Assembly (NCBI GenBank): GCA_965140415.1
Contig: OZ223209.1
Location: 1,024,001-1,088,000 of the forward strand
Source: Myxococcota bacterium
Lineage (GTDB): Bacteria > Myxococcota_A > SURF-8
Direction of reading: 5' to 3'
Length of the DNA: 64,000 nt
Shown here: positions 1-64,000 of the stretch, in pieces
How positions within the stretch are numbered: position 1 is the first letter of the stretch
How the letters are laid out: each line of letters starts with the position of its first letter
The notes under the pieces: model-generated
Seen by the model: only the letters and a program-made list of their open reading frames with translations
Database searches by the model: none
What the model was told of the DNA's origin: nothing
Translations under genes and position numbers: made by a program

Positions 1-1
1 G

Positions 2-1276
2 GGCCAGCTAAACAGTTGGACGATCAGTGCCACCTGCGGCACGCCCGATCCGGTGGATGGCGATGACGACGGCAGCACGGCAGTCACGGGTGGAACTTGT
101 GCGCAGCCAACCGGCCTGCGCGGCTTACCTTACCGTGTGGATTCCAACAATTTGAATGTCGAGGCGTTGATCACGCCGCCTGCTTCCTGTACGGGTTGGA
201 CGATGGCTGGACCGGAGCGTGTGTGGGCACTGAATATGATTGCAGAGCAGACGATCACCATCGATGTGGATCCCACCAATTTCGATGCGGGAATTTACGT
301 GCTGCAACCTTGCGATGCCAGCGGGATGTGCTGGGGTAAAGATGAGGGAGAAACCGGTGAACCGGAGCGCCTTGTTTTTACGGCCCCTGAGAACGGCAAG
401 TATTATTTCGTGGTGGACAGTGCCTCCCAAGAACAGGTGGGACGCTTCAATTTGTGGATTCGCGAAGGCGATTTGTCTACACCTGCCAGTTACATCACGG
501 ATGAGCATATGCCTCGCGTTATCCCGGACAATCACCCGCGCGGTGCGACCAGTCGTATCGACGTAACGGAATCGATTGAAGTGGAAAACGTGGCAGTGCG
601 AGTGGATGTCACACACCCGGTGCCGACCGATCTGGAGATAAGCTTCAGTTCGCCGGCAGGAACCACGGTAGTACTGCACAATCATGAGAGCGCGACGGGC
701 GGTATTCATCGCGATTGGACGCTCAACCAGTTTGAAGGTGAACTGTCTACCGGCGAGTGGAGCCTGCGCCTGCTGGATACGTTGGCGGGTGGTGTAGGTA
801 GCCTGGATAACTGGCGCATCGCCTTCGTATCGCAGTCTGCTATTGCAGATGGTGATTTGGATATCGATCCCGATCCCGAGCCGGAAATCGATATCGACCC
901 GGATACCAGCACCAATTGCCCCGTGGATATTTTTGGAAACAACAACTGGGATCACGATCACGCCGCGTTACTTACGCTGCCGGTTTCTTACACGAATTTA
1001 ACGACCTGCTACAACAGCCAGGACTGGTACAAGTTCAACGTCACTTCCGGGCAGCGCATCAGCGCCAACGTGCATTTCGACGATGACTTGGGGGATATCG
1101 ATCTGTACCTGTACCGGGAAGGCAGCTTCAGCACGGCTCTGGAAAGCTCCTCCGGAGTCTCCGACAACGAGTCGATCGGATACACGGTACAGCAGACGGA
1201 TGTCTATTACCTTTGGGTCAAGCTTTACACCACCAATGGCCAGAATAGCTATAGTATGAATATCTCCTTGAATTAA
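2..1276 (+). CDS. 5'-truncated extracellular protein with proprotein-convertase P-domains and pre-peptidase C-terminal (PPC) domains; probably the C-terminal part of a secreted peptidase
   Basis: The frame is open from base 2 (GQLNSWTISA, end of a P-domain). It contains a full P-domain (IPDN..GATS.I.V...V.VDVTHP...DLEI...SPAGT...GEWSLRLLD...GG.GSLDNW) and PPC-like segments (DWYKF.V..GQ.I...DIDLYLY...NESI). Confidence 0.75.
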   Translation, partial: GQLNSWTISATCGTPDPVDGDDDGSTAVTGGTCAQPTGLRGLPYRVDSNNLNVEALITPPASCTGWTMAGPERVWALNMIAEQTITIDVDPTNFDAGIYVLQPCDASGMCWGKDEGETGEPERLVFTAPENGKYYFVVDSASQEQVGRFNLWIREGDLSTPASYITDEHMPRVIPDNHPRGATSRIDVTESIEVENVAVRVDVTHPVPTDLEISFSSPAGTTVVLHNHESATGGIHRDWTLNQFEGELSTGEWSLRLLDTLAGGVGSLDNWRIAFVSQSAIADGDLDIDPDPEPEIDIDPDTSTNCPVDIFGNNNWDHDHAALLTLPVSYTNLTTCYNSQDWYKFNVTSGQRISANVHFDDDLGDIDLYLYREGSFSTALESSSGVSDNESIGYTVQQTDVYYLWVKLYTTNGQNSYSMNISLN

Positions 1277-1327
1277 CTCGTCTATTCTCGTAAATACTTT
1301 TTTTGCCCCATCCCTGAAAAATCCCTT

Positions 1328-1356
1328 TTCTCAGCGTAAGTTTCTTGTGGTATAAT
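1328..1356 (+). promoter_or_regulatory. sigma70-type promoter (extended -10)
   Basis: TTCTCA-N17-TATAAT with TG at -15/-14; AGGAGG RBS at 1401-1406 downstream. Confidence 0.55.
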
Positions 1357-1411
1357 TCCTGAGATGTGTAAGAGCACCTGCGGAAGTTCCTGTATACAAG
1401 AGGAGGGATGG

Positions 1412-3028
1412 ATGAAACGGAATTTTGGATTGATTGCAACCATTGTTGCCATTCTGCTTGTTTTCTCATTTGCGGCAGTGGGATGCGGCAGCGATGACGA
1501 CCCCGTCGACGGTGACACGCCGACCGACGGAGACAATAATCCGGATGGAGATCAAAGCACGGATGGCGATCAGCCGGTTGATGGAGACAGTGACGGCGAT
1601 CAGACGGTGGATGGCGATGCCGATGGTGACCTGGTAGTCGATGGGGATGACGAACAGGAGGTCGTAACCTATCCGATGGGCAGCATTGCCGGAACGGTCA
1701 AAACCAGCGCCGATCTGGCGGCTTTCTCCGGAGAACTACGGCTGTACAACGAAAGCCCCTATGAAACGCATGGCGTGGAACCGATTTCAACCCAGGCGGT
1801 GGCTTTCGATACCGGAAGCACTGAAAAGGAATACAGCTTTACCGATTTGACGGATGGTCAGTACTATTTAATGTTCGTAGTCGATGTGGACGACGATCAG
1901 GAGGCCGCCAACGATTTCATGGCGGTGCATCCAGACCAGGTGAATATCGTGCGCGCCGACAGCGAACAGCGCGATATCACCGGGATCGACATTTATGCCA
2001 ACGTGCAAAACCAGGATTGGGGTTCTGTGGATGGCACTTTGTATCTTACGGCGGAATACGAAGATCGTCCGGTAACCATCGTGGCCGCACAGCAAAAGCC
2101 CGGCGGCGAGTTGGAATTCTGGCCCAGCGCCATTTTCCTGACCGCGCCTGCAACGACACGTCAGCAGGAGCGCAGTTTCTCCCTGATGAACTTGACCGAC
2201 GGCACCTATTTCGTAGTCGCCTTCATCACGTTGGAAGACGATCAGGGGTGGAAAGTCTTCGTGTCGCCTTATCGCTATGAAATTCTGGCCTCGGATTCGA
2301 CCAAGAAAACCTACACCGATCAGCCTTTCTATCCGGGTCAGCAGCATCCCGAATTGGGTTCGATTTCCGGTTTCTTGACGTTGGGCGGAGCCATCGATGG
2401 CGGCTTGACGGGTGTGTATCTCTTCAGCGATCCGGCGAAACCTCTGGAGTCGGCGGTAAGCTGGACCTTCATCGAAAAGAATGATACCGATACCCAGTAC
2501 GCCTATACGGTCAAGAATCTTCACGCACAGACCGGAATTTACATTGCCGGTTTCTATCAGCAACAGGAAAGCTGGCCGTACTCGCTGGCGATCTGGCCGG
2601 ATGAAATTGAAATCGATTTCAACGATCCTTATAAGAAAGACTGGACCGGCGTCAATTTCGATCTGGCCATCACGGCGGTTTCGGGAACCTTGAATTTACC
2701 CAGCACCGGTGCACCGACCGGTTTTAGCACTGTAGCTCGCTTGATTCTGTATTCCATCGCCGATAACGAATATGCCGCCGGAACCGATTTGTTCCTGGGC
2801 AATCCCGAAGACGGGCAGTGGACGGCGGATTTCCTGCTTTACCCGGTGCCTAACGGTGACTGGACGCCCATTCTGATTCCGGACATGAATGGCGACAACG
2901 TGATTGATGGCAACGACGACTGGTGCTATGAGCCAAACGACACCATCACAATCGATGGTACACAGGCCAGCCAGATTCTAAGCTCGCCCATCTTCTTCTA
3001 CTGGAACAAGTGCGTGGACTCGCTGTAA
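1412..3028 (+). CDS. lipoprotein with acidic DGD-repeat linker and about four repeated beta-sandwich (carboxypeptidase-regulatory-like) domains
   Basis: RBS AGGAGG then MKRNF...FAAVG-C lipobox; about 8 DGD motifs; repeated G(S)I.G.(L/V)...Y...nL.DG.Y modules. Confidence 0.75.
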   Translation: MKRNFGLIATIVAILLVFSFAAVGCGSDDDPVDGDTPTDGDNNPDGDQSTDGDQPVDGDSDGDQTVDGDADGDLVVDGDDEQEVVTYPMGSIAGTVKTSADLAAFSGELRLYNESPYETHGVEPISTQAVAFDTGSTEKEYSFTDLTDGQYYLMFVVDVDDDQEAANDFMAVHPDQVNIVRADSEQRDITGIDIYANVQNQDWGSVDGTLYLTAEYEDRPVTIVAAQQKPGGELEFWPSAIFLTAPATTRQQERSFSLMNLTDGTYFVVAFITLEDDQGWKVFVSPYRYEILASDSTKKTYTDQPFYPGQQHPELGSISGFLTLGGAIDGGLTGVYLFSDPAKPLESAVSWTFIEKNDTDTQYAYTVKNLHAQTGIYIAGFYQQQESWPYSLAIWPDEIEIDFNDPYKKDWTGVNFDLAITAVSGTLNLPSTGAPTGFSTVARLILYSIADNEYAAGTDLFLGNPEDGQWTADFLLYPVPNGDWTPILIPDMNGDNVIDGNDDWCYEPNDTITIDGTQASQILSSPIFFYWNKCVDSL

Positions 3029-3054
3029 GTTCAACAGCGTCCGATTCGAATAGC

Positions 3055-3087
3055 AAAGCCCCCGTCGGTTATCGGCGGGGGCTTTTT
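3055..3087 (+). terminator. intrinsic terminator
   Basis: AAAGCCCCCGTCG-GTTAT-CGGCGGGGGCTTTTT directly after the lipoprotein gene. Confidence 0.8.
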
Positions 3088-3157
3088 CGTGCAGGTTGTT
3101 TTATATCCATCCGCAGGTCTGGATCAGTGGCCCCGACACCAATCTGTAGCTAAAACC

Positions 3158-3200
3158 AGGACGACTCCCAAAACGTGGTTGTCTTGGGAGTCGTCCTTTT
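3158..3200. terminator. hairpin / bidirectional terminator between convergent genes
   Basis: Perfect 14-bp stem AGGACGACTCCCAA/TTGGGAGTCGTCCT with T-runs on both sides. A third hairpin, AAAAGTTG-CGTA-CAACTTTT, lies at 3245-3264. Confidence 0.65.
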
Positions 3201-3286
3201 ATATTTAACCCGCAACCTCAAGCCTGCGACGGATTCCGGTTTTCAAAAGTTGCGTACAACTTTTCGCAAGCTAGCGATGCTCCATG

Positions 3287-6200
3287 CTACATCACTTCAT
3301 TTACCGTAATCACCTGACTTTGCTGTTCGCTCTTGTTTTCCGGATTGTAATACGGATACACACAGGCTTCTCCGGAAGAAGCATCCATCGGCCAGCGGGC
3401 CAGCAATTCGTATCCAATCGTTACTTGTCCACCGGAAGCGATTTCATTGATGTAAAAGAGAATCTGGTGCGGTGTGGTTTCGTAACGGGTCAATACGCCG
3501 CCTTGACTGATGCGTTCGTCCAATGCGGTCGAAACCAGGTCGAATCCGGGGGGAAGGCCGACAGAAGCCAGCACCATGGCAACATTCGACTCGCTGACAT
3601 TGTCGATCGTCACCGTTACACCAAGCAGGTCGTTGACTTCCAAAGAGGTCCGATCGTAGGCGACATCGATGGTCAACGGTCCCTGCTCATCGGGAATCTC
3701 TTCTCCCGGTTCATACCAGCTCGCCGTTGCCTGGTACATCAAACGCCCGCTACCTCCAAAGTCGATATCGATCTGGTTGTCTCCCGGAACCACCTGCTCT
3801 CCCAGATCCACCAGGCGCATCAGATCGATGGTATCCGAGGTGACCACAAGCTCCGTTTCCGTGCCGCCATTTGCCGAAACCGTAATTACGGCATCCGCAC
3901 TTTCCAGTCGACTGCCCATCGAAGCGATCATCAGTCGTAATGCCAGCACGGTGCCTTGTGTGGTGGACCAGTTGCCGAACGAATCTTTCTGGCGAACCAG
4001 CCAATTGATAATTCCGTTTACCACATCCTGATTCAGACCATCTTCCAGCAGCATCAGTCCGATCAAGGCCGTGGTTTCCAGTACCGCATTCGGACCGGTG
4101 CTGTAGGTTTCCGTTGCGGCATCCTGCGTCCAGAAATAGCCGTCGCTTTCGTCTTGTTGCTTGGCGTTGACAATCGATGTGATCAGCGAACGCAGGGAAC
4201 CGTTCTGCTCGTATCCGGCAGATACCAGCGCCATGGCGACCATCGCCTGCGTGTAGGTATCTTCCGCTTCGTCGATATGACTCAGCAGGAAATTCGCCGC
4301 AGAAGAAACCGCAGAAGCTTGCAAACCGGAGCGAGACAGCGCCCAGGTGACATATGCTGTCGTGCGCAACACGGAGCCCTGATAGTTATTGATTGCGCCT
4401 TCCGAAATGCCGCCGGAGGATGGCGGAATGGAACCGTCGGATGACTGCTTCTGCGCCAGCCACGCTGCCGTTCGAGGAATCAAATTGGCATCGATCGCAT
4501 GGACCTTCGCCATATCGATGAATTCCATCAATCCGTAGCAGGTGAGCACGGTGTGAGCCGGTGTATTTCCAAACCACTCGAAGCCGCCGCCATCCACTTC
4601 GAAGGTCAGTAGGCGTTGATAGCCCTGGGAAATGTAATCCCTGGCTTTCAATTCGATTTCCGGCGTGAGTTGATCGGTTTCAACCAGATACTGAAGCACC
4701 AGGATATTCGGGTAGGTCGAGGAAGACGTCTGCTCGAAGCAGCCGCCCGGCATCCGAAGCATCGAATCCAGTCCTTCGACCGCCTGCGACAGCAAACCCG
4801 GGAAGATTTTGACGAACAGACTTTCCGAGTCTTCAATGGCGCGATCCGGGATGGTCAGTTGCAGCGAAAGCGATTCTTCCAGCCAGTCGCTTTGCGAGGC
4901 AGTGCGCTCTACGCCGTCCGGGCGAACGGTGACCTGGCGTTGTACGGCATCCTGCATTTCCGTTCCTTCCGCCCAGAGCGTCATGGACTGCTGCCCGATT
5001 TTCAGCACTCGAATCGGGAAATAGATACCCACGACCTGATTGGCGCCGACTTCAACGGATTTGCTCAGCCCGTCCAATGGTTCGAACCAGTCTTCCGCTT
5101 CCGCCATCAGTTGAATGGTCTGACTCTGCGGCAGATAGTTGTAAATCGCCAGCGGCAGATACACTTCATCGTTTTGCGTCAAGAAAGTCGGGAAATCGAT
5201 ATCGACGAAGAAGTCCTGGAATACGAGAATGCCATCGGTCATGCTGCCCAGTTGGCCGTCTGTGGTGTTGGCCAGCGCTGTGAGTCGCCAGGTGGTGATG
5301 GAATCCGGCATCGTTACGGACAGATCGACCGTTCCATCCGAAGCCGTGATCAGGTTCGGTTCCACCAATAAGGTTTCCGGGAACCAGGAGCGCAGATGTG
5401 TGCTTGCAGTGGTGCCATTGCCGGAATCGTAATCGCCGTCTGCGCAAGCATCACCATCCGTCACCCATGAATCGCCGTCTGCCGTGTTGTAATAGTCCTC
5501 GCAGAATTCATGCGTTACCTGGATGTCGTATTCCGTGCCAAACACTTCGTCCGGTCCGGCGCTTAACGCCTTGACCTGAACCGCCCATCCCCGGTTGTAA
5601 AAATCCCACTTGATCGGATTGCCCCAGGGATCACATGCGGAACAATCCGATAACGACTCCACCAAAGCATCGACATCCAGGTTCGACGGAGTGCAGGATT
5701 CACCTACCTGCTGAGCGATCAGTTTGCGTACCAGTCGCGATACGGTACTTGAACAGACATTATTGAAATTAATTCTAACCCTTTCAAAGCTATCCATATT
5801 CACGGCATAGGTCTGCGCGGTTCCGTTAGCCGCAAAATAGGCCTGCGCCCGCTGATCCAGATCGTCCTGCTCTTCCGGGTCTTCCGGTTCGCCGCCATAC
5901 AGATCGCTCGGACTGAAGCCGTGGATCTCGTAGGTTGGATTCATGATTTCCTGTTCGAGTTGAAAATAGGTGCGTTCCATTCCCGGCTGGTATTCCTGCA
6001 ACGCAAAGACCGCCTCGTCCACGATGGTGACACCCAGTCCCGCCTGGACCGGATCGCCGTTCAAATCTTCCACCTGCATCGTGATCTGCGCCTCTTCCCG
6101 TGGCCGGTATTGGCTTTGCGAAGTCGCCATGCTGACCGAGAGATCGGAAGCCTGGCGCACGTAAATCACACGGGAATCGCGGATAATCTGACCTTCCGGT

Positions 6201-8242
6201 GTCAGGTAATACGCATACAGTTCCATGGGACCGGCCAAATCGGGAGAGAGATCGAGGTTGCCCATACCGTGACCGTCCTGCAATTCAACAGTGCTCATCA
6301 GCATTGTCTGGCCATTTACAATCACATCCAGGTAGATCCGGTCGGGCAGCAATTCCGGTTGTGTCAGGTCCGGTCGATTGGCGACGATGATTTCCGGTCG
6401 AATCGTTTCTCCGACATCGTAAATCGCTTTCAATAAACGCATCATGACGTAGCTGTTGGCCATTTCCGCTTCGAAGGAGAAAGATCGATTCAAGGCATAT
6501 CCCGCCACCGTTGCTTTCACTTGAATCGATGTATTCACATTTTCAGGAGTGTATTCGAACACCGCCATCCCAAGTGCACCGACTTCGACCTCGAATTCAT
6601 TCGAATCCGCAGAAATGGTGCAGGTCGCCGAAAGTGGTCTACCTGCCGGATCGGATAGCAGCAGGAAAAATCGCTGCGATTCTCCCTGAATGATACGGCC
6701 TGCTTCCGGTACCAGGTTTACCATTACCGGTTCGGCCACAACCTGAACCGAACGATTGAGAACCTGGCTGTGCATGGCGGCATCCGTTACCGAGATTTCC
6801 AGAAAAACGCGCGCCTTTCCCTGATCCAGTTCGCTGCCGACGAAATATGCGGGTAGATCGAGTTGGAAGGAGTAGGAGCCGTTTTCGTCCATCGTGCCGT
6901 CGATGGTGGTGAAATCCACCATTTCCACATCGTACTTACGCGCCACGATGTGTACCTTGCCGGAAGAAACCGGTTTTCCGTAGAAATATTCGGACGAAAT
7001 CGTTCCGGTCAGCCTTTCGCCCGGTTGGTAAAAACTTTTATCGGCGTTAAACGCGATTTTGAATCGAGGCAGGGTGTAGTTATCGACGGTTACGGTTTTT
7101 TCAGAAAGGATCGTTCCGGAGTTGCCCTGTATGTAGGCCCTGATCGTGTACTTTCCTAAATCAACCAACTCGGCAAGGCGGAAACTGGTTGCCGCCACAC
7201 CGTATTCACTGGTTTGTTGGGTGTCTCTGAACAGCTTGTTTCCCTTGCTGTCTACGATTTCAATAGTTATATCCTGATTGCTTAACGGCAACTGATGGGG
7301 CACCTTCAATGCCAGAGTGCGGACGTGCATCGTCTGTCCGGGTTGATAGAAAGGCTTATCCGTAGTAACCAGGATCCGGCTTTCGCGAACCACGATTACA
7401 GGTGCGGACAAGGTCTGCTGACCATGGCTATCCGAATCCACTACGATATTGAGCGTATATTGCCCATCCAGTTCCGAGGGCACATCGAGAGGCACGGTTG
7501 CAATGCCGAATGAATCCGTTTGCACGGTCATCGACTGCAATATGGAATTCCCTTCTTTCAACTCGACAGCGACCGATACATCGGCCATGGGTTGCTGGGT
7601 ATCCGGATCTTGTGCAAGAATTCGGTAAACGGTCTGTTCGCCTTCCAACAGATTATCGGACCCCATCGCCTTTGCCTGAATTTTGGGTGCGAGCATGAAA
7701 TAGGATACCTTGCCGGAAAGTACGACATCTCCCCAACTCGCCTCATAAGCCAGCAGGTAGCTTTCGATTTCCTCCGGTAATGTAGGACAAGCGCCGAGTT
7801 CGACCATGACCTTCTGTTCGCCGCGTTGAATCTCATAACTCATCGCGCTTGAACGATTCGCCAGTTCATCGCCGTTCAAATCCAGAAATGTCGTTTCGAT
7901 TCGGATTGTTTGCTTGGATTTGTTTTCCATACCGATGGGCATTTTCAGGTAACATTGCTCATTGTCCATCGCCAGTTCGAAACGGCTTTCATAAATGGTG
8001 ATGTCTTCTGCCGTCGGGTCAAGGATTTCCGGTGTGTCGCTGATGTGAGGTAGATCCGGGTTGCTGTGAATGTCCGGATTCCCATCGCCATCGCTTCCAT
8101 GGACATTGACCCAATCGCCATCGCTGCTGTCGCCATCGGGTAACAGGTAATCCGACGGCGAATCATCCGCGCAAGCCGGTAAGAAAAATAGCAGCACAAA
8201 AACGGTATATACAATTGCTTTCATTTTACTGGGTGTCTGCAT
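3287..8242 (-). CDS. alpha-2-macroglobulin family lipoprotein with intact thioester motif
   Basis: Lipobox FLPA-C; MG domains (TDKPFYQPGQ); LRSWFPETLL; PDSITTW; thioester GCFEQ at 4730-4744; alpha-alpha barrel (GYQRLLTF, STTQGTVLAL); C-terminal receptor-binding domain. RBS GGAGGG supports the start at 8242. Confidence 0.92.
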   Translation of the reverse strand: MQTPSKMKAIVYTVFVLLFFLPACADDSPSDYLLPDGDSSDGDWVNVHGSDGDGNPDIHSNPDLPHISDTPEILDPTAEDITIYESRFELAMDNEQCYLKMPIGMENKSKQTIRIETTFLDLNGDELANRSSAMSYEIQRGEQKVMVELGACPTLPEEIESYLLAYEASWGDVVLSGKVSYFMLAPKIQAKAMGSDNLLEGEQTVYRILAQDPDTQQPMADVSVAVELKEGNSILQSMTVQTDSFGIATVPLDVPSELDGQYTLNIVVDSDSHGQQTLSAPVIVVRESRILVTTDKPFYQPGQTMHVRTLALKVPHQLPLSNQDITIEIVDSKGNKLFRDTQQTSEYGVAATSFRLAELVDLGKYTIRAYIQGNSGTILSEKTVTVDNYTLPRFKIAFNADKSFYQPGERLTGTISSEYFYGKPVSSGKVHIVARKYDVEMVDFTTIDGTMDENGSYSFQLDLPAYFVGSELDQGKARVFLEISVTDAAMHSQVLNRSVQVVAEPVMVNLVPEAGRIIQGESQRFFLLLSDPAGRPLSATCTISADSNEFEVEVGALGMAVFEYTPENVNTSIQVKATVAGYALNRSFSFEAEMANSYVMMRLLKAIYDVGETIRPEIIVANRPDLTQPELLPDRIYLDVIVNGQTMLMSTVELQDGHGMGNLDLSPDLAGPMELYAYYLTPEGQIIRDSRVIYVRQASDLSVSMATSQSQYRPREEAQITMQVEDLNGDPVQAGLGVTIVDEAVFALQEYQPGMERTYFQLEQEIMNPTYEIHGFSPSDLYGGEPEDPEEQDDLDQRAQAYFAANGTAQTYAVNMDSFERVRINFNNVCSSTVSRLVRKLIAQQVGESCTPSNLDVDALVESLSDCSACDPWGNPIKWDFYNRGWAVQVKALSAGPDEVFGTEYDIQVTHEFCEDYYNTADGDSWVTDGDACADGDYDSGNGTTASTHLRSWFPETLLVEPNLITASDGTVDLSVTMPDSITTWRLTALANTTDGQLGSMTDGILVFQDFFVDIDFPTFLTQNDEVYLPLAIYNYLPQSQTIQLMAEAEDWFEPLDGLSKSVEVGANQVVGIYFPIRVLKIGQQSMTLWAEGTEMQDAVQRQVTVRPDGVERTASQSDWLEESLSLQLTIPDRAIEDSESLFVKIFPGLLSQAVEGLDSMLRMPGGCFEQTSSSTYPNILVLQYLVETDQLTPEIELKARDYISQGYQRLLTFEVDGGGFEWFGNTPAHTVLTCYGLMEFIDMAKVHAIDANLIPRTAAWLAQKQSSDGSIPPSSGGISEGAINNYQGSVLRTTAYVTWALSRSGLQASAVSSAANFLLSHIDEAEDTYTQAMVAMALVSAGYEQNGSLRSLITSIVNAKQQDESDGYFWTQDAATETYSTGPNAVLETTALIGLMLLEDGLNQDVVNGIINWLVRQKDSFGNWSTTQGTVLALRLMIASMGSRLESADAVITVSANGGTETELVVTSDTIDLMRLVDLGEQVVPGDNQIDIDFGGSGRLMYQATASWYEPGEEIPDEQGPLTIDVAYDRTSLEVNDLLGVTVTIDNVSESNVAMVLASVGLPPGFDLVSTALDERISQGGVLTRYETTPHQILFYINEIASGGQVTIGYELLARWPMDASSGEACVYPYYNPENKSEQQSQVITVNEVM

Positions 8243-8756
8243 GGCTCCCTCCTGCCAGAAAATGGTTAGATATCCAAAGTCCTTTGAAAGCGAGGTCACC
8301 TACACACCTCGACCCTCAGCGATGTTCGTTCTACCGACATATATTTCAGACTGTCGTGTTCATCTCAGTTCTTACTGGATACTTTGCAAGTCTTGCGCCA
8401 AAAGGATGTGTATGAGAAAAACGTATTGATATTAGTGTAATAAAAGGTTTGTCCTGTGATTCGGAAAAGCGCGAGTATGACAATAATGTCACTTGTAGGT
8501 ATTGGTCACGACAGAAGTGTCATTCTTTTTCACTGTTTCGTAGACAGCTTAGATCCGTTTTCTTTAACGATTGTTTCTGCCCTTGGAAGACGAAAAGCCG
8601 CCTTTCTCATGCTGGCCGATTATCGATACGGTCATGAGACGAATTCATTATTATATCTAATAAGTTAGCTCATCTCGCCGCATTTTTGCCGGTTAGCCGT
8701 GGCATGAAATTCGAGACGGGGGCTTTGTCCGTTTTCGGTTAGGAATTGCCTGACTA

Positions 8757-8784
8757 TTGACATTGGGGAAAATTGCGGTATAAC
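8757..8784 (+). promoter_or_regulatory. sigma70-type promoter
   Basis: TTGACA-N16-TATAAC about 230 bp upstream of the thiolase gene. Confidence 0.55.
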
Positions 8785-9013
8785 TCGAATAGTTAACGAT
8801 CCGCAGCAAGCCTGCCGGACTGTATGGGACCGCTTCGTGAGGATAGCCGACCAACGGACACCTCGCTTACCAACTTTCAACCATCACGGAAACCGGACAC
8901 CGCCTGGTGGTCAACGGTGTGTTTCCGTAGTACGACTCATGTTGGCGCTCGCGCAGGTAGTAAACGAATAAACGAGTACATGGGGAAATCGAAGTAGCAG
9001 TAAGGAGCCGATT

Positions 9014-10069
9014 ATGGAAGTAGCCTCGAAAATCATCGGACTGGGAGCGTACATTCCCGAACGTGAAATCACGAACGACGACGTTTTGCAGATGTTGAAA
9101 GATCACAGCGCCGCCTATATGCACAATGGCGATCTTGAAGCGCTGATGGGTAAAGCTGCCGCCACATTGAATAAGGCCGGCAATGTCACTCGTTATTGGT
9201 GCCGACCCGATCAATACACCACCGACATCGCCCGTATCGCTTCCGAGCGCGCCATGGAACATGCCGGAATCGCTGCGGATGAAATCGATCTGATCATTTA
9301 TACCGGCATGAGCAAGGCATTTGTCGAACCGGCTACCGCGCACGTGCTGCGCGACGAGTTGAAAGCCTATAACGCCAATGTTATCGATACTCAGGACGCC
9401 TGCACCAGCGTGATGAAGTCGGCTCAGATTGCCGATGCACTGATCAAGACCGGCGCGTATCGCACCGTATTGATTGCCGTAGGCGAGCGCAGCTTCGACT
9501 GGGCGGATTTCCGCTGTAAAACGATAGAGGAATTGAGCTGGAAAATCGGTGCGTTGACCATTGGTGACGCAGCCGGGGCGGTGATTATGCAGCGCACCGA
9601 AGAGGCGGTATACTGTGAGAATCCCAAGCATATGCAGTTCTACTCGCATATTATGCCCGGCACGTTTGCAACCTGCCACATCGGCTTGAATCATCGTATT
9701 GGCGACCGCTACCGCTTGTATTCCCACGCCAGTAACCTGGTACGCACCGGTTTGACGGCCATTCTGGAACTGCTGCCGGAAGTGTTGAATCAGCCGGGTT
9801 GGGAAAATCTGACATACGAAAACCTGTTTATTCACGATATCGGAAAGATCATCGATATCCTGGTGTTGCCTGCTTTGAAAGAAGCCCAGGTGCATATCCC
9901 GGATACCTATAAATCCTTCTACGACCGGTACGGCAATGTCGGCAGTGCCAGTATTTCCGTGCAGTTATGGGAGGCCATGAAAGACGGGCGCATGCAGCGC
10001 GGTAATTTGTCGGCCTGCATTTTCCCGGCGGCGGGTGTCCAGGCAGGGATCTGGATGTTCGTATACTAA
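9014..10069 (+). CDS. 3-oxoacyl-ACP synthase III family protein, OleA-like thiolase
   Basis: GLGAYIPE N-terminus, EPATA (OleA-type Glu), DAC catalytic Cys, GDAAGA, IHD, YGNVGSASI; RBS AAGGAG. Confidence 0.85.
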   Translation: MEVASKIIGLGAYIPEREITNDDVLQMLKDHSAAYMHNGDLEALMGKAAATLNKAGNVTRYWCRPDQYTTDIARIASERAMEHAGIAADEIDLIIYTGMSKAFVEPATAHVLRDELKAYNANVIDTQDACTSVMKSAQIADALIKTGAYRTVLIAVGERSFDWADFRCKTIEELSWKIGALTIGDAAGAVIMQRTEEAVYCENPKHMQFYSHIMPGTFATCHIGLNHRIGDRYRLYSHASNLVRTGLTAILELLPEVLNQPGWENLTYENLFIHDIGKIIDILVLPALKEAQVHIPDTYKSFYDRYGNVGSASISVQLWEAMKDGRMQRGNLSACIFPAAGVQAGIWMFVY

Positions 10070-10157
10070 AGTATCGAGTTTTACTTGATTTTCATACGGC
10101 GGGGCGGGTGCTGATCCGCTCCGCTTTTTCATTCCTTCACACACCGAAAGGACGCCC

Positions 10158-10904
10158 ATGAGTGCTGTCATCGCCGGACTCGTAACCCTGTTTTTTACGG
10201 CGCTATTGACGGTCAGTGGTGTGGGGGCGGCCTTTATTCTGATTCCGGTTTTCGTGGCGTTACAGGTCGAGGTGCATCAGGCCATGGCCACCGCGCTATT
10301 ACTGAATGCCATCGCCATGAGTGCGGCCAGCGCCTGGTTCATCCGTAAAAAGCTGGTGGTATTCGAAATTGCTGTGCCCATGCTCTTGATGGGTTCCGTT
10401 ACCGCGCCGATTTGCGCCTATGCCAGCAATTATATCAATCGTACACCGCTGTTATGGATGTTTGCCCTGTTCTGCGTCATTGCCGGTCTGATGATGCTGT
10501 TGTTCACACCCAAACCGCGAAACGAGGGTATGAGCCGGAAAAAGCTGATCCTCATCGGCCTGATTATGGGATTTATCTCCGGTATCGGCGGTGGTTTATT
10601 GGGCGTGGGCGGCGGAAATATGATCGTTGCCGTATTGATCGTGCTGGGGCTGGAGGCGAAAAAGGCGACCGCGACCACGGCCTTTATCGTTATCTTCGTT
10701 TCCTTCGCCGGATTCCTGGGGCACGTGCAAACGGGAGTCGCCGAGGGAGCTATTCTGGCCGTGGCGGCAGGATGCGCGCTCGTCGGAGCGCTGATCGGAG
10801 CCTGGTTGATGACCGACAAACTCGCGGCTGGACAGGTGAAGCGGGTGATCGGCGGCGTGCTGCTCTTCATTGCAACCAAGGTCATATGGGATCTGGTGGT
10901 CTAG
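10158..10904 (+). CDS. sulfite exporter TauE/SafE (TSUP) family membrane protein
   Basis: About 8 TM segments with duplicated G.G.A/GVGGG..I.P motifs. Confidence 0.85.
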   Translation: MSAVIAGLVTLFFTALLTVSGVGAAFILIPVFVALQVEVHQAMATALLLNAIAMSAASAWFIRKKLVVFEIAVPMLLMGSVTAPICAYASNYINRTPLLWMFALFCVIAGLMMLLFTPKPRNEGMSRKKLILIGLIMGFISGIGGGLLGVGGGNMIVAVLIVLGLEAKKATATTAFIVIFVSFAGFLGHVQTGVAEGAILAVAAGCALVGALIGAWLMTDKLAAGQVKRVIGGVLLFIATKVIWDLVV

Positions 10905-10914
10905 GTTTCTATTC

Positions 10915-10943
10915 TTGCTCTTCTTTCCGAGTCCTATTAGAAT
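10915..10943 (+). promoter_or_regulatory. sigma70-type promoter for ybaK
   Basis: TTGCTC-N17-TAGAAT upstream of the AAGGAGG RBS. Confidence 0.5.
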
Positions 10944-10989
10944 ATCAAGTTGAAACAGGGTGTTACCTTTACCAAAGGAGGGCAGGGCG

Positions 10990-11455
10990 ATGTCTACGAC
11001 CGCTGCCATGCGCGTATTGAAGCAGAAGAAAATTCCATTTGAACTGCGTGAATACGATCATAAAGTCAAAGGTGCCGAATTCGCGGCGCAGGCGCTGAAC
11101 TGGCCCTTGTCCGCCATGGTGAAAACGCTGGTCGTCAAGTTGGATGGTAAAAGTTATATCCTTTGCTGTATGCCGGGAAACCGGGAGTTGTCGCTAAAAA
11201 AAGTTGGCGCGGGCGGCAGGAGTGAAGAACGCAAGCATGGCGAGTACGGAGGAAGCCGAAAAGGTCACAGGTTATCTGGTTGGCGGTATCAGTCCGTTCG
11301 GAACGAAGAAGGCGCTGCCGGTATGGTTTCACGAGTCGATTCCGGTTTTGGAGCGGATCGGAATCAATGCCGGGCGACGCGGCTGTATTCTTTTCCTGAA
11401 TCCTGCCGATGCCGTGACGGTATTGAAGGCGCAGGTTTGCGATCTGGCCATGTAG
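10990..11455 (+). pseudogene. ybaK: YbaK/EbsC Cys-tRNA(Pro) deacylase split by a one-base insertion in an A7 run (pseudogene or sequencing indel)
   Basis: The N-half (TAAMRVL...VKTLV...ELSLKK) and C-half (LARAAG...TGYLVGGISPFG...INAGRRG) are in different frames. Removing one A at 11196-11202 fuses them. Confidence 0.85.
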
Positions 11456-11484
11456 TAAAATTCCCTGTTTGTGTCAGTGCAAGA

Positions 11485-11516
11485 AAAACGAAACGGCCCG
11501 CATCTCGCGGGCCGTT
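11485..11516 (-). terminator. intrinsic terminator of the giant lipoprotein gene
   Basis: AACGGCCCGC-GAGAT-GCGGGCCGTT followed by TCGTTTTT on the minus strand. Confidence 0.7.
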
Positions 11517-11549
11517 GATCGTAGAAAACATGAAATTGTATCGCCGGAA

Positions 11550-14500
11550 TCAGGGGTAGATTTCCCCGCTGGTTCCGTTGGCACCGTTGTTGGAAGTATT
11601 GGGCGAACTACCACCGGTTCCCGGAATTCCAACCGAGTAGGTATTGGATTGCAAACTGGGAGCGCTGCTGCCTGATTTGTAGATGGCGTAGACATTGCCG
11701 CCCGCGCCGCCACCACCGTGACCGCCGTTGCCGCCCTGTCCGCCGCTGCCGCCGTCGCCGCCGTCGCCAGCGCCATCGCGACCGTTTCCGCCTTGACCGC
11801 CGCTGCCGCCCGAGCGTCCCTGGCCACCCTGTCCGCCGTTGCCGCCGTTGCCACCATTGCCGGTGATGATTTCGCAATCGTGCAGGGATGGAGAAGAGTC
11901 GATCAGGAAGACGCCGAACACGCCGCCACCGCCGCCGCCTCCGCGAGCCGCAGTGCCACCGCAACCCGCTCCGCCGCCGCCGCCGCCGCCAGCGCCTTCA
12001 TCCCAGCCGGAATCGCCGAAACCGCCGCCGCCGCCGGAACCGGAATCGCCGTTTTGACCCGCCGTCCCGTCCGTGCCGCCATTGGCGACCCAAAGCCCGC
12101 TGTCGTCCAGATAACCGCTGTTAGAGCCGCCCTGGCCATCCGAACCGTGACGGTTGCCGGCACCGCTGCCGCCGTTGTTGCCATCCCGGTCGGTGTAGCG
12201 TCCGCCCGAGCCCCCGGCTGGACCCGAGCCGCTGCTGCCGTTATCCGTTCCCAAATAGCTTCCGGCCCAGCCTCCGTATCCACCGCTGTAGCCGCTTCCG
12301 CAAACACTAAAGCCACCCACGCCCGGGTCACCGCCGTTTAGGTTGCAGTTGGAACAATCCGTTTCGCCGTCGGTTCCACGACCGCCGCCGCAGTCGAGCG
12401 TGCTACAGGAACTGTCGCCGTTGCGATCCTCAGAATCCACTTCGCACTGTCCGTTCTGGTTCGCATCCCAGCAAAATGCTCCGTTAATTCCGGAACTTCC
12501 ATTTTGACCGACGTAGCCATCCACAGCGGTGATTCGGCAGTGATCGAGTTTCAACTGGTTGTTACTGTTTCGAATTACAAGACCGTAGCTGCTGCGCCCA
12601 TACTGCAAGCCACCGATTGTATTTAAAAACGCGACTTTCTGTAAGATGGTTTCCTGTTGAATGTTCTCGATGGATTGGCCGATGTAGGTGCTCGACTGGA
12701 AGACGCTGTAGTCGCCGCTGACGCGGGACCATGCGAAATTGCGGTCGTCGTATCCGCCGTACATGTGAACGCCGGCGCGAATGGTAAAGGTCTGATTGTA
12801 ATAACCGCTACCGATGATCAGGTATTTTTTCGGGTTGGATGCATTGGCCAGCAGAATCGCTTCCTCGATGTCGTTCATCGGTTCGGTCGGCGTTCCCGCG
12901 GCACCGGCATAGCCGTATTCGATGGAAACGAAGATCGCCCGTTCCACTTCACCGTCGACGCCGTCGCAGTCGGTGTCGATGCCGTCCATATCCGGAACAT
13001 CTTCCTGGCCGTCGTCCACACAGAAGTATTCACAACCATTTAACCAGTTTTGGTCGAGATTGAGATAGTTGTCCTCGCAGGTATAGGTGCACTCACCGTC
13101 GGTACAGTGGCGGATGCTGTGATCGCGAGCAGGGCAGGGCGTACAGGAGTCGCCGCAGCTGTCCGGCGATTCGTCGCTGACGCACTCCGTGCCACAAAGG
13201 TGATAGCCATTATTGCACATTTTTCCGCACACGATTCCATCGCAGGTTGCGGTGCCGTTGACAACAAGCGGGCAGGGGTCGCAGGAATCGCCGCAATGCT
13301 CGACATCGCCGTTGAACACGCAGCTTTCTTCTCCATCGATCGTACAGGTGTGATATTCCTGATTACAGGTATATACACAGTTCTGACCGTTGCAGCTTAC
13401 GCTGGCGTGTTCGCGTTGCGGGCAGGGATCGCAGGAATCGCCGCAGTGGTTGACGTTGTAGTCGTACACACAGCCGACGGAACCCAGGTTGTCCGGGCAT
13501 TCGTGGTAGGCGGTGTTGCAGGTCAACGTACATTGTTGGCTGACACAGGACATCGTTCCGTTGGCCACGACCGGGCAAGGCGTGCAGCGGTCGCCGCAGC
13601 TATTGACGTCGTAGTTGCTTACACAGTTGCCGTAGCAGTCGTGCGTTCCGCTCAAGCATTCATATCCGCAGTAGATGCCATCGCAGGTAGCATAAGAATT
13701 GGCCGGTGTTTCGCAGGGATAGCAGCGAGTGCCGCAGGTAAGCGGGCTGTTGTTGCTGACACATTGACCGAAGCAGTCGTGATGGCCAGACAGGCATTCG
13801 TAACCGCATTCGCCGCCGGAACAGGTGGCTACACCGTTTTCCGGTGTAAAACAGCTTACACAGTCCAACCCGCAGCATTGCGGTGTTTCGTTGGAGACAC
13901 AGCTTTGCGTTTCTTCATCGACATGGTAGCCGATCTGGCAACTCAGTTCGCATCCGTACACGCCGCTGTCTTCCACGCACAACCAGTCGCCATGGGTCGG
14001 GTCGCCGTATTCGGAGTAGCAGTCCAGATGCGAGGGACCGCAGTCGTTGGGATCGGAGGGAATCACGCAACTGTTGTTGTAGCGCACGTAGTCGGTGTCG
14101 CAGGTGAACGAGCAGAAAAAGATCGAGCCGTTGAAATCGCAACTCGCCTGGCTGTGATCGGGCTGCGGGCAGGGGGTGCAGCGTGTTCCGCAGTGGTTGA
14201 AGTCGTTGTCGGTTACACAGTCGTCGCCGCAGCTATGGGTTCCTGCCTGGCAACTGTAAACACATTGCGAATTGATGCAGTACCAGTCTGCGTTTTCGTG
14301 TTCGGCGCAAAGATCCTGGGCGTCGTCGGGTACGCCGTTACAGTCTTCATCCAGACCGTTGCAGACTTCCGGTTGCGAGGCGTCCTGGCTGCCGCCCGGA
14401 CCGGTGGAGCAGATCCGTTGTTGCGGGTCGTTCGCGTTGCATTCCCATACGCCGGAGGGGCACAAGCCCGGATTGCTGCAAATGCCGCCTAACTCGAAAT

Positions 14501-16949
14501 CTTCATCGGTCAGACCGTTGCAGTCGTCATCGGCGTTGTTGCATAGTTCCACACCGTTGGTGGCGGAGTTGTAGTCGCATTCATATTCGCAGTCGCTTGG
14601 ATCATCGTCGATATCCCACCAGCCTTCTTCGCAGGCTTGCGAAGAACCGGTCAGATACACTGTTTGCAGGCTGTCGCGGTAGTCGTTGGTCGTCAGTACG
14701 ATCTGTGCATCATGCGTCCCCGTGCTTGTCGGGATGAATGTGACGTCGAAAGAAAGCGCCGATGCACCGGGAAGAAGTTCGCGGGGTAGCGGCAGACTCT
14801 CCAGATCCAGCATGTAGGCGGTGGAGGATTCCGCGGAAAGGTCGATCTCTTCGATGCGCAAGGCTCCTCTGCCGATGTTTTCGATCTGCACGGATAATGT
14901 ATCGGACTGGCTGTTCTGCCGCACTTGGCCAAAGTCGTAAGGCGAGCTTTCCGACGTATCCGGCGTAAGGCTGATTTCAGGGGCGGTGGCCTGACCGGAA
15001 AGATAGATGTACAAGGTTTGCTGGGCCGGATCGTTGGTGTGCAGGGTCAAGCGCGTGTATTCATTGTCGGCGTTCAAATCCGGCACGAAGCTGATATCCA
15101 ATCGTTCGCTTTGGCCATCGCTGATTTCCGGCAGGCTTTGCGGGTCGATGGTGAAGTAGGTCGAGCTTTGTGGATCGAGTTCCATTGAATCGACGACCAG
15201 TGGATAGTTGCCGCTGTTGCGGATCAGCAGACCGATGGTTTCCTGCTGGTTGGCCGGAACATCCCCAAAATCGAGATTGCCGGAGAAGGGTTGCCCGTTG
15301 ACCAGCGTAACGGAAAGTTCCGGCTTGGAACCTTGACCGGTAACGGTCAGTCCTGCCGGTTCGCGCGCGTCGCCGATATCGAAGCTGTATTCTTCTTCGT
15401 GATAGGCAACGGAGACCGGGCGATACACGATGGTGGCCGTGCGACTGTCGCCGGGGGTCAGAGTAAAGGGCGTGTCGTCCATCTCCAAGCTGAAACTGGG
15501 AGAGCCATTGCGTGTATCCACGCCGAAAACCGTAATGTCTGCTTCGCCCTGATTGCTGAGCAATACGTTCAACTCGACTTCATCGTTGATCAGAACCGAG
15601 CCGAATCCATAGAATGAAGGTTGCAGCATTAGATCGCTGATGTAGCCGGTTCCGGTAACGGAAACCGTTTGAATGTGGTTGCTGTAATCGTCGCTTTCGA
15701 TGACGAGCGTAGCCGATTCCATGCCGCTGTTATCCGGCTCGAAACTGAGCAGAACCTGCTTGTCTGCGCCGGGAGAAATAAAGGTGCCCTCGTAAGGGGC
15801 TGAAATAATTTCAATTTCAGTTGAAGTGGACTGCGCCAGATAGATCGGTCCCATTTCGATTGTCGATGTGCCACTGTTCGTCAATGTGACTGTGGAGCGG
15901 GCGAAGTTGTCGACCGTCACCCGTCCGAAATCGACCTGTTCCGGAGAGACGGTCAGTTCTTTGAGTCCGCCGGTACAGCTAAGCAGGATGCTCATCGGGT
16001 TGGATTGATCCGCTACGTTGTGTGTTAGCAGCAACTCGACTTCCACCAGTCCGGCCTGTTGAGGATGGCAGACCACTTCTACGGGAATGCCGTCGGTAAA
16101 TGGTGGAATCGTAAATGTTTCCGGCGTGTTTTCTCCCAGCGAGAAACTAAGGTTTTCTTCCGGGTCGAAGCCGATGGCGCTGATATGTAGCGAGGCTGTC
16201 GTGGTGTGATCGCTGGGACGATTCTGGATGACGATCGTTTTGGGCTCGCTGGTTTCACCGACGGGTACGGTGTCGAAATCCAGTCGGTTCGGGGAAACCA
16301 GCAATAGCGGAGAACCCACTTCAGCGGCCACCAGGTCGACATCCACCTGCGGGCTTTGTTCGTCGTTGCTTGTGATGCGCAGTTTGGCCGTAACACGGTC
16401 GGAGCTTTGGGCTGTATAGCCGACTTGCAGCGTTTCGGTTTGGGCGCTGTCGATGGGCAGTGGGAACACGGGTGGCGAAACCAGGCGGAAACCGGTGGGA
16501 TCGTCGACGAACGTGATCGATTCGATGCGCAGGGTACCCAGACCACCGTTGGTCAGATTCAGATCCACCGTGTGTTCGGTTCCGATTTCAGCAGGAATAT
16601 CCAGGCGGATTGGCGCGACCAGACGAGGATCTCCGGTCAGTTCCAACTCGCTTTCCTGTTCTTCGTCGCCATCAACCGGAGTTTCGATGATGTCATTGTC
16701 CGAAGAATCCGGTTCTTCATCCAAATCGGCTGGCGGTAAGTTCGAATCCAGGTCGCCGTCCGGTTGGTCCGGGACACAGACGTGGTTGTTCGTATCGCAG
16801 ACGTAGTTGTCCCCCATGCCCTGGCAGTCCGCATCGGTCTGACATTCTTCCTGTTGGGTCAATTCCGAGGAGCAACCGCAAACCAATACCATCACCAACA
16901 GGCCAAGGGCGATCCCGACCTTGGCTATCGCTCGTTTCCATCCAGCCAT
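11550..16949 (-). CDS. 1799-aa surface lipoprotein: about 6 choice-of-anchor-D/ASH Ig-like domains, E.CNG.DDDC.G motifs, Cys-rich repeats, C-terminal beta-helix with Gly-rich insertion
   Basis: Lipobox LVCG-C; repeated P...DFG.V.......V.L.N.G...L.I modules; ELCNNADDDCNGLTDE; about 9 CG..C.PC repeats; GIDTDCDGVDG..AIFVS; long poly-Gly tail. Confidence 0.85.
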   Translation of the reverse strand: MAGWKRAIAKVGIALGLLVMVLVCGCSSELTQQEECQTDADCQGMGDNYVCDTNNHVCVPDQPDGDLDSNLPPADLDEEPDSSDNDIIETPVDGDEEQESELELTGDPRLVAPIRLDIPAEIGTEHTVDLNLTNGGLGTLRIESITFVDDPTGFRLVSPPVFPLPIDSAQTETLQVGYTAQSSDRVTAKLRITSNDEQSPQVDVDLVAAEVGSPLLLVSPNRLDFDTVPVGETSEPKTIVIQNRPSDHTTTASLHISAIGFDPEENLSFSLGENTPETFTIPPFTDGIPVEVVCHPQQAGLVEVELLLTHNVADQSNPMSILLSCTGGLKELTVSPEQVDFGRVTVDNFARSTVTLTNSGTSTIEMGPIYLAQSTSTEIEIISAPYEGTFISPGADKQVLLSFEPDNSGMESATLVIESDDYSNHIQTVSVTGTGYISDLMLQPSFYGFGSVLINDEVELNVLLSNQGEADITVFGVDTRNGSPSFSLEMDDTPFTLTPGDSRTATIVYRPVSVAYHEEEYSFDIGDAREPAGLTVTGQGSKPELSVTLVNGQPFSGNLDFGDVPANQQETIGLLIRNSGNYPLVVDSMELDPQSSTYFTIDPQSLPEISDGQSERLDISFVPDLNADNEYTRLTLHTNDPAQQTLYIYLSGQATAPEISLTPDTSESSPYDFGQVRQNSQSDTLSVQIENIGRGALRIEEIDLSAESSTAYMLDLESLPLPRELLPGASALSFDVTFIPTSTGTHDAQIVLTTNDYRDSLQTVYLTGSSQACEEGWWDIDDDPSDCEYECDYNSATNGVELCNNADDDCNGLTDEDFELGGICSNPGLCPSGVWECNANDPQQRICSTGPGGSQDASQPEVCNGLDEDCNGVPDDAQDLCAEHENADWYCINSQCVYSCQAGTHSCGDDCVTDNDFNHCGTRCTPCPQPDHSQASCDFNGSIFFCSFTCDTDYVRYNNSCVIPSDPNDCGPSHLDCYSEYGDPTHGDWLCVEDSGVYGCELSCQIGYHVDEETQSCVSNETPQCCGLDCVSCFTPENGVATCSGGECGYECLSGHHDCFGQCVSNNSPLTCGTRCYPCETPANSYATCDGIYCGYECLSGTHDCYGNCVSNYDVNSCGDRCTPCPVVANGTMSCVSQQCTLTCNTAYHECPDNLGSVGCVYDYNVNHCGDSCDPCPQREHASVSCNGQNCVYTCNQEYHTCTIDGEESCVFNGDVEHCGDSCDPCPLVVNGTATCDGIVCGKMCNNGYHLCGTECVSDESPDSCGDSCTPCPARDHSIRHCTDGECTYTCEDNYLNLDQNWLNGCEYFCVDDGQEDVPDMDGIDTDCDGVDGEVERAIFVSIEYGYAGAAGTPTEPMNDIEEAILLANASNPKKYLIIGSGYYNQTFTIRAGVHMYGGYDDRNFAWSRVSGDYSVFQSSTYIGQSIENIQQETILQKVAFLNTIGGLQYGRSSYGLVIRNSNNQLKLDHCRITAVDGYVGQNGSSGINGAFCWDANQNGQCEVDSEDRNGDSSCSTLDCGGGRGTDGETDCSNCNLNGGDPGVGGFSVCGSGYSGGYGGWAGSYLGTDNGSSGSGPAGGSGGRYTDRDGNNGGSGAGNRHGSDGQGGSNSGYLDDSGLWVANGGTDGTAGQNGDSGSGGGGGFGDSGWDEGAGGGGGGGAGCGGTAARGGGGGGGVFGVFLIDSSPSLHDCEIITGNGGNGGNGGQGGQGRSGGSGGQGGNGRDGAGDGGDGGSGGQGGNGGHGGGGAGGNVYAIYKSGSSAPSLQSNTYSVGIPGTGGSSPNTSNNGANGTSGEIYP

Positions 16950-17058
16950 AATGTTTTATTCCTCGTTTGAACGGTCCCACGTCCGGCAAGATTCCGGAAA
17001 TTGAAAGCATGGCAGGGTGACGAGCGTGGTCACTCGTCACCGCTGCATGTATGTTCGA

Positions 17059-19197
17059 TCAGGGGTTGGGTTCACCCCATTGTCCGCTGACTTTGTTGAT
17101 AAACCATTCCATTGACTGGCCGGTTTCGGTCAGGTGAACGGTGCGGGTCCAACGCGGTTGGATGTCGTTATCGACACGAATGCTGATTGTAACGTCCGTG
17201 TTCTTTTCATCCAGGCAGAATAGTCCCATATCCCAGGAGGCGCAGTCTTCGGTAAAGAGCACCGAAATGGTATAGGCACCGTTTCCGGCGTTGGAATGCG
17301 TGATGGTCTCCTTGTTGCCGTTGGAGAAGGCGCTGGTGTGATTGGAGACGTAGGCGAAGCCGTAGTCGCCCATGTTACAGGTCCGGTTGGAACTCATGGA
17401 CGTGTCCGAACAGATCGCGCCGTTGGGTGCGCGCCAAGCCAGATTGACGTTCATGTCGCCGCTGCCGGTGAAGGTCATGTCGATCACGATTTTCTCATCG
17501 CCCACGACGTTAATCAGCACCTGCTTGGGGTCACTTTCCAGTCCGTCGGAATCGGTTACTACCAAGGTAACGGTATACGGTCCCGCCCAATCGACATCCA
17601 TCGAAATGATTGGACTTTCGTCGTTGGGCCAGATTTCGGTCAGGCTGACATCCGGTTTGTCCAGGGTCCACTTGTAAGTTAGCGGATAGTTTTCGTCCGG
17701 GTCGTAGGAAATGTCACCGTAGAGCGTAATGCGCTTGGCCTGGCTGCTGGCGTTTTCCATGACATCGATGGGCAACAGCAGTTCCGCGCCGTTGGCTTCG
17801 CGCGAAATACGGGCGATCGGGGCTTTGTTGGCTTCTCGACCGCGTCCGGTGACCGGAGTTTTGGAGAAGCGGGAGGGGCCTTCCTGGTCGGTTTCGATCA
17901 GGAAATAGCAGCCTTCGTCCAACCCGGTGTTGGTCGGCGAATATTCGACGCCGATGGTCGAGATCGTCGTTCCCAGCGGGAATTCGTAGGGGAAATTGTC
18001 GATGTCGATCAGCGCCAGTTCGAACTCTTCGCAGTGATTGCCGCTGAGCAGGATGTTCTGAATGTTCAGATCGCGACCCGATTCGTTGGTGACACTGACC
18101 TGCACCGCTCGGTTTTCTTCGATGTTCACCGTTCCCAGATCGATGGGATTGGGTTCTACGTACAGACTCGATTCGCTGGCCGCGCCGGTCATCTCGATTT
18201 CCGTGCGTCCGTCGTCTTCGCCATCCGGGTCGACCTGCGCGTCGTGATGGACACGCAACTGATTCTCGTGAATCTCCGGCCAGACGGTTTCTTCGGTCGG
18301 TTCATAGGTCAATTCGACCGGCAGACAAGTGCCGGGAACGATGTAGTAGGGAGCGTTGGGGGAGGGGGCATCGATGTTCATATCGAAGTCGAAATGCGGC
18401 GTGCTGCGTACCAGCACGATGCCGGTAACGGTAATGGGCTTGTTGCCGTCGCCGTCGTTGCAGAGTTGCAAGGTTTCAGTTAGCGCCATGTCGCCGACAC
18501 GTACATTGCCGAACTGCACTTCTTCCGGGTCGGCGCGCAGGACGCTGGTGCCCTTCAGTTCGCTGGTCAGCATGACCGTTAACAATGGCTCATTGTCCGC
18601 ATTGGAGGCGATTTGCAGCGGTTCGTTGGCTTCGTAGGGGCGCGTTGGGCTGAACGTTACCGAAAACGTTTTCGGCATTCCCGGCACCAGCGTCAGCGGC
18701 AGATCGTCCATGCCGTTGATCACGAAGTCCGGGTTTCCCGTTGGCAGGTCCAATGCGCGGATAACCAGGTTTTCGACGCCTCGATTGGTCAATTCGACGT
18801 TGCGCGAGGTTTCTTCGCCGATCTGCACGGAACCGAACGCCACCGTTTCCGGACCTGAGATGATCACGCCGTCTTGCAGGTCGCCATCGATATAATCACC
18901 GTCGACAGAATCGCCGTCGGGTTGTGGATCGACGATGCAAGTGCCTAATGCGGAACAGATTTTTCCGGTTTCGCAGTCGGAGTTGACGGTGCATTCGGGA
19001 AGATTGCCCTGAATGGTGCAGATTCCCTGTGCGTTGCAATATTCATCCGTTGCGCAATCCGTATCGAGTTGACAGGTTACGACTTCCGGGTCTTGATCGC
19101 CATCGACGACGGCATCATCTCCACCGCAGCCGGTCAAGGGTAGCAATAACGCACAGATCAGCAACAAATACATCCAATAAAGCCATCCGGATTTCAC
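17059..19197 (-). CDS. lipoprotein with Cys-knot repeats, three choice-of-anchor-D/ASH domains and a PKD-like domain
   Basis: AAGGAGG RBS then GTG start; lipobox LTG-C; C..D.DC repeats; FG.V.IGE/N.G modules; SYDPD...LTYKW...GPYTVTLVVTDSDG (PKD). Confidence 0.8.
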   Translation of the reverse strand: MKSGWLYWMYLLLICALLLPLTGCGGDDAVVDGDQDPEVVTCQLDTDCATDEYCNAQGICTIQGNLPECTVNSDCETGKICSALGTCIVDPQPDGDSVDGDYIDGDLQDGVIISGPETVAFGSVQIGEETSRNVELTNRGVENLVIRALDLPTGNPDFVINGMDDLPLTLVPGMPKTFSVTFSPTRPYEANEPLQIASNADNEPLLTVMLTSELKGTSVLRADPEEVQFGNVRVGDMALTETLQLCNDGDGNKPITVTGIVLVRSTPHFDFDMNIDAPSPNAPYYIVPGTCLPVELTYEPTEETVWPEIHENQLRVHHDAQVDPDGEDDGRTEIEMTGAASESSLYVEPNPIDLGTVNIEENRAVQVSVTNESGRDLNIQNILLSGNHCEEFELALIDIDNFPYEFPLGTTISTIGVEYSPTNTGLDEGCYFLIETDQEGPSRFSKTPVTGRGREANKAPIARISREANGAELLLPIDVMENASSQAKRITLYGDISYDPDENYPLTYKWTLDKPDVSLTEIWPNDESPIISMDVDWAGPYTVTLVVTDSDGLESDPKQVLINVVGDEKIVIDMTFTGSGDMNVNLAWRAPNGAICSDTSMSSNRTCNMGDYGFAYVSNHTSAFSNGNKETITHSNAGNGAYTISVLFTEDCASWDMGLFCLDEKNTDVTISIRVDNDIQPRWTRTVHLTETGQSMEWFINKVSGQWGEPNP

Positions 19198-19711
19198 AAC
19201 ATCCTCCTTGCACGTACCAGAAAAAAGGCGTCTGTTTCTTAAATCGATTGAGTTGAACTTCCGTGGCGCAGACTCCAACTTGCTCTAAATCATTATATTA
19301 GCACAGCACACAAAAAACACAACTAGAATTGCAGGGGTGCGGTGTTCTGCTGAAAGGATGAGGGCAGTGGCTGGAGGGAGAAAAGCTAAGTGGTTTAAGT
19401 CACTAAATGTATTTAAATTGTGGATAAATAGCCGTTATCTTGAGTACAATGAAGGATCTGCTTGAAATTATAAGGGATTCTTTGGCTAAACCTCAAAATG
19501 ACAAATTCCATAAAGTTCTTCGAAAGGGCTTGAAAGCTCGCTCGATTCTTGCTAGCTTTTTACGTGGGACTTGCCGGAAAATCAAATCCGAATGGGCTTT
19601 GTGTGTTCTAGGTTCCCTATCCGTTACTCCTGCATGATTACTCATCCAAGGGACAGAGATTGTTGTGAGCTTTAAAAGGAGCCATGCATCTCCTTAGAAA
19701 GGCTGAAATCG

Positions 19712-20617
19712 ATGTCAACTGTAAAGACGTTTACGATCTTCGGAATTCTGATCCTGATCGGCCTCCTCGCTTTGCCCGCTTGGGGAAACATGCCGTCTGG
19801 AACCCTTTTTGTTCTCGATTGTCGCGATAGTGGAACTCTGTTTTTCGGCAATATAGATTCTTTGCCTGCGCAATCGGAACTTTCCTCACTCGACTTCAAT
19901 TTCTGTACTGGTAATGGAAATGATGGGGTTGTATTAAACTACGATTTTCGTTGGGGAAGCTTTCACAACAATGGAGAGACAGGCTTAGTAGCCTTCGTCC
20001 CACTTTTCGATTGCGACAGTATCAAGGAACACGCCAAGTGGGTTTGTCTCGGATCAACTTGTGAGAATGAATGTCAGGATGCCTTTGGTGTTATAAGCCA
20101 AGGAGCAAATGGAACGCTGGTCACGACTCTTCAAGAATTATTCTCCCAGTGTGAAAGCTCGGACGATTGTCCGGGTAATGATGAAGATTGCTGTCATCCT
20201 TGGTGGTCGTACAGGCCGATTTGTATTGACAAATCAGACCGGTGCTACACGTGCGAAGGAGAATGTGCGATTTCCGAAGATGAAATTCCGCAAATCACCT
20301 GTGACGGCGTATGGTCCAACACCGACCAGACACCGATCGATCCACCCGTTTTCCCTGAACCTCCTCCGATTGATGGCGATTCCGAGGTCGTTGAATTGGA
20401 AATGGAGAACTCGGAGGCGTCCGATGGAGATCTGGACACTCTGGAATCCGACACGGAAAAAGACGTCTTGGAAGAGGATAATGCCGATGGGGATTCCAAA
20501 TTGGAAAACGATGATGGTTGTTGCGGCGTTCCCGGAAAAACGGCGGGGCTTCTTTGGATATTGGCTGTCGTGGTTTTGGGAGGATTGCGGATGAAGCGAT
20601 GCAGGCTCTCGAACTGA
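19712..20617 (+). CDS. secreted Cys-rich protein with MYXO-CTERM-like C-terminal anchor
   Basis: Signal peptide (LPAWG); acidic DGD linker; DDGCC + TM helix + RMKR tail. Confidence 0.7.
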   Translation: MSTVKTFTIFGILILIGLLALPAWGNMPSGTLFVLDCRDSGTLFFGNIDSLPAQSELSSLDFNFCTGNGNDGVVLNYDFRWGSFHNNGETGLVAFVPLFDCDSIKEHAKWVCLGSTCENECQDAFGVISQGANGTLVTTLQELFSQCESSDDCPGNDEDCCHPWWSYRPICIDKSDRCYTCEGECAISEDEIPQITCDGVWSNTDQTPIDPPVFPEPPPIDGDSEVVELEMENSEASDGDLDTLESDTEKDVLEEDNADGDSKLENDDGCCGVPGKTAGLLWILAVVVLGGLRMKRCRLSN

Positions 20618-20994
20618 TTCATCGAAGTATCTATCCATATGTACTTGCCGTTACCATGACGATTGAGCTTCCGCTGGTATGTCTGCTGCTGTACAGGAAA
20701 TCATCTATTCGGATACGTGGTAAGGCGGTTGTACTTCTCGTCGTGGCGTTCCTGGCAACGCTTATCACTCATCCGTTTTTCTATTTCGTTATTCTTGAAA
20801 TCCCTGGAATTTCCAGGAACAGCGCGGTGTTCGGTGGAGAAGTGCTGGTTATGCTGGTCGAAGCGGCGATCTACGCGGTTTTGCTGCGCCCCAAACCGAT
20901 CTACTGGGCCTTCTATGCTTCGATTCTCGCTAACATTGCTTCCTGGCAGGTAGGCCCATCTGTACTGAGCTATTGGCTTCGTTCGGCATATTGA
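20599..20994 (+). CDS. small 4-TM membrane protein of unknown function, overlapping the upstream gene
   Basis: Hydrophobic ORF with polar motifs T..IE, ITHP, E..V..VE, AN..S; 19-bp overlap with the upstream CDS. Confidence 0.65.
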   Translation: MQALELIHRSIYPYVLAVTMTIELPLVCLLLYRKSSIRIRGKAVVLLVVAFLATLITHPFFYFVILEIPGISRNSAVFGGEVLVMLVEAAIYAVLLRPKPIYWAFYASILANIASWQVGPSVLSYWLRSAY

Positions 20995-21046
20995 TGGCCT
21001 CGGTTTATTTCCCGATCCGGCTGCGATATCCTTTGGGGAAAATCCT

Positions 21047-21298
21047 TCAATCCTCGATGACTTTGACCACCTGTATGTACTGGTGAATAATGCAATTTGT
21101 GGGTTTTCCGACGCAGTAATCATCTTCTTCTATTCGGATCAAACGCTTACGACTGTCGTAGACGTATTCTTTGCAATGCCGATTGGTTTCATTGTCGCAG
21201 TTCGTATCCAGTCGCGAGGCCAATAGTTGATCGTTTTCGTTGTAGTCCATAACAAGGCAGGAACCATCAACGGAGTTATCGCAGGAATCGTTTGGAAC
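21047..21298 (-). pseudogene. 3' remnant of a YD-like / D-x-C-D repeat protein gene
   Basis: Open frame NDSCDNSVDGSCLVMDYNEND...DTNCDNETNRHCKEYVYDSRKRL...DDYCVGKPTNC; it is cut off at the border of the duplicated ybgA end. Confidence 0.55.
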
Positions 21299-21299
21299 T

Positions 21300-21362
21300 C
21301 AATATTGCATCTATCCGCATCCGAAAGAGTTGAAGTTGCTCAACCACGTTTGATGAATCACC
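21300..21362 (+). repeat. direct repeat copy 1: duplicate of the ybgA 3' end
   Basis: 59/63 identical to 22480-22542; encodes QYCIYPHPKELKLLNHV*. Confidence 0.9.
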
Positions 21363-21582
21363 TGCGATGATTTTTTCCTTATAATCCAAAGGTATACTGG
21401 TTCAAAGATTCTTCGCAATGAGGTAAAATTCTTAAAAGGCGTATTCCAGGACAATGAAGGAATATCATGTCTGTACCATCTGTCTTGTCTATGCATAATA
21501 GAAGGATGCAGCGAATTTCAGGACGGAGAACAGTTGAATTCCAAGCTGTTTTGGGCGTGAGCATTGCGCTTGAGGAGCAGAA

Positions 21583-22533
21583 ATGACGAATGGAATCACA
21601 GTCGGGATCAGTTCATGTTTACTGGGTAACGAAGTTCGTTACAATGGGCAGCATAAGCTGGACCACTATTTAGCCGATCTTCTAGGGCAATTCGTGCAAT
21701 GGATTCCCGTATGCCCGGAAATGGAATGCGGCTTGCATGTTCCACGGGAATCCATGCATCTGCAAGGCAATTTGTCACAGCCTCATATGGTAACGACAAA
21801 TTCCGGCATCGATCATACGGATCGTATGAAGAACTGGATTGCAATTGCACTACCCGAACTGGAAAAGCAGGATCTTTGTGGATTCGTTTTCAAAACGCGC
21901 TCTCCTTCATGCGGGATGCGTGGAATCAAGGTATACAAAGAAAAAGGCAAACCGATAGGGTCTCGGGCAGGATTATTTGCCGATGCATTTATTGAAACCT
22001 TTCCATTGCTTCCTATCGAAGATGAAGGCCGCCTGAACGATGCGGGTCTGCGAGAGAATTTTATTGAACGTCTTTTCATCGTTCATCGGTGGAAGACGAT
22101 GCAGAAGTCGGGTATGCAGTATAAGGATCTGATTGATTTTCACGCTCGCCACAAATATACGCTGATGGCGCACAGCCCGAAGTATTTAAAACAACTGGGG
22201 GTAATGGTGGCCAGTGGAAAAAAACGAAAACTCGATCTCTTGATGCAGGAATATTTTGCAATGTTGATGGAAGCACTGACGTTAAAAGCGACGATAAGCA
22301 AGAACACCAACGTGCTCCTTCACATTATGGGTTACTTTAAAAACCAGCTGAGCAGCGATGAGAAACAGGAACTTCGAGAAGTTATCGACGATTATCATCA
22401 AGAATTAGTGCCTCTGATTGTCCCTGTTGTGTTGATTCAGCACTATGTCAGAAAATACGATCAGCCCTACCTCAAAGAACAATACTACATCTATCCGCAT
22501 CCGAAAGAGTTGAAGTTACGCAACCACGTTTGA
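21583..22533 (+). CDS. ybgA: DUF523 + DUF1722 protein (YbgA family; DUF523 relates to 2-thiouracil desulfurases)
   Basis: GISSCLLG..VRYNG.HK, PVCPE..CGL..PRE, SPSCG, EDEGRL.D..LRENF, FHAR.KY.LMAH, YL..Q.Y..P.P.EL.LRNHV. Confidence 0.88.
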   Translation: MTNGITVGISSCLLGNEVRYNGQHKLDHYLADLLGQFVQWIPVCPEMECGLHVPRESMHLQGNLSQPHMVTTNSGIDHTDRMKNWIAIALPELEKQDLCGFVFKTRSPSCGMRGIKVYKEKGKPIGSRAGLFADAFIETFPLLPIEDEGRLNDAGLRENFIERLFIVHRWKTMQKSGMQYKDLIDFHARHKYTLMAHSPKYLKQLGVMVASGKKRKLDLLMQEYFAMLMEALTLKATISKNTNVLLHIMGYFKNQLSSDEKQELREVIDDYHQELVPLIVPVVLIQHYVRKYDQPYLKEQYYIYPHPKELKLRNHV

Positions 22534-22542
22534 TGAATCACC
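22480..22542 (+). repeat. direct repeat copy 2 (actual 3' end of ybgA)
   Basis: Matches 21300-21362. Confidence 0.9.
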
Positions 22543-22627
22543 ACCAAGCCCGGTAGATTGAGTCCTGGGTCTGGTTAATCACGAACCAGGCTAAAATCAG
22601 CTAAGGCTACCTGCTTTGAGTAGAAAA

Positions 22628-24085
22628 TCAATCAACTCGAACGCAACGTATACAACCGTTGTCTTTTTTCCCATATTTATCTTCATTCAGGTATAAAGCA
22701 CGACTCATTGCTGCCTGGTAATCGCTGGCGGTAATGATCCATGTGAAGTACTGTGTACTGAATTCGAAGATTGCAAATCCGAATTGATACGAACACGTGC
22801 ACTCGTAGGTGCGTGGAGGTGGTTCGTAGACAGGAGCAGGTGGTGGCGGTGGGGAAGGTGGTTCCTGATAGGGTTCTTCGAACGTATCGTAATGCCATTC
22901 ACCATCTTTTACTTGCCCGTTTGAATAGGTCATCACACCTGATCCGTTGCGCTGGCCTTTCGAATTCAAACTTCCTGTGTAGCGGTTTCCATCGTCGTAA
23001 ATGATTACCCCTTTGTCAGGAAAAACGCCATTTGTGAATTGTCCCGTGAAGCTGCCAATGAACGAATAAATACTCCCTAGGGAATGATACGTGCCCGTTC
23101 CGTGATATTTATCGTCTTGCCATTCGCCCTTATAGGAATCACCCGTACACCAGTAAGCCTCCGCATAACCATTCAATTTGCCGGAAATCCAATTGCCATC
23201 CATTTTATACTGTTTAATAGAAGAATTCACTCCGCAAGAATCCGTATAAACGCCTTTGCCCGTGCGCTCTCCGTTAACCCATTCTCCACTGTATTTCTTA
23301 TTGCCACTATACCAGGTTTTCTCGCCGAAACCGTTTTCTCTTCCCTCTTTCCATTCGCCTTTGTAGATACTCCCATTACAATACTGTACTTCTGCATAGC
23401 CATTCAACTTGCCGGAAACCCAGTTGCCATCTGCTGTATACGTTCTTGCTGAATTCTTATTTAAACAGCGATGTGTGAGAATTCCTTTGCCTGTGAGTTT
23501 TTCTTCATCCCACGTCCCTATCGTAGTAAGACCGTTATCTTTCCGTTCTCCCTTGAAATGATATCCATCGCAATAGCTGATTTCGCCTGGGTTCATTAAC
23601 TGGCCAAACTCGTTAAATTTTCCCACCTGGAGGCTTCGATGCGCATCGTAGGTTCCTTCACAAGGAGCTGCTAGAGATCCCTCCACAAAAATGTCGGAGT
23701 CCCATCTACCAATTCTCTCCGTGCGGTCCTGCTTGGTTAGCGTACCATTTCCGTGTTTCTTTCCTTGAAGCATTTCTCCTTCATAGCGGCCCAATTCCTC
23801 ATGCTTGCTATTACTAAAAAATACTTTTCCTTCGCCGGCAGCTAGACCTTCTTTGCAGTCTCCCATCCAGTATACAATCGTTGCGCTGGAGCCTTTTTCC
23901 AGCCATACATAACAGGATTTTCCCTTTCTCTCTTCGGACAGTAGAAAGCATCCCTCGGTTGTTGGCTGTTCATTGTTTTCTTTGCAGACCGGTTCGACGA
24001 GAAAACGTCCGACCGCGTCTTTTACATCCGACCATGAAAACGCTTGGATCAGCGAAGTAAGGATAACCAGGCTCTTCAAAAACAT
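22628..24085 (-). CDS. secreted MORN-repeat protein with Pro-rich linker and small Cys-containing C-terminal domain
   Basis: W.G.C..G.A.G.G then many Y.GEW..G..nG.G repeats; PPSPPPPPAP linker; lower GC than flanking core genes. Confidence 0.8.
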   Translation of the reverse strand: MFLKSLVILTSLIQAFSWSDVKDAVGRFLVEPVCKENNEQPTTEGCFLLSEERKGKSCYVWLEKGSSATIVYWMGDCKEGLAAGEGKVFFSNSKHEELGRYEGEMLQGKKHGNGTLTKQDRTERIGRWDSDIFVEGSLAAPCEGTYDAHRSLQVGKFNEFGQLMNPGEISYCDGYHFKGERKDNGLTTIGTWDEEKLTGKGILTHRCLNKNSARTYTADGNWVSGKLNGYAEVQYCNGSIYKGEWKEGRENGFGEKTWYSGNKKYSGEWVNGERTGKGVYTDSCGVNSSIKQYKMDGNWISGKLNGYAEAYWCTGDSYKGEWQDDKYHGTGTYHSLGSIYSFIGSFTGQFTNGVFPDKGVIIYDDGNRYTGSLNSKGQRNGSGVMTYSNGQVKDGEWHYDTFEEPYQEPPSPPPPPAPVYEPPPRTYECTCSYQFGFAIFEFSTQYFTWIITASDYQAAMSRALYLNEDKYGKKDNGCIRCVRVD

Positions 24086-24222
24086 CGCTTCAGACTCCTT
24101 GAAATTTCGATCATTGAGTCCAGATGGTTTTTCTCGGCTTCGGTTAAATTACAGATACTGATTGTGCGAAGGGGAGAAAAGTGGGGGATAGAAAATTATC
24201 TCCCGGAATTTCCGTTCCACGC

Positions 24223-25551
24223 CTAGTACGTCAGTGCCAGGCTGATGGTGTAGGCCAGCACCAGGGATTGCTCGATCTTCACGCGCGCGCCGATTTCGTT
24301 GATCTGGGTGTTGTAACCGCTGGTGTCGGAGGGGCGCAGGGTCGAGTATTCCAGGTTTTCGGGCAAGGAGAGGAAGTGCTCGGTGCGATGACCGATGGTA
24401 ACGTCCGCCCGGAGTTGCAAATAGTGATACAAGGTCGCATAGAACCCCACCATGCCGCGCAGGTAAACGTAGCGATCCTCGATGGGCAGTTCGTAATCGG
24501 GAGCGATGCCGCCCGGATAGAAGTAGAAAACATGCGCCGGGTCGTCGTTGGCGCGCGGATCGGTATCCCAGTAGGTCTTGGACGCCGTGTTGTTTTTGTC
24601 GCGTCGCCAGGCCAGCGCGTCGGTAATGGCGTTGAAATCCTGCCCGCGACCGTAGATCGTGGCGGCGAACTGGAAGTCGAAGGCGACCTTCCAGCGCGGC
24701 TCGTTCTGGCCTTCGATCATCTGCTCGTAGGCGATGGCTTCCGTTCCGAAGATGAAGCCGCCCTCGTGGCGCGGATCGTCGATCAGGTCGCCCAGGGAAA
24801 CGGGAGCCGTATAGAACACGCCGAAGTACGGGTCCGCCGCACCGGCGCGCTTGGAAATGTCGATACGGAAGGTAAAGGCCAGCAGTCTTTTTCCGACCTT
24901 GATATCCGAGGTTGCGCCCTTTTCGAGATTATCGGCGTTGGAACCCATGTTCGGGCTGATTTCCTCGCCGGTGGGCAGCGTCAGGTCCATGGTCAAGCGC
25001 AGGGAAGGGTAGTCCTTGTCGCGGTCATTGCTAAGCGGCGCATAGGAAAAACCCAGGATCATGTCGCCGAAGCCGCTGTGTTTGCTCGTCCAGGCGGGAT
25101 AGCCGAAAACGTAGTCCGTCAGCAGTGAGGGCCGACCCGGCCAGGCGAGTTGACTGGAGGAGAAGTCGCCGCCCCAGTATTTGTCGCGCCAGTGCCCGGA
25201 CATGTAACCGTCGTAGGTTTCCAGGATGTGGATCGGCAGCGTAAAGTGCATTTCCAGGTCTTTGTACAGCCCCAGTTTGCCGTTGATGTTCAGAATGTTT
25301 TTGACGTGCTTGTAAACAAACTCGTTCTGGTTGAGCATCTGGCGTTCGGTGGTGCTCAGCGCGTTACGCTCGCGCGTGATCATGGCCCATTCGCGTTCCT
25401 GGAAGAAGGCGATGCCCAGCACGAAATCGAAGGGGTCGTCGTTTACGTCGGCGGCGTCGATGACATCGGTGGTCATGGCCGCCATGACCGTGGTGGGCAG
25501 CAGCACGGAAAGTACGAGTATCGCCAGCATCAGCTGCAAGAGGCGCTTCAT
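24223..25551 (-). CDS. probable outer-membrane beta-barrel protein
   Basis: GGAGG RBS, signal peptide, amphipathic strands (SGFGDMILGFSYAPL, LTMDLTLPTG), C-terminal LAYTISLALTY beta-signal. Confidence 0.65.
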   Translation of the reverse strand: MKRLLQLMLAILVLSVLLPTTVMAAMTTDVIDAADVNDDPFDFVLGIAFFQEREWAMITRERNALSTTERQMLNQNEFVYKHVKNILNINGKLGLYKDLEMHFTLPIHILETYDGYMSGHWRDKYWGGDFSSSQLAWPGRPSLLTDYVFGYPAWTSKHSGFGDMILGFSYAPLSNDRDKDYPSLRLTMDLTLPTGEEISPNMGSNADNLEKGATSDIKVGKRLLAFTFRIDISKRAGAADPYFGVFYTAPVSLGDLIDDPRHEGGFIFGTEAIAYEQMIEGQNEPRWKVAFDFQFAATIYGRGQDFNAITDALAWRRDKNNTASKTYWDTDPRANDDPAHVFYFYPGGIAPDYELPIEDRYVYLRGMVGFYATLYHYLQLRADVTIGHRTEHFLSLPENLEYSTLRPSDTSGYNTQINEIGARVKIEQSLVLAYTISLALTY

Positions 25552-25602
25552 TGTGAAACCTCCGACGTTATACAACCACGAAAAGTGGGTTCGATCCGAT
25601 CG

Positions 25603-26265
25603 TTATGACTGCGCGCCGTCCTTCAGATCCCAACTCAGGCGGGCAATCGCGATTTCCGTTTTGGCGTCTCTGATCTCGCCTCGACGGCACATGGTCACGG
25701 CCTGCTGCAACGAACAGGAAAACGGCTCCAATAACTCTTCCATTACCGAACCGTCCAGCGTCGGTTCGCAGCGCCGATCCGGGTCCACCTTGGCCGTTGC
25801 GATCCAGAGTTTCTCCGTGTAAACGCCCGGTGAAGAGTAAAACGGCGCACCCAGTAAGCGGATCTGCCGTTCGTCCGTCAATAACCCGGCTTCTTCCTTC
25901 ATTTCCTCGCAGGCGCGATGCAGCACCCCTTCCGGCGTGTGTTCGCCCTGCTCCAGAACACCGGCGATGATCTCCACCAGAAATGGGGACTCTTCCGGCT
26001 CCAGCTCGCGAAAATGCAGGGCGGGACGGAAAGTCTTCAACAACATCACCATCACGCCGTCATCCGTCTCCCAATATGGCAACACGCCGATGGCGTCGTA
26101 ATTCTTATGGGAGACGACATCCAGACCGTAGGGACGCGAGGCGTCGCCGCTTTCGTAGTGGTTACGAACGCGGAAACGTTGAATCCACGAAATCCGCCCG
26201 GAATCTTTCTCCGGGTCGCTACGGTCCTCCAAAATTTCAATGCGCTCTAATCGTTTCGTTTTCAA
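25603..26265 (-). CDS. NUDIX hydrolase (ADP-ribose pyrophosphatase-like)
   Basis: EIIAGVLE...RACEEMKEEAG Nudix box; FYSSPG..TE; IRDAKT. Confidence 0.88.
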   Translation of the reverse strand: MKTKRLERIEILEDRSDPEKDSGRISWIQRFRVRNHYESGDASRPYGLDVVSHKNYDAIGVLPYWETDDGVMVMLLKTFRPALHFRELEPEESPFLVEIIAGVLEQGEHTPEGVLHRACEEMKEEAGLLTDERQIRLLGAPFYSSPGVYTEKLWIATAKVDPDRRCEPTLDGSVMEELLEPFSCSLQQAVTMCRRGEIRDAKTEIAIARLSWDLKDGAQS

Positions 26266-26283
26266 TGTGTTAACAGCTTACCT

Positions 26284-26745
26284 TTATTTCTCGCTCGCTT
26301 CCACGACGCATTGCAGATTCAGTTGCGCTTGCAGGAAATCCACGTAATCCCCGGATGTTTCGGCGGTTCGAATGTCGCTCATCAAATTGGATGGCATGCT
26401 GTCGCCCGCCGAGTTGACCTCGCATTGATCGAGGCAGGTGTCGAGATTGGGTGGATTGTAGACGACGTGCTTGCTGCTGCCCGTTTTGCAGGCGGCTAGC
26501 GCGTTGATAGAACTGTGATAGCAGCAGTCGACCTGCTGGCCGCTGTTGCTGTCTGTGACCTGCTTGATTCCCCGCAGGCAGGTGCCGGCATCGGTTGTGC
26601 TGTCGGAGGCGTAGCAGGCCCAGGTGCCGAAGGCATTGGTCAGGTTCATTGCCGAGCAATAGGTCTGGCAATCTTCGGAATTCATGTCTCCACAGCCGAC
26701 CTGCAATGCCGCTGCCGCTAAAAGCATTAAGACAAACGGTTTCAT
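26284..26745 (-). CDS. small Cys-rich lipoprotein
   Basis: MKPFVLMLLAAAALQVG-C lipobox. Confidence 0.7.
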   Translation of the reverse strand: MKPFVLMLLAAAALQVGCGDMNSEDCQTYCSAMNLTNAFGTWACYASDSTTDAGTCLRGIKQVTDSNSGQQVDCCYHSSINALAACKTGSSKHVVYNPPNLDTCLDQCEVNSAGDSMPSNLMSDIRTAETSGDYVDFLQAQLNLQCVVEASEK

Positions 26746-26805
26746 GAGTCACCCACTACCCAGCATGGAGTTGATTTCAATACGAAACGACCCTCTATAT
26801 ATTGG

Positions 26806-26838
26806 GCTCACGATACCCGTATCGTGAGCTAACGTCAA
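26806..26838 (-). promoter_or_regulatory. sigma70 promoter with overlapping perfect palindromic operator
   Basis: Minus strand TTGACG-N17-TATCGT; inverted repeat GCTCACGATAC-CC-GTATCGTGAGC at 26806-26829 covers the spacer and -10. Confidence 0.65.
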
Positions 26839-26972
26839 GGGATTTTTTGGTTTTTGGGCACGGCGGCATAGGGTAAGACGTGGATGTTTTATGAAGAATG
26901 GCGCAGGCGAAGCCTTGTTTTGGCCGGGTTGCCAAGCGACCGTTCCGGCAAATTCGAATGACCGAATTCGGC

Positions 26973-28532
26973 CTATCTCAAACTGCGGACAAGGCGGAAG
27001 CCATGCGAGGGTCCACCTTTTCTCTCTCTTGCTTTAACTTTTCTGTCAGCTAATGATTCTCGAACGTTACATGAAATATAGGCCGCGCGATGGGCTGCAC
27101 GCAGCTCGCATGGATCAACCAAATCGTAACTTCCGCCTCTGTAAGAATAGTTGTGAAGATTTTGGCCCTCACGAAACGGGTCTATATCCGGATTACTGGT
27201 TGTCGATTCCGGATAGCAATCCTCGTCAGATCGATGAATGTACTCCTCCACGTTTCCCAGCATGTCGTAAAGCGTCCAAGCATTGGGTTCTTTCTGCATG
27301 ATAGAACGAGTAGAGTACTCGCCGTTGCAGACATTGGCATAATACCAGGCGATACGATCCAGATTCGGATCCAAGGTCGTGCAAGCACAAGGGCCATCAC
27401 AATCACCATCGACAACGCCGAACTGTTCAAGATTCCCGGAATAAACATCCGTTGTGGTGCCTGCTTTAGCGGCATATTCCCATTCCGCCTCCGTTGGCAG
27501 GCGGTAGCCTTCGCAATCCTGTGGACGCGTTACGCCGTTTAGAGTAACGGTCGCTGTTGTGATCGTTGTCTGGCCTCGATAACAGACCATATAGTCAGTT
27601 GAACTGAATAGCTGGTCTTCCGGCGGAGTATCTTCCGAATTCCAGCAATCGATATTCGAAAACACATAACAGGGCGTTAGTCCCGCTCTTTTCGACAATT
27701 CATTTGCAAAAGCCATGGCATCGAAATCCATGACGCCCTCGACCGGACAGTTTTCAGTACACAGGTTTTGACCGTTGGAGCCGAAATAGGCGGGGTTGTA
27801 ACCCATCAGGGCTTCAAATTCTTCCTGGGTTGCTTCATGCTGCTGAATTTCAAACGGAATCGTTAACTGGACATAATGCAACAATTCGCTATCTTGCCGG
27901 CAAGGGCCTCCACACCACGCAGGATTGCAATTTCCAGTAAAATCTACCGGGCAGGAAAGGCAATCCGGGCTGCCCATCCAAAAGCCACCGGTAGGAATGG
28001 CAACAAAACCTTCAGCCATAGCGTATTCGATATCCTGTTCATTCTCCCAAGTGTCGGCTTCTGTCATTTCATTGGATTCAGTGAACTCGCAAGCATCGTT
28101 TTCTACAAGTTCATCCTCCAAATCGACTTCAACATGTTCCGTAATATCTATATCCTGTTCTATCTCTATGTCCTCTATGTCTGAGATTTCAAACAGGTCG
28201 GAATCCTGCTCTTGCTCCGGATCAGAATCATTTTCAACCACATCCAGTTCCGTAGATTCAACGATGTCGTTATCCAGTTCCATTTCAGAATCTTGATCGG
28301 CGTCCGCTTCTGGGAAATCAACGGAATCCTGATCTCCCAATGCGTCATTTTCCAACACTTCGAATAGTTCCGCATCGGTCAGGTCGTATTCGATGTCGCC
28401 GTCCTGATCGGAAACATCCATCCGATCGACATCCATGTCGCCGTTGGTTTGGCCGTTTTCGTTGGTGCAGGCAACTGCAAGCAGCAGAAAAGCGAATAGA
28501 ATCATGTAGTTCTTGGCGTTCATCGTCCCCAT
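26973..28532 (-). CDS. lipoprotein with long acidic linker and formylglycine-generating-enzyme (FGE-sulfatase/SUMF1) domain
   Basis: Lipobox LAVA-C; F.MGSP; HEATQ; CPVE; GYRLPTEAEWEYAA; PNAW.LYDMLGNV.E; RGGS; GFRLVRS. Confidence 0.88.
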   Translation of the reverse strand: MGTMNAKNYMILFAFLLLAVACTNENGQTNGDMDVDRMDVSDQDGDIEYDLTDAELFEVLENDALGDQDSVDFPEADADQDSEMELDNDIVESTELDVVENDSDPEQEQDSDLFEISDIEDIEIEQDIDITEHVEVDLEDELVENDACEFTESNEMTEADTWENEQDIEYAMAEGFVAIPTGGFWMGSPDCLSCPVDFTGNCNPAWCGGPCRQDSELLHYVQLTIPFEIQQHEATQEEFEALMGYNPAYFGSNGQNLCTENCPVEGVMDFDAMAFANELSKRAGLTPCYVFSNIDCWNSEDTPPEDQLFSSTDYMVCYRGQTTITTATVTLNGVTRPQDCEGYRLPTEAEWEYAAKAGTTTDVYSGNLEQFGVVDGDCDGPCACTTLDPNLDRIAWYYANVCNGEYSTRSIMQKEPNAWTLYDMLGNVEEYIHRSDEDCYPESTTSNPDIDPFREGQNLHNYSYRGGSYDLVDPCELRAAHRAAYISCNVRESLADRKVKARERKGGPSHGFRLVRSLR

Positions 28533-29011
28533 TCCATTCCTGTGGAAGTCCGTTTTCGTAGCGTGTGACGAAGTCCTTGAGTCATAGAATAGACAAATAT
28601 GGGGAAGAATGCAAGCTGAAAGCGGCGACTATTCTACAAGGGGCGCATCACAAGATATTGCGATTGACTTTGAAAACGGGTGCCATCGGCTAAGCGAAGA
28701 GAAACGTAGCTTGCCCATGTGGCTCTTTAACACGGGCAAGCCTGCGGCTTAGCCCGCGCCACCCTGAAATCAGACAGGTTTGCAACTTCTTGTGATGCAC
28801 CCTTCTACAAGCAGGTATCACCGAGAACTGAAATATCCGTTTGACATAATCACATTGTGATAACCCTTTCCGCAATGCCTCGATATACACCCCCAAATGG
28901 AAATTCGCGCCTTGAAATCTCTTGCCTTTTTGCCTTTGATAGAGTAATGATATGAATTCTTTTTAAACGTCTATTATGGGCGGATTCCGGCTGAGAGTAA
29001 GGGAAAAAGAC

Positions 29012-32000
29012 ATGTACAAGAAGGTTGAAAGCTGGGTGGATCTGATCGATTTGGAACATCGCGTTCAGGAGTTCTGGGACGAGACGCAGGCCTTTGACAA
29101 GCTGCGCAAAAAGAACGCGGGAAACGAGCCCTGGTCGTTTCTGGACGGTCCCATTACCGCTAACAATCCCATGGGCGTGCATCACGCCTGGGGACGTACC
29201 TTAAAAGATCTGTTCCAGCGTTATTGGGCCATGAACGGGCGGGATTTGCGCTACCAGAACGGGTTCGACTGCCAGGGCTTGTGGGTGGAAGTCGAAGTCG
29301 AAAAGGAAATGGGCTTCCAGACCAAGCAGGATATTGAAAACTTCGGCATCGACAAGTTCGTCAACGCCTGCAAGGAACGCGTCCGCAAGTTCAGCGGTAT
29401 TCAGACTCAGCAGTCGATTCGCCTGGGTTATTGGATGGATTGGAACGATTCCTATTACACCATGAGCGACGAGAACAACTACACGATCTGGTCGTTTTTG
29501 AAAAAATGCCACGAGCGCGGCAAGATCTATCGCGGCACCGACGTTATGCCCTGGTCCGGTCGCAGCGGCACCGGCTACAGCCAGATGGAAGTCGTGGAAG
29601 GCCGTAAACTGGTCGCGCACGAAGCGATTTTCCTGAAATTCCCGCTACGTGGACGCGAAAAGGAAAACCTGCTGCTCTGGACGACCACGCCCTGGACATT
29701 GACCAGCAACGTGGCCGCCATGATCAATACCGAGCTGGAGTACGTCAAGCTGCGCTGTCTGGGCGATGGCGAGCTCTACTACTTCGCTGCCGAGAACCTG
29801 AACTTCCAGCGCCTGGACCGCGAATTCAAGGAAAAGAAGGAGTGGGTCGATGGCGTTCCGAAGCTGAAAACCCTGTCGCAGATCTTCAAAGAGCGCGGCG
29901 GCTACGAAATAGAAGGCCACATCAAAGGCGAGGAGATGATCGGCTGGGAGTATGACGGTCCCTTTGATGAATTGGAAGCCCAGAAGGAAGTCGGCGGCTA
30001 TCCGTTCACGGATAAAAACGTCGAACTATGCGGAACCACTGCGCATCGCGTCATCGACGGCGGGCGCGACAGCCACGGTGGAGCCGTGGTCGTCGCCGGT
30101 GAGGGTACCGGCATCGTGCATACCGCGCCCGGCTGCGGTGATATCGATCATGAAGTGGGGATGAAGCTGGGGTTGCCGCAGATCGCGCCCCTGGACGAAG
30201 CCGCCCATTTCCTGCCGAAATTCGGGGAGTTGACCGGCAAGCACGCTTTGGCCGAAGAAACCGTGCAGTGGGTCATCGACAGCCTGAAACAGAAAGGGCT
30301 GCTGGTGGCGGTGGAACAGTATCCGCACGTTTACCCGCATTGCTGGCGCTCGGGCGATCCGCTCGTCTTTCGTTTGGTGGACGAATGGTACATCAACATG
30401 GACTGGCGTGACGAGATCAAGGATGTCGTCAAGCAGATCAAGTGGATTCCGGATTGGGGCGAGGAACGCGAGCTGGAATGGCTCACCAACATGCGCGACT
30501 GGATGATCAGTAAAAAGCGCTATTGGGGCCTGGCGCTGCCGATCTGGTTCTGCGACGAATGCGAGCATTTCCACGTCATCGGCGGCAAGGAAGAACTCAA
30601 AGAGCGCGCCATCGAAGGTTGGGAAGAGTTCGAGGGCAACAGCCCGCATCGTCCCTGGGTGGACGCCATCAAGATCAAGTGCGACAAGTGCGGCGCCAAA
30701 ATGCACCGCATTCCCGACGTCGGCAATCCCTGGTTGGACGCCGGTATCGTGCCGTATTCGACCGTCAAGTACAATACGGACCGCGAATACTGGAAAAAGT
30801 GGATGCCCGCCGATCTGGTACTGGAGTGCTTCCCCGGCCAGTTCCGCAACTGGTTCTATTCGCTGCTGGCGATGAGCACCATGATGGAGAACATGCCGCC
30901 GTTCAAAACGCTGTTGGGTCATGCTTTGGTGCGCGATGAAAACGGCGATGAGATGCACAAATCGAAGGGCAACGCGATCTGGTTCGAGGATGCCGCCGAG
31001 AAAATGGGTGCGGACATCATGCGCTGGATCTATTGTACGCACGAAACCACCAGCAACCTGAATTTCGGATACAACGTTGCTCGCGAAGTGCGCGGGAAGT
31101 TCTATAATACTCTATGGAACACCTATTCGTTCTTCGTCAACTATGCGCGTCTGGACGGTTTCACGCCTAGTGCCGAACCGACACCGGTGGCCGAGCGTCC
31201 CGCGTTCGACCGCTGGATTCTGAGCAACCTGCAACTGACTATCGCGGAGGTGCGCAGCAGCATCGAAGCGCAGTATCCGCGCGGAGCGACGCGCGCCATC
31301 AACCAGTTCGTGGAAGATCTGTCCAACTGGTACGTGCGCCACTGTCGCCGCCGTTTCTGGAAGGGCGACGGCGATACCGACAGCCGCAACGCCTATCAGA
31401 CCTTGTACGAATGTCTCTACGCTGTGATTCGCCTGGTCGCACCGATCATGCCCTTTACCACCGAGGAAATCTATCAGAACCTGGTGCGCGCCATCGACGA
31501 AAACGCCCCGGAGAGCATCCATCATACCGATTTCCCGCAAGTGGATGAGACCTTGATCGATCAGCAGTTGAGTGACGACATGGCCGAAATCCAGAACATC
31601 ATCGGCCTGTTCCTCTCTGCGCGCGAATCGGCGGGCGTCAAGGTGCGTCAGCCGCTTTCCGGTGGAGATTATTCTCCCGCCAGCGACAAGCAGCAGCGCG
31701 CCGTCGAACGTTTCGAAGAACTGCTAAAAGAGGATCTGAACATCAAATCGATCACCTTGAAGCCGATCACCGAACCTCTGCCGCCGTTGCCGATCGAATA
31801 TTCGGTCAAGGCCAACCTGAAAGTGTTAGGCAAGCGGCTCGGTAAGCAGTTGAAAGCTTTCAAGGCGGCCTTCAACGAGCAGAAGGATGCCATCGCCGCG
31901 GCGTATACCAAGGGTGAGACGACCTTCAGTGTCGATCTCGGTGGAGAATCGGTGACCTTGGGCAAGGACGATCTATTGGTCAAGGAAGATCGCGCCAAGG

Positions 32001-32320
32001 ATCTGGCCATCGCCGTAGACGGCGAGAACTGGGTGATTCTCGACACTGTAATCACCGAAGAACTGCGCCGGGAAGGGTTGATGCGCGAACTGCTGCGTCG
32101 CCTGCAAGTGCAGCGCAAGGAGATCGGTCTGGAGATCGAGGACCGCATTAATATCACGGTGCAAAGCGACTCCGACACCATGCAGCAGATCTTCACTGAG
32201 TATGGCGACTATCTCAAAGAGGAACTTTTAGCCGTGGAACTGACGATGGGTGAGGCGGCTGACGGCAAAGCTTATAAGCTCGATGGTGAGCAGGCCACGA
32301 TCCTGATCGAGAAAGCCTGA
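29012..32320 (+). CDS. ileS: isoleucine--tRNA ligase, type 2 (IleRS2)
   Basis: FLDGPITAN, GVHH (HIGH variant), GFDCQGLWVE, WTTTPWTL, GTGIVH.APG, YPHCWR, DWMISKKRYWG, EMHKS (KMSKS variant), IleRS2-type C-terminus (EG..RE..R..Q..RK). Confidence 0.95.
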   Translation: MYKKVESWVDLIDLEHRVQEFWDETQAFDKLRKKNAGNEPWSFLDGPITANNPMGVHHAWGRTLKDLFQRYWAMNGRDLRYQNGFDCQGLWVEVEVEKEMGFQTKQDIENFGIDKFVNACKERVRKFSGIQTQQSIRLGYWMDWNDSYYTMSDENNYTIWSFLKKCHERGKIYRGTDVMPWSGRSGTGYSQMEVVEGRKLVAHEAIFLKFPLRGREKENLLLWTTTPWTLTSNVAAMINTELEYVKLRCLGDGELYYFAAENLNFQRLDREFKEKKEWVDGVPKLKTLSQIFKERGGYEIEGHIKGEEMIGWEYDGPFDELEAQKEVGGYPFTDKNVELCGTTAHRVIDGGRDSHGGAVVVAGEGTGIVHTAPGCGDIDHEVGMKLGLPQIAPLDEAAHFLPKFGELTGKHALAEETVQWVIDSLKQKGLLVAVEQYPHVYPHCWRSGDPLVFRLVDEWYINMDWRDEIKDVVKQIKWIPDWGEERELEWLTNMRDWMISKKRYWGLALPIWFCDECEHFHVIGGKEELKERAIEGWEEFEGNSPHRPWVDAIKIKCDKCGAKMHRIPDVGNPWLDAGIVPYSTVKYNTDREYWKKWMPADLVLECFPGQFRNWFYSLLAMSTMMENMPPFKTLLGHALVRDENGDEMHKSKGNAIWFEDAAEKMGADIMRWIYCTHETTSNLNFGYNVAREVRGKFYNTLWNTYSFFVNYARLDGFTPSAEPTPVAERPAFDRWILSNLQLTIAEVRSSIEAQYPRGATRAINQFVEDLSNWYVRHCRRRFWKGDGDTDSRNAYQTLYECLYAVIRLVAPIMPFTTEEIYQNLVRAIDENAPESIHHTDFPQVDETLIDQQLSDDMAEIQNIIGLFLSARESAGVKVRQPLSGGDYSPASDKQQRAVERFEELLKEDLNIKSITLKPITEPLPPLPIEYSVKANLKVLGKRLGKQLKAFKAAFNEQKDAIAAAYTKGETTFSVDLGGESVTLGKDDLLVKEDRAKDLAIAVDGENWVILDTVITEELRREGLMRELLRRLQVQRKEIGLEIEDRINITVQSDSDTMQQIFTEYGDYLKEELLAVELTMGEAADGKAYKLDGEQATILIEKA

Positions 32321-32349
32321 TACGAAAACTCATAGAGTTTGATTCTATT

Positions 32350-32381
32350 ACGCGGGATGTCCAGTGGGTGTCCCGCGTTTT
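32350..32381 (+). terminator. intrinsic terminator after ileS
   Basis: ACGCGGGATGTCC-AGT-GGGTGTCCCGCGTTTT. Confidence 0.7.
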
Positions 32382-33672
32382 ACGTTTTGGGATTCATCTG
32401 CTCGTAGTGAGCAAGCGCGTTGGCGATGCGCTCGACCAGTCCAAGTACGCCGTCGTATCCCATAAACGGCATGGGCAGCAGATGGTGGGTAAAATAAGAG
32501 TGATACCCCAACTCGATGTGGGCGAATGGAAATTTGATGTGTGCTGTATTGAATGAAGGAGAAATCAGTGCGTTTATCTGATTGAGATGATATTCTATCT
32601 CTAACAAGTTAATCAAATCCGAAAAATCGGCATCGAATTTAACGGAGCTGTATTTTTCCTTTTGATCGTCTGCTGAAATATGGCGTTTGTCGGCGGTGGC
32701 GATTGTGGCTGCGATTTCTGCTCCAAAGAACCGCAAGGCTTCCCCTAAAGCAACGATGAAATAGGGATCGCCCATTAACGCAAAGCGTTTTCCAAGCAAA
32801 TAGCGTTCGACTGGAATGCGTAGTTTAGGCAGGATTTCCGCTTCCATCGTTTCGATAATGGACTCGGCGCGAGCTTGTTCGTTGCAGGCTTCTGCCACTA
32901 CCCGGAGAAAATCAGCACAGCCTTCCACGCCGATGGGCAGAGGTGCTTCCACTACCTGTGAGCCTGTGCGCCGGGCCAGGATCTGTGCCGCTTTGCGACC
33001 ATAAGGTAGAGATATCAGAATTCCGGCCTGTGCCACTTGTGCCAGCTCTTGGCAGGTTTCACCGGAAAACCAGATTGTACCCGGCGTCAATCCGAGCATA
33101 GACAGCAGCAGACGGATCTGTTGCAGGTTGGCTTGATGATCGCTTTCGTTGCGGTCCATGAAATAACCGATGACCGCCACCGTTTTGGGAATGGGTTTTG
33201 CTTCGGGAAGTGGAAGACGTTTTGCCAGTTCGGAAAGCATGGAGCCATAGCCGTCGAGCCAGTCTAGTTGCAGTTCTCCCTGAACCAAAGGGAGAACCGG
33301 TTTGTTGTATCGATCCTGTGCATCTTCGAAAATAGGGTCGTAGTCGCGGTGTGTCGCTTCGACCATCGTAGACGCCGTGACGGCGATAGCGGAAAACGCT
33401 GGGTCTTGACCTACTTGATTCAGCGCCTTTTCTAACGAGGAGGTATCTCCCATCGAACAGACGGGAATTGTGAGTTGTGTATTGATATGGCGCGGATTGG
33501 GAATACGAGCCAGCGTACTGAACCAGTCGTGGCTGCCGCTGATGCGCGTGGTTTTATTCATGTAACAGTCCGGCGCGTCGCTGATCAGCGCCAGATCGGC
33601 AATGGCGTTGGCGGCGAAATAGACACCATCGGAAAAAACCGGACATAATGAAGGTAGGTACTTGCTGATCAT
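32380..33672 (-). CDS. nitrogenase component-1 type oxidoreductase subunit (NifK/BchB-like paralog)
   Basis: GVYFAANAI.D....DAPDC; DWLDGY; VAVIGYFMDRNE.D; PLPIG.EG...FL; PFMGYDG. ATGA overlap with the upstream gene. Confidence 0.8.
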   Translation of the reverse strand: MISKYLPSLCPVFSDGVYFAANAIADLALISDAPDCYMNKTTRISGSHDWFSTLARIPNPRHINTQLTIPVCSMGDTSSLEKALNQVGQDPAFSAIAVTASTMVEATHRDYDPIFEDAQDRYNKPVLPLVQGELQLDWLDGYGSMLSELAKRLPLPEAKPIPKTVAVIGYFMDRNESDHQANLQQIRLLLSMLGLTPGTIWFSGETCQELAQVAQAGILISLPYGRKAAQILARRTGSQVVEAPLPIGVEGCADFLRVVAEACNEQARAESIIETMEAEILPKLRIPVERYLLGKRFALMGDPYFIVALGEALRFFGAEIAATIATADKRHISADDQKEKYSSVKFDADFSDLINLLEIEYHLNQINALISPSFNTAHIKFPFAHIELGYHSYFTHHLLPMPFMGYDGVLGLVERIANALAHYEQMNPKT

Positions 33673-35840
33673 GACTCGTGTGTTTTCCTTATTCGGTCAG
33701 CGATCCGTCTATAATAAGGCGTTTCACAGCGTTGCATGAGACGCTCGAAGCTGCGGTCCGCACCTTGGAAACCCATTTCGAAATCGCGCACGGAGAAAGT
33801 CGGTTTTCCTACGGTGAAAGCGCGTTCTTCGTGACTGTAATCGCTGTACACCGCGCCGATCTCCGGTTGGACGAGTAGATGCTGTAATTCTTCTTGGGTG
33901 CTGAAACATTCGACTTGAAGTTCGCTTAAATCCACCGTTTCTTCCTTGCTTGTTGCTAGCAATTCGCGAAGGGAAGGGCAGAAGTCTGGAATGGAAGCAT
34001 CTTCGAAAACCAGCGCCCGGCAGGAAAAACCGAACTCTCGCAATACACGAAGAAGTGAGAGGCCATCATTGGAGAGTGGCTCCCAGATGCGTCGTAGCTG
34101 GCTTGCTTCAACAACGAAGGCCAGTGTGATCGATGCACTTCGCTGCTGCCATTGTTGCAATTGACGTTGCAGATCCTGTTCGATCTTTGCATAAGCGGCT
34201 TGCCAGCGGTCGGATAGATCAAGTGCTTGTGCGATTGCCTCGCACCATAGGCGCGTCGCTTCAATTCCAAATGGTGCTGGAGGTTGGATATGTGGAATGT
34301 TTTCGAATGACTCGAACAGGTTTTTAAGATTTTCTTCGAACGTATTGGAAATCGGAAAGACCTGTAACCAGGCTTGATGGAAACCGGTTAGCTGAGCCGG
34401 TTCGAGGTTCGGAATCACTTGTGCAGAAACTTCGATGCCGCTGTTATTTAAGCTGTGTACCAGTTCCTGAGTGTCGGGTCCGGCAGGCAAGCCGATCAAG
34501 GCGACCGAAGGCAGTTCGTTACGCTTGGGCGGCATGGCCGGGTCGATCAGTTTTTCGAACAGCATCCGCAGGGAAGCTTCCGGCGAAATGAAATAATCTT
34601 CCGGGTAAAAGGGGAAGACCTCCAGTTTGGAATCCTGCTTGATCTCGTTTAAAAGTGCGTTTACATTTTGACCCAGTAATTTGAACAAACAGGTTTTACG
34701 GATGACATAGGTGCGCTCCGGGTTGGCGTTATTCGCGCTTTCCAGTAACAAACCACGCAAAACGTCTTCTCCGCCGGTCAGCAGGGCGTCATGTCCGCGA
34801 ATGTCGGTGGCCAGGGTAGAGGAGGTATGGTCAAGGTGATTTCCCTGCCCCTCGTGAGAACGCAGATTGTATAACGAATATTCCTGCTTTGGAATTGCCG
34901 GGGAAATACTCATGCAGGCGCGGTCGGCATGTTGAATGAGCGATACGTTCGGCGCATCCATCCAACGAAAAGCATGACGGCTTTCAATTTCACCTACTGC
35001 CATAAATTGCCGCCAGCGTGTTTCAGGCGGCAGAAAATAATAGCTATCCAGTTGTTTCACGGCTCCAAGTTGTAGAATACTGGCCAAGGCAGGTGAGATT
35101 TCGTCGGAATAGGTTTGTTGTCCTTCGAACTTGGGTAGTATTCGTGCAATTGCAAAGCCGACTGCTCGCTCCACCTGGTGCTCGATTGTTTCGCGCTCTT
35201 GTGCGCTACGTTCATCCGTATTCTGATAGAGCGACAGAAAACCGCGTTGGAGTAATAGGCGGCTTTCTCCATGCGTCTTGGGGTGCGTCTCGGTTTGTCG
35301 GGGATCGCTTATCCGTAGATCGAAACTTACTTTTATTTGTCCATCGGAAAAGATCAACTGGACGGAATTTCGCCCGGGAAGGACTTGCTTGATGCGGTAA
35401 CGATGCCAGCCGGATCGCTCCGGCTCGAACCAGTTCGTAATTCGCGAAATACATTCTTCGGCCTGGATTCCTTCTTCCGAATTTTCCAGTGGTATCAGTG
35501 CGCAAAACGATGGCCTGGAAAGGGAAGAGGAAAGTGTGCGTCCCAGGATGTGAAGCAACTCGTTTTCAAGTCCGGTCTGCTTGCTTTCCACTTTGCCGAA
35601 GGCAAAGCAGCCGGGCAGGTTGTCCAGTTTCTTTCCGATTCCTTCGAGCCAGGAGATGTGGACCGTTCCAAGGGAACTCTCGAACAAGAAACTCAATGAG
35701 CCATCCACTTCGGGAAAGGCGCTGACGTCCCAGGGCTGACCGCTGCGACGTGTGGCCAGCGCTGCCGCGATACGAGCCAGCGCGTGGCAACCCAGGTCCG
35801 GTCGCAGGCGGATATCGAGCGTTCCTTCGGGCGATGTCAT
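33669..35840 (-). CDS. nitrogenase component-1 type subunit (NifD/BchN-like paralog) with about 280-aa N-terminal extension of unknown family
   Basis: The C-terminal part has TDIR..D...GGE..L, KTC...LG.NV, VALIG.P, PAPFGIEAT..W, DFEMGFQGA. It is translationally coupled (ATGA) on both sides. Confidence 0.72.
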   Translation of the reverse strand: MTSPEGTLDIRLRPDLGCHALARIAAALATRRSGQPWDVSAFPEVDGSLSFLFESSLGTVHISWLEGIGKKLDNLPGCFAFGKVESKQTGLENELLHILGRTLSSSLSRPSFCALIPLENSEEGIQAEECISRITNWFEPERSGWHRYRIKQVLPGRNSVQLIFSDGQIKVSFDLRISDPRQTETHPKTHGESRLLLQRGFLSLYQNTDERSAQERETIEHQVERAVGFAIARILPKFEGQQTYSDEISPALASILQLGAVKQLDSYYFLPPETRWRQFMAVGEIESRHAFRWMDAPNVSLIQHADRACMSISPAIPKQEYSLYNLRSHEGQGNHLDHTSSTLATDIRGHDALLTGGEDVLRGLLLESANNANPERTYVIRKTCLFKLLGQNVNALLNEIKQDSKLEVFPFYPEDYFISPEASLRMLFEKLIDPAMPPKRNELPSVALIGLPAGPDTQELVHSLNNSGIEVSAQVIPNLEPAQLTGFHQAWLQVFPISNTFEENLKNLFESFENIPHIQPPAPFGIEATRLWCEAIAQALDLSDRWQAAYAKIEQDLQRQLQQWQQRSASITLAFVVEASQLRRIWEPLSNDGLSLLRVLREFGFSCRALVFEDASIPDFCPSLRELLATSKEETVDLSELQVECFSTQEELQHLLVQPEIGAVYSDYSHEERAFTVGKPTFSVRDFEMGFQGADRSFERLMQRCETPYYRRIADRIRKTHES

Positions 35841-36679
35841 AAGGAACTACCCCGTTGTGTCTGGATGAAACTGAAGAAGGCTTCATCGTCCAGCGGTGTG
35901 GGCAGTACGAGATCCTTATCGGGCAGGCGTTCAAGTTGTTGCGACAGCGCCTCGAAGCGCTTGGATGCTTCGGATTGCGGCGCATATTCGGAGACCGTTT
36001 GCCCGTGGATTTCGGCTTCTCCTATCAAGGGATCGCGCGGCATGACGGCCAGAATCGGAGCGCCAAGCTGCTCTGCAAAACGTTCAGGCAAAGAAACGGG
36101 AACGCTGTTGTCTCGTCGATTGACGACGATGCCTGCCAGACGGATACCACTGCGTTGCAACCGTACAATGGCGCGTGCGATGTTGTTGGCGGCAAACAGC
36201 GACATCACTTCTTCGCTGATGACCAGCACGACCATATCGGCAAAACCTTTGCGCAAAGGCGCGGCAAAACCACCGCAAACCACGTCGCCGAGGATGTCGA
36301 ACACGATGGCCTTGTAGCCGTTACGCTGGTAGTCGTTTTCCTCCAGCATACTTAATACGCGAGCCACGCCCCAGCCTCCGCAACCCAAACCGGGTTCGGG
36401 GCCGCCCGCCTCGATGCAGTCGATATCCGCAGCACCTTTCCGGATGAACTGGTTCAGGTGCAATTCTCCATCTTGGATTTCGATCAATTTGGAGGCGACC
36501 GTCACCGGGCGCTCCCCGTGTGTCAACAGAATGGTCGAATCGCTTTTCGGATCACAGCCGACGTGCAGGACTTTTCCACCGCGCAAGGCGAACTGCATGG
36601 ACAGATTGGCGGAAATCGTCGATTTACCGATGCCGCCTTTTCCGTATATCGCCAGTTTTACCGTTTCTCGTTCGAACAT
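35837..36679 (-). CDS. nitrogenase iron protein-like ATPase (NifH/BchL/CfbC family paralog)
   Basis: AIYGKGGIGKST, GCDPKSDST, EAGGPEPGLGCGG, DILGDVVCGGFAAP, MSLFAANNI; both [4Fe-4S] Cys ligands present. Confidence 0.93.
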   Translation of the reverse strand: MFERETVKLAIYGKGGIGKSTISANLSMQFALRGGKVLHVGCDPKSDSTILLTHGERPVTVASKLIEIQDGELHLNQFIRKGAADIDCIEAGGPEPGLGCGGWGVARVLSMLEENDYQRNGYKAIVFDILGDVVCGGFAAPLRKGFADMVVLVISEEVMSLFAANNIARAIVRLQRSGIRLAGIVVNRRDNSVPVSLPERFAEQLGAPILAVMPRDPLIGEAEIHGQTVSEYAPQSEASKRFEALSQQLERLPDKDLVLPTPLDDEAFFSFIQTQRGSSL

Positions 36680-36718
36680 AAACGTGTCACTCTCATATGA
36701 TAGACGTATATAACAGCG

Positions 36719-36747
36719 ATACTAAATAGTTTGCGTGGTGAGCGCAA
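36719..36747 (-). promoter_or_regulatory. sigma70-type promoter of the nitrogenase-like operon
   Basis: Minus strand TTGCGC-N17-TAGTAT 40 bp upstream of the NifH-like start. Confidence 0.5.
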
Positions 36748-36805
36748 GGTAAAAAGGGGGCTGTGTCCGTTCGTGTTTAGAGGTAGCCTTTATAAAGAGT
36801 AATCG

Positions 36806-37996
36806 TTACTGTGGGTCACTGTCTGGGAGTGAATGCTGGGATTGCTGCATACGAATCCAGGGAGCGAGCGTCTGTCCCACGACCTTGTTTCCCAGTCGAT
36901 TCCAGTGGAAGTCTTTATCGAAGTAAACCTTTTCCCCCCGCCGTTCGTAGGTTTGCAGATTTGTGAGTAGATCGAATGTTGGAATCGAAAGCGACGCGGT
37001 GGTTTGTTGCAATAGGCGATTAGGTTGGGTCCAGTCGATCTGCTCATCGGTAACCTGCTTTTCCAACTCCGCCTGCTCCTGTGGCCGCACCTGTTCTCGC
37101 GAAGGCGCCAGTGCGTAAAGCAGGGTGATGCCACGCCGGTCCAATTCGGTTTTCATTTCATTTAAAATGGCTCGTTCGACCCGGATTCCCTGTTCGATAC
37201 GAGGAAGCTGCTGCACTAGAAAAATTTCGTTGATGTAAGCGGTCGCTTTCGTTTTTTCGAGCGTTTTATCCAGTGAGTCCAGAGCGTGATACAGCACCCG
37301 GAACAGGTAGGAACGTTGGTAGAGACCCATCCATTTTCCCATGGTGCGTAAGGCCCAGCGTTCCGCGAAATCGCCGGAGGGTTTTGTTAGCGGCAGTCCA
37401 TGCGTTTGCAGCTCTCCGTTTGCTGACAGGCTGAAACTCGGGCGGGGATAGATTTCCAAGTTGGGACGGTCCGCGAGGTTGTCGTACAGGTCGTTTCCAG
37501 GATAAGCCATTACCAAAACAATATCCGGCTCAAACGCAAGCACGTCGCGTTGCAATTGCAGCCATTGTTGGCCACGACCGAAGCCGCTTACTCCGAAATT
37601 GAGCACCTCGTAGTTTTTTCCTAGTTGCCGCTCCAGCACTTCGGTGAAAATTTCGTCGTTATTCACGGAAAATCCCCAGGTGAACGAATCACCCAGTACG
37701 GCGATGCGACGTATGTTTTTCGGTTTTTCAAGGAAGTATTCTCGGTCGCGCATGCCGGAAGAATTGATGCTCACCTGGACTTTGAACTCATCGCCTTGTG
37801 AGAACTCGCCTTGGGTGTTTGGGATGCAGTGCCAGCCCAGATGATCGTCGAATTCGAAGAAAACGAACTGATTTCCCTGCTGTACGAATGAGTCCGTAAA
37901 TGACCACCTGGCCGCCAGTTCCGCCCCCAAAACGATCAGTCCGATCAGGACAAGATTCACAATGATAATGGTAAAAGCTTGTTTCAAATTTTTCAT
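36806..37996 (-). CDS. membrane-anchored SGNH/GDSL hydrolase (AlgX/acetyltransferase-like)
   Basis: N-terminal TM; INSSGMRD; LGDSFTWG; NFGVSGFG; GND; DFHWN..G. Confidence 0.85.
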   Translation of the reverse strand: MKNLKQAFTIIIVNLVLIGLIVLGAELAARWSFTDSFVQQGNQFVFFEFDDHLGWHCIPNTQGEFSQGDEFKVQVSINSSGMRDREYFLEKPKNIRRIAVLGDSFTWGFSVNNDEIFTEVLERQLGKNYEVLNFGVSGFGRGQQWLQLQRDVLAFEPDIVLVMAYPGNDLYDNLADRPNLEIYPRPSFSLSANGELQTHGLPLTKPSGDFAERWALRTMGKWMGLYQRSYLFRVLYHALDSLDKTLEKTKATAYINEIFLVQQLPRIEQGIRVERAILNEMKTELDRRGITLLYALAPSREQVRPQEQAELEKQVTDEQIDWTQPNRLLQQTTASLSIPTFDLLTNLQTYERRGEKVYFDKDFHWNRLGNKVVGQTLAPWIRMQQSQHSLPDSDPQ

Positions 37997-38181
37997 GAAA
38001 CTCTTTCAGCGATCCTGGTTTCAACAATACATACAAAGGCATATTTCATGCATCTGTACGGATTGTATTAGAAGTTTGTCTATTCCGGCTAAAGCGCTTT
38101 ACAGAAAGGATTTCCTTGCTCATAATAGCACGATCTGCATTCGATTTGAATACGTGAGTCCAAAAATCAGGAGATGACATC

Positions 38182-40299
38182 ATGCGGCGGAAGCGACTGT
38201 TGAAGGGGACGTCTTGGAAATACAAGGCTATGATATTGTTTGTGTATATGCTGCTACTGATTCCTTCTTCGGCGTTTGGCTGGGGAGCGGGAATGCACGC
38301 GACAATGACCTCCCACGCCCACGAGCGCATGACGTCGCGCTGGGCGTCCGCCTTGGATCATGGATTGATGCTGCACGGTTCCTACGGGCCGGATGTCTGG
38401 TATATCCTGTCGGACGACTTTATGAGCATGTTATGCCCGATTGCCTGCGGCGGGGACGATGGCCGCATTTCCAATGAATGCTGGGGGCGCTATACCGACC
38501 CGGATCGCAGCTTTGCCTATTCGCGTCATCTGCTGGTGAATTGCGAAACCATACAGGAGCTCTCCTGGTCATTCGGTTATGCGGCACACACGGTTGAGGA
38601 TTGGCGCGGTCATCTCGAATATATCATTCCGGATTGGCGCAGCCCAGAAGGCGATCTCTACAGCCGTCACACCATGATCGACTCTACCGGAGCGGCCCTG
38701 GCATTTAATGTATGGGGATTTCATGGCTATCCCACGCGTTTTCCGGTGGATCGGGAAATTTTCGGTTACAAAGACGGCGGTTTTCTGAGCACTGAAAACT
38801 TCGAGCAGACCGGCGGACGGGATCCCGAAGCAGGGTTGATTGTCGGTGTGCGGGAATTGTCCAACGGTGATCGCATCGCACAGTGGAACGGTGGTTTGAA
38901 TCCTGAAATTCGAGGTGTCGGCGGGGAGGATATCTGTCGTGTCAGCAATGCTGCCAGCCTGGGTTCGGCCTCGGAAGGTATTTTGGCAGCGCAGTATGGC
39001 ATGACAGATTATGACGCCTACGGAAACGATTTCCCGATCGTCGTTGAAGATGGCGCCGTGGCGATCGACTGCGGCACGAACTATTGCCAGCGATTCGACA
39101 GCGAACTGGGCGGAGGCGGCGGTATGGCCTGCCAGGTGAATATGGGCGCGATCAGTGGGTTGGCGCAATGGGACAGCTATTTAAAACCGGCGGATGAAAG
39201 CTCCGAAGAGATCGTGGTGAACCGGGAGGAAGTCGAAGAGTGGATGGACAAAATCGCCGGGGAATTCAGCCACGGCGGTGTGCGTATGGACGACAATGCG
39301 CTATTCGGCATCGACCCGGATACGGGCAAGAGCACGTTGCATCTGGAAGGCGTTGACGGGCGCGATTATACCTACGGTCGCACCATGCCTGAAATCGTGG
39401 ATGAGGTATTGGACCTCAACATTCAAGACGTTACGGATCAGCTATTCGAAAATGGACACGTAATAGGAACGGTGTTGCAGTCGCGTTTGTCACCATTGGA
39501 GAAAGCGCGTTTTGTGGCCTTCGGTTTTCATTATCGACCTCGCATGAGCGCCTGGCCGGACAGTCTCCCATATGAAGATGCTTCCGTGCAGCTTTCGCCG
39601 CTAGCGCCCGGTCCCTTTGCCAGCGTGCAGTTGCCCGTCGATCTGAGACCGGAAGAAACGAATGCCGCCCCGGAGATGGTGTTTCCGTATTATCTGGCCA
39701 CCCTGCGCTTCGATCCCGAGAGCCTGTATGGGCAGGGGCGCATCGAAGGCGGGGTCAGCTATCGTGATGCGGAAGGGAACATCGATGGCGAAGAAACAGG
39801 CTTTACGCTTGACTGGCCAGCCGCAACCTTGACGCAGCCGGGGGAAATGGCCAGCTTGAAGGAAGAAGAAGGCGAACAGGTTCTGCGCATCGTTCTGGAT
39901 AATCGCGAGGGTGGCTGGTTCTATTACCCGGAAGGCGAGAAAGATCGTGCTCTGATGCTGCAATTGAATCTGGTCGTTACCGACGAAACCCAGCCACCGT
40001 TCGACTGGCTCTGGGACATCGAATTAGCCGGATATTGCGATGCACCCGACTTGACTGCTCCCGCCGCTCCGCCTTCGGATAACAAAGCTTGCCCGCTTGC
40101 CAAACCCGATTTTCCCGAGCCGGAATCGGATGGCGACATGGAAACGGATGCCAATCTGTCGGATGGCGATCTGGATAATACTGGCAACGACGGCAGTGAC
40201 GACGGCTGCCGGAGCGCCTCTGAGGCTCCGTCTGTCTGGTTGCTCCTGTTGATTGGATTGGCACTGTACAGAAGAAAAAGGTGGGTGTATAGAAAGTAA
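38182..40299 (+). CDS. secreted zinc-dependent phospholipase C/S1-P1 family protein with MYXO-CTERM-like anchor
   Basis: Signal peptide AFG-W; mature W....H; GSYGPD; GYAAH...D..GH; H...D; C-terminal DDGC + TM + RRKR. Confidence 0.7.
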   Translation: MRRKRLLKGTSWKYKAMILFVYMLLLIPSSAFGWGAGMHATMTSHAHERMTSRWASALDHGLMLHGSYGPDVWYILSDDFMSMLCPIACGGDDGRISNECWGRYTDPDRSFAYSRHLLVNCETIQELSWSFGYAAHTVEDWRGHLEYIIPDWRSPEGDLYSRHTMIDSTGAALAFNVWGFHGYPTRFPVDREIFGYKDGGFLSTENFEQTGGRDPEAGLIVGVRELSNGDRIAQWNGGLNPEIRGVGGEDICRVSNAASLGSASEGILAAQYGMTDYDAYGNDFPIVVEDGAVAIDCGTNYCQRFDSELGGGGGMACQVNMGAISGLAQWDSYLKPADESSEEIVVNREEVEEWMDKIAGEFSHGGVRMDDNALFGIDPDTGKSTLHLEGVDGRDYTYGRTMPEIVDEVLDLNIQDVTDQLFENGHVIGTVLQSRLSPLEKARFVAFGFHYRPRMSAWPDSLPYEDASVQLSPLAPGPFASVQLPVDLRPEETNAAPEMVFPYYLATLRFDPESLYGQGRIEGGVSYRDAEGNIDGEETGFTLDWPAATLTQPGEMASLKEEEGEQVLRIVLDNREGGWFYYPEGEKDRALMLQLNLVVTDETQPPFDWLWDIELAGYCDAPDLTAPAAPPSDNKACPLAKPDFPEPESDGDMETDANLSDGDLDNTGNDGSDDGCRSASEAPSVWLLLLIGLALYRRKRWVYRK

Positions 40300-40472
40300 A
40301 ATGAATATATAATGGGTGGTGTAATGTAGGTTTTGGTGGTATGGTAATGTACATGTTGAAGTCCTACCTCAATAGAAAACGATTTATCGGGGGAACGCGA
40401 AGGATTGAAGGTAAATGTTATTATCGTTCCCAACGGAATGTAACCTAATGGAAGGAGTGAGAAGGGGGAAAA

Positions 40473-40928
40473 ATGATTCCTAAAAATGAGAGCGACAAAA
40501 TCGATGTTCTGAAAATGCAATTCAATCAAGTTTATCAGGAATCCAGGCGCTACAGCGATATGAATTGGAAGAATCCTACTGTAGCAGCAACAGCCATGAT
40601 CGGTCTTGTTGCAATACTTAAGCAAGTTCAATTTTCAATAACCGATTCGAACTATCCGATGATCCTTGCATTCATTGTACTTATTGCAGTTGGAAGCCAC
40701 ATAAGATTGATATTCGTAAGAAGCTGTTTAACGATAAATCGTACTATTATGAATAATTGTAGAGAAGCGCTGTCTCTTTTTGAAGAGAAGGCATACCATC
40801 AAGAGAAATCGATTCTTCCAAAGGGATGGCTTAATACGACAGGGAATACTTGGTTCCATTGCTTTTTGCACCTTACAGTTTTTGGCGCAATGCTTCTCGC
40901 AATCATATTGCTTAACGGAATGAATTAA
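40473..40928 (+). CDS. low-GC hypothetical membrane protein (about 3 TM)
   Basis: AT-rich ORF with RBS and hydrophobic segments; composition differs from neighbours. Confidence 0.65.
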   Translation: MIPKNESDKIDVLKMQFNQVYQESRRYSDMNWKNPTVAATAMIGLVAILKQVQFSITDSNYPMILAFIVLIAVGSHIRLIFVRSCLTINRTIMNNCREALSLFEEKAYHQEKSILPKGWLNTTGNTWFHCFLHLTVFGAMLLAIILLNGMN

Positions 40929-41032
40929 TATTAAGACAAGCTAACCAAGGCTGAAGCTGTCGTTAAAAATCGAGAAAACTTACAGTCTGATTAAATTCTG
41001 CTATTTCCACATCACCAACCCCGACGAATTCT

Positions 41033-41180
41033 GTAGTGTGCGTTTACGGTCATTTAGGTGTCATTTACGTGCTTCTCCGGTCGAGCGAATTTTTGATGTG
41101 GTCATGTAGTGTTCGTTAGGGTCATTTAGTGTTGCTTTATGTGTCAGGTAGTGTGCGTTTACGGTCATCTACGGTCGTCT
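41033..41180. repeat. intergenic array of degenerate 10-11-bp repeats with a 21-bp higher-order unit
   Basis: GTAGTGTGCGTTTACGGTCAT occurs exactly at 41033 and 41148 and degenerately at 41106; the core GTCAT(T/C/G)TA recurs. Confidence 0.75.
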
Positions 41181-41360
41181 GTTTAAATTTGCCGTACGCT
41201 AATGTAAAGCGGAAAACCGAAGTCGAATTGGCTGCGAACTACAAGCGAATAGGATAGAAAACGCCTCTAATGTATTAGATAACCGTCAGCAGCGATGCAT
41301 GATAAATGCACGGGATTTGCTTCGTCGCCCGCAAACAGAGATTTCGTATTTTAACCTGGC

Positions 41361-41403
41361 AGCCTTGCGCAGCAATCGCCTTGCGCAAGGCTTTCTACTT
41401 TTT
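41361..41403 (+). terminator. probable intrinsic terminator
   Basis: AGCCTTGCGCA-N10-TGCGCAAGGCT followed by TTCTACTTTTT. Confidence 0.55.
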
Positions 41404-41553
41404 CCAGCTTTGCTCTGGTACCCGGTAATTCTTTTAGCGGCTGACAAAAATTGCCACAGATTCCAGCCCTATGTTTATGGGGAGCTTGCCATCTGTGACC
41501 GCGATAGCTGAAGAATATCAGACCGACCTGACCTTCTACCGTTGAACGCTTGA

Positions 41554-41581
41554 TTGACAATCACGGAATCAGTTGTAGAAT
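41554..41581 (+). promoter_or_regulatory. sigma70-type promoter of nifS-selD
   Basis: TTGACA-N16-TAGAAT with TG immediately before the -10 box. Confidence 0.6.
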
Positions 41582-41698
41582 CCATGGCATAGAAAACCGT
41601 ACGAAAGATCAGGAAAACGAAGACGGTCAAACGCAAATTAACGAGGTTACATGCTGCTTGTTCCCAAAACGCCTCGATTTAAAATTGGATAGGGACTA

Positions 41699-43897
41699 AT
41701 GAATATGGACCCGATCTATTTAGACTACAACGCTACCACACCCATCGACCCACGGGTTGGTGAAGCGATGATCCCCTTTATTCGTAAACATTACGGCAAT
41801 CCGAGTAGTAGTCACGTTTTGGGCGTGGCTACACGGCAGGCCGTTGACCGTGCCCGCAAGCAGGTGGCGGAACTGCTTGGTTGCGGAATCGAAGAGGTCA
41901 TCTTTACCTCCGGGGGCTCGGAGTCTAACAACTACGCGATTAAGGGAATCGCCTGGGCGCGCAGGGACCGTGGCAATCACATCGTGACTTCGGCCATCGA
42001 ACACCCGGCTGTGATCGAGGTCTGCCGCTATCTGGAGGAACATGGATTCAGCGTTACCTATTTGCCGGTAGATGCTGACGGTCTGGTCTCGGTTGCGGAT
42101 TTAGAAGCCTCTCTTACACCCAGGACTATCCTCGTCTCCATCATGCACGCCAACAACGAGGTGGGAAGCATTCAGCCCATCGCAGAGATGGCGGCTATCA
42201 CTCGGGCGCGTGGCATCGCCTTCCATACGGATTGCGCCCAGGCCGTCGGTAAAGTCCCCGTGCGGGTTGACGATTTAGGCGTGGACCTGCTGTCCGTGGC
42301 CGGACACAAACTCTATGCACCAAAAGGAATTGGGGCTCTGTACGTGCGTAGCGGCACTCGACTCGAAAAGCTGGTACATGGTGCCGATCACGAGATGAAC
42401 TGGAGGGCCGGAACCGAGAACGTGTTGGAAATCGTGGGATTGGGAGAAGCCTGTCGCCTGGTCCGTGAAGATCTGGACGAGGAGATGCCCCGTCTGGCAA
42501 CGCTGCGTAACAAACTGGAACACAGCTTGCGCGAGCGCTATCCCGACTTGCGTTTCAATGGTCATTCTGAAAAGCGTCTGCCCAACACGGCCAGCATCAG
42601 TTTTCCGAGTCTTGAGGCCAATACGATTCTCAGTGAGTTGACCGGCGTTGCCGCCTCGGCGGGGGCGGCCTGCCACAGCGACCACGTTGACGTTTCCGCC
42701 GTGCTGACCGCCATGAACGTACCCCTGGAATACGCCATGGGCACCTTGCGGTTTTCCGTCGGACGATTCACCACCGAGCAGGAGATCGACCGGGCGATTA
42801 TCGAGATCGGCGAGGTCGTGGACCGCTTACAGCCTGCGGGCCTCTGCGAAGTGGCAGCTTCTGACGAGGAGATCAAGCTGACCCGCTTCACCCATGGATT
42901 GGGCTGTGCCTGCAAACTGCGTCCCCAGGTGCTGGAATCCGTAGTGAGCCGCCTGGCTCTGCCGGACGATCCCAAGGTGTTGGTTGGAGCCGATACTTCC
43001 GATGATGCTGCCGTTTACAAACTGGACGACCTAACGGCCCTGATCGCCACGGTGGATTTCTTCACTCCCATTGTGGATGACCCATACGAGTTTGGAGCCA
43101 TTGCCGCCGCCAATTCACTGAGCGATGTCTACGCCATGGGAGGACGCCCATTGTTCGCCTTGAACGTGGTGGGTTTTCCCTCAAATCGCCTGCCGGTTTC
43201 GGTTCTGGAAAAGATTCTGCTTGGCGCTCAGAACAAGGCGAAAGAGGCGGGTATAAACATTGTGGGAGGCCATACGGTAGATGACACGGAACCCAAGTTC
43301 GGTCTGGCCGTAACCGGTGTTGTGGCTCTCGATAAGATGGTGGCTAATCGTGGCGCTTGTCCCGGCGATGTTCTGGTGCTGACCAAGCCGTTGGGAACCG
43401 GTGTGCTGTCTACGGCTCTTAAACAGGGATTGTTGGACGAGACACAGCGGCAACGTCTGGTGGAAACCATGGCCTGCTTGAACTGGGGCGCTGCCGAGGC
43501 GATGCAGGAAGTCGGCGTGCACGCCGCAACGGATATTACCGGCTTTGGATTGTGCGGACATCTTCTGGAAATGCTGAAGGCTTCGGGTGTTGGTGGAGAA
43601 CTCCGCTTCGACGCGGTGCCATTCTTACCCGGTGTGTTCGAGTTGGCGGCTTCGGGTGTGATCCCCGGCGGGTCACGAGACAACTTCGAGTTCACTCGAC
43701 CTCACCTGACTTATCCTGAGTCCTTGTCGGAAATTCGCAGGATCGTGCTCAACGACGCGCAGACTTCGGGCGGGTTGCTGATTGCCGTGGCTGAGGATCG
43801 AGTCGCCGATCTGCTACGGGTGCTGGATGCGAAGCAGGTTGAAACGCAGGCTGTAGTTGGAAGCATCACCGAAGGTTCCGGCATACGCGTGATCTAA
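41699..43897 (+). CDS. selD: fusion of cysteine desulfurase/selenocysteine lyase (NifS-type) and selenide, water dikinase (SelD)
   Basis: N-half: YLDYNATTP, FTSGGSESNN, AIEHPAV, MHANNEVG, GHK.YAPKG, SAGAACHS. C-half: LTRFTHGLGCACK, DDAAVY, TVDFFTP, AANSLSDVYAMGG, GGHT, TDITGFGL.GH, DAQTSGGLL. Confidence 0.93.
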   Translation: MNMDPIYLDYNATTPIDPRVGEAMIPFIRKHYGNPSSSHVLGVATRQAVDRARKQVAELLGCGIEEVIFTSGGSESNNYAIKGIAWARRDRGNHIVTSAIEHPAVIEVCRYLEEHGFSVTYLPVDADGLVSVADLEASLTPRTILVSIMHANNEVGSIQPIAEMAAITRARGIAFHTDCAQAVGKVPVRVDDLGVDLLSVAGHKLYAPKGIGALYVRSGTRLEKLVHGADHEMNWRAGTENVLEIVGLGEACRLVREDLDEEMPRLATLRNKLEHSLRERYPDLRFNGHSEKRLPNTASISFPSLEANTILSELTGVAASAGAACHSDHVDVSAVLTAMNVPLEYAMGTLRFSVGRFTTEQEIDRAIIEIGEVVDRLQPAGLCEVAASDEEIKLTRFTHGLGCACKLRPQVLESVVSRLALPDDPKVLVGADTSDDAAVYKLDDLTALIATVDFFTPIVDDPYEFGAIAAANSLSDVYAMGGRPLFALNVVGFPSNRLPVSVLEKILLGAQNKAKEAGINIVGGHTVDDTEPKFGLAVTGVVALDKMVANRGACPGDVLVLTKPLGTGVLSTALKQGLLDETQRQRLVETMACLNWGAAEAMQEVGVHAATDITGFGLCGHLLEMLKASGVGGELRFDAVPFLPGVFELAASGVIPGGSRDNFEFTRPHLTYPESLSEIRRIVLNDAQTSGGLLIAVAEDRVADLLRVLDAKQVETQAVVGSITEGSGIRVI

Positions 43898-43947
43898 ACA
43901 GCGTACCAGAACGGCGGCATTGACGTATTGCTCATTGTTCACATCCG

Positions 43948-46900
43948 TCAGTCGCTTTGACCGTGGGAATCCGTAAGCTTCCGACGTTGGACATCGCCGC
44001 GTAAGCGGATCGCACGAATCATGCAAAGAAACGCCCACAGGAACAGACCGAACGGTAGCAACTCGTTTGATGATACCTGGTGGCAGCCGTCACCACCCTC
44101 ATCCGAGATTGCGGCGTTATCCTTATCCCCATTGCCTTCCATATTATCGATGTCCTCATCACCATCCGGCAGATTGGATGATGCAGGTCGCACAACTTCG
44201 ATATGCGGCCACTCCAGCGGATCGAAACCGTCGAATAACTCCATCGCGGGTGTGGCGTCGCCGACGGGATTATCGGCTATCGATAGCGCAAAGATCCGAA
44301 TCGTCGGGTTGTTTGGTAGCTGCAATGTGCGAGCGCCGTCCGGAACGGGAAGCTCATAGATATACACGGACCCAAACGCATAGGGTTCATTCATGTAGGG
44401 CAGATGGCGGTGCGTCGTGTAGAAAGCGATCGGATCGAGATTCAGAAAACCGGGTGCGATATCCTCCGGGTTCTCCACCACCTCCCCGTTGACTACCAGG
44501 CTGTGCCACTGACCGATCCATGCGTCGAATGCTCCAATGTGCAGCGGGAAGGACTGACCGTCGATGATGAACGATTCCTCGACGGCTTCGCTCGCTGCTG
44601 CAAGCAGGTATAGTCGCTCACCGGGAACGGGGTCGATAGTTATCGTCTGTCCTTTGCAACTCAGTGCGTTGTTTTCTCCCTCGACAGATGAACCCAACTT
44701 GAATTGTACGCCCATGACGGTGACCTTGTCCGGCCATTGCTCTCCAGGATAGGCGCTGTCCGTGGTTTCGTCGAAACCGCCATCGGCACGGTTCGCATCC
44801 AAACTGACGACATCGCTATCGAAAGACAACTCGACCGAGCGGCTTGAGGACGGGTCGCTCTCGATCATGGACGACACGAGATTCACGCGCATGGTGCGCA
44901 ACTCGAACGGTTTAAAATCGAGAAGAAGTTTGCCATTATCGACGTCCAGGGAATTCAACTCCCGTTCTTCTCCGTCCAGTTCCCAGGCGGCGCTGATTCC
45001 GTCACCCATTGTAAGCGCAACACCGGAAAGGGTGCGGTTCTGCGTCTCGCGCAGGCGCAGGACATATCCGTTTCCATCCTCTGCGGCTTTCATCGCCATT
45101 AACTGCAATCCTGTGTGGTCTAACTGGAGAAAGGAAGCATGACGGCCAAGATCTCCCGCATGTTTCGACAATTGAGCAACCAGCAGTGGCCGATTCACCA
45201 CCGCAGCCGCTCGAACGGAGTCATCCAACCAGTCACCCGTATGCGGAAATAGGGCCGTGCGCAGGGTGTGGGAACCCAGATCCTGTAGATACTGGAATTT
45301 CCTGTCCGAATCCGGCTCACCTGTCGGTGTGTGAAGCAGGGTCAAGCGCAATTCGTTTTCACTGGGTCGATCCCAGCCATAGCGGGAATCGTTTATAACG
45401 GTTAAACCTCGACTTTTATCCTTGTTGCTCAGGTCGGCCCACTGCTGCGCGGGTGCTTCATAGAGACGTTCGGTATTGACGGGTCGTTCGATGACACCCA
45501 GGCCGAGATCGTAGGTCGCCTGTGCCGCATCGGTAGGAAATGTAACCGACAGTTTCAACAGCGATCCAAGGGTTTGCCAGTCGATGGCGTAGTCGATAAG
45601 CGGGAAAGCCATGCTAGACCCGGCACCGAGCCCGATCTTTTCTACGAAGGTCGAATCACCAGCATGACGGGTGACTTCGACTTCGACCAGGGCCGGACCG
45701 TTGCGGGTGACACGCACCTGGGCTGGAGCGGATACCACGGATCGCGGCGCAGCACTGACATCCTCATAACGAATCTCCCAGGCTGGATAACGATCCGGTC
45801 GATCGTCGAGGATTTGAAGCGCAACCGGAGCCGCCAGAAACTCTTGTTCCGTGTTCTTGTCGAACAATGAGGCAATGTTGCCATTGCCATCCAGTTCCAG
45901 CCGGTATCGATCGTTTTCAAGGGCATTTTCGCTTGCCTGCAAACCCTTGCTCATCTCGCAGGGCGTTTCGGATTCGCGCACGTCGTATACAACGACGCCC
46001 ACACTGGGAATGGCGGCGACAAATGTTACTTCCAGGACCGTATCGGACACCACCTGCATCTGTGAGGGGACTTCCTTTCCATCCGGATCGAAAACGCGTA
46101 CGGCTTGAGGTGCGGACGTATTGTAACGAACGAGCGCAGTCACGGCTTCTTCCCGGTCGAATGCCAGCGTGTTGTATACCGCCAAGGGCTTGCCTTCTAC
46201 ATTCGTATCGAGCACCTGTGCCACGGCTCCCATTCCCCCTGAAATCAGAGTTGCAAACCGGTTTTGAGCCACACGTTCGTCGTTCCATGAGAACCGAAGT
46301 GCCTGCGGAATGCTGGTTCCGGTAAGATTGTCGTGGAAGTGCTGGTTCAGCACCCGCATCCAGGCTTCGTCGATGGCGTCTTTCGGGTAGGGCTGCGTTT
46401 TCATCCAGTCGGCGATAACCGACAGCCGTTCGGCGGCTTGTGCCAGAGCCTCGTTCTGTCTGTTCCAGAGTTTGAGCGCCGATTGCGAGGTCAACGTACC
46501 GGTCCCGTGCGTGGAGAGGAGAAGTTCGCCCTTGTATATGGGAAGTGCGGCGATGTCATTCTCATCGAGATCGCGGAACAGCTGATCGGATGCGGCACTG
46601 ATGACTTCCACCGGACCGTCACCGTTGATACTCTCCTGTAATTTCTCCAGGCTGTCGCGATTCACGGAGCCACCGCTGTCGCCCGTGCCGAAATACATCA
46701 TCGCCAGATCAAGTCCCGATTGCTGCCGCTGTTGCTCGATGCGGGCTAGCACTTCCGGATCGTTGCTCAGGTCGCTTTCAATCTGATCTCGGTAATGGCC
46801 ATTTTTTAAAGAAGCAACAATGGAGTGTCCGTCCGGACCTTCCCAGACACCGATGGCAAAGGGCAGATCCACGGCGGTTTCCATAATCTCGAGTTTGGCG

Positions 46901-47427
46901 GTGGAGAAACCGATACGGCCACAATGAGCGGCGATGGATGGAAGACTGTAGGCGAAGCCGAAACAATCGGGTAGGAATACATCCAGGCTTTCACGGCCAT
47001 ATCGAGAGCGAAAGTAACGGTTTCCATAAAGAAATTGACGGATCAGGGCTTCGGGGGAAGGGATATTGACATCCCCGCCTTCCACCGATCCACCAGCGGG
47101 TGACCATTGACCGCTGTCCATGTAGGCTTGCAGTTCTTCGTGGATGTCGGGATTGTATTCTTCGAGCAAGCGGTAGCGGAAAGAGCCTTCCCAACTGAAA
47201 CGATAGTCCGGGTAATCGTCAAGCTGATTGAAGGATCCCTGAAAGGTGGAGGGGATAAGAAAGAGGATAGTTTCATTGATATCCCACAGATATTGCGTAT
47301 CCAGATGCGAAATCGCAACGACGTAGAGTTTTCCCGACGGTTCTTCATCTGCCGCGGCGCTACTCGGCCAAACGGCGAAGCACAATACGGCTAAAGCGAG
47401 AATAAAGGCGATTCCAAGGTGTTTCAT
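43948..47427 (-). CDS. secreted GH38 alpha-mannosidase with MYXO-CTERM-like anchor
   Basis: Signal peptide; SHLDTQYLW; E.LIRQFLYG..YF; LPDCFGF; G.GD.GG; YKGEL....HG.G..TSQ; QHFHD.L.GTSI; C-terminal GDGC + TM + basic tail. Confidence 0.9.
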   Translation of the reverse strand: MKHLGIAFILALAVLCFAVWPSSAAADEEPSGKLYVVAISHLDTQYLWDINETILFLIPSTFQGSFNQLDDYPDYRFSWEGSFRYRLLEEYNPDIHEELQAYMDSGQWSPAGGSVEGGDVNIPSPEALIRQFLYGNRYFRSRYGRESLDVFLPDCFGFAYSLPSIAAHCGRIGFSTAKLEIMETAVDLPFAIGVWEGPDGHSIVASLKNGHYRDQIESDLSNDPEVLARIEQQRQQSGLDLAMMYFGTGDSGGSVNRDSLEKLQESINGDGPVEVISAASDQLFRDLDENDIAALPIYKGELLLSTHGTGTLTSQSALKLWNRQNEALAQAAERLSVIADWMKTQPYPKDAIDEAWMRVLNQHFHDNLTGTSIPQALRFSWNDERVAQNRFATLISGGMGAVAQVLDTNVEGKPLAVYNTLAFDREEAVTALVRYNTSAPQAVRVFDPDGKEVPSQMQVVSDTVLEVTFVAAIPSVGVVVYDVRESETPCEMSKGLQASENALENDRYRLELDGNGNIASLFDKNTEQEFLAAPVALQILDDRPDRYPAWEIRYEDVSAAPRSVVSAPAQVRVTRNGPALVEVEVTRHAGDSTFVEKIGLGAGSSMAFPLIDYAIDWQTLGSLLKLSVTFPTDAAQATYDLGLGVIERPVNTERLYEAPAQQWADLSNKDKSRGLTVINDSRYGWDRPSENELRLTLLHTPTGEPDSDRKFQYLQDLGSHTLRTALFPHTGDWLDDSVRAAAVVNRPLLVAQLSKHAGDLGRHASFLQLDHTGLQLMAMKAAEDGNGYVLRLRETQNRTLSGVALTMGDGISAAWELDGEERELNSLDVDNGKLLLDFKPFELRTMRVNLVSSMIESDPSSSRSVELSFDSDVVSLDANRADGGFDETTDSAYPGEQWPDKVTVMGVQFKLGSSVEGENNALSCKGQTITIDPVPGERLYLLAAASEAVEESFIIDGQSFPLHIGAFDAWIGQWHSLVVNGEVVENPEDIAPGFLNLDPIAFYTTHRHLPYMNEPYAFGSVYIYELPVPDGARTLQLPNNPTIRIFALSIADNPVGDATPAMELFDGFDPLEWPHIEVVRPASSNLPDGDEDIDNMEGNGDKDNAAISDEGGDGCHQVSSNELLPFGLFLWAFLCMIRAIRLRGDVQRRKLTDSHGQSD

Positions 47428-47692
47428 CCTGTTTTCCAATCGTGATGCATGGGGGATTACTCGGACCCAGATGATTATAGCAGCCTTGGTTGAATTCAGA
47501 AGTCATTTCGTCATTTTCGCCGAGGCGGGAATCCGATGACCTGTCAACTGGTCGATCAGCTGGTTGTCTTTTCTGTAATGTCTCTCGTAGGGTGACAAAT
47601 AAAAGAAAATTACTTGCATTCGACTACGTAGAACCCTATTGTTAACAGTATATATCCTAATTAGTTTTAGACAAACTCGGTAAGGGGCAGTC

Positions 47693-48391
47693 ATGAAATA
47701 TCTTATCCTTTTCATGCTCGGGCTTCAGTTGATACTGATTTCTGCCGCAAGCGGTTGCGATTCGTCCGATACTTCCGTTGGCGCGGATGGCGACAGCGAT
47801 GTGCTGGATGGCGAGAATCCCCCGGATGGAGATCTCCCTCCGGATGGAGATCTTCCTCCGGATGGTGACACGCCGGTTGACGGTGACACGCCCGTTGATG
47901 GTGACACTCCCATCGATGGTGATACCCCCGTTGATGGCGACACCCCCGTTGATGGTGACACGCCCGTTGATGGTGACACACCTGTTGACGGTGACACACC
48001 TGTTGACGGTGACACGCCCGTCGATGGTGACACACCCGTTGATGGTGACACGCCCATTGACGGTGACACACCTGTTGACGGTGACACGCCCGTCGATGGT
48101 GACACACCCGTTGATGGTGACACGCCTGTTGATGGCGATACGCCTGTTGATGGTGACACGCCCGTTGATGGTGACACACCCGTTGATGGTGACACACCCG
48201 TTGATGGCGATGTTGAAGTGACACCATCTGCGCCGGTTTTGCACGTTGGTTTTAGTGCGGCGTCAGGCTCCATGATTTCGGATTCCCACCGCCTTACCTT
48301 CAGCTTTGCACCCTTTTCCCTTAAAACGACCGGCAAGGCGACGAATGGCGAAGTGATTCTGCATTCGATTCTCGTTCCGGCTGCGCGGTAA
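47693..48391 (+). CDS. lipoprotein with DGDTPV tandem-repeat stalk and short beta-rich C-terminal domain
   Basis: Lipobox AASG-C; 19 DGDTP(V/I) units; about 50-aa C-terminal domain. Confidence 0.8.
   Translation: MKYLILFMLGLQLILISAASGCDSSDTSVGADGDSDVLDGENPPDGDLPPDGDLPPDGDTPVDGDTPVDGDTPIDGDTPVDGDTPVDGDTPVDGDTPVDGDTPVDGDTPVDGDTPVDGDTPIDGDTPVDGDTPVDGDTPVDGDTPVDGDTPVDGDTPVDGDTPVDGDTPVDGDVEVTPSAPVLHVGFSAASGSMISDSHRLTFSFAPFSLKTTGKATNGEVILHSILVPAAR
47807..48211 (+). repeat. 18-bp coding tandem repeat (19 DGDTP[VI] units at 47861-48202 plus 3 degenerate units)
   Basis: GAYGGYGAYACNCCNRTY units, varying mostly at third codon positions. Confidence 0.95.
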
Positions 48392-48438
48392 AGGAGGTGC
48401 GTATCATGAAGGTCTGTCTACGAATATCGGAGGAGAGG

Positions 48439-49629
48439 ATGCGACAGGCTATTCTTTGGCTTTCACTTGTGCTGTTGGGGTGCTTGAGTTCGTTCGCACT
48501 TGCTGAGGTGCCCGATACCATGACCTACCAAGGCTATATGACCGATAGCGCAGGAGAACCACTAAATGGTGTGCAGTCCGTAACTTTCAAAATCTACGGT
48601 GCGGAAACCGGGACAGAGGCGATCTGGGAACAGACTGATACCGTTACCTTTGAGCAGGGACGTTTCGAGGCACTATTGGGTGGCAATGACAACCCATTGG
48701 ATGCCAACGTCTTTTCTTCGCCGGAACTCTGGATTGCTGTTTCCATTGGTGGTGGCGACGAACTGCTGCCGCGTGTCATGCTCCCGAGTGTTCCCTACGC
48801 GACTCGCGCGGACGTTGCAGAAAATGCAGTAGGAGATATCACGCCACATACTGTCAGCGTGGCCGGAGCGACCGTCATCGATGAAAGCGGCCAATGGGTA
48901 GGCGATCCGACCGATATCCAGGGACCGAAAGGAGATCAGGGAGATCCCGGCGAACAGGGCGAAGCCGGTGAATCGGTTGCGATTTGGTCAGCGGAATCAG
49001 AAAATTGTCTTCAAGGCGGGGTCGGTTTCTCAATTGGCGATGCGCCTCCCCAGTTCCTTTGTAATGGCGATGCCGGTCCTATGGGAGAGAAGGGGGACAG
49101 AGGACAGAAAGGCGAACCGGGAATCCAAGGCGAGACGGGAGAGCCAGGCCAGGATGGTGCGGATGGACAGGACTGCTGGGATTTGAACAACAATGGAACG
49201 TGCGATACGTCCACGGAAGATACCGATGGCAGCGGTGGATGCTCATTGGCGGACTGTTATCTGCCAGAGCCGGATCTTTTGTGCAAGAACTTCGGATGGC
49301 CCTCTTTTCACCTAAGCCTGGGGTGGTATAACAACGTTTGCATTTATAGCTGTGATATCTGCACCGAGGGCGATACAACCTGTGTGAACTGGATTGAAGC
49401 TGCCAGTTACTGTAGTAGCTACGGTCTCAGCTTGTGTACTTACGAAGAACTCTATCTGGCAAAACGCGATGGTATGAGTCTATCTCAAAATTTCTGGATG
49501 GCAGATCGCACGGCGGACAATGGTGCGCTATATGTCAACGATACAAGCAATGAGAACAATTTCGACGCCCAAGACAATGTTCGTGATGACAGAACGGGGT
49601 TTTACTGCTGTTATCGCTATCGTGACTAA
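48439..49629 (+). CDS. secreted collagen-like fibre protein 1 with C-type-lectin-like head (alternative start 48406)
   Basis: Signal peptide; VP..MTYQG..TD..G...SVPYA domain; 6+12 Gly-X-Y triplets; CWD.N.NG.CD; W.EA..YC...G..LC..EEL...W.AD...YCC. Confidence 0.8.
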   Translation: MRQAILWLSLVLLGCLSSFALAEVPDTMTYQGYMTDSAGEPLNGVQSVTFKIYGAETGTEAIWEQTDTVTFEQGRFEALLGGNDNPLDANVFSSPELWIAVSIGGGDELLPRVMLPSVPYATRADVAENAVGDITPHTVSVAGATVIDESGQWVGDPTDIQGPKGDQGDPGEQGEAGESVAIWSAESENCLQGGVGFSIGDAPPQFLCNGDAGPMGEKGDRGQKGEPGIQGETGEPGQDGADGQDCWDLNNNGTCDTSTEDTDGSGGCSLADCYLPEPDLLCKNFGWPSFHLSLGWYNNVCIYSCDICTEGDTTCVNWIEAASYCSSYGLSLCTYEELYLAKRDGMSLSQNFWMADRTADNGALYVNDTSNENNFDAQDNVRDDRTGFYCCYRYRD

Positions 49630-49682
49630 GATATTTGGTGATTTCTGAATTCATGACACTGAAAAAGTCATAGAGGAAAGCC

Positions 49683-50867
49683 ATGCGAGTACGAATACTT
49701 TTTATTTTAATCGCTACAACGTTGGGATTGGCTGGCGGTGCGTGGGCCGAAGTCCCGGTGAGGTTGCAGTATCAGGGGTTTCTAACGGACACGAGTGGAA
49801 CACCGTTGTCCGGAGAACGGAACGTCTCTTTCTCGATTTATGGCTCGGAAAGCGGGGACGACGTGAATTGGACGCAGATAAGCCAGGTGATGGTTTGTCA
49901 GGGGTCGTTCAGTGTCCTATTGGGGAGTGAGACCAATCCGTTGGACGCCAATGTCTTTTCAGGTTCGGATCTCTGGCTAGGCATTACGGTTGGCGATGGA
50001 CCGGAATTGCTCCCGCGCATGAAGGTGAGCGCCATGCCGTTCGCGCAACAGGCTGGAGTGTCTGACAATGCTATCGGTGACATCACACCTGCTACTGTCA
50101 GTGTTTCAGGAAATCCAGTGATCGATGCTGATGGAAAGTGGGTTGGTGATCCATCCGGGTTGGCTGGACCGAAAGGTGAGAAGGGAGATACGGGCGTACA
50201 GGGGGAAACTGGCGTCGCCGGAGATTCTGTCCAGGCCTCTCCCGCCGATTCCTCGTCTTGTCCCGATGGCGGCTACGAATTCTCCGTCGGTGATAGCCTG
50301 TCGTATTTTGCTTGTAATGGCGCTGCGGGTCCGCAAGGGGAAGCAGGTGACCAGGGAGAGAAAGGTGACCAGGGAATTAAAGGGGAAACCGGAGCGGCTG
50401 GTGATGATGGTGATAGGGGACTGACTTGTTGGGATAAAAACAACAACGGAACCTGCGATTTAACCACTGAAGATACGGATGATAGCGGATATTGCAATGC
50501 AGAAGATTGCAGTTTGAATAACTCGCTTCCACAATGCCGTGATGACTATAGATATTATAAAGTGGATCTTCCTGGTCGCAGAATCTGTTATTACGTGGAA
50601 AACAATGATTGGGGCTATACGTGGAATGAATCTGCTTCTTATTGTTCTGGCGGAAATGTTGCATACTCGTTATGCACCTATGAGCAGGTCAAACACTTAA
50701 AACAGAGCAATCAAATATTTTATATGCCCGAAGGATGGTTAGCCGATCGTACGGCAGACAGTAATGCCTTGTATCTGCAAGGATGGGGAGATAGTACCGG
50801 GCAAGCGAATCTCGAGTCGGAACTGGACGATTACTACTGTTGTGTTGAATACCGGGCAAGAGATTAG
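49683..50867 (+). CDS. secreted collagen-like fibre protein 2 (paralog)
   Basis: Same architecture; 8+12 Gly-X-Y triplets; WNES..YC...LC.YEQV...WLAD...YCC. Confidence 0.8.
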   Translation: MRVRILFILIATTLGLAGGAWAEVPVRLQYQGFLTDTSGTPLSGERNVSFSIYGSESGDDVNWTQISQVMVCQGSFSVLLGSETNPLDANVFSGSDLWLGITVGDGPELLPRMKVSAMPFAQQAGVSDNAIGDITPATVSVSGNPVIDADGKWVGDPSGLAGPKGEKGDTGVQGETGVAGDSVQASPADSSSCPDGGYEFSVGDSLSYFACNGAAGPQGEAGDQGEKGDQGIKGETGAAGDDGDRGLTCWDKNNNGTCDLTTEDTDDSGYCNAEDCSLNNSLPQCRDDYRYYKVDLPGRRICYYVENNDWGYTWNESASYCSGGNVAYSLCTYEQVKHLKQSNQIFYMPEGWLADRTADSNALYLQGWGDSTGQANLESELDDYYCCVEYRARD

Positions 50868-50913
50868 GCTTAAATGATCTTGGGTTACATGAAACATGCG
50901 ATTGGGTGAAATC

Positions 50914-52107
50914 ATGCAAAAACATGTGGTAATACTTATCGTTGTTTGGGTTCTGGGATTGAGTGGTGCCGTCCATGCCGAAATGGTGGAGCGCATGCAG
51001 TTTCAAGGCTTTCTAACGGACGCGGAAGGGCAACCGTTGGAGGGAGATCAGGAATTGGTCTTTGCACTGTATGGATCTGTAGAAGGGGGGGAGGCCATTT
51101 GGACTCAGACCATAACGGTGTCAATGGAGAATGGTATTTTCAGCGTGTTATTGGGTAGCCAGGCTAATCCGTTGGATGAAACCGTTTTCAGCGGTCGAGA
51201 CCGCTGGTTAGGCGTAGCGGTTGGTGACGAAGTGGAAATGACGCCCCGTGTGCAGGTTCGCTCCGTTCCCTATGCCGTTCGAGTTGAACAAGCGACAAAT
51301 TCCGTAGGTGATATTACACCCAATACGGTGAGTGTCGGCGGTTCTGAGGTTATCGATGAAAACGGTCATTGGGTCGGTGATCCGACCGGTCTTGCCGGAC
51401 CGAAAGGAGATCAAGGCGATCGCGGTTTGCAGGGTACGCCCGGCGCGGCTGGGGTTTCCGTTGCCAGCTGGTCGGCGGATGTCTTGGATTGTCCGCAGGG
51501 CGGGACGGGGTTTTCCATCGGCGATGGTCCGGATCAATTCATCTGTAATGGAAGCGTGGGCCCGAAAGGTGACATCGGTCAGCAAGGAGAAACGGGCGAT
51601 CAGGGGGAGCAGGGAGATCCCGGCCAGCCTGGTAGTGCGGGGCATCCTTGCTGGGACATCGATGGCAGCGGAACCTGCAATGGCAACGAAGATGCCGACG
51701 GCGTAAATGGTTGCACGGTGCACGATTGTCGTGAGAACAGCGCCTGCCCGACTATGGCTGGAGCCACGGGAACCATTACACCTTACACTTTAGATCAGCC
51801 AAAACAGCAAATCTGCATCTATGCATTTCCCGGTTGTCCGGTCGGTCAGAGTTGCAATACCTACGATCAAGCCATGAGCGTGTGCAGCGCTCTTCAAATG
51901 GACCTGTGTAGCTACGAGCAACTTCAAGTTGCAGTATTGGATGGCATGACAGCTGTCGAGCAAATGTGGATGTCCGACATTACGGATGGTAGCAAGGCGC
52001 TTTATGTCAATAGAGACAATGACACTACTGATTTCGACGGTGAGGCGACGATGACGACGGAAAAGCGTGGCGCTTACTGCTGTCGCGTGATGTGGATCGG
52101 AGATTGA
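50914..52107 (+). CDS. secreted collagen-like fibre protein 3 (paralog)
   Basis: Same architecture; 8+11 Gly-X-Y triplets; YDQA..VC...LCSYEQL...WMSD...YCC. Confidence 0.8.
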   Translation: MQKHVVILIVVWVLGLSGAVHAEMVERMQFQGFLTDAEGQPLEGDQELVFALYGSVEGGEAIWTQTITVSMENGIFSVLLGSQANPLDETVFSGRDRWLGVAVGDEVEMTPRVQVRSVPYAVRVEQATNSVGDITPNTVSVGGSEVIDENGHWVGDPTGLAGPKGDQGDRGLQGTPGAAGVSVASWSADVLDCPQGGTGFSIGDGPDQFICNGSVGPKGDIGQQGETGDQGEQGDPGQPGSAGHPCWDIDGSGTCNGNEDADGVNGCTVHDCRENSACPTMAGATGTITPYTLDQPKQQICIYAFPGCPVGQSCNTYDQAMSVCSALQMDLCSYEQLQVAVLDGMTAVEQMWMSDITDGSKALYVNRDNDTTDFDGEATMTTEKRGAYCCRVMWIGD

Positions 52108-52218
52108 CATCCTTTCTTGCGGATCAGGAATAGAAAAAACACGACAGCTTTGCTTCACTGCTTGTCATGACCGGCTGGTAAGTTTTATCAACCTTCTGCT
52201 CGCCGTTCTTGGGACCGA

Positions 52219-53715
52219 TCAGTCTTCGACCTCTCTGATTGTGCGCACCAGGCGAAAGCCAATCGATTTCCAGCGAGCGTTGGGTAACTCGATGTAACGA
52301 TCGGCAAGGCGACTGGAGCGGGGAGCATTCAAGCAACTGCCGCCACGACGAGAACGCAAGACCCCACTATCCAAGCCTGAGTAATCCGTTTGAGGTTCCG
52401 AGGGATAGTCTCCATACAGATCCCAATTCCATTCCCATGCATTTCCGAGAACATCATACAGTCCCCAGGCATTGGGGAGTTTCTGTCCCACGGGGTGCAT
52501 GGTCTCCCCTGAATTGCCGCAATGCCAGGCAATGAGATCACAATTCGGATCTGAGATTCTGCACTCGCTCGAAACTTCCGATATGCTGCCATCGCTGCCT
52601 TCCACCTCGTAAAAGGCCGTCTCACTTCCGGCTCGGGCGGCATATTCCCACTCCGCTTCCGTTGGTAACCGAAAACCAGGGCAGTGCTGGGGGATGCTGA
52701 AAATCGGTTTCAGACTGCATTCGGTCAACTCCCCTTCGCCTGTACAGTCAAAGCAAGTCGCCAAGTCATGAGCTTCGGAGAACTTATTGGCAAACTTCAG
52801 GGCTTCATACCACGAAACCTGTTCAACCGGACAGGTGTCTCCGCAACTCTTGAAATAGGATGGATTGTATTCCATCAATTCGGCAAACTGCCCCTGGGTC
52901 GTTTCGTAGGTCATGATCTCGTAATTATACGTCAACGTAGCTTCCCACTGCGTTTCATCGTCGTCACGTCCACCTTCTGCAAGGGGGCTTCCCATTGTGA
53001 ATGTACCGGCCTGAATAAATGTAAATCCCTCGGTAACCACTGAGATGCAGCGACCTTCCACGCAACGGCTTTGTGCATCGCACATCCCGCACTCAACCCC
53101 GCATATTGGATCTGGCCCACAGTCCAGCTCGCTGCAATCCGCATCATCCGGGCAGGTGGGTGATTGTTCTACACAGACACCTTGATTACAGTCGTAGCCA
53201 CTCTCACAAGATCCACAGATTATTCCACAGACCGGATCGGCTCCGCATTCCAACTCGCTGCAATCCGCATCTTGCGGACACTCGGGTGTTTGCTCCACAC
53301 AACTTCCCTCTAAGCAGTCATAGCCCGTTTCACAGGTTCCGCAAATGGTGCCGCAGACCGGATCTGGTCCGCATTCCGTGTTCTCGCAATCGGTTTCTTG
53401 CGGACACTCGGGTTGCTGTTTTACACAGTTTCCGTCGATGCAATCGTATCCGTCCGAACATTGGCCGCAGATGATTCCACACACAGGGTCGTTTCCACAG
53501 CTTCGCCCCGCGCAATCGGCATCCATCGGACAACTTGGATTGTTTATTTCCAGCCATCCGTCATCATCCTGATCCTGATCTGCTTCCAGATCGCCATCGA
53601 GTGTGGAGCCATCGGAATCCCCGTCGGATGTGTTGCCGCTGTTGTCCTCTACACAGGCTGTAACAAGCACAGTCAAAAGCAACAGCAACAAACCTAAAAA
53701 GCTCGAGCGCAACAT
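52219..53715 (-). CDS. lipoprotein with four Cys-rich repeats and an FGE-sulfatase domain
   Basis: Lipobox LVTA-C; 4x CP.D.DC...CG.DP.CG..CG.C..GYDC..G.CV; GTFTMGSP; CPVEQVSW; FRLPTEAEWEYAARAG; GFRLVRT. Confidence 0.88.
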   Translation of the reverse strand: MLRSSFLGLLLLLLTVLVTACVEDNSGNTSDGDSDGSTLDGDLEADQDQDDDGWLEINNPSCPMDADCAGRSCGNDPVCGIICGQCSDGYDCIDGNCVKQQPECPQETDCENTECGPDPVCGTICGTCETGYDCLEGSCVEQTPECPQDADCSELECGADPVCGIICGSCESGYDCNQGVCVEQSPTCPDDADCSELDCGPDPICGVECGMCDAQSRCVEGRCISVVTEGFTFIQAGTFTMGSPLAEGGRDDDETQWEATLTYNYEIMTYETTQGQFAELMEYNPSYFKSCGDTCPVEQVSWYEALKFANKFSEAHDLATCFDCTGEGELTECSLKPIFSIPQHCPGFRLPTEAEWEYAARAGSETAFYEVEGSDGSISEVSSECRISDPNCDLIAWHCGNSGETMHPVGQKLPNAWGLYDVLGNAWEWNWDLYGDYPSEPQTDYSGLDSGVLRSRRGGSCLNAPRSSRLADRYIELPNARWKSIGFRLVRTIREVED

Positions 53716-53726
53716 GATCTCATCCC

Positions 53727-56258
53727 CTATCTATCGGAGCATCCCGTGATCAACTCACCATCATGAATCGTTCCTGCATTTCCAGATTCTCCTTGTTGAG
53801 TTCCTGGAGCGTCTGCGTTTCCTCCGACCCCGGCTGTTCCCGGCTGTAGGTCGTTTTCATTCAGAGTCGCATCTGTGCCGCAAAGGAAAATCGGGAACGA
53901 CCAGCCTCCACTGCCTCCGCCGCCTTGGCCACCGTTACCGCCTTTGCCTCCGTCACCGCCGTCACCGCCTTCTCCGACTTCGTTTGAGGACGTGCTTCCA
54001 CCATCGCCACCGCCACCACCAGATCCGCCATTTCCTCCGCTGCCGCCATCGCCACCGCGACCGCCATTGCCGGTTTCAATGACACAGTTTGATATCTCAG
54101 TTCCACTTGATCGGAACAGAAGAATGCCGATGGAGCTTCCGCCGGCCTGACCGCCGTGACCGCCGGTTCCTCCACAGCCACCGGAACCACCACCACCGCC
54201 GCCACTGCCGGCTCCATCAACGCATAGATAGCCGGTTTGTCCGGCTCCACCACCTCCTCCTCCGCCGCCAGCGCCCGATTCACCGGAGTGTCCGGTTTGA
54301 CCCGGCGCACCCGACCACAAAAAGTAATCCACGACAAGCGCGTTGGAGATTGCACCCAGGCCCGGCTCTCCCGTTTGTCCCGACTGGCCTATACCTCCAT
54401 CAAACCCGTCGCCACCGCTGCTGCAATTGGAATATACCGTGCCTCCTTGACCGCCTTGTCCGCATGACGATCCGCCGCAGCCCGTGTTTTCAGCACCTGT
54501 TTGGCCGTTACATCCTCCAAAAGCCGGATTGGATCCTCCATCGCCGCCACTGCCACCCTGTCCGGACTCTCCCACTGTACAACTTCGACTATTCCCCCCG
54601 GAACCGCCACTGCCCTCTGCGTTTTCATTGTCGATGCTTCCGGCTCCTCCATTACCTCCAACAAGACCACCCAGGCCCTGCTGCCCCGTCTCTCCAACGT
54701 GGCCATCGGTTCCATTTGCTGTGGCGATGGTGCAATTGGCAACGCGAAGTCCAGGCGATAGAGAAGCCCAGATGCCAAAGCTGCCAACGCCGTCGCCCAG
54801 GCTGTCATCGGAAGTTTGAATTGTGACGAATTGCAGTTCGCTTCTATCTGTCAGAGTATCGGCCAGCACCCCGACGACTTGACCGCTCAACGGATCGACC
54901 GTATCGGCCAGGATGGCTGTAGTATAGGAAATCGGATCAAAGGTCCATGAAGTGTCATCTGCAAAACCGCCGAATACTGAAACGCCATTTTTCATGTGAA
55001 CGGTTTCGTGGTAGTCCCCTGCCGCGATATAGACATGTGGCTTATTGTTGGACAGATCATCGTCCGATAGACTGGCATTGGCCATATCAATACCGGCTTG
55101 AATGGAATCCAGCGGTGATTGACGGGTTCCGGCCCCATCGGATGCTCCCTGGAGGCTAACATATACCGCACTGCTATATAGTCCATCCACTCCGTCGCAA
55201 TTTGCATCGATCCCTTCGAGATCGGGAGGATCCATTGGATCCGTTACAACGCACTGTTCTTCACAGCCATTTCCGGCACCAGCTTCATTCAGATCTTCGT
55301 TCACATCGATCCAGCCGGGGAGACAGATTAGATCACAGGTCGCATTATGACAGACTGCCAGAGTATTGGACGCATCGGTCGGGCACGTCTTGCCACAGCT
55401 ACCGCAATTTAACGCATCGTTATTTAGATCTGTGGCGCATTCTGTCTGTGAACCTTCACAATTTGCCATGTTTTCTGGACAATTTTGGCCAATGCATTCT
55501 CCAGCGGAGCAAATAGTGGCATAGGTATAGGGATCCTGGTCATCACAGGCATCGCCATTATTGTCGGGGTCGTTGGAACAGGTTCCCGAAAGCAACTCGC
55601 ATGTGTCAGCAGTGCATGGGTTATTGTCCTGGCAGTCGGTGTCATTTAAACAAGTCCATGAATTCTCGCGGTCCCCCTCCGCAGAATCGTAATCCGATTC
55701 ATAAATCTCCCAATCGGTTTCCAGTATGTCGTAATCCTCATCACCGTCCACAGAATTGGAACAGAGACAAGCATCTATAGGCTCCCCTTGTTCGTTTTGC
55801 TTTTCGCCGCATCCGACCGAACCGCATCCAAAGGTTTGCTGACAATAATCCTCACAGTTCTGGTAGAACCAGGTACCATCGATGCATGTGGCCAGATTTT
55901 CGGACAAACACATCGTTTGGTCTTCCGTACAGCTATTCGTATCACCATCCGGTACATCTCCGTCCGATGAATCCCCATCCGTATTCACGTTACTAAAATC
56001 CCCATCTGGAAGTGGGATACACTCATAGTTGTAACAGCGCCATCCAAAATCGCAATCTGTATCGGTTTCACATGTATACTGACAGGTTTCATCGATACAA
56101 TGCTTGCTACCTTCGCAGTCACTATCTTTCTTGCATCCTGAGACTGCATCATTATCATCATCACCTTCTGATATTTTAGTTGAACCCTGACAGGCAATAA
56201 TCAATGTCATGGTTGTAGCAAGACAAAGAATGAATAGCATTCTCAGTGTGGTAGGCAT
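53727..56258 (-). CDS. Cys-rich lipoprotein with C-terminal beta-helix/Gly-rich module, paralogous to the end of 11550-16949
   Basis: Lipobox IIA-C; DNNPCT.D.C; GIDANCDGVDG...AVYVS..G...AGT...P..SIQ.GI; GVSVFGGF; poly-Gly tail. Confidence 0.8.
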   Translation of the reverse strand: MPTTLRMLFILCLATTMTLIIACQGSTKISEGDDDNDAVSGCKKDSDCEGSKHCIDETCQYTCETDTDCDFGWRCYNYECIPLPDGDFSNVNTDGDSSDGDVPDGDTNSCTEDQTMCLSENLATCIDGTWFYQNCEDYCQQTFGCGSVGCGEKQNEQGEPIDACLCSNSVDGDEDYDILETDWEIYESDYDSAEGDRENSWTCLNDTDCQDNNPCTADTCELLSGTCSNDPDNNGDACDDQDPYTYATICSAGECIGQNCPENMANCEGSQTECATDLNNDALNCGSCGKTCPTDASNTLAVCHNATCDLICLPGWIDVNEDLNEAGAGNGCEEQCVVTDPMDPPDLEGIDANCDGVDGLYSSAVYVSLQGASDGAGTRQSPLDSIQAGIDMANASLSDDDLSNNKPHVYIAAGDYHETVHMKNGVSVFGGFADDTSWTFDPISYTTAILADTVDPLSGQVVGVLADTLTDRSELQFVTIQTSDDSLGDGVGSFGIWASLSPGLRVANCTIATANGTDGHVGETGQQGLGGLVGGNGGAGSIDNENAEGSGGSGGNSRSCTVGESGQGGSGGDGGSNPAFGGCNGQTGAENTGCGGSSCGQGGQGGTVYSNCSSGGDGFDGGIGQSGQTGEPGLGAISNALVVDYFLWSGAPGQTGHSGESGAGGGGGGGGAGQTGYLCVDGAGSGGGGGGSGGCGGTGGHGGQAGGSSIGILLFRSSGTEISNCVIETGNGGRGGDGGSGGNGGSGGGGGDGGSTSSNEVGEGGDGGDGGKGGNGGQGGGGSGGWSFPIFLCGTDATLNENDLQPGTAGVGGNADAPGTQQGESGNAGTIHDGELITGCSDR

Positions 56259-56886
56259 GTCAACTCTCCATAAATCCCCAAGTTTCATACGTCCGCCTCA
56301 AGAGCACCTCAACGCAACTACTACTATGCGCTGTACGCAGCATCCCTCAGCTGTTTTGATAATAGTGACGCCAACCTATCACGATATGCACTGACATTCA
56401 ATTCATAATTTGCTTAAAATAATTCTCGCGATCCAAAAAACACGAAACCCGCTTCCCGATGCACTTGAAAGCGGATTCAGTTATTTATGAGTTGGTGTAT
56501 GGTGCTTGTATCAAGCAATAGTGAGACCATTTAAGTGATTGAGAGCACGAGTTGTTTCGGCTGATTAAGTAATGCTTTGAAAGATTGTTATTTGCGATAT
56601 TGCAGTTGTTTTGAAGCATATCATGTCGATTGCTGAAGAAGGAATCTCTTGGTTAACGCTAACCATATAGCGATGTGGTACATGCACCTGTCCCCGGAAG
56701 TCAAACGGGATGCGGCTAGGCGATTTTAAGTGTATGACGTTAATGAATCTTTGCTGGTTTTGCAGCATTCTCTCGTAGCTTTTGGGTTTCACATATCAAT
56801 AGCAAACAAGCCCGATGATTTGCTCATTGACATTCCGGCGAACGAAGAGTATGTAGAGTTGTTGTTGAAGAAGGGTTGTATTTAAT

Positions 56887-57315
56887 ATGCAGAAAAGAAG
56901 CCTTTACTACTCGAAATTGTCCACATATTTAAGCACCGCCGCCATGGCGGCGCTGGTGCTGCGGACTTTGCTTCTGACCCTGCACTTCATCTCACTCCCG
57001 CATGCCATTGATCCGCACACCGGGCACTTCGTTCACCTGCATAATCACGCCAGTGAAGAATTACACCAGTATGAACCTCCCACGGCGCGATCCAAGCCGG
57101 GTATCCAGGCGAATTCACATTCCTGTTGTGACAGTTGCGCTCATGACTGTCCCTACAACCACTTCCTTCATCAGCCTTCCAGCCAGAACCTGAACCTGGT
57201 CGACAATATCTGGATTCTACCGCCTTCTGCGGAGACAAGTCTCCCGTATGGTCTCTCTCTTTTCATACGTGACGACCTACACTTGCTAGCCCCAATGAAT
57301 TCACCTCCCGTGTAA
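56887..57315 (+). CDS. His/Cys-rich small protein, DUF2946-like putative leader of the metal-uptake operon
   Basis: N-terminal hydrophobic stretch; H..PH...PHTGH..H.HNH; HSCCDSCAHDC; C-terminal LAPMNSPPV. Confidence 0.55.
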   Translation: MQKRSLYYSKLSTYLSTAAMAALVLRTLLLTLHFISLPHAIDPHTGHFVHLHNHASEELHQYEPPTARSKPGIQANSHSCCDSCAHDCPYNHFLHQPSSQNLNLVDNIWILPPSAETSLPYGLSLFIRDDLHLLAPMNSPPV

Positions 57316-57482
57316 TTGTTCGTAGCTACAACGATCCAACGGTCCCACAAAGACCGCTGGAAACTGTCTTACCGATTGATGAATCAACTGAAGCTTCCAT
57401 CGGGTGCTTGCGCTTGCGCTTAAGGCGGGCTGTACCTATGGAGAGACAGTGAAAATGCGACTACAACACAATGGAGAAACCC

Positions 57483-58475
57483 ATGAATTCATACAAGGTT
57501 ATCTTGCAGTACACCCTTTTGATTGCTTTTACCCTTTTACTTTCCGCCTGCGGCGGCGACGATGACGGAACGAATACGGATGGAGACACCTGGGATGGCG
57601 TCTGCACCGACGAACGCGACGGTTGGGAAAAATGCGAAAGCAACCGGATCCTATGGTGCCATGTTCTGGAAGGCATGGACCCGCATTTCCATGAAGGCTC
57701 AAACTGCGAAGCGCTGGGCCTGACTTGCGTAGAGCATGTCCACCAACATGACGGTCACACTCATTACGAAGCGTTCTGTGTGGATGAATCTATCACCTGC
57801 GAGGAGGGCGAGTTCGCCTGCGTAGACAACACCGCCCAAAACTGTATCGACGGTGTCATGGCTCTTGAACCCTGCGGTACGAGTCAGTGCCACGAGGAAA
57901 CCGATGAGGCCGTCTGCGAAGAAGAAGGCGAAGAGGTTTGTGGTGGACATGGTCACATGGATGGAGATGAATGCCATTGCGATGAGGACTACGAAGTCGA
58001 CCCCGACGATTCGACGAACTGCATTTCTTCGCTGACCTTCCCGGAAATGGCTTGCAAATTTTTCAACGAAGGCAAAGACGACATCGAGGAGGATCACCAT
58101 CTCGACGCTACGGATTCGACTCCCGGGCCACACGCGCATCTGGATGAAGTGATGGAGGCACATCTTCTAGCAGCCAACAGCTCGAATTACGTGCATTTTC
58201 CGGTACTGGAAACCGGTGAGTACGTCATGTTCCTGGATACGACGGGCGTGGTCGCGACCTTCTACGACAAGGACGGCGAGGAAGTTCCCTTCACGAATCC
58301 CGGCCCAAACGGCTTCTGTTCAGATAGCCTCGTGGATCATTTCCACATCTCCGCCACCTACACCGGTGATGGGGAAAATCCCGTTCCGACCATCGTGGAA
58401 TTCCAGGTGAATGCGGATACCGAGGTAAAATTTCTCATCATGTTACATGAAGAAGACGACCACGATCACGAGTAG
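57483..58475 (+). CDS. His-rich, Cys-rich lipoprotein, probable metal-binding
   Basis: Lipobox LLSA-C; HVHQHDGHTH; CGGHGH; HAH; C-terminal HEEDDHDHE. Confidence 0.75.
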   Translation: MNSYKVILQYTLLIAFTLLLSACGGDDDGTNTDGDTWDGVCTDERDGWEKCESNRILWCHVLEGMDPHFHEGSNCEALGLTCVEHVHQHDGHTHYEAFCVDESITCEEGEFACVDNTAQNCIDGVMALEPCGTSQCHEETDEAVCEEEGEEVCGGHGHMDGDECHCDEDYEVDPDDSTNCISSLTFPEMACKFFNEGKDDIEEDHHLDATDSTPGPHAHLDEVMEAHLLAANSSNYVHFPVLETGEYVMFLDTTGVVATFYDKDGEEVPFTNPGPNGFCSDSLVDHFHISATYTGDGENPVPTIVEFQVNADTEVKFLIMLHEEDDHDHE

Positions 58476-58561
58476 ATCCCACACCCCAATCGTCCGCATG
58501 TCCTTGTTTTCCAGACGTGCGGACGTTTTCGGGGTGTTCTGCGTGAATTAAGGAGGACGAT

Positions 58562-59389
58562 ATGTCCACGCAAAAACACGATAACTGGGCTATTGCACTG
58601 CTCATACTGATCGTCTTGACGATTTGGGGTTGTGGCGATGAAACCGCCGGGGAGGCACTGTCGTTCGACACGGCAGCGCAGGGTGTGACCGAATCCGGCA
58701 TGCCTAACCACACTTTCACCAACAGTAAGGGCTGGCAAATCACACTGGAGTCGGCAGTACTGGCTGTTGGTCCTGTTTACTACTACAGTTCCCAAGCGCA
58801 GGCGAGTTTGTTCGACCGGTTGTTCTCAATAAAAAGCGCCTACGCCTGCCCAGCCCATGCTCAGTACGACAAAGGCACGGTCCTTGGTGAAATCCGGCAA
58901 CAGGTTGTCATCGATCTGTTGGCAGAATCACCAACCACAACCGGCATCAGCGAGGGAGAAAAAGGCCATTGCCAGATGTTTGAGTTGCATTTCCATCCCC
59001 CAGGTGAGATTCCGTCTGCTTCCGATGGCGCGGCTTTTGAACCACTGGATGGGCACTCCTTTGCCATCTCCGGCATCGCCGAAAAGGATGATGTAGAGGT
59101 AGCCTTTTCCGGTTATTTGACGATTCCCGACGAAGGCACCATGCGCATCGTGGAGAGCATCCCAGCGGATGTCGTGTTGGATGGCAGAGAAGGTCTGGCC
59201 GTTACACAGATTCACATCGATCGACAACTCACCAATCTGGACTTTGCTTCCATTATTGACGAGTCGGGAGTCTGTTTGGAGGACGCTGGAGATGGCATCT
59301 GCCGAATCGGGGAAGAAAGCCAGGCATACCTTGCGTGGCAATATGGTGTAAGTTCGCGCGAATCCTACAGCCTCGTTTGGCAAGAGTAG
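58562..59389 (+). CDS. lipoprotein in TonB-receptor operon
   Basis: AAGGAGG RBS; lipobox IWG-C; GW.ITL..A.LAVGP.Y; AYACPAHAQY motif. Confidence 0.75.
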   Translation: MSTQKHDNWAIALLILIVLTIWGCGDETAGEALSFDTAAQGVTESGMPNHTFTNSKGWQITLESAVLAVGPVYYYSSQAQASLFDRLFSIKSAYACPAHAQYDKGTVLGEIRQQVVIDLLAESPTTTGISEGEKGHCQMFELHFHPPGEIPSASDGAAFEPLDGHSFAISGIAEKDDVEVAFSGYLTIPDEGTMRIVESIPADVVLDGREGLAVTQIHIDRQLTNLDFASIIDESGVCLEDAGDGICRIGEESQAYLAWQYGVSSRESYSLVWQE

Positions 59390-59403
59390 GATAGGAGACA
59401 ATC

Positions 59404-60333
59404 ATGCGAAACGATAACATACAGTTTACCTTGGCGTTAATCATAGCACTTCTTATCAACCTGTTCACCATCGGTTGCACCAGCGAAGATTATGCCGGAG
59501 AAGGCAGCCTACGCCTTCAGGCAGGGGGTGGCAAAGCACTTGAAACCGGATTTCCCTACACAGAGGGCGGCGTGGAATACGCTTTCGTGGATGGATGGTC
59601 GATGCAGTTCACGCACTATGTCGTGGTCATCGGTGACGTCAAACTATCCGATGGCGGATCGATCGTCGGCTCCTGGAACGGTCCGGCAATTATCGACCTG
59701 AAGAAAGCGAGCGGAAGCAACCATGATATCGTGACCCTGGAGGGACTGCCTGCAACGCGTTTGGATCTTCAATATCGATTCTTCGAGGCCACCGAACAGG
59801 CTGAAAACCGGAACGCCGATGCTGCCATCGTTGAAGAAATGATCGCCAACGGCTATTCCTACTGGATAGAAGGTGACGCCAGTAAAGACGGCGAGACGGT
59901 GCATTTTCTGTTGCGGCTTAAGACTCCCACTCTTTACACGGACTGTATCAACGGTAAGGACCAGACCAAAGGTATCGCTATTGAAGCCAACAAGACCATC
60001 GGAGCTTTCATATACGCCCACGCGCTGCACCTGTTCTGGGATACGCTCACAGCCGGAGATGAATCCCTGCGTTTCGACGCTTTCGCGGCGGTAGCCGACG
60101 TTGAAGGCGAGCCGGAGACTGTGACGGAGAACGAACTTGCCTATCAGGATCTGACCGATCTGCGCGATGCAAACGACGATCCCTTGCGCGATCAAGATGG
60201 TTCCCGTGTTGTCTATACAAGTGGCTCCGTTCTTCCACAGGACGACTTAACGCTCTTGACCTTTGTTGAATACGCCGCGCGCTACGGGGTTCATTTCAAC
60301 GGCGTGGGCTTGTGCCTGTCGGAGATTGAGTAA
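59404..60333 (+). CDS. lipoprotein in TonB-receptor operon
   Basis: Lipobox FTIG-C; FVDGW...F.H; H..HLFWD; HFNG.G.C. Confidence 0.75.
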   Translation: MRNDNIQFTLALIIALLINLFTIGCTSEDYAGEGSLRLQAGGGKALETGFPYTEGGVEYAFVDGWSMQFTHYVVVIGDVKLSDGGSIVGSWNGPAIIDLKKASGSNHDIVTLEGLPATRLDLQYRFFEATEQAENRNADAAIVEEMIANGYSYWIEGDASKDGETVHFLLRLKTPTLYTDCINGKDQTKGIAIEANKTIGAFIYAHALHLFWDTLTAGDESLRFDAFAAVADVEGEPETVTENELAYQDLTDLRDANDDPLRDQDGSRVVYTSGSVLPQDDLTLLTFVEYAARYGVHFNGVGLCLSEIE

Positions 60334-62888
60334 TGCATGACTATGAAAGTGAAGCAACAAGCCGGATAATCGGCTTGCACCGTATAGTAACAACGACCAC
60401 TATTCTTCTGATAACGGTGGGTTTTCTGTGCTTTTTCACTTCAGCACAGGCACAGAATCAGCCACCTGTCGATCTAGAATCATCTGGGGAAGACACAGAG
60501 GCTGCCGAAGCTGTGGATGAGCCACAACCAGAGGAAACTCCAGCGGCTGAAGCGACGCCACCGGAAGCAAATACTGAAGGAGAACCGGTCTTGCCTTCCA
60601 CCTTGGTAGAACAAGATCCGGCATCGGTTGAAGTGGAGACGCCCTCGCAAGCCGATAATCCAGTTGATCAAACAGAGCCTTCTCCCGTAGAAAATGGTGA
60701 AGCGGAAATCATCATCGAGATGGACCCGGAACCGGAAGACGCGCAAGGGGATGCACCGCCGAAAGACAATGGCACGTTCATGCTGGGGGAAATCACCGTG
60801 TTCGGCCAACAGAGGGATACGACCGTTGCAGCATCTAAGTACGAAGTCGAGATCGGCAAGCTTCACATCGTGCCGCGAAAAAACGCCGCCGAGCACCTCA
60901 TGTTGGCACCAGGCGTATTAACGCTTAACCACGGAGGCGAGGGACACGCTCACGAAACGTACATGCGCGGTTTCGCTGCCAAGGAGGGTCAGGATATCGA
61001 ATACACACTCGGTGGCGCGCCGCTAAACGAAGTGAGCAATCCTCACGGTCACGGATACGCGGACCTGTTGTTTATTCCTCCCGAACTGGTTATGACGGTG
61101 CGGATTCAGGAAGGCCCCTTCGATCCTGAGCAGGGCGATTTCGCTTTTGCAGGTTCTGCCGACTATCAGCTGGGTGTACCCGAGCGCGGATCGTATGTGA
61201 AGTACGGATACGGGCGCTGGAACTCGCAGCGCACGCTGTTCCTGATTGCACCGGAAGACTTGAACACCGAAACCTTCGCGGCCTTTGAATACTATGAGAC
61301 TGATGGCTATGGCCCTAATCGCGCAGCCAAACGAGCCACCGCGCTGGGACAGTATGCCCAGGAAATACAACGGTTGAATTTCAAGTATGTCGTTGGCATA
61401 TACGGATACATGGCTCGATTCGACCAGGCCGGGGTCGTCCGAGAAGACGATTACGAAGCCGGACGCATGGGTTTTTTCGATACCTACGATTCGAATCAGG
61501 GTGGAGAGAGCAACCGCATACTGTTCACGTTTCGCACGCTCGTAGGTCCAAAGGAATCCCGCTTTCAACAGGTGGCTTTCTTAGGCTGGCGCACCATGAG
61601 GCTTCGCACCAATTTCACCGGCTGGCTGCTCGACGATCTCACCGACGGAGAAGGCAACTACGTCGCCGACGAGCAGCGCGGAGATGGAACCGAGATGCGA
61701 TATAACGTATTGACTGCCGGATCGCGCGGGGACTATACCTACAAACCTACTCTGCTGGGTCACGAACAGGCTCTGAGTTTCGGTTATGCTTTGCGCTTCG
61801 ATCAGGGTGATACCAGTCAGCGTCATCTGCGTTCTGTAACAGCGATTCCTTACAAACGGGTTTTCGACACCTCGTTTACAATCCTCAATATCGCAGGATG
61901 GGCGCGCCTGCATTTCCGTCCCTGTCGGTGGTTTGCGCTGAAAGGCGGCGTGCGGCTGGACGCCTTCTCCTTTGGTGTTACCGATCACATGCTACCGGAA
62001 TCCGACCGTGAAGGTGTACGAGATCCGAGCCAGACGAGCCAGTCATTGGGCTATGCGGTCAATCCTCGTGTCACGATGGATATTCGGCTACACAAGCAAC
62101 TGCATCTGTTGGGCAGTTACGGACAGGGCACACGTTCCACAGAGGCGATGGCGCTTTCCGACAACGAGACTGCGCCGTTCGCCAAGGCACATTCCGCCGA
62201 GGGTGGCCTGAGCTATCGCCAAGGCAAACCGGGCGATCCCTTCTCGGTCAGCGCCCAAGCCAGTTACGTTTACACGCATATCACCCAGGACATGTTGTTC
62301 TCCGAAACCGCAGGACGTAACATTCCAATTGGCGCATCCAACCGGCATGCCGGACTTTTGGGCCTGCGTTTCATGGCCGGGAACTGGTTTGACTGCCTGC
62401 TAAACGTGGGCTATGCACATGCCACCCTGGCCGATACGGGGGAATTGCTTCCCTACGTACCGGAGTGGATCGTACGCCTGGATATGGCTGCGCATGGACA
62501 GATCAGTGATTGGGAGTTGGCCGGGGTGCCGGTCACTGGACGCATCGGGTTAGGCTTCACCTATGTGCCCGGACGCCCACTGCCGCTCAAGCAAACAGGC
62601 GATCCCATGTATTTGTTGAACCTGGGTGGTGAGATCAGATTGTACCACTTCTCGCTGGGCATCGAAATGCGTAACCTGCTGGACCTGCGCTATCGGCAAT
62701 CGGAGTATCATTACTCCAGCAACTTCGAATCAGCCGACGCGATTCCATCGCAGGTTTCCGAGCGCCATTTCGTGGCTGGGGAGCCTTTTTATGCCATGGG
62801 GACCATCATCTGGCACATCGAAGACATGATCAGGGGCTTGGTGTCAGGGGCGGCCAGTATAGATCACAGCGAAGACGGCGCAATGTGA
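60333..62888 (+). CDS. TonB-dependent receptor, His-rich plug (probable transition-metal uptake)
   Basis: Signal peptide, acidic linker, EITV.G TonB-box-like, APG...NHGGEGHAH...MRGF, NEVSNPHGHGYAD..FIPPE, GPF....GDFA.AGS, NLLD..Y. Confidence 0.88.
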   Translation: MHDYESEATSRIIGLHRIVTTTTILLITVGFLCFFTSAQAQNQPPVDLESSGEDTEAAEAVDEPQPEETPAAEATPPEANTEGEPVLPSTLVEQDPASVEVETPSQADNPVDQTEPSPVENGEAEIIIEMDPEPEDAQGDAPPKDNGTFMLGEITVFGQQRDTTVAASKYEVEIGKLHIVPRKNAAEHLMLAPGVLTLNHGGEGHAHETYMRGFAAKEGQDIEYTLGGAPLNEVSNPHGHGYADLLFIPPELVMTVRIQEGPFDPEQGDFAFAGSADYQLGVPERGSYVKYGYGRWNSQRTLFLIAPEDLNTETFAAFEYYETDGYGPNRAAKRATALGQYAQEIQRLNFKYVVGIYGYMARFDQAGVVREDDYEAGRMGFFDTYDSNQGGESNRILFTFRTLVGPKESRFQQVAFLGWRTMRLRTNFTGWLLDDLTDGEGNYVADEQRGDGTEMRYNVLTAGSRGDYTYKPTLLGHEQALSFGYALRFDQGDTSQRHLRSVTAIPYKRVFDTSFTILNIAGWARLHFRPCRWFALKGGVRLDAFSFGVTDHMLPESDREGVRDPSQTSQSLGYAVNPRVTMDIRLHKQLHLLGSYGQGTRSTEAMALSDNETAPFAKAHSAEGGLSYRQGKPGDPFSVSAQASYVYTHITQDMLFSETAGRNIPIGASNRHAGLLGLRFMAGNWFDCLLNVGYAHATLADTGELLPYVPEWIVRLDMAAHGQISDWELAGVPVTGRIGLGFTYVPGRPLPLKQTGDPMYLLNLGGEIRLYHFSLGIEMRNLLDLRYRQSEYHYSSNFESADAIPSQVSERHFVAGEPFYAMGTIIWHIEDMIRGLVSGAASIDHSEDGAM

Positions 62889-62976
62889 TATCGGGCTTTC
62901 TTCGTCAGGTTTAGACCGCAGCATTGAAAAGTGCAGTGGTTGTCGCAGGGAATCAGACCCGTCACGATGGAGGTGG

Positions 62977-63564
62977 CTAGAGCCTTTCTACAAAAGTATG
63001 GAATTCTCCGTTCTCGCCGCATGGGTCGATTCCTGAAGGAAGGTCATTTAGAAAGTTCATGTCATATTTACGTCCGATGAAATCGGGAGAGAGCCGCGAA
63101 GCATCGACGCTCGTTATGGTTGCGACAATGCCAGATTCGATTATATCCTCGGCCAAGCGTGCGGTATCAATTCCCCATAACGGGAATAAAGGTTCGATGC
63201 CGGTACCTTGAAAAAGGTTCTCGCGGAATTCCCGGATGTCTTCGAGAAAAAGATCACCGAAAGCTACGCCATCGATGCGAGAACCAGGAAAGGAACGGAT
63301 TTCATCAAGAAACCGCTTCCGGTATTCCTCATTCGGACAGGGTTGCAGAATTCCAACCGTAACAAGTGGTAGGCCGATCATTTGCGCTTGTCTGTGCAGG
63401 TCGCTGGCTACCGTCTCATGAATGGGGATTGTCCCAGAGCCTTCATTGACAGTCGTGATCAAACCGACGACTTTCACCTTGTCGCTTTGACGCAATTGAA
63501 GCAAGGCATACGCACTGTCTTTTCCCGAACTCCAGGAGAGAAGCACTCGTTTCACGATGTCCAT
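62977..63564 (-). CDS. PP-loop adenine-nucleotide alpha-hydrolase (DUF71/diphthine-ammonia ligase-like)
   Basis: SWSSGKDS; FGDLFLEDIR..RE; FPLWG; DPCGENGEFHTFV; GGAGG RBS. Confidence 0.85.
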   Translation of the reverse strand: MDIVKRVLLSWSSGKDSAYALLQLRQSDKVKVVGLITTVNEGSGTIPIHETVASDLHRQAQMIGLPLVTVGILQPCPNEEYRKRFLDEIRSFPGSRIDGVAFGDLFLEDIREFRENLFQGTGIEPLFPLWGIDTARLAEDIIESGIVATITSVDASRLSPDFIGRKYDMNFLNDLPSGIDPCGENGEFHTFVERL

Positions 63565-63744
63565 GTTTCCTCCAGCGATGATAAATCGCAAGATTCAATT
63601 TTCAGATGATCGACAGCCTCGCTCATTACCTGTTCGAAATCGATACCTTGACACAAACTACGCACAACACGAATTACGAACTTGAGTAATCCACTCAATA
63701 ACAAAGGCATGTTGTTCGGTCAAGAAACGATTTTGAGAAACCCG

Positions 63745-63774
63745 TTGACAACAATCGGACCCATAGAGTACGAT
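63745..63774 (+). promoter_or_regulatory. sigma70-type promoter upstream of the riboswitch
   Basis: TTGACA-N18-TACGAT. Confidence 0.6.
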
Positions 63775-63790
63775 CTAACCTGTCTTTGCG

Positions 63791-63933
63791 TTGCGGACAA
63801 GGGAAGTCGGTTAAAAGCCGACGCGGTCCCGCCGCCGTAAACGGGGACGAAACCGGCAGTCAAGCCACTGGAACAGAAATTCCGGGAAGGCGCCGGGAGT
63901 AGGATGATCCGTAAGCCGGAAGACCTGCCGCAA
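63791..63933 (+). ncRNA. cobalamin (B12) riboswitch; regulated gene lies beyond the window
   Basis: AAGGGAAGTCGGT-TAAAA-GCCGACGCGGTCCCGCCGCCGTAA, GCCACTG...CGGGAAGGC, AGCCGGAAGACCTGCC; closing TTGCGG/CCGCAA stem. Confidence 0.93.
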
Positions 63934-64000
63934 CCCGACCAAAGACGTATGTTTCCCTCGCGGAAGGGGAGTACGGCTGTTTCTGCATATTATAAAAATT

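Follow-up and report, generated by a model that had tools for sequence, protein, structure and literature searches.

Why does one acidic tripeptide, Asp-Gly-Asp (DGD), recur in so many otherwise unrelated exported proteins of this uncultured Myxococcota bacterium? In the window, the whole 64,000-nt stretch of DNA that was analysed, the original prediction had placed DGD in thirteen ORFs, with a single incidental copy noticed in a cytoplasmic protein, IleRS. All thirteen ORFs contained the tripeptide, with 64 DGD versus 8 DDG and 7 GDD, and it lay, as described, past the lipobox Cys, ahead of a C-terminal tail of G-C, hydrophobic, and basic residues, or between domains. The 37 genes called in the window encoded 70 DGD in total: lipoproteins (n = 10) accounted for 51, signal-peptide proteins (n = 12) for 17, and a GH38 protein with a C-terminal anchor for one; the remaining copy, the only one among 10 cytoplasmic proteins, was that of IleRS. 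The DGD-bearing features are the following.

2..1276, + strand: 3' part of a lipoprotein gene (P_proprotein and PPC domains), its start lying outside the window on the upstream side; within the window part, residues 19 and 283 mark DGD.
1364..3028, + strand: lipoprotein, likely start at 1412; 9-unit DGD array straight after the lipobox Cys (CGSDDDPVDGD...), at approximately nt 1508-1648.
3287..8299, - strand: alpha-2-macroglobulin (A2M)-like protein with an LPAC lipobox-like motif; three DGD past the Cys, at approximately nt 8084-8137.
3287..8299, - strand: the same protein, second site; three DGD in an acidic insert at the junction of the bait region and the A2M domain, at approximately nt 5432-5479.
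11550..16949, - strand: lipoprotein of 1,799 aa carrying ASH/HYDIN-type Ig-like domains; its N-terminal acidic tether has DGD at residues 64 and 93.
17059..19278, - strand: exported protein of the ASH/Ig-like type; a DGD that follows CGGDD, an array of three units spanning residues 121-133 (approximately nt 18880-18918), and DGD at residue 275.
19712..20617, + strand: signal-peptide protein; three DGD at residues 221-261 (approximately nt 20372-20494), in an acidic stretch ahead of a G-C-C, hydrophobic, and basic C-terminal tail.
26973..28532, - strand: FGE-sulfatase-domain lipoprotein; DGD at residue 44 (tether) and residue 375.
38182..40299, + strand: exported protein; two DGD at residues 650-663 (approximately nt 40129-40170), immediately ahead of a MYXO-CTERM-like tail.
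43948..47439, - strand: GH38 alpha-mannosidase-like exported protein; one DGD, residue 1092, in the linker ahead of the C-terminal anchor.
47693..48391, + strand: 232-aa lipoprotein, nearly all stalk; 23 DGD, mostly in DGDTPV hexapeptides (approximately nt 47786-48211), and then a beta tip some 55 aa long.
49722..50867, + strand: exported collagen-repeat protein, absent from the earlier list; one DGD.
52219..53715, - strand: FGE-sulfatase-domain lipoprotein; two DGD at residues 31-42, past the lipobox Cys (approximately nt 53590-53625).
53727..56288, - strand: 853-aa lipoprotein without a Pfam family; 4-unit array at residues 95-116 (approximately nt 55941-56006) and DGD at residue 181.
57471..58475, + strand: lipoprotein (CGGDDDGTNTDGD); DGD at residues 37 and 164.

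The MYXO-CTERM profile TIGR03901 scored 19.6 bits, with a cut-off of 20, on the protein at 38182-40299, and matched neither the 19712-20617 nor the 43948-47439 tail at E ≤ 0.01. By our own heuristic, G-C, hydrophobic, and basic tails were present in 119 proteins of the genome, 34 of which had DGD within 90 aa upstream.

The wider pattern proposed for the motif, (P/V/S/T/A)-DGD-x-(D/E), was borne out in its first half: one of these five residues preceded DGD in 56 of the 64 copies, and in 3,346 of 4,489 genome-wide. The second half proved weak, because D or E lay two residues past DGD in only 21 of the 64; genome-wide, the figure was 1,254 of 4,489. The phenomenon itself is much larger than had been reported. 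Our own crude gene calling on the genome gave 4,293 genes with 4,488 DGD in the proteome, where DGD was the tripeptide with the highest over-representation (7.05-fold), followed by HHH (3.6-fold). In proteins classed as exported by our own crude signal-peptide and lipobox scripts, which are heuristic rather than a trained predictor and whose permissive start choice inflated the class to 1,420 of the 4,293 proteins, the enrichment was 9.4-fold, whereas in cytoplasmic proteins it was at background (1.07-fold). All 57 one-residue neighbours (e.g., EGD, DGE, NGD, and DSD) lay between 0.5- and 1.9-fold. The excess thus goes beyond generic acidity, as had been claimed, since Glu does not substitute for Asp (EGD, 0.8-fold; DGE, 1.4-fold; EGE, approximately 1.2-fold). 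DGD also remained far commoner than its permutations after composition control: the 3,097 copies in lipoproteins and signal-peptide proteins compared with 406 ± 15 expected from whole-protein shuffles (n = 30) and 671 ± 27 from shuffles within 10-residue blocks (n = 30; a 4.6-fold excess), while DDG and GDD in the same proteins reached 0.46-0.57 of the local-shuffle expectation.

Most copies sit in penta- or hexapeptide arrays, (x-x-D-G-D)n, with the unit consensus [T/V/M/I]-[V/T/P/I/A]-D-G-D. There were 362 arrays of at least three units in 272 proteins, and copy number was variable (1-59 units per array). Among 3,666 spacings between neighbouring DGDs, 1,289 were of 5 residues, 898 of 6, 268 of 7, and 130 of 4; consecutive periods were equal in 1,687 of 2,237 pairs, and an in-phase unit was absent in approximately 132 of 2,319 steps (spacings of 10 and 12 versus 5 and 6). 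The spacer residues were mainly T (20%), V (20%), P (14%), and I (10%), with Pro reaching 31% at one spacer position, and many arrays were hydrophobic (DGD-[VMI]-[VI]). Over whole arrays (15,638 residues in the 362 arrays), Lys and Arg together made up 0.4%, the net charge was -0.40 per residue, and aromatic and Cys residues were nearly absent.

Arrays of this kind could be the neutral by-product of slippage at a GAYGGNGAY-containing minisatellite, or of a bias in mutation or composition, with linkers as the only places that tolerate them. Consistent with this, whole units have been gained and lost, the relative genome G008 contains one long perfect run, short-read contigs end at an array, and a few arrays are near-perfect in DNA; however, such identity extends to only 92 of 1,549 adjacent same-period units, and 410 of 502 peptide-identical adjacent units differ in DNA. 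All 16 possible DGD 9-mers are in use, and the DGD codons of adjacent units showed a synonymous difference in 45-47% of comparisons, against 47-62% expected under independence. Synonymous sites are near saturation, and selection therefore acts on the peptide, as the original prediction had argued from the variety of codons. The 9-mer occurred in sense frame 0 in 4,487 of 5,228 cases, a reversed-pattern control gave 0 matches, and the background level of DGD in cytoplasmic proteins and the lack of any near-cognate excess also speak against a mutational origin. The neutral explanation is already largely refuted, and we consider it very improbable. The D-G-D core is under purifying selection, whereas the synonymous sites and spacer residues drift (the spacer codons differed non-synonymously in 1,756 of 3,676 comparisons).

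The trait is family-level. A 3×DGD DNA pattern matched 107-1,727 times per genome in six of six family genomes; one sister family yielded 98 matches, and none of 392 other genomes from the phylum exceeded 80, in agreement with the suggested lineage specificity. Tandem DGD makes up the flexible stalks and linkers of hundreds of exported proteins, unrelated to one another, in this bacterium and its nearest relatives. Between orthologues, array copy number changes through the gain and loss of whole units. In 192 reciprocal best hits against 400 kb of the relative genome G001, orthologous arrays aligned at the same linker sites with indels of whole units, and DGD counts differed (28/6, 25/2, 13/10, and 8/6); at least two DGD were present in both members of 15 exported pairs, in one member only of 6, and in neither of 43. 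At the two sites of the A2M-like protein, the orthologues carry poly-D in G008 and D/E/G in G006.

Arrays occur only in exported proteins, where they sit at linker positions. Export-type classes held 270 of the 272 array proteins (188 lipoprotein, 78 signal-peptide, and 4 membrane proteins), and a hydrophobic N-terminus was visible in both of the two assigned as cytoplasmic. Of the 350 arrays in lipoproteins and signal-peptide proteins, 176 were N-terminal, past the lipobox Cys, 131 were internal, and 43 were C-terminal, ahead of the anchor. In lipoproteins, the median distance from the Cys to the first DGD was 12 aa, and the N-terminal tethers were up to 210 aa long (median, 25 aa).

Taken together, DGD is probably the unvarying core of a polyanionic spacer that is built of tandem repeats and specific to this lineage. 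The arrays would be the standard linker of the family outside the cytoplasm: a tether from the lipid-modified Cys to the first folded domain in approximately half of the lipoproteins, a stalk ahead of C-terminal MYXO-CTERM-like anchors, and a linker joining the modules of large secreted proteins. Judging from their charge and the scarcity of Lys, Arg, aromatic, and Cys residues, they would be extended, protease-poor spacers that keep domains off the membrane. The choice of Asp rather than Glu, the Gly between the Asps, and the beta-branched or Pro neighbours most likely reflect low-affinity binding of Ca2+ or Mg2+; these ions are plentiful only in the extracellular environment, where they would make the stalks stiffer or cross-link them. 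A report on disordered Ca2+-binding motifs describes a preference for Asp over Glu, a need for hydrophobic residues inside the motif, and affinities of approximately 50-100 µM (PMC8391695). Among the mechanisms originally proposed, which included a modification sequon, a surface-export signal, and a shedding site, the one in best agreement with the data is the spacer, Ca2+-stiffened or acidic, because the arrays vary in copy number, occupy all three kinds of linker site, and are replaced by poly-D or D/E/G at orthologous sites in sister lineages. The same replacement counts against the spacer in another respect: poly-D or a D/E/G mixture suffices at equivalent positions in the sister lineages, and a plain spacer has no obvious need of an exact tripeptide. 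Two further points weigh against it: hydrophobic arrays (DGD-V/M/I-V/I) are not what one would expect of a flexible linker, and the prevailing spacing of 5-6 residues does not yield the canonical Dx[DN]xDG calcium loop. Among other linkers of exported multidomain proteins, the Pro/Thr-rich ones of secreted glycoside hydrolases and the Gly/Asp-rich post-lipobox tethers of haloarchaeal lipoproteins are likewise low-complexity and lineage-flavoured; however, these are compositional and tolerate near-cognate residues, whereas the DGD arrays keep the exact tripeptide and exclude its neighbours.

The regular period and the D-G turn-former flanked by beta-branched V, I, or T, often within hydrophobic arrays, would also suit a rigid rod of fixed length per unit, folded perhaps only with Ca2+ into a beta-roll or beta-helix with three hexapeptides or four pentapeptides per turn. 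We take V-D-G-D-T-P to fit the hexapeptide-repeat consensus [LIV]-[GAED]-X2-[STAV]-X, and G-D-V-x-D presumably resembles, loosely, the pentapeptide consensus A(D/N)LXX; a window array also gave a weak Bactofilin match (E = 0.007). There is a precedent in RTX repeats, which are described as folding only upon Ca2+ binding (PMC7730722). In contrast, none of the Pfam or NCBIfam repeat families or PDB chains searched covers the arrays, and TSP_3, HemolysinCabind, Pentapeptide, and Hexapep gave no match in 15 array-bearing proteins at thresholds of E ≤ 0.01-0.1. Pro is frequent in the spacers, arrays switch between periods of 5, 6, and 7 in 550 of 2,237 steps, and unit number varies freely between orthologues. 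AlphaFold2 models of two arrays showed coil and no repeat fold (mean pLDDT, 50.2 and 39.5), but since these single-sequence models were of low confidence throughout, including the lamin-tail domain beside the second array, the coil is not evidence of disorder. A folded rod is improbable on this balance. A weak PDB match to 9ep5_A (E = 0.35) involved a chain with a TPTDAG repeat N-terminus.

Several known families share features with the arrays. The Dx[DN]xDG calcium loops (EF-hand-like, Excalibur, FG-GAP, and thrombospondin type 3) are likewise dominated by Asp and Gly in an extracellular setting (PMC7730722), and DDxP proteins are reported to carry DGDGD motifs (PMC3123361). The loop does not explain the bulk of the arrays, of which only the 130 spacing-4 pairs fit; a period of 5-6 is off the D-x-D-x-D-G register, and specifically the D-x-D-x-D-G-x-x-D-x-x-D register of the thrombospondin repeat, and the Gly or Cys that follows in TSP3 and Excalibur is not found here, with Gly after DGD in less than 6% of cases. 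RTX repeats (GGXGXDXUX) are also Gly/Asp-rich exported tandem repeats with a hydrophobic position and bind Ca2+ only extracellularly (PMC7730722, PMC8391695), but differ in consensus and in their period of 9, which accounts for only 68 of the 3,666 spacings, and belong to proteins that are exported by type I secretion and have no signal peptide. A further likeness is to the SD-repeat stalks of staphylococcal ClfA, ClfB, and SdrC/D, in which a long, exact, short Asp repeat runs from the functional domain to the anchor in several unlike surface proteins. The arrays weakly matched the SD-repeat regions of NCBIfam models (E, 1e-9 to 1e-4), although the best MSCRAMM score, 36.2 bits, fell far short of the cut-off of 1,150. 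The SD repeat is a dipeptide, the DGD unit an xxDGD penta- or hexapeptide in which Ser is not obligatory (2.9% of array residues), and SD repeats occur in a handful of Gram-positive LPXTG proteins per genome rather than in 272 proteins that include lipoproteins and carry interdomain linkers, with a lipobox or MYXO-CTERM-like tail as the anchor.

SD repeats of staphylococcal adhesins are described as a sequon glycosylated by SdgA and SdgB (PMC3794999, PMC8561734), a precedent for the main idea of the original prediction: DGD may be a recognition element, either a modification sequon or part of a code for sorting or surface export, each unit of which would be recognised by an enzyme or transport machinery encoded elsewhere. 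The exactness of DGD is more motif-like than would be expected of a compositional linker, its limitation to exported proteins points the same way, and its family restriction would be expected with a lineage-specific reader. However, any linker position is used, copy number varies freely between orthologues, and the A2M orthologue of G001 has no N-terminal DGD at all. DGD lacks an obligatory hydroxyl or amide acceptor, and Thr adjoins only 27-28% of units. Candidate enzymes were likewise not found: the PCMT lead was a single-copy, cytoplasmic-type 225-aa frame without room for a signal peptide, and a search for Asp beta-hydroxylase (AspH) found none, with the control genomes equally silent. We consider a recognition element unlikely, somewhat less so than a folded rod.

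The sorting idea nevertheless keeps some life in the sequences that precede the arrays. In the 316 of 611 lipoproteins with DGD within 40 aa of the lipobox Cys (early DGD), positions +2 to +6 read S/G, S/D/G, D, D, D (S/G, 61% at +2; D, 34-41% at +4 to +6), and Lys or Arg occurred at +2 to +7 in only 20 of the 316, versus 112 of the 295 without early DGD. An acidic pair was associated with early DGD (odds ratio, 4.7; p = 6e-17), and the 221 DGD-free lipoproteins showed no consensus. The S-D-D-D patch and the DGD tether were both absent from six of six housekeeping, periplasm-facing lipoproteins (BamD, LptE, and four OmpA-domain proteins); by our own arithmetic, the chance of no tether among six is approximately 0.013 at a background rate of 52%. 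The patch resembles the LES of Bacteroidetes, reported as C-X-K-(D/E)2-X in C. canimorsus and SDDFE in F. johnsoniae, with SDDDD functional in B. fragilis (PMC5080379), and at the sequence level the early-DGD lipoproteins have the polar residue and at least two acidic residues at +2 to +6 that periplasm-facing lipoproteins lack. The patch may also mark lipoproteins for surface exposure in an LES-like manner, the most speculative step of the spacer model. The likeness, however, is to another phylum and lies in the patch ahead of the array rather than in DGD, whose arrays are found in proteins other than lipoproteins and at sites distant from the N-terminus as well; the position-critical part of the LES is given as +2 to +6 (PMC5080379), short of the median position of the first DGD. 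The signal, if any, may be the S-D-D-D patch and not DGD. Alternatively, the patch may be merely the first residues of an Asp-rich tether, and the DGD-free housekeeping lipoproteins, which are ancient and single-domain, may never have gained lineage-specific linkers.

Outside the arrays, 30 of 1,132 single DGDs lay in a [DN]x[DN]xDGD context, and the exact loop DFDNDGDLDL, which contains a single DGD, was kept between orthologues.

Each of the 13 open reading frames (ORFs) of the window that had been predicted to carry the tripeptide Asp-Gly-Asp (DGD) was found to contain it on translation, with 64 DGD summed over the set versus 8 DDG and 7 GDD. The predicted context (P/V/S/T/A)-DGD-x-(D/E) held in its first half, the preceding residue being as described in 56 of the 64 copies, whereas the x-(D/E) tail followed in 21 and is a weak part of the pattern. 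Our own gene calls gave 37 genes with 70 DGD in the window: 51 in 10 lipoproteins, 17 in 12 signal-peptide proteins, one in a C-terminally anchored GH38 protein, and one among 10 cytoplasmic proteins, in IleRS, already noticed as the sole cytoplasmic example. The DGD proteins were, as had been proposed, unrelated by Pfam content (alpha-2-macroglobulin, ASH/HYDIN-type Ig, two FGE-sulfatase-domain proteins, P-domain/PPC, and GH38 mannosidase), and several contained no Pfam family at all.

The window lies in a single 5.98-Mb contig with 52% G+C; our hexamer log-odds caller found 4,293 genes covering 88.8% of the genome; proteins were sorted into lipobox, signal-peptide, membrane, and cytoplasmic classes by a heuristic whose crudeness is the chief technical caveat of the analysis. 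DGD occurred 4,488 times in the proteome and was the most over-represented of the tripeptides seen at least 50 times (7.05-fold; the second, HHH, reached 3.6-fold), and its units accounted for 0.76% of all proteome residues. In the strict lipoprotein class, 2,224 copies were observed versus 219 expected (10.2-fold), and in the strict signal-peptide class, 873 versus 107 (8.2-fold), while DDG and GDD remained at 0.8- to 1.2-fold in both. A 3.1-fold excess in the "cytoplasmic" class was an artefact of lipoproteins whose starts had been called too far downstream; when alternative starts were allowed, cytoplasmic proteins had 214 DGD versus 199 expected (1.07-fold), and exported proteins had 4,158 (9.4-fold). 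The excess over composition survived shuffling: lipoproteins and signal-peptide proteins together had 3,097 DGD versus 406 ± 15 in 30 whole-protein shuffles and 671 ± 27 in 30 shuffles within 10-residue blocks, and in the latter comparison, DDG and GDD fell to approximately half of the expectation. The outcome that would have counted against the original prediction, no excess of DGD over these permutations after composition control, was therefore not observed. Because all 57 one-residue neighbours (XGD, DXD, and DGX) lay between 0.5- and 1.9-fold, including EGD (0.8), DGE (1.4), NGD (1.3), DSD (1.6), and DAD (1.2), the enrichment is one of the exact tripeptide and not of acidity, in agreement with the original prediction that it exceeds generic acidity.

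Successive DGDs (n = 3,666 pairs) were separated by 5 residues in 1,289 cases and by 6, 7, and 4 residues in 898, 268, and 130; the spacing is mostly 5–6, which makes DGD the core of penta- and hexapeptides repeated in tandem. Arrays of at least three units numbered 362, in 272 proteins, the longest with 59 units, and 1,131 DGDs were solitary. The spacers consisted mainly of T (20%), V (20%), P (14%), I (10%), A (7%), and S (7%), in flavours that varied from array to array (TP, VV, TT, VI, VP, TPV, I/V-Q-P, and hydrophobic M/V/I pairs), and the 15,638 array residues included 0.4% K+R and 0% Cys, with a net charge of −0.40 per residue. Arrays were confined to exported proteins: 188 of the 272 proteins were lipoproteins, 78 signal-peptide proteins, 4 membrane proteins, and 2 nominally cytoplasmic proteins, both visibly with a hydrophobic N-terminus. 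At least 30 of the 78 resembled lipoproteins with non-canonical lipoboxes; others were genuine substrates of SPase I, and in one of these an array began directly at the A-x-A site. The arrays occupied linker positions; among the 350 in the lipoprotein and signal-peptide classes, 176 were N-terminal, 131 internal, and 43 C-terminal (≤100 aa from the end). In lipoproteins, the first DGD followed the Cys at a median of 12 residues, and the N-terminal tether had a median length of 25 residues (interquartile range 16–41, maximum 210). A tail of G-C, hydrophobic, and basic parts was recognized heuristically in 119 proteins, with a DGD within 90 residues upstream in 34; one tail in the window scored 19.6 bits on the MYXO-CTERM profile, against a cut-off of 20. 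Two giant exported proteins of the same genome, L089 (G000:C1:4995822-5003312) and L085 (4558598-4562419), had DGD-[V/M/I]-[V/I] arrays between modules, namely a repeated Cys-rich unit of about 90 aa (DCYGYGDC...CSV), lamin-tail, PPC, Kelch, and CBM25; L089 alone contained 119 DGD.

All 16 codon combinations for DGD were in use, at frequencies near those of D and G codons elsewhere. Adjacent same-period units were identical in DNA in 92 of 1,549 cases, and 410 of the 502 with identical peptides differed in DNA, supporting the proposal that selection acts on the peptide. The DGD codons of adjacent units differed synonymously in 45% of cases, versus 47–62% expected for independent draws; spacer codons differed non-synonymously in 1,756 of 3,676 comparisons; and an in-phase unit was missing in about 132 of 2,319 steps (spacings of 10 and 12 versus 5 and 6). 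The DNA 9-mer GAYGGNGAY lay in sense frame 0 in 4,487 of 5,228 occurrences, and a reversed-pattern control had 0 matches. This codon divergence and frame bias therefore indicate that the arrays are old and that DGD is under purifying selection, and they exclude slippage or a compositional by-product as the main cause; an origin of the arrays as a neutral slippage product is thus extremely improbable. Three sequencing runs from one study contained the stretch as contigs, one of them probably its source; these contigs, which by nature do not reveal such variation, had no indels or variant array lengths, and one short-read assembly was broken at the array. No RNA run was among those listed.

Matches to a DNA pattern of three DGDs at period 5–6 were counted in the class and in the wider phylum; in one survey of 401 genomes, the host genome included, the pattern was absent in 261.

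Matches to the three-DGD pattern per genome (the class comprises 10 genomes in total)
Own genome: 1,727
Remaining members of its family (five genomes): 724, 542, 320, 191, 107
G008, the sole genome of one sister family: 98
Remainder of the class (three genomes): 7, 0, 0
Phylum beyond the class (392 genomes, ≥80% complete): ≤80

Arrays were thus present in the six family genomes and G008, and few or absent in G006, G007, and G009. The wider phylum had few matches, the majority being (GD)n microsatellites or repeats of the DGDADP/DSDSDGD type. The trait is family-specific, and DGD arrays cleanly mark a single uncultured family of bacteria as a synapomorphy. Spacers had a dialect in each lineage (D-T-P in G004, another genome of the class, and D/E plus P/L/S in G008), with DGD constant. 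The nearest named records to IleRS were metagenome-assembled genomes labelled Myxococcota bacterium (71% identity) and Planctomycetota bacterium (69%), followed by Deltaproteobacteria bacterium (65%) and Bradymonadales bacterium (63%). On the basis of these matches and the MYXO-CTERM-like tails, we read the host as a member of a Myxococcota-like class that is uncultured; this phylum label falls short of proof.

A comparison with 400 kb of G001, from the same class, yielded 192 reciprocal best hits (median identity 59%). Among the exported orthologue pairs, at least two DGDs were present in both genomes in 15, in one genome in 6, and in neither in 43. Unit numbers were variable (28/6, 25/2, 13/10, and 8/6), and in the alignments, arrays lay at matching linker sites with whole-unit indels and changed spacer residues. 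Solitary DGDs within FG-GAP-like DxDxDGDxD loops were exactly conserved between orthologues. The alpha-2-macroglobulin orthologues of four genomes shared two acidic variable sites, an N-terminal tether and an insert before the A2M domain, occupied by DGD in the host genome, poly-D in G008, and D/E/G in G006 (from a sister family); the G001 protein had DGD at the insert and none at the N-terminus. Because relatives fill these acidic sites differently, DGD arrays are this family's version of acidic linkers, and an individual protein does not depend on an array at a fixed position. The hypervariable acidic insert was located as follows:

3287-8299 (-), alpha-2-macroglobulin of the window: residues about 935-960, directly before the conserved VRSWFPETL

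It lay between the bait-region and A2M domains in all four proteins (the window protein and its orthologues L100, L101, and L104), and its make-up was lineage-specific. The FGE-sulfatase family was too paralogous for orthologue assignment (2–36 matches per genome) and served for comparing linker styles only. G006, which is almost without DGD arrays, had 36 FGE-sulfatase-domain matches, several in open frames of 2,000–7,515 aa (e.g., G006:C3:426263-431554 and G006:C1:1415361-1418642), which suggests giant multi-FGE-domain proteins in this genome.

We consider that DGD arrays are probably a modular extracytoplasmic spacer, whose length is set by the gain and loss of units and whose D-G-D core is functionally constrained. 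Such a spacer would act as a lipoprotein tether, a pre-anchor stalk, or an interdomain linker, and the arrays would be extended, polyanionic, and poor protease substrates. In disordered proteins, according to PMC8391695, Ca2+ binding (~50–100 µM) favours Asp over Glu and requires hydrophobic residues in the motif; because of these preferences, the use of Asp and not Glu, the central Gly, and the beta-branched or Pro neighbours probably reflect low-affinity chelation of Ca2+/Mg2+. Against this calcium detail, however, the array period does not produce the canonical Dx[DN]xDG loop, save in the 130 pairs at spacing 4. The TSP_3, HemolysinCabind, Pentapeptide, and Hexapep profiles had no match on array proteins at E ≤ 0.01–0.1, and we regard a folded Ca2+-dependent repeat rod as quite improbable. 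No Pfam or NCBIfam repeat family was found to cover the arrays, and the sole profile matches on them were of low complexity and far below cut-offs (Cementoin, DUF963, and the SD repeats of staphylococcal ClfA/SdrC/SdrD). A PDB sequence search found no chain resembling the arrays and no match for query P0001, and the window array gave low-complexity matches only (the tail of a ribosomal protein and an N-terminus made of TPTDAG repeats).

One family of short proteins combined a lipobox or signal peptide, an array of 7–23 units, and, at the C-terminus, a conserved stretch of about 55 aa with the motif ...F/LSFAP.... Its window member, a "stalk plus tip" lipoprotein, was upstream of three tandem genes for exported proteins paralogous to one another, with which it may form one surface-fibre operon (window 47693-52107, +):

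47693-48391 (+), window: short DGD-stalk lipoprotein
48397/48469-49629 (+), window: exported protein with collagen triple-helix repeats
49722-50867 (+), window: exported protein with collagen triple-helix repeats
50896-52107 (+), window: exported protein with collagen triple-helix repeats
G000:C1:3321066-3321599, 5229589-5230041, and 2041877-2042320: other members of the short DGD-stalk family

AlphaFold2 single-sequence models had a mean pLDDT of 50.2 for the window member and 39.5 for the hydrophobic array of L085 with its lamin-tail domain, and drew the arrays of both as coil at pLDDT 40–53; because confidence was low in both, and in the second throughout, the adjacent lamin-tail domain included, the models say little, and disorder is not claimed from them. 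The 55-aa segment was drawn as three strands (pLDDT about 55–63).

A literature search, with subscription journals and supplementary files outside its range, found no description of DGD repeats among the papers listed; the nearest entry was of DGDGD motifs within 136–309-aa DDxP modules. Acidic repeat stalks and linkers are a known kind, examples being SD repeats, Pro/Thr linkers, and the acidic tethers of lipoproteins. The novelty here lies in the exactness of the tripeptide, in its use across the proteome (0.76% of residues), and in the sharp family boundary.

The original prediction also raised a dedicated sequon or a sorting code, with the machinery that reads it encoded elsewhere. The D-G pair is an isomerisation hot spot, and isoAsp repair was considered and rejected: the one true PCMT lay in a 225-aa frame without room for a signal peptide, and six further matches, weak (20–40 bits) and partial, are probably other methyltransferases. 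The Bacteroidetes O-glycosylation sequon, D-[ST]-[ALVIMT], was considered and set aside, as only about 278 of the 1,289 period-5 spacers would fit it and the system is not known outside Bacteroidota. Asp beta-hydroxylase had no match in the genome, nor in 14 control genomes, which makes this negative uninformative. MlaA was looked for and not found.

The lipoproteins themselves fell into two types. In 316 of 611 predicted lipoproteins, a DGD lay no more than 40 residues from the Cys, and in this group positions +2 to +6 read S/G, S/D/G, D, D, D (D 34–41% at +4 to +6), an S-D-D-D patch, whereas the 221 lipoproteins without any DGD had no consensus there. K/R at +2 to +7 occurred in 20 of these 316 versus 112 of the 295 without an early DGD, and an acidic pair at +2 to +7, DGDs inside that interval being excluded, was associated with an early DGD (counts 149/50/156/245; odds ratio 4.7, p = 6e−17). 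Neither a DGD tether nor the patch was present in any of the six periplasm-facing housekeeping lipoproteins identified (BamD, LptE, and four OmpA-domain lipoproteins), which fall in the type with frequent K/R and no consensus; by simple arithmetic, the chance of 0/6 for the tether is about 0.013 at a 52% background. This association and the housekeeping result are consistent with DGD-tethered lipoproteins forming a separate class, possibly surface-exposed. Two caveats apply: the patch may be no more than the first residues of a tether rich in Asp, and housekeeping proteins, being ancient and of a single domain, may never have gained linkers specific to the lineage. The dichotomy, together with the exactness of DGD, speaks for a dedicated sequon or sorting code, but the positional freedom of the motif, its variable copy number, and the failure to find a candidate enzyme make this unlikely. 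In lipoproteins of B. fragilis, SDDDD at +2 to +6 works by experiment as a signal for surface export (PMC5080379). That DGD is a true code, more than a spacer, and with the patch marks a separate route of export and display, is a doubtful proposition. If it is true, the exact DGD would be read by a family-specific partner, be it an enzyme that modifies proteins, a factor for surface export, or a contact between stalks that forms a lattice in the presence of Ca2+; the route would serve approximately half of this uncultured class's lipoproteins as well as many of its secreted proteins, and a protein "brush" without described counterpart would cover the cell surface. If the patch acts like the Bacteroidetes lipoprotein export signal, an acidic N-terminal surface-export signal would reach a second, unrelated phylum.

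Low-complexity linkers are commonly written off as compositional noise. Here, DGD is held by selection amid drifting surroundings and marks 272 exported proteins, providing a simple sequence marker of the exported, possibly surface-displayed, proteome. As a peptide that is cheap to synthesise and test, it is well suited to asking why a linker should be exact, be it for the geometry of metal chelation, for evading proteases, or for recognition.

Several neighbouring genes of the window were also of note, among them a nitrogenase-like trio (32380-36679, -) in a Myxococcota-like genome:

35837-36679 (-): NifH-family ATPase
33669-35840 (-): Oxidored_nitro (NifD/K-like) protein
32380-33672 (-): Oxidored_nitro (NifD/K-like) protein
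41699-43897 (+): 732-aa fusion of a class-V aminotransferase (cysteine desulfurase-like) and AIRS/AIRS_C (selenophosphate synthetase-like)
21583-22533 (+): fusion of DUF1722 and 2-thiouracil desulfurase
22628-24085 (-): exported MORN-repeat protein, adjoining the DUF1722 fusion gene

Follow-up and report, generated by a model that had tools for sequence, protein, structure and literature searches.

Three adjacent minus-strand open reading frames (ORFs), H1, D1 and K1 (280, 723 and 430 aa), constitute, as read from their sequences, a real three-gene nitrogenase relative that is unable to fix nitrogen. With a probability of roughly 0.7, its product is an ATP-driven reductase of two components from the nitrogenase-like (NFL) superfamily, and it is placed at the same probability in Group VI in the broad sense, as part of an early-branching 'long-NflD' clade.

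Operon layout and related cassettes

Within the window (the whole 64,000-nucleotide stretch of DNA that was analysed), the operon comprises H1, a homologue of NifH-type Fe proteins (NflH-like; 35837-36679, minus strand; assigned from Pfam, NCBIfam, alignment and tree), D1, a long NifD-like subunit (NflD-like; 33669-35840, minus strand; assigned from Pfam, a search for relatives, AlphaFold2 and Foldseek), and K1, a NifK-like subunit (NflK-like; 32380-33672, minus strand; assigned from Pfam, alignment and tree). No frame is disrupted, and translation of the three is coupled: the ATGA overlaps described in the original prediction were read at both junctions, with the start of D1 lying over the stop of H1 and the start of K1 over the stop of D1. 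The flanking genes also agree with those first named, ileS and an SGNH hydrolase, the former being a class I tRNA synthetase of 1114 aa that carries DUF5915 (28976-32320, plus strand) and the latter encoding an SGNH/AlgX-like protein (36806-37996, minus strand), both from Pfam. A GC-rich hairpin of 13 pairs followed by a T-run (32350-32378) lies between the convergent tRNA-synthetase gene and K1, and by its sequence is likely to be a terminator for both.

The gap of 126 bp that separates H1 from the SGNH/AlgX-like gene (36680-36805, minus strand, read from sequence) presumably holds the operon promoter. The sigma70-like promoter previously proposed (TTGCGC, 17 nt, TAGTAT) matches about 7 of 12 consensus positions and was not recovered, as a promoter scan of 32200-37000 returned two promoter-like sites against 3.2 expected from shuffles, none of them in the gap. 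No sigma54-like match with two or fewer mismatches was found in the gap either. A weak terminator-like hairpin is present inside it, at 36747-36731.

A Pfam scan of 33 window ORFs revealed no nifB, nifE, nifN, bch/chl, cfb or radical SAM gene, as had been stated from the sequence, and the nearest real match to any neighbour-type radical SAM profile lies 188 kb away from the operon and 298 kb away from a second cassette. The 18 ORFs located between 20 and 48 kb in the window include none with a CX3CX2C motif. The second cassette (locus L013) is deeply divergent, lies 140 kb away in the same genome, and encodes a D2 with 23% identity to D1. K1 relatives are held by all five same-family genomes searched and by three of four same-order genomes, and the four relatives' loci examined are H-D-K cassettes. 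The suggestion that the operon may be 'minimal' does not stand if it means a reduced one-off, given the second cassette and the similar cassettes in same-family genomes. More widely, K1 relatives with 28-37% identity occur in 76 loci of genome contigs, including GWA2_69_24, GWA2_66_18 and many Myxococcota MAGs, and sequence comparison of relatives' loci revealed no conserved flanking gene.

Subunits, cluster ligands and the N-terminal module of D1

H1 matches Fer4_NifH (Pfam, 1.9e-80), possesses a P-loop (GKGGIGKST, residues 13-21) and the motif CDPKSDST, and its Cys100 and Cys135 fall, in an alignment with NifH, BchL and BchX, at the positions of their cluster cysteines, in line with the first description of a NifH-type ATPase with both cluster cysteines. 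H1 thus lacks no motif of a NifH-type ATPase, and its cysteine pair is predicted to bridge a [4Fe-4S] cluster between the two subunits of a dimer. D1 and K1 both match Oxidored_nitro (Pfam, 8.5e-19 and 2.4e-41, respectively), which upholds the reading of two component-1 subunits following the NifH-type gene, and both have the nitrogenase component-1 fold.

The Pfam match of D1 covers residues 301-582 only, and D1 is approximately 290 aa longer than the usual component-1 subunit, an extra length and a separate N-terminal module that the original prediction overlooked. The AlphaFold2 model of D1 has a mean pLDDT of 88.7, and the top Foldseek matches of its C-terminal part, which comprises the component-1 fold domain (residues 296-723; 33672-34955, minus strand) with the invariant Cys309 and Cys384, are NifE, MarD and NifD. 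A representative search with D1 returned 580 relatives at E ≤ 1e-3, of which nine are full-length matches at E ≤ 1e-69 with 27-32% identity; these nine keep the N-terminal module in full, as do further relatives. The module (about 240 aa, residues 1-240; 35121-35840, minus strand), delimited on a model of residues 1-295 alone (pLDDT 84.7), consists of two alpha+beta lobes, at approximately residues 8-114 and 123-237, and is followed by a linker bearing a conserved W276/F279 (WRQFMA) motif.

The module has no match in Pfam and none in the PDB by Foldseek at E ≤ 1e-3, and a profile comparison with NifH gave a probability of 0.4%. VIA-align returned a best Z of 7.3, with every Z below 8, values that may mean merely a common arrangement; the top look-alikes of lobe 1 are the lipid-binding half-barrels BPI, SPLUNC1, Mdm12, CETP and latherin (Z 5.2-7.3). 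The module is thus confidently modelled yet has no clear fold match. Lobe 2 matches a short add-on domain of other NflD proteins with 87-96% probability, and the short domain aligns to D1 135-296 (96% probability, E 4.6e-9). This short domain also precedes a radical SAM core in ORFs neighbouring other NflD genes, all eight tested being Radical_SAM by Pfam, whereas a direct comparison of lobe 2 with the radical-SAM-borne domain gave only 4% probability. These profile comparisons suggest that lobe 2 is kin to the Group VI add-on domain and that its link to radical SAM proteins runs via the short NflD form. The main texts consulted (Meheust 2020 and PMC13474568) mention neither such an N-terminal module, nor a NifH-NflD fusion, nor such a clade.

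A complex prediction for D1 and K1 gave an ipSAE of 0.71 against 0.00 for the best control, a level that 58 of 80 solved complexes attain, as do 2 of 110 mismatched pairs, although NifDK-type complexes have been solved and the score may reflect likeness to them. The prediction runs showed at least 77% contact agreement, with a partner pLDDT of at least 88, and the predicted interface involves D1 residues 306-314 and 383-385 and K1 residues 11-15, 34-43 and 101-103. The modelled pairing is predicted to place D1 Cys309 and Cys384 beside K1 Cys36.

These three residues account for the cysteines that remain at P-cluster positions. Cys309 and Cys384 are invariant in 109 aligned relatives of D1 and align to BchN C49/C110, NifE C70/C132 and R. 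etli NifD Cys98/Cys164, which we take to be Cys88/Cys154 of A. vinelandii. The first P-cluster position of D1 is R288 or F291 (F291 in the comparison with DPOR/COR), and the FeMo-co Cys position is Ile497 in the alignment. Cys36 is the sole invariant cysteine of the aligned K family; it corresponds to the second P-cluster position relative to C. butyricum NifK C48 and BchZ C35 and lies one residue off BchB Asp36, but its assignment is ambiguous, since three references put it at the second position and R. etli NifK puts it at the first. At the third P-cluster position, K1 has Thr102. Three of six P-cluster cysteines are therefore filled (two of three in D1, one of three in K1), and the earlier failure to find the canonical ligands is borne out for the P-cluster set and for the FeMo-co Cys. 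Genome-wide, the best NifB match (TIGR01290) reaches 29.1 bits against a cut-off of 343.65, at a genome completeness of 93.7%, and PF00148 matches just four places (D1, K1 and the second pair), hence no NifE or NifN is present. With the remaining ligands absent and no NifB in the genome, the cluster is expected to be neither a P-cluster nor a FeMo-co/L-cluster.

A true nitrogenase, to which the operon bears a family resemblance only, is excluded by the missing FeMo-co Cys and P-cluster ligands and the lack of NifB, NifE and NifN, and a decaying or non-catalytic relic, which the 23% identity between D1 and D2 and the lack of close relatives would favour, is highly improbable given three intact coupled frames, conserved nucleotide-binding and cluster motifs, and retention in five of five same-family genomes.

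Family placement and comparison with known systems

The K tree contains a 96-row clade (SH-aLRT 97) that includes K1, K2 from the same genome and NflK from the Elusimicrobia genomes GWA2_69_24 and GWA2_66_18, and that lies apart from the NifK, BchB/Z and BchN/Y references; K1 belongs to a 6-row clade (98), whose sister group (94) comprises the remaining 89 rows. In the H tree, the NifH references split off at 100, and H1 falls in a 14-row clade (92), grouping with sequences from Elusimicrobia and Myxococcota loci. In the D tree, D1 belongs to a 12-row clade of exclusively long sequences (99), within a 113-row set (support 80) that holds the genomes GWA2_69_24 and GWA2_66_18. A Group VI NifH-like protein would be expected outside Groups I-V, as a sibling of Group V; BchL/X and BchN/Y lie in the unresolved base of the H and D trees, respectively, so Group VI and Group V are not cleanly split. 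All of these supports come from 'quick' searches, two of them run without a mixture model and both with long-branch warnings. The three trees nonetheless agree with the original prediction of an uncharacterised ATP-driven reductase related to a clade of Elusimicrobia and Myxococcales.

H1, D1 and K1 all fall well short of the NCBIfam equivalog cut-offs for the Nif, DPOR, COR and Cfb proteins. H1 scores 269.9 bits against 394.35 for nifH, 265.1 against 402 for CfbC, 213 against 345 for BchL and 178 against 331 for BchX; the nifD, nifK and nifE models give 16-39 bits against cut-offs of 427-654, and BchN and BchB give 52 against 420 and 46 against 490. The trees were built without Group IV references (CfbCD, Mar, Isr, Nfa), and a position outside Group IV rests on these cut-offs, the ligand patterns and the close tie of D1 and K1 to Group VI members.

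The paper of Meheust et al. 2020 (bioRxiv 10.1101/765248) lists Elusimicrobia, Gracilibacteria and Myxococcales as hosts of Group VI NflH/NflD/NflK, names GWA2_69_24 among the Elusimicrobia genomes, and describes from none to 13 radical SAM genes beside nfl, making them typical but not obligatory. According to section 7 of a 2026 review (PMC13474568), no member of the group has been characterised, and [4Fe-4S]-type chemistry and a tetrapyrrole role have been proposed for it. The present operon shares with Group VI a P-loop and two cluster cysteines in the NifH-type protein, divergent D and K subunits without FeMo-co ligands and with part of the P-cluster cysteines (three of six positions, where at most four are expected for Group VI), and the lack of NifB in the genome, and K1, D1 and H1 group with GWA2_69_24, GWA2_66_18 and other Elusimicrobia sequences. 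It differs in branching early, with 28-37% identity to other NflK, in an NflD that is approximately 100-150 aa longer and has an extra first-position lobe in its N-terminal module, and in having no radical SAM gene within 188 kb, whereas at least one CX3CX2C ORF is found in 44 of the 76 other K1-relative loci.

DPOR and COR (BchLNB/ChlLNB and BchXYZ; Group V) are likewise three-subunit ATP-driven reductases without a FeMo-co-type cluster, and share with the operon one inter-subunit [4Fe-4S] site with just three cysteines, which is predicted here. D1 C309/C384 correspond to BchN C49/C110, and K1 C36 is one residue from BchB Asp36. In DPOR, however, all three cysteines come from N, whereas here two would come from D and one from K; the scores are far under the BchL/N/B/X/Y/Z cut-offs, and BchN and BchY lack the N-terminal module of D1. 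No bch/chl genes are present in the window, and PF00148 detects only two NFL pairs genome-wide. As regards CfbCD (Group IV-B), which the operon resembles in the simple [4Fe-4S] chemistry expected, CfbC and nifH models score H1 nearly equally (265 and 270 bits), but the 402-bit cut-off is not reached. The homodimeric CfbD is described in PMC13474568 as having no K subunit and a symmetric cysteine-ligated cluster, whereas distinct D and K genes are present here and their products are predicted to pair.

MarHDK (Group IV-C; PDB 9D9U, 9FMG) resembles the operon in structure and sequence profile: MarD ranks high among the structural matches to the C-terminal part of D1 (Foldseek E 1.3e-15, TM 0.73 on target), and no sequence profile in the PDB matches the K family better than that of MAR (7.8e-25). 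As described in PMC13474568, MAR carries P- and L-type clusters and depends on a NifB homologue, whereas here three of six P-cluster cysteines are present and the FeMo-co/L-cluster Cys and NifB are missing. ISR (Group IV-F) is also without canonical ligands (PMC13474568), and its exclusion comes only from the close tie to Group VI sequences.

Candidate substrates and proposed mechanism

The best guess for the substrate step is a two-electron C=C reduction in a large, hydrophobic, conjugated molecule, and a tetrapyrrole-type macrocycle is the single likeliest substrate class, if still a tentative one. The operon could encode a tetrapyrrole reductase that helps to make an unknown cofactor, with the 2-4 paralogues of each genome acting on different double bonds of a single macrocycle as in DPOR/COR. 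This possible role was proposed by Meheust et al. (10.1101/765248) and is repeated in PMC13474568, the latter also giving the DPOR set of three Cys plus Asp that the three-Cys site resembles. In the H and D trees, the Bch references come off close to the group's base, and two HEM4 matches indicate that the genome can make uroporphyrinogen III. Set against this, a tetrapyrrole gene lies beside none of seven long-NflD loci (the window, L013, L185-L188 and L094) in the part of the flanks that was Pfam-scanned, and neither the window nor the relatives' loci offer any pointer to a tetrapyrrole pathway. The sole CobN-type chelatase of the genome lies about 300 kb off, next to genes for a TonB-dependent receptor and an ExbB-like protein, and the published case builds on radical SAM neighbours of the B12-binding and HemN_C types, none of which is present here.

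A lipid or isoprenoid is the next likeliest class, although doubtful: the enzyme would reduce one of these or another hydrophobic non-tetrapyrrole, with the N-terminal module as a hydrophobic-ligand cradle. The resemblance of lobe 1 to lipid-binding half-barrels is consistent with such a cradle, but all its Z values fall below 8. The co-directional upstream neighbours in the window's clade are lipid- or carotenoid-type enzymes, comprising the SGNH/GDSL-AlgX-like protein of the window itself, a PlsB-type glycerol-3-phosphate acyltransferase that stops 4 bp before H in L020 and, in L094, a CrtC/lipocalin protein whose gene lies 80 bp ahead of H; these three are, however, unlike each other, no flanking gene is conserved among relatives' loci, and we know of no NFL enzyme that acts on lipids.

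Cleavage of a C-S or C-X bond for anaerobic sulfur acquisition, comparable to methylthio-alkane or isethionate reductase, is less probable again. The latest assigned NFL functions are of this type (PMC13474568), a TauE/SafE gene is present in the window (10158-10904; Pfam), and an FGE-sulfatase-family gene adjoins each cassette (26973-28532 in the window, from Pfam; L013:6761-9556, divergent from D2). The genome has 37 FGE-sulfatase matches, however, and none is paralleled beside relatives' cassettes, so their proximity may be coincidental; the operon itself contains no gene for sulfur transport or assimilation, and MAR relies on P-/L-type clusters and a NifB homologue (PMC13474568), whereas here three of six P-cluster cysteines are found and NifB is missing.

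For the preferred ATP-driven Group VI reductase, an H1 dimer would bind MgATP, dock on D1K1 and hand single electrons to one [4Fe-4S] cluster, which would be held by three cysteines and a non-cysteine or open fourth site, comparable to the three Cys plus Asp of DPOR. Electrons would then go from this cluster to an organic substrate in D1, where the two-lobed module would most likely recognise the substrate or a partner. Group VI has already been reported; what is new here is a two-lobed long NflD without nearby radical SAM genes, in a clade drawn so far from Myxococcota-type genomes and metagenomes.

Operon organization and family placement

The operon consists of three genes on the minus strand of the window, encoding NifH-like H1 (NflH; 35837-36679, 280 aa, Pfam Fer4_NifH at E = 1.9e-80), NifD-like D1 (NflD; 33669-35840, 723 aa, Oxidored_nitro at 8.5e-19 over residues 301-582 only) and NifK-like K1 (NflK; 32380-33672, 430 aa, Oxidored_nitro at 2.4e-41 across its whole length). 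H1 retains the P-loop, the switch regions and the cluster cysteines C100 and C135, and the H1-D1 and D1-K1 junctions are both ATGA, in which the start codon overlaps the preceding stop. The operon is convergent with the gene of a 1114-aa class I tRNA synthetase, from which it is separated by a 13-pair hairpin. Upstream, a gap of 126 bp separates H1 from the end of a co-directional SGNH/AlgX-like gene. The original prediction of a NifH-type ATPase with both cluster cysteines, coupled by ATGA overlaps to two component-1 subunits and placed between ileS and an SGNH hydrolase gene, is borne out by these features and upheld in its remainder, apart from its sigma70-like promoter. The promoter is unsupported because the gap upstream of H1 contains no sigma70-like site at the scan threshold: the scan returned 2 sites in 4.8 kb, both outside the gap, where 3.2 were expected. 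No sigma54-like match with two or fewer mismatches was found in the gap.

The equivalog models of the Nif, DPOR, COR and Cfb families do not accommodate the three proteins. H1 scores below the equivalog cut-off for nifH (270 against 394 bits), CfbC (265 against 402), BchL (213 against 345) and BchX (178 against 331), and D1 and K1 reach 10-52 bits on every component-1 equivalog, for which the cut-offs are 324-874. The absence of nifB, nifE and nifN, noted in the window, extends to the genome: PF00148 matches only four places in its 5.98 Mb, and no NifB was found, the best score being 29 bits against a cut-off of 343.65. At the level of sequence, the operon is not a Nif, DPOR, COR or Cfb system.

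A word-based homologue search with D1 recovered only D1 itself, and relatives were found by an exhaustive representative search. The best relatives of H1 share 62-46% identity and, where named, belong to Myxococcales, Polyangia and Elusimicrobiota. A K-alignment scan of one genome per species yielded 76 loci at 28-37% identity from Elusimicrobia, Myxococcota MAGs and a few others, the Elusimicrobia including GWA2_66_18 and GWA2_69_24, the latter named in the text of Meheust et al. 2020 (bioRxiv 10.1101/765248). On the K tree, K1 falls with both of these in a 96-row clade (SH-aLRT support 97) set apart from the NifK, BchB/Z and BchN/Y references, which agrees with the proposed relationship to an Elusimicrobia/Myxococcales clade of uncharacterised reductases. 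The first branch within this clade is K2, from a second cassette in the same genome, and K1 groups with four metagenome proteins and a Myxococcota MAG (locus L020) in a 6-row clade (98) that is sister (94) to the other 89 rows. NifH is separated at 100 on the H tree, where H1 sits in a 14-row clade at 92, and D1 lies in a 12-row clade at 99 on the D tree; BchL/X on the H tree and BchN/Y on the D tree occupy poorly supported forks near the base. References from Cfb, Mar, Isr and Nfa were absent from the trees, which therefore give no test of Group IV. On its sequence affinities, the operon is filed under Group VI of the nitrogenase-like systems, broadly defined, within which it belongs to an early-branching clade. 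According to a 2026 review (PMC13474568), no member of this group has been characterised, and its clusters are probably of [4Fe-4S] type.

Cluster ligands and the predicted D1-K1 pairing

Only C309, C384 and P477 are invariant across 109 aligned D relatives, and C36 is the sole invariant cysteine in 12 aligned K sequences. Ligand equivalences were read from profile alignments to reference subunits from annotated plasmids. D1 C309 aligns with the second P-cluster position (R. etli NifD C98, BchN C49 and NifE C70) and C384 with the third (NifD C164 and BchN C110), whereas the first position falls on R288 or F291 and that of the FeMo-co cysteine on I497, so the canonical P-cluster cysteine set is incomplete and the FeMo-co cysteine is missing, as had been noted. 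For K1 C36, alignment to C. butyricum NifK and to BchZ gives the second position, and alignment to BchB a place one residue from Asp36, but the equivalence is less sure because alignment to R. etli NifK puts C36 at the first position. K1 has Thr102 at the third position, a nearly invariant D32 and a common D35, and its C10 recurs in three of the five closest relatives. The corresponding A. vinelandii numbers are Cys62/88/154, Cys70/95/153 and Cys275, a mapping that the text of the review supports.

The predicted complex of D1 (residues 270-723) with K1 reaches an ipSAE of 0.71, the best control giving 0.00. The ipSAE mark applied is one that 58 of 80 solved complexes attain, against 2 of 110 mismatched pairs. 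Contact agreement between runs is at least 77% and partner pLDDT at least 88, and the predicted interface comprises D1 306-314 and 383-385 and K1 11-15, 34-43 and 101-103. As NifDK-type complexes have already been solved, this result is a measure of likeness and not proof. The ligands and the predicted pairing indicate a putative single inter-subunit [4Fe-4S] cluster bound by three cysteines and a fourth ligand, a three-cysteine arrangement that resembles that of DPOR. Going by conserved motifs and homology, electrons would pass from an ATP-driven H1 dimer to this cluster between D1 and K1, and from there to a substrate held in D1.

The N-terminal module of NflD and its radical SAM counterparts

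The first 290 residues of D1 have no Pfam match, and they are conserved at full length in nine relatives (27-32% identity, E values of 1e-69 to 1e-101) as well as in others. AlphaFold2 models the whole of D1 at a pLDDT of 88.7 and residues 1-295 alone at 84.7, the N-terminal part forming two alpha+beta lobes (residues ~8-114 and ~123-237) followed by a linker with a conserved WRQFMA motif. Foldseek relates the C-terminal part to NifE, MarD and NifD at E values down to 2e-16, and returned zero PDB matches to the N-terminal model at E <= 1e-3. The best Z in a wide VIA-align search was 7.3, which is in the noise range of the tool and possibly reflects a common arrangement only; the weak look-alikes at or below this value were BPI, SPLUNC1, Mdm12 and CETP for lobe 1, and KA1, TBP-like and Bet v 1-like chains for lobe 2. 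A search of the ESM Atlas with the module gave no usable match, and a new fold is not claimed.

The N-terminal extension is shorter, about 140-160 aa, in most other Group VI NflD proteins. A profile built from 59 of these shorter extensions matches D1 135-296 at 96% probability (E = 4.6e-9), and lobe 2 alone matches the short extension at 87% (E = 3.7e-6). In about 25 further NflD proteins, a NifH domain is fused in place of the extension, which raised the idea that the D1 module is a degenerate NifH; this was rejected on a profile comparison (0.4% probability) and on its alpha+beta lobes, as opposed to a P-loop fold. The fusion ORFs are ~750-800 aa long with a complete NifH domain, precede NflK (L021:7655-9955, L055:7536-9941, L079:7596-9956 and about 20 more loci), and occur in Elusimicrobia and at some Myxococcota loci. 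In the D tree, which covers the component-1 domain alone and comes from a quick search with no mixture model and with long-branch warnings, long NflD forms branch at the base, a single derived set of 91 rows holds the short and NifH-fused forms, and three changes are needed for the label 'long', which suggests that the two-lobed form may be old. Profiles of the long-form lobes match only D1 and D2, the NflD of the second cassette, in the genome; the short-form profile matches nothing there, a weak blank since it misses even D1 and D2.

Iterated three times against every ORF at the loci fetched, the short-form profile recovered 21 non-NflD ORFs in which the add-on domain mostly lies directly N-terminal of a CX3CX2C motif. 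The copies counted as borne by radical SAM proteins number 14, and all eight ORFs tested match Pfam Radical_SAM, among them one immediately after K at L095, a locus of the window's own clade. The add-on domain spans ~100-130 aa in these neighbours (L077:6709-8136, L056:4889-6223, L095:6082-6816 and others). No direct relationship was detectable between D1 lobe 2 and the radical-SAM-borne copies (4%), and the two would be linked via the short NflD form only.

At least one CX3CX2C ORF is present at 44 of the 76 other loci, and one radical SAM family has 71 members across 34 of them, reproducing the published nfl association. No radical SAM ORF was found at the seven long-NflD loci compared, namely the window, the own-genome locus L013, L185-L188 and L094; a further long-NflD clade (L015, L016, L035 and L085) has 4-7 radical SAM ORFs per locus. 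The reported lack of radical SAM neighbours is confirmed, the nearest real match to the neighbour-type profiles being 188 kb off. These profiles match 83 ORFs of the genome, some scoring like true family members, and the best NCBIfam matches of the families are HxsC-like models, below cut-off; as the families are generic, they cannot be tied to the cassette. One ORF elsewhere in the genome (G000:C1:2934528-2938289, L191:6528-10289) encodes 1253 aa combining a 4Fe-4S dicluster ferredoxin, carbamoyltransferase N and C domains and radical SAM, and adjoins another radical SAM gene. Carbamoyltransferases also adjoin Group VI nfl genes at five other loci.

The second cassette, gene context and candidate substrates

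The operon is not unique in its genome: a second, deeply divergent cassette, D2-K2-H2 (737, 438 and 273 aa), lies 140 kb away on the same contig (G000:C1:914734-919071, L013:9734-14071). Identity to the window proteins is 40% for H, 23% for D and 28% for K, and the cassette is followed by genes for a PAS histidine kinase, a response regulator and an RR-PAS-GGDEF protein. Relatives of K1 were found in 5/5 same-family, 3/4 same-order and 7/51 other same-phylum genomes searched. Three of these genomes supplied four loci, each of which encodes H, D (715-782 aa) and K. The seven long-NflD loci compared have no flanking gene in common except PAS sensor kinases, which adjoin three of them, counting L013.

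A tetrapyrrole is a candidate substrate, with a published argument for Group VI and the DPOR-like cluster site in its favour, but no tetrapyrrole gene adjoins any long-NflD locus examined. The genome encodes a haem-copper oxidase, two HEM4 matches and a single CobN/Mg-chelatase-type protein (1362 aa; G000:C1:1379767-1386218, L193:9171-16218), whose gene lies between a TonB-dependent receptor gene and an ExbB-like gene, outside any cobalamin or chlorophyll cluster. A hydrophobic non-tetrapyrrole substrate is a second candidate. It fits the genes found upstream of cassettes in the window's clade, which encode an SGNH/GDSL protein, a PlsB-type acyltransferase and a CrtC/lipocalin protein, although the resemblance of lobe 1 to lipid-binding proteins is weak. 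A role in sulfur acquisition is suggested by an FGE-sulfatase gene near each cassette (26973-28532 in the window, minus strand, and L013:6761-9556, divergent and upstream of the second cassette), but this adjacency is probably chance, given 37 matches genome-wide and none beside the cassettes of relatives. The window has a further FGE-sulfatase-domain gene at 52219-53715 (minus).

Several other genes of the window were recorded. A 732-aa ORF (41699-43897, plus strand) joins a class-V aminotransferase of NifS/cysteine-desulfurase type to AIRS and AIRS_C domains, as in selenophosphate synthetase-type proteins. At 47693-52107 (plus), a proline-rich repeat ORF with a tandem 18-bp unit (visible at 47866-48204) precedes three paralogous ~400-aa ORFs, each with collagen triple-helix repeats and two with a weak Xlink-like C-terminus. 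The minus strand encodes a 1670-aa bacterial alpha-2-macroglobulin (3287-8299) and proteins of 1799 and 739 aa with ASH/HYDIN-type Ig-like domains (11550-16949 and 17059-19278). A 2-thiouracil desulfurase/DUF1722 protein (21583-22533, plus) and a 485-aa MORN-repeat protein (22628-24085, minus) lie in a stretch of 45-47% GC, against about 53% elsewhere.

The operon is a real member of a known, uncharacterised group and is not categorically new. What sets it apart as a variant is that it branches early, has an NflD module of two lobes, exists as a pair of paralogues and lacks linked radical SAM genes. No mention of the N-terminal module, NifH-NflD fusions or Myxococcota-specific clades was found in the main texts of Meheust et al. 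and of the review PMC13474568, although their supplements may list such sequences. A broader reading, to which we give roughly one chance in eight, is that the long-NflD cassette is the ancestral, self-sufficient form of Group VI (and perhaps also of Group V), with the two-lobed module as built-in substrate recognition, one lobe of which would later have persisted on its own, passed to radical SAM partners or given way to a fused NifH. Here it would act free of radical SAM partners in an oxygen-respiring, myxobacterium-type host on a hydrophobic non-tetrapyrrole substrate, its several paralogues having diversified under sensor-kinase control.

Group VI is, in the text of the same review, the one named group of nitrogenase relatives without a characterised member, and its gene context has so far been silent on substrate. 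The conserved module is a concrete handle on that question, present as one lobe in most members, two here and a fused NifH in others, and common to radical SAM neighbours elsewhere. The early branching of the long forms bears on the origin of DPOR-type three-cysteine [4Fe-4S] reductases. With no NifB needed and no linked radical SAM genes, the two three-gene cassettes on a single 5.98-Mb contig are about the simplest constructs to express for asking what such an enzyme reduces.
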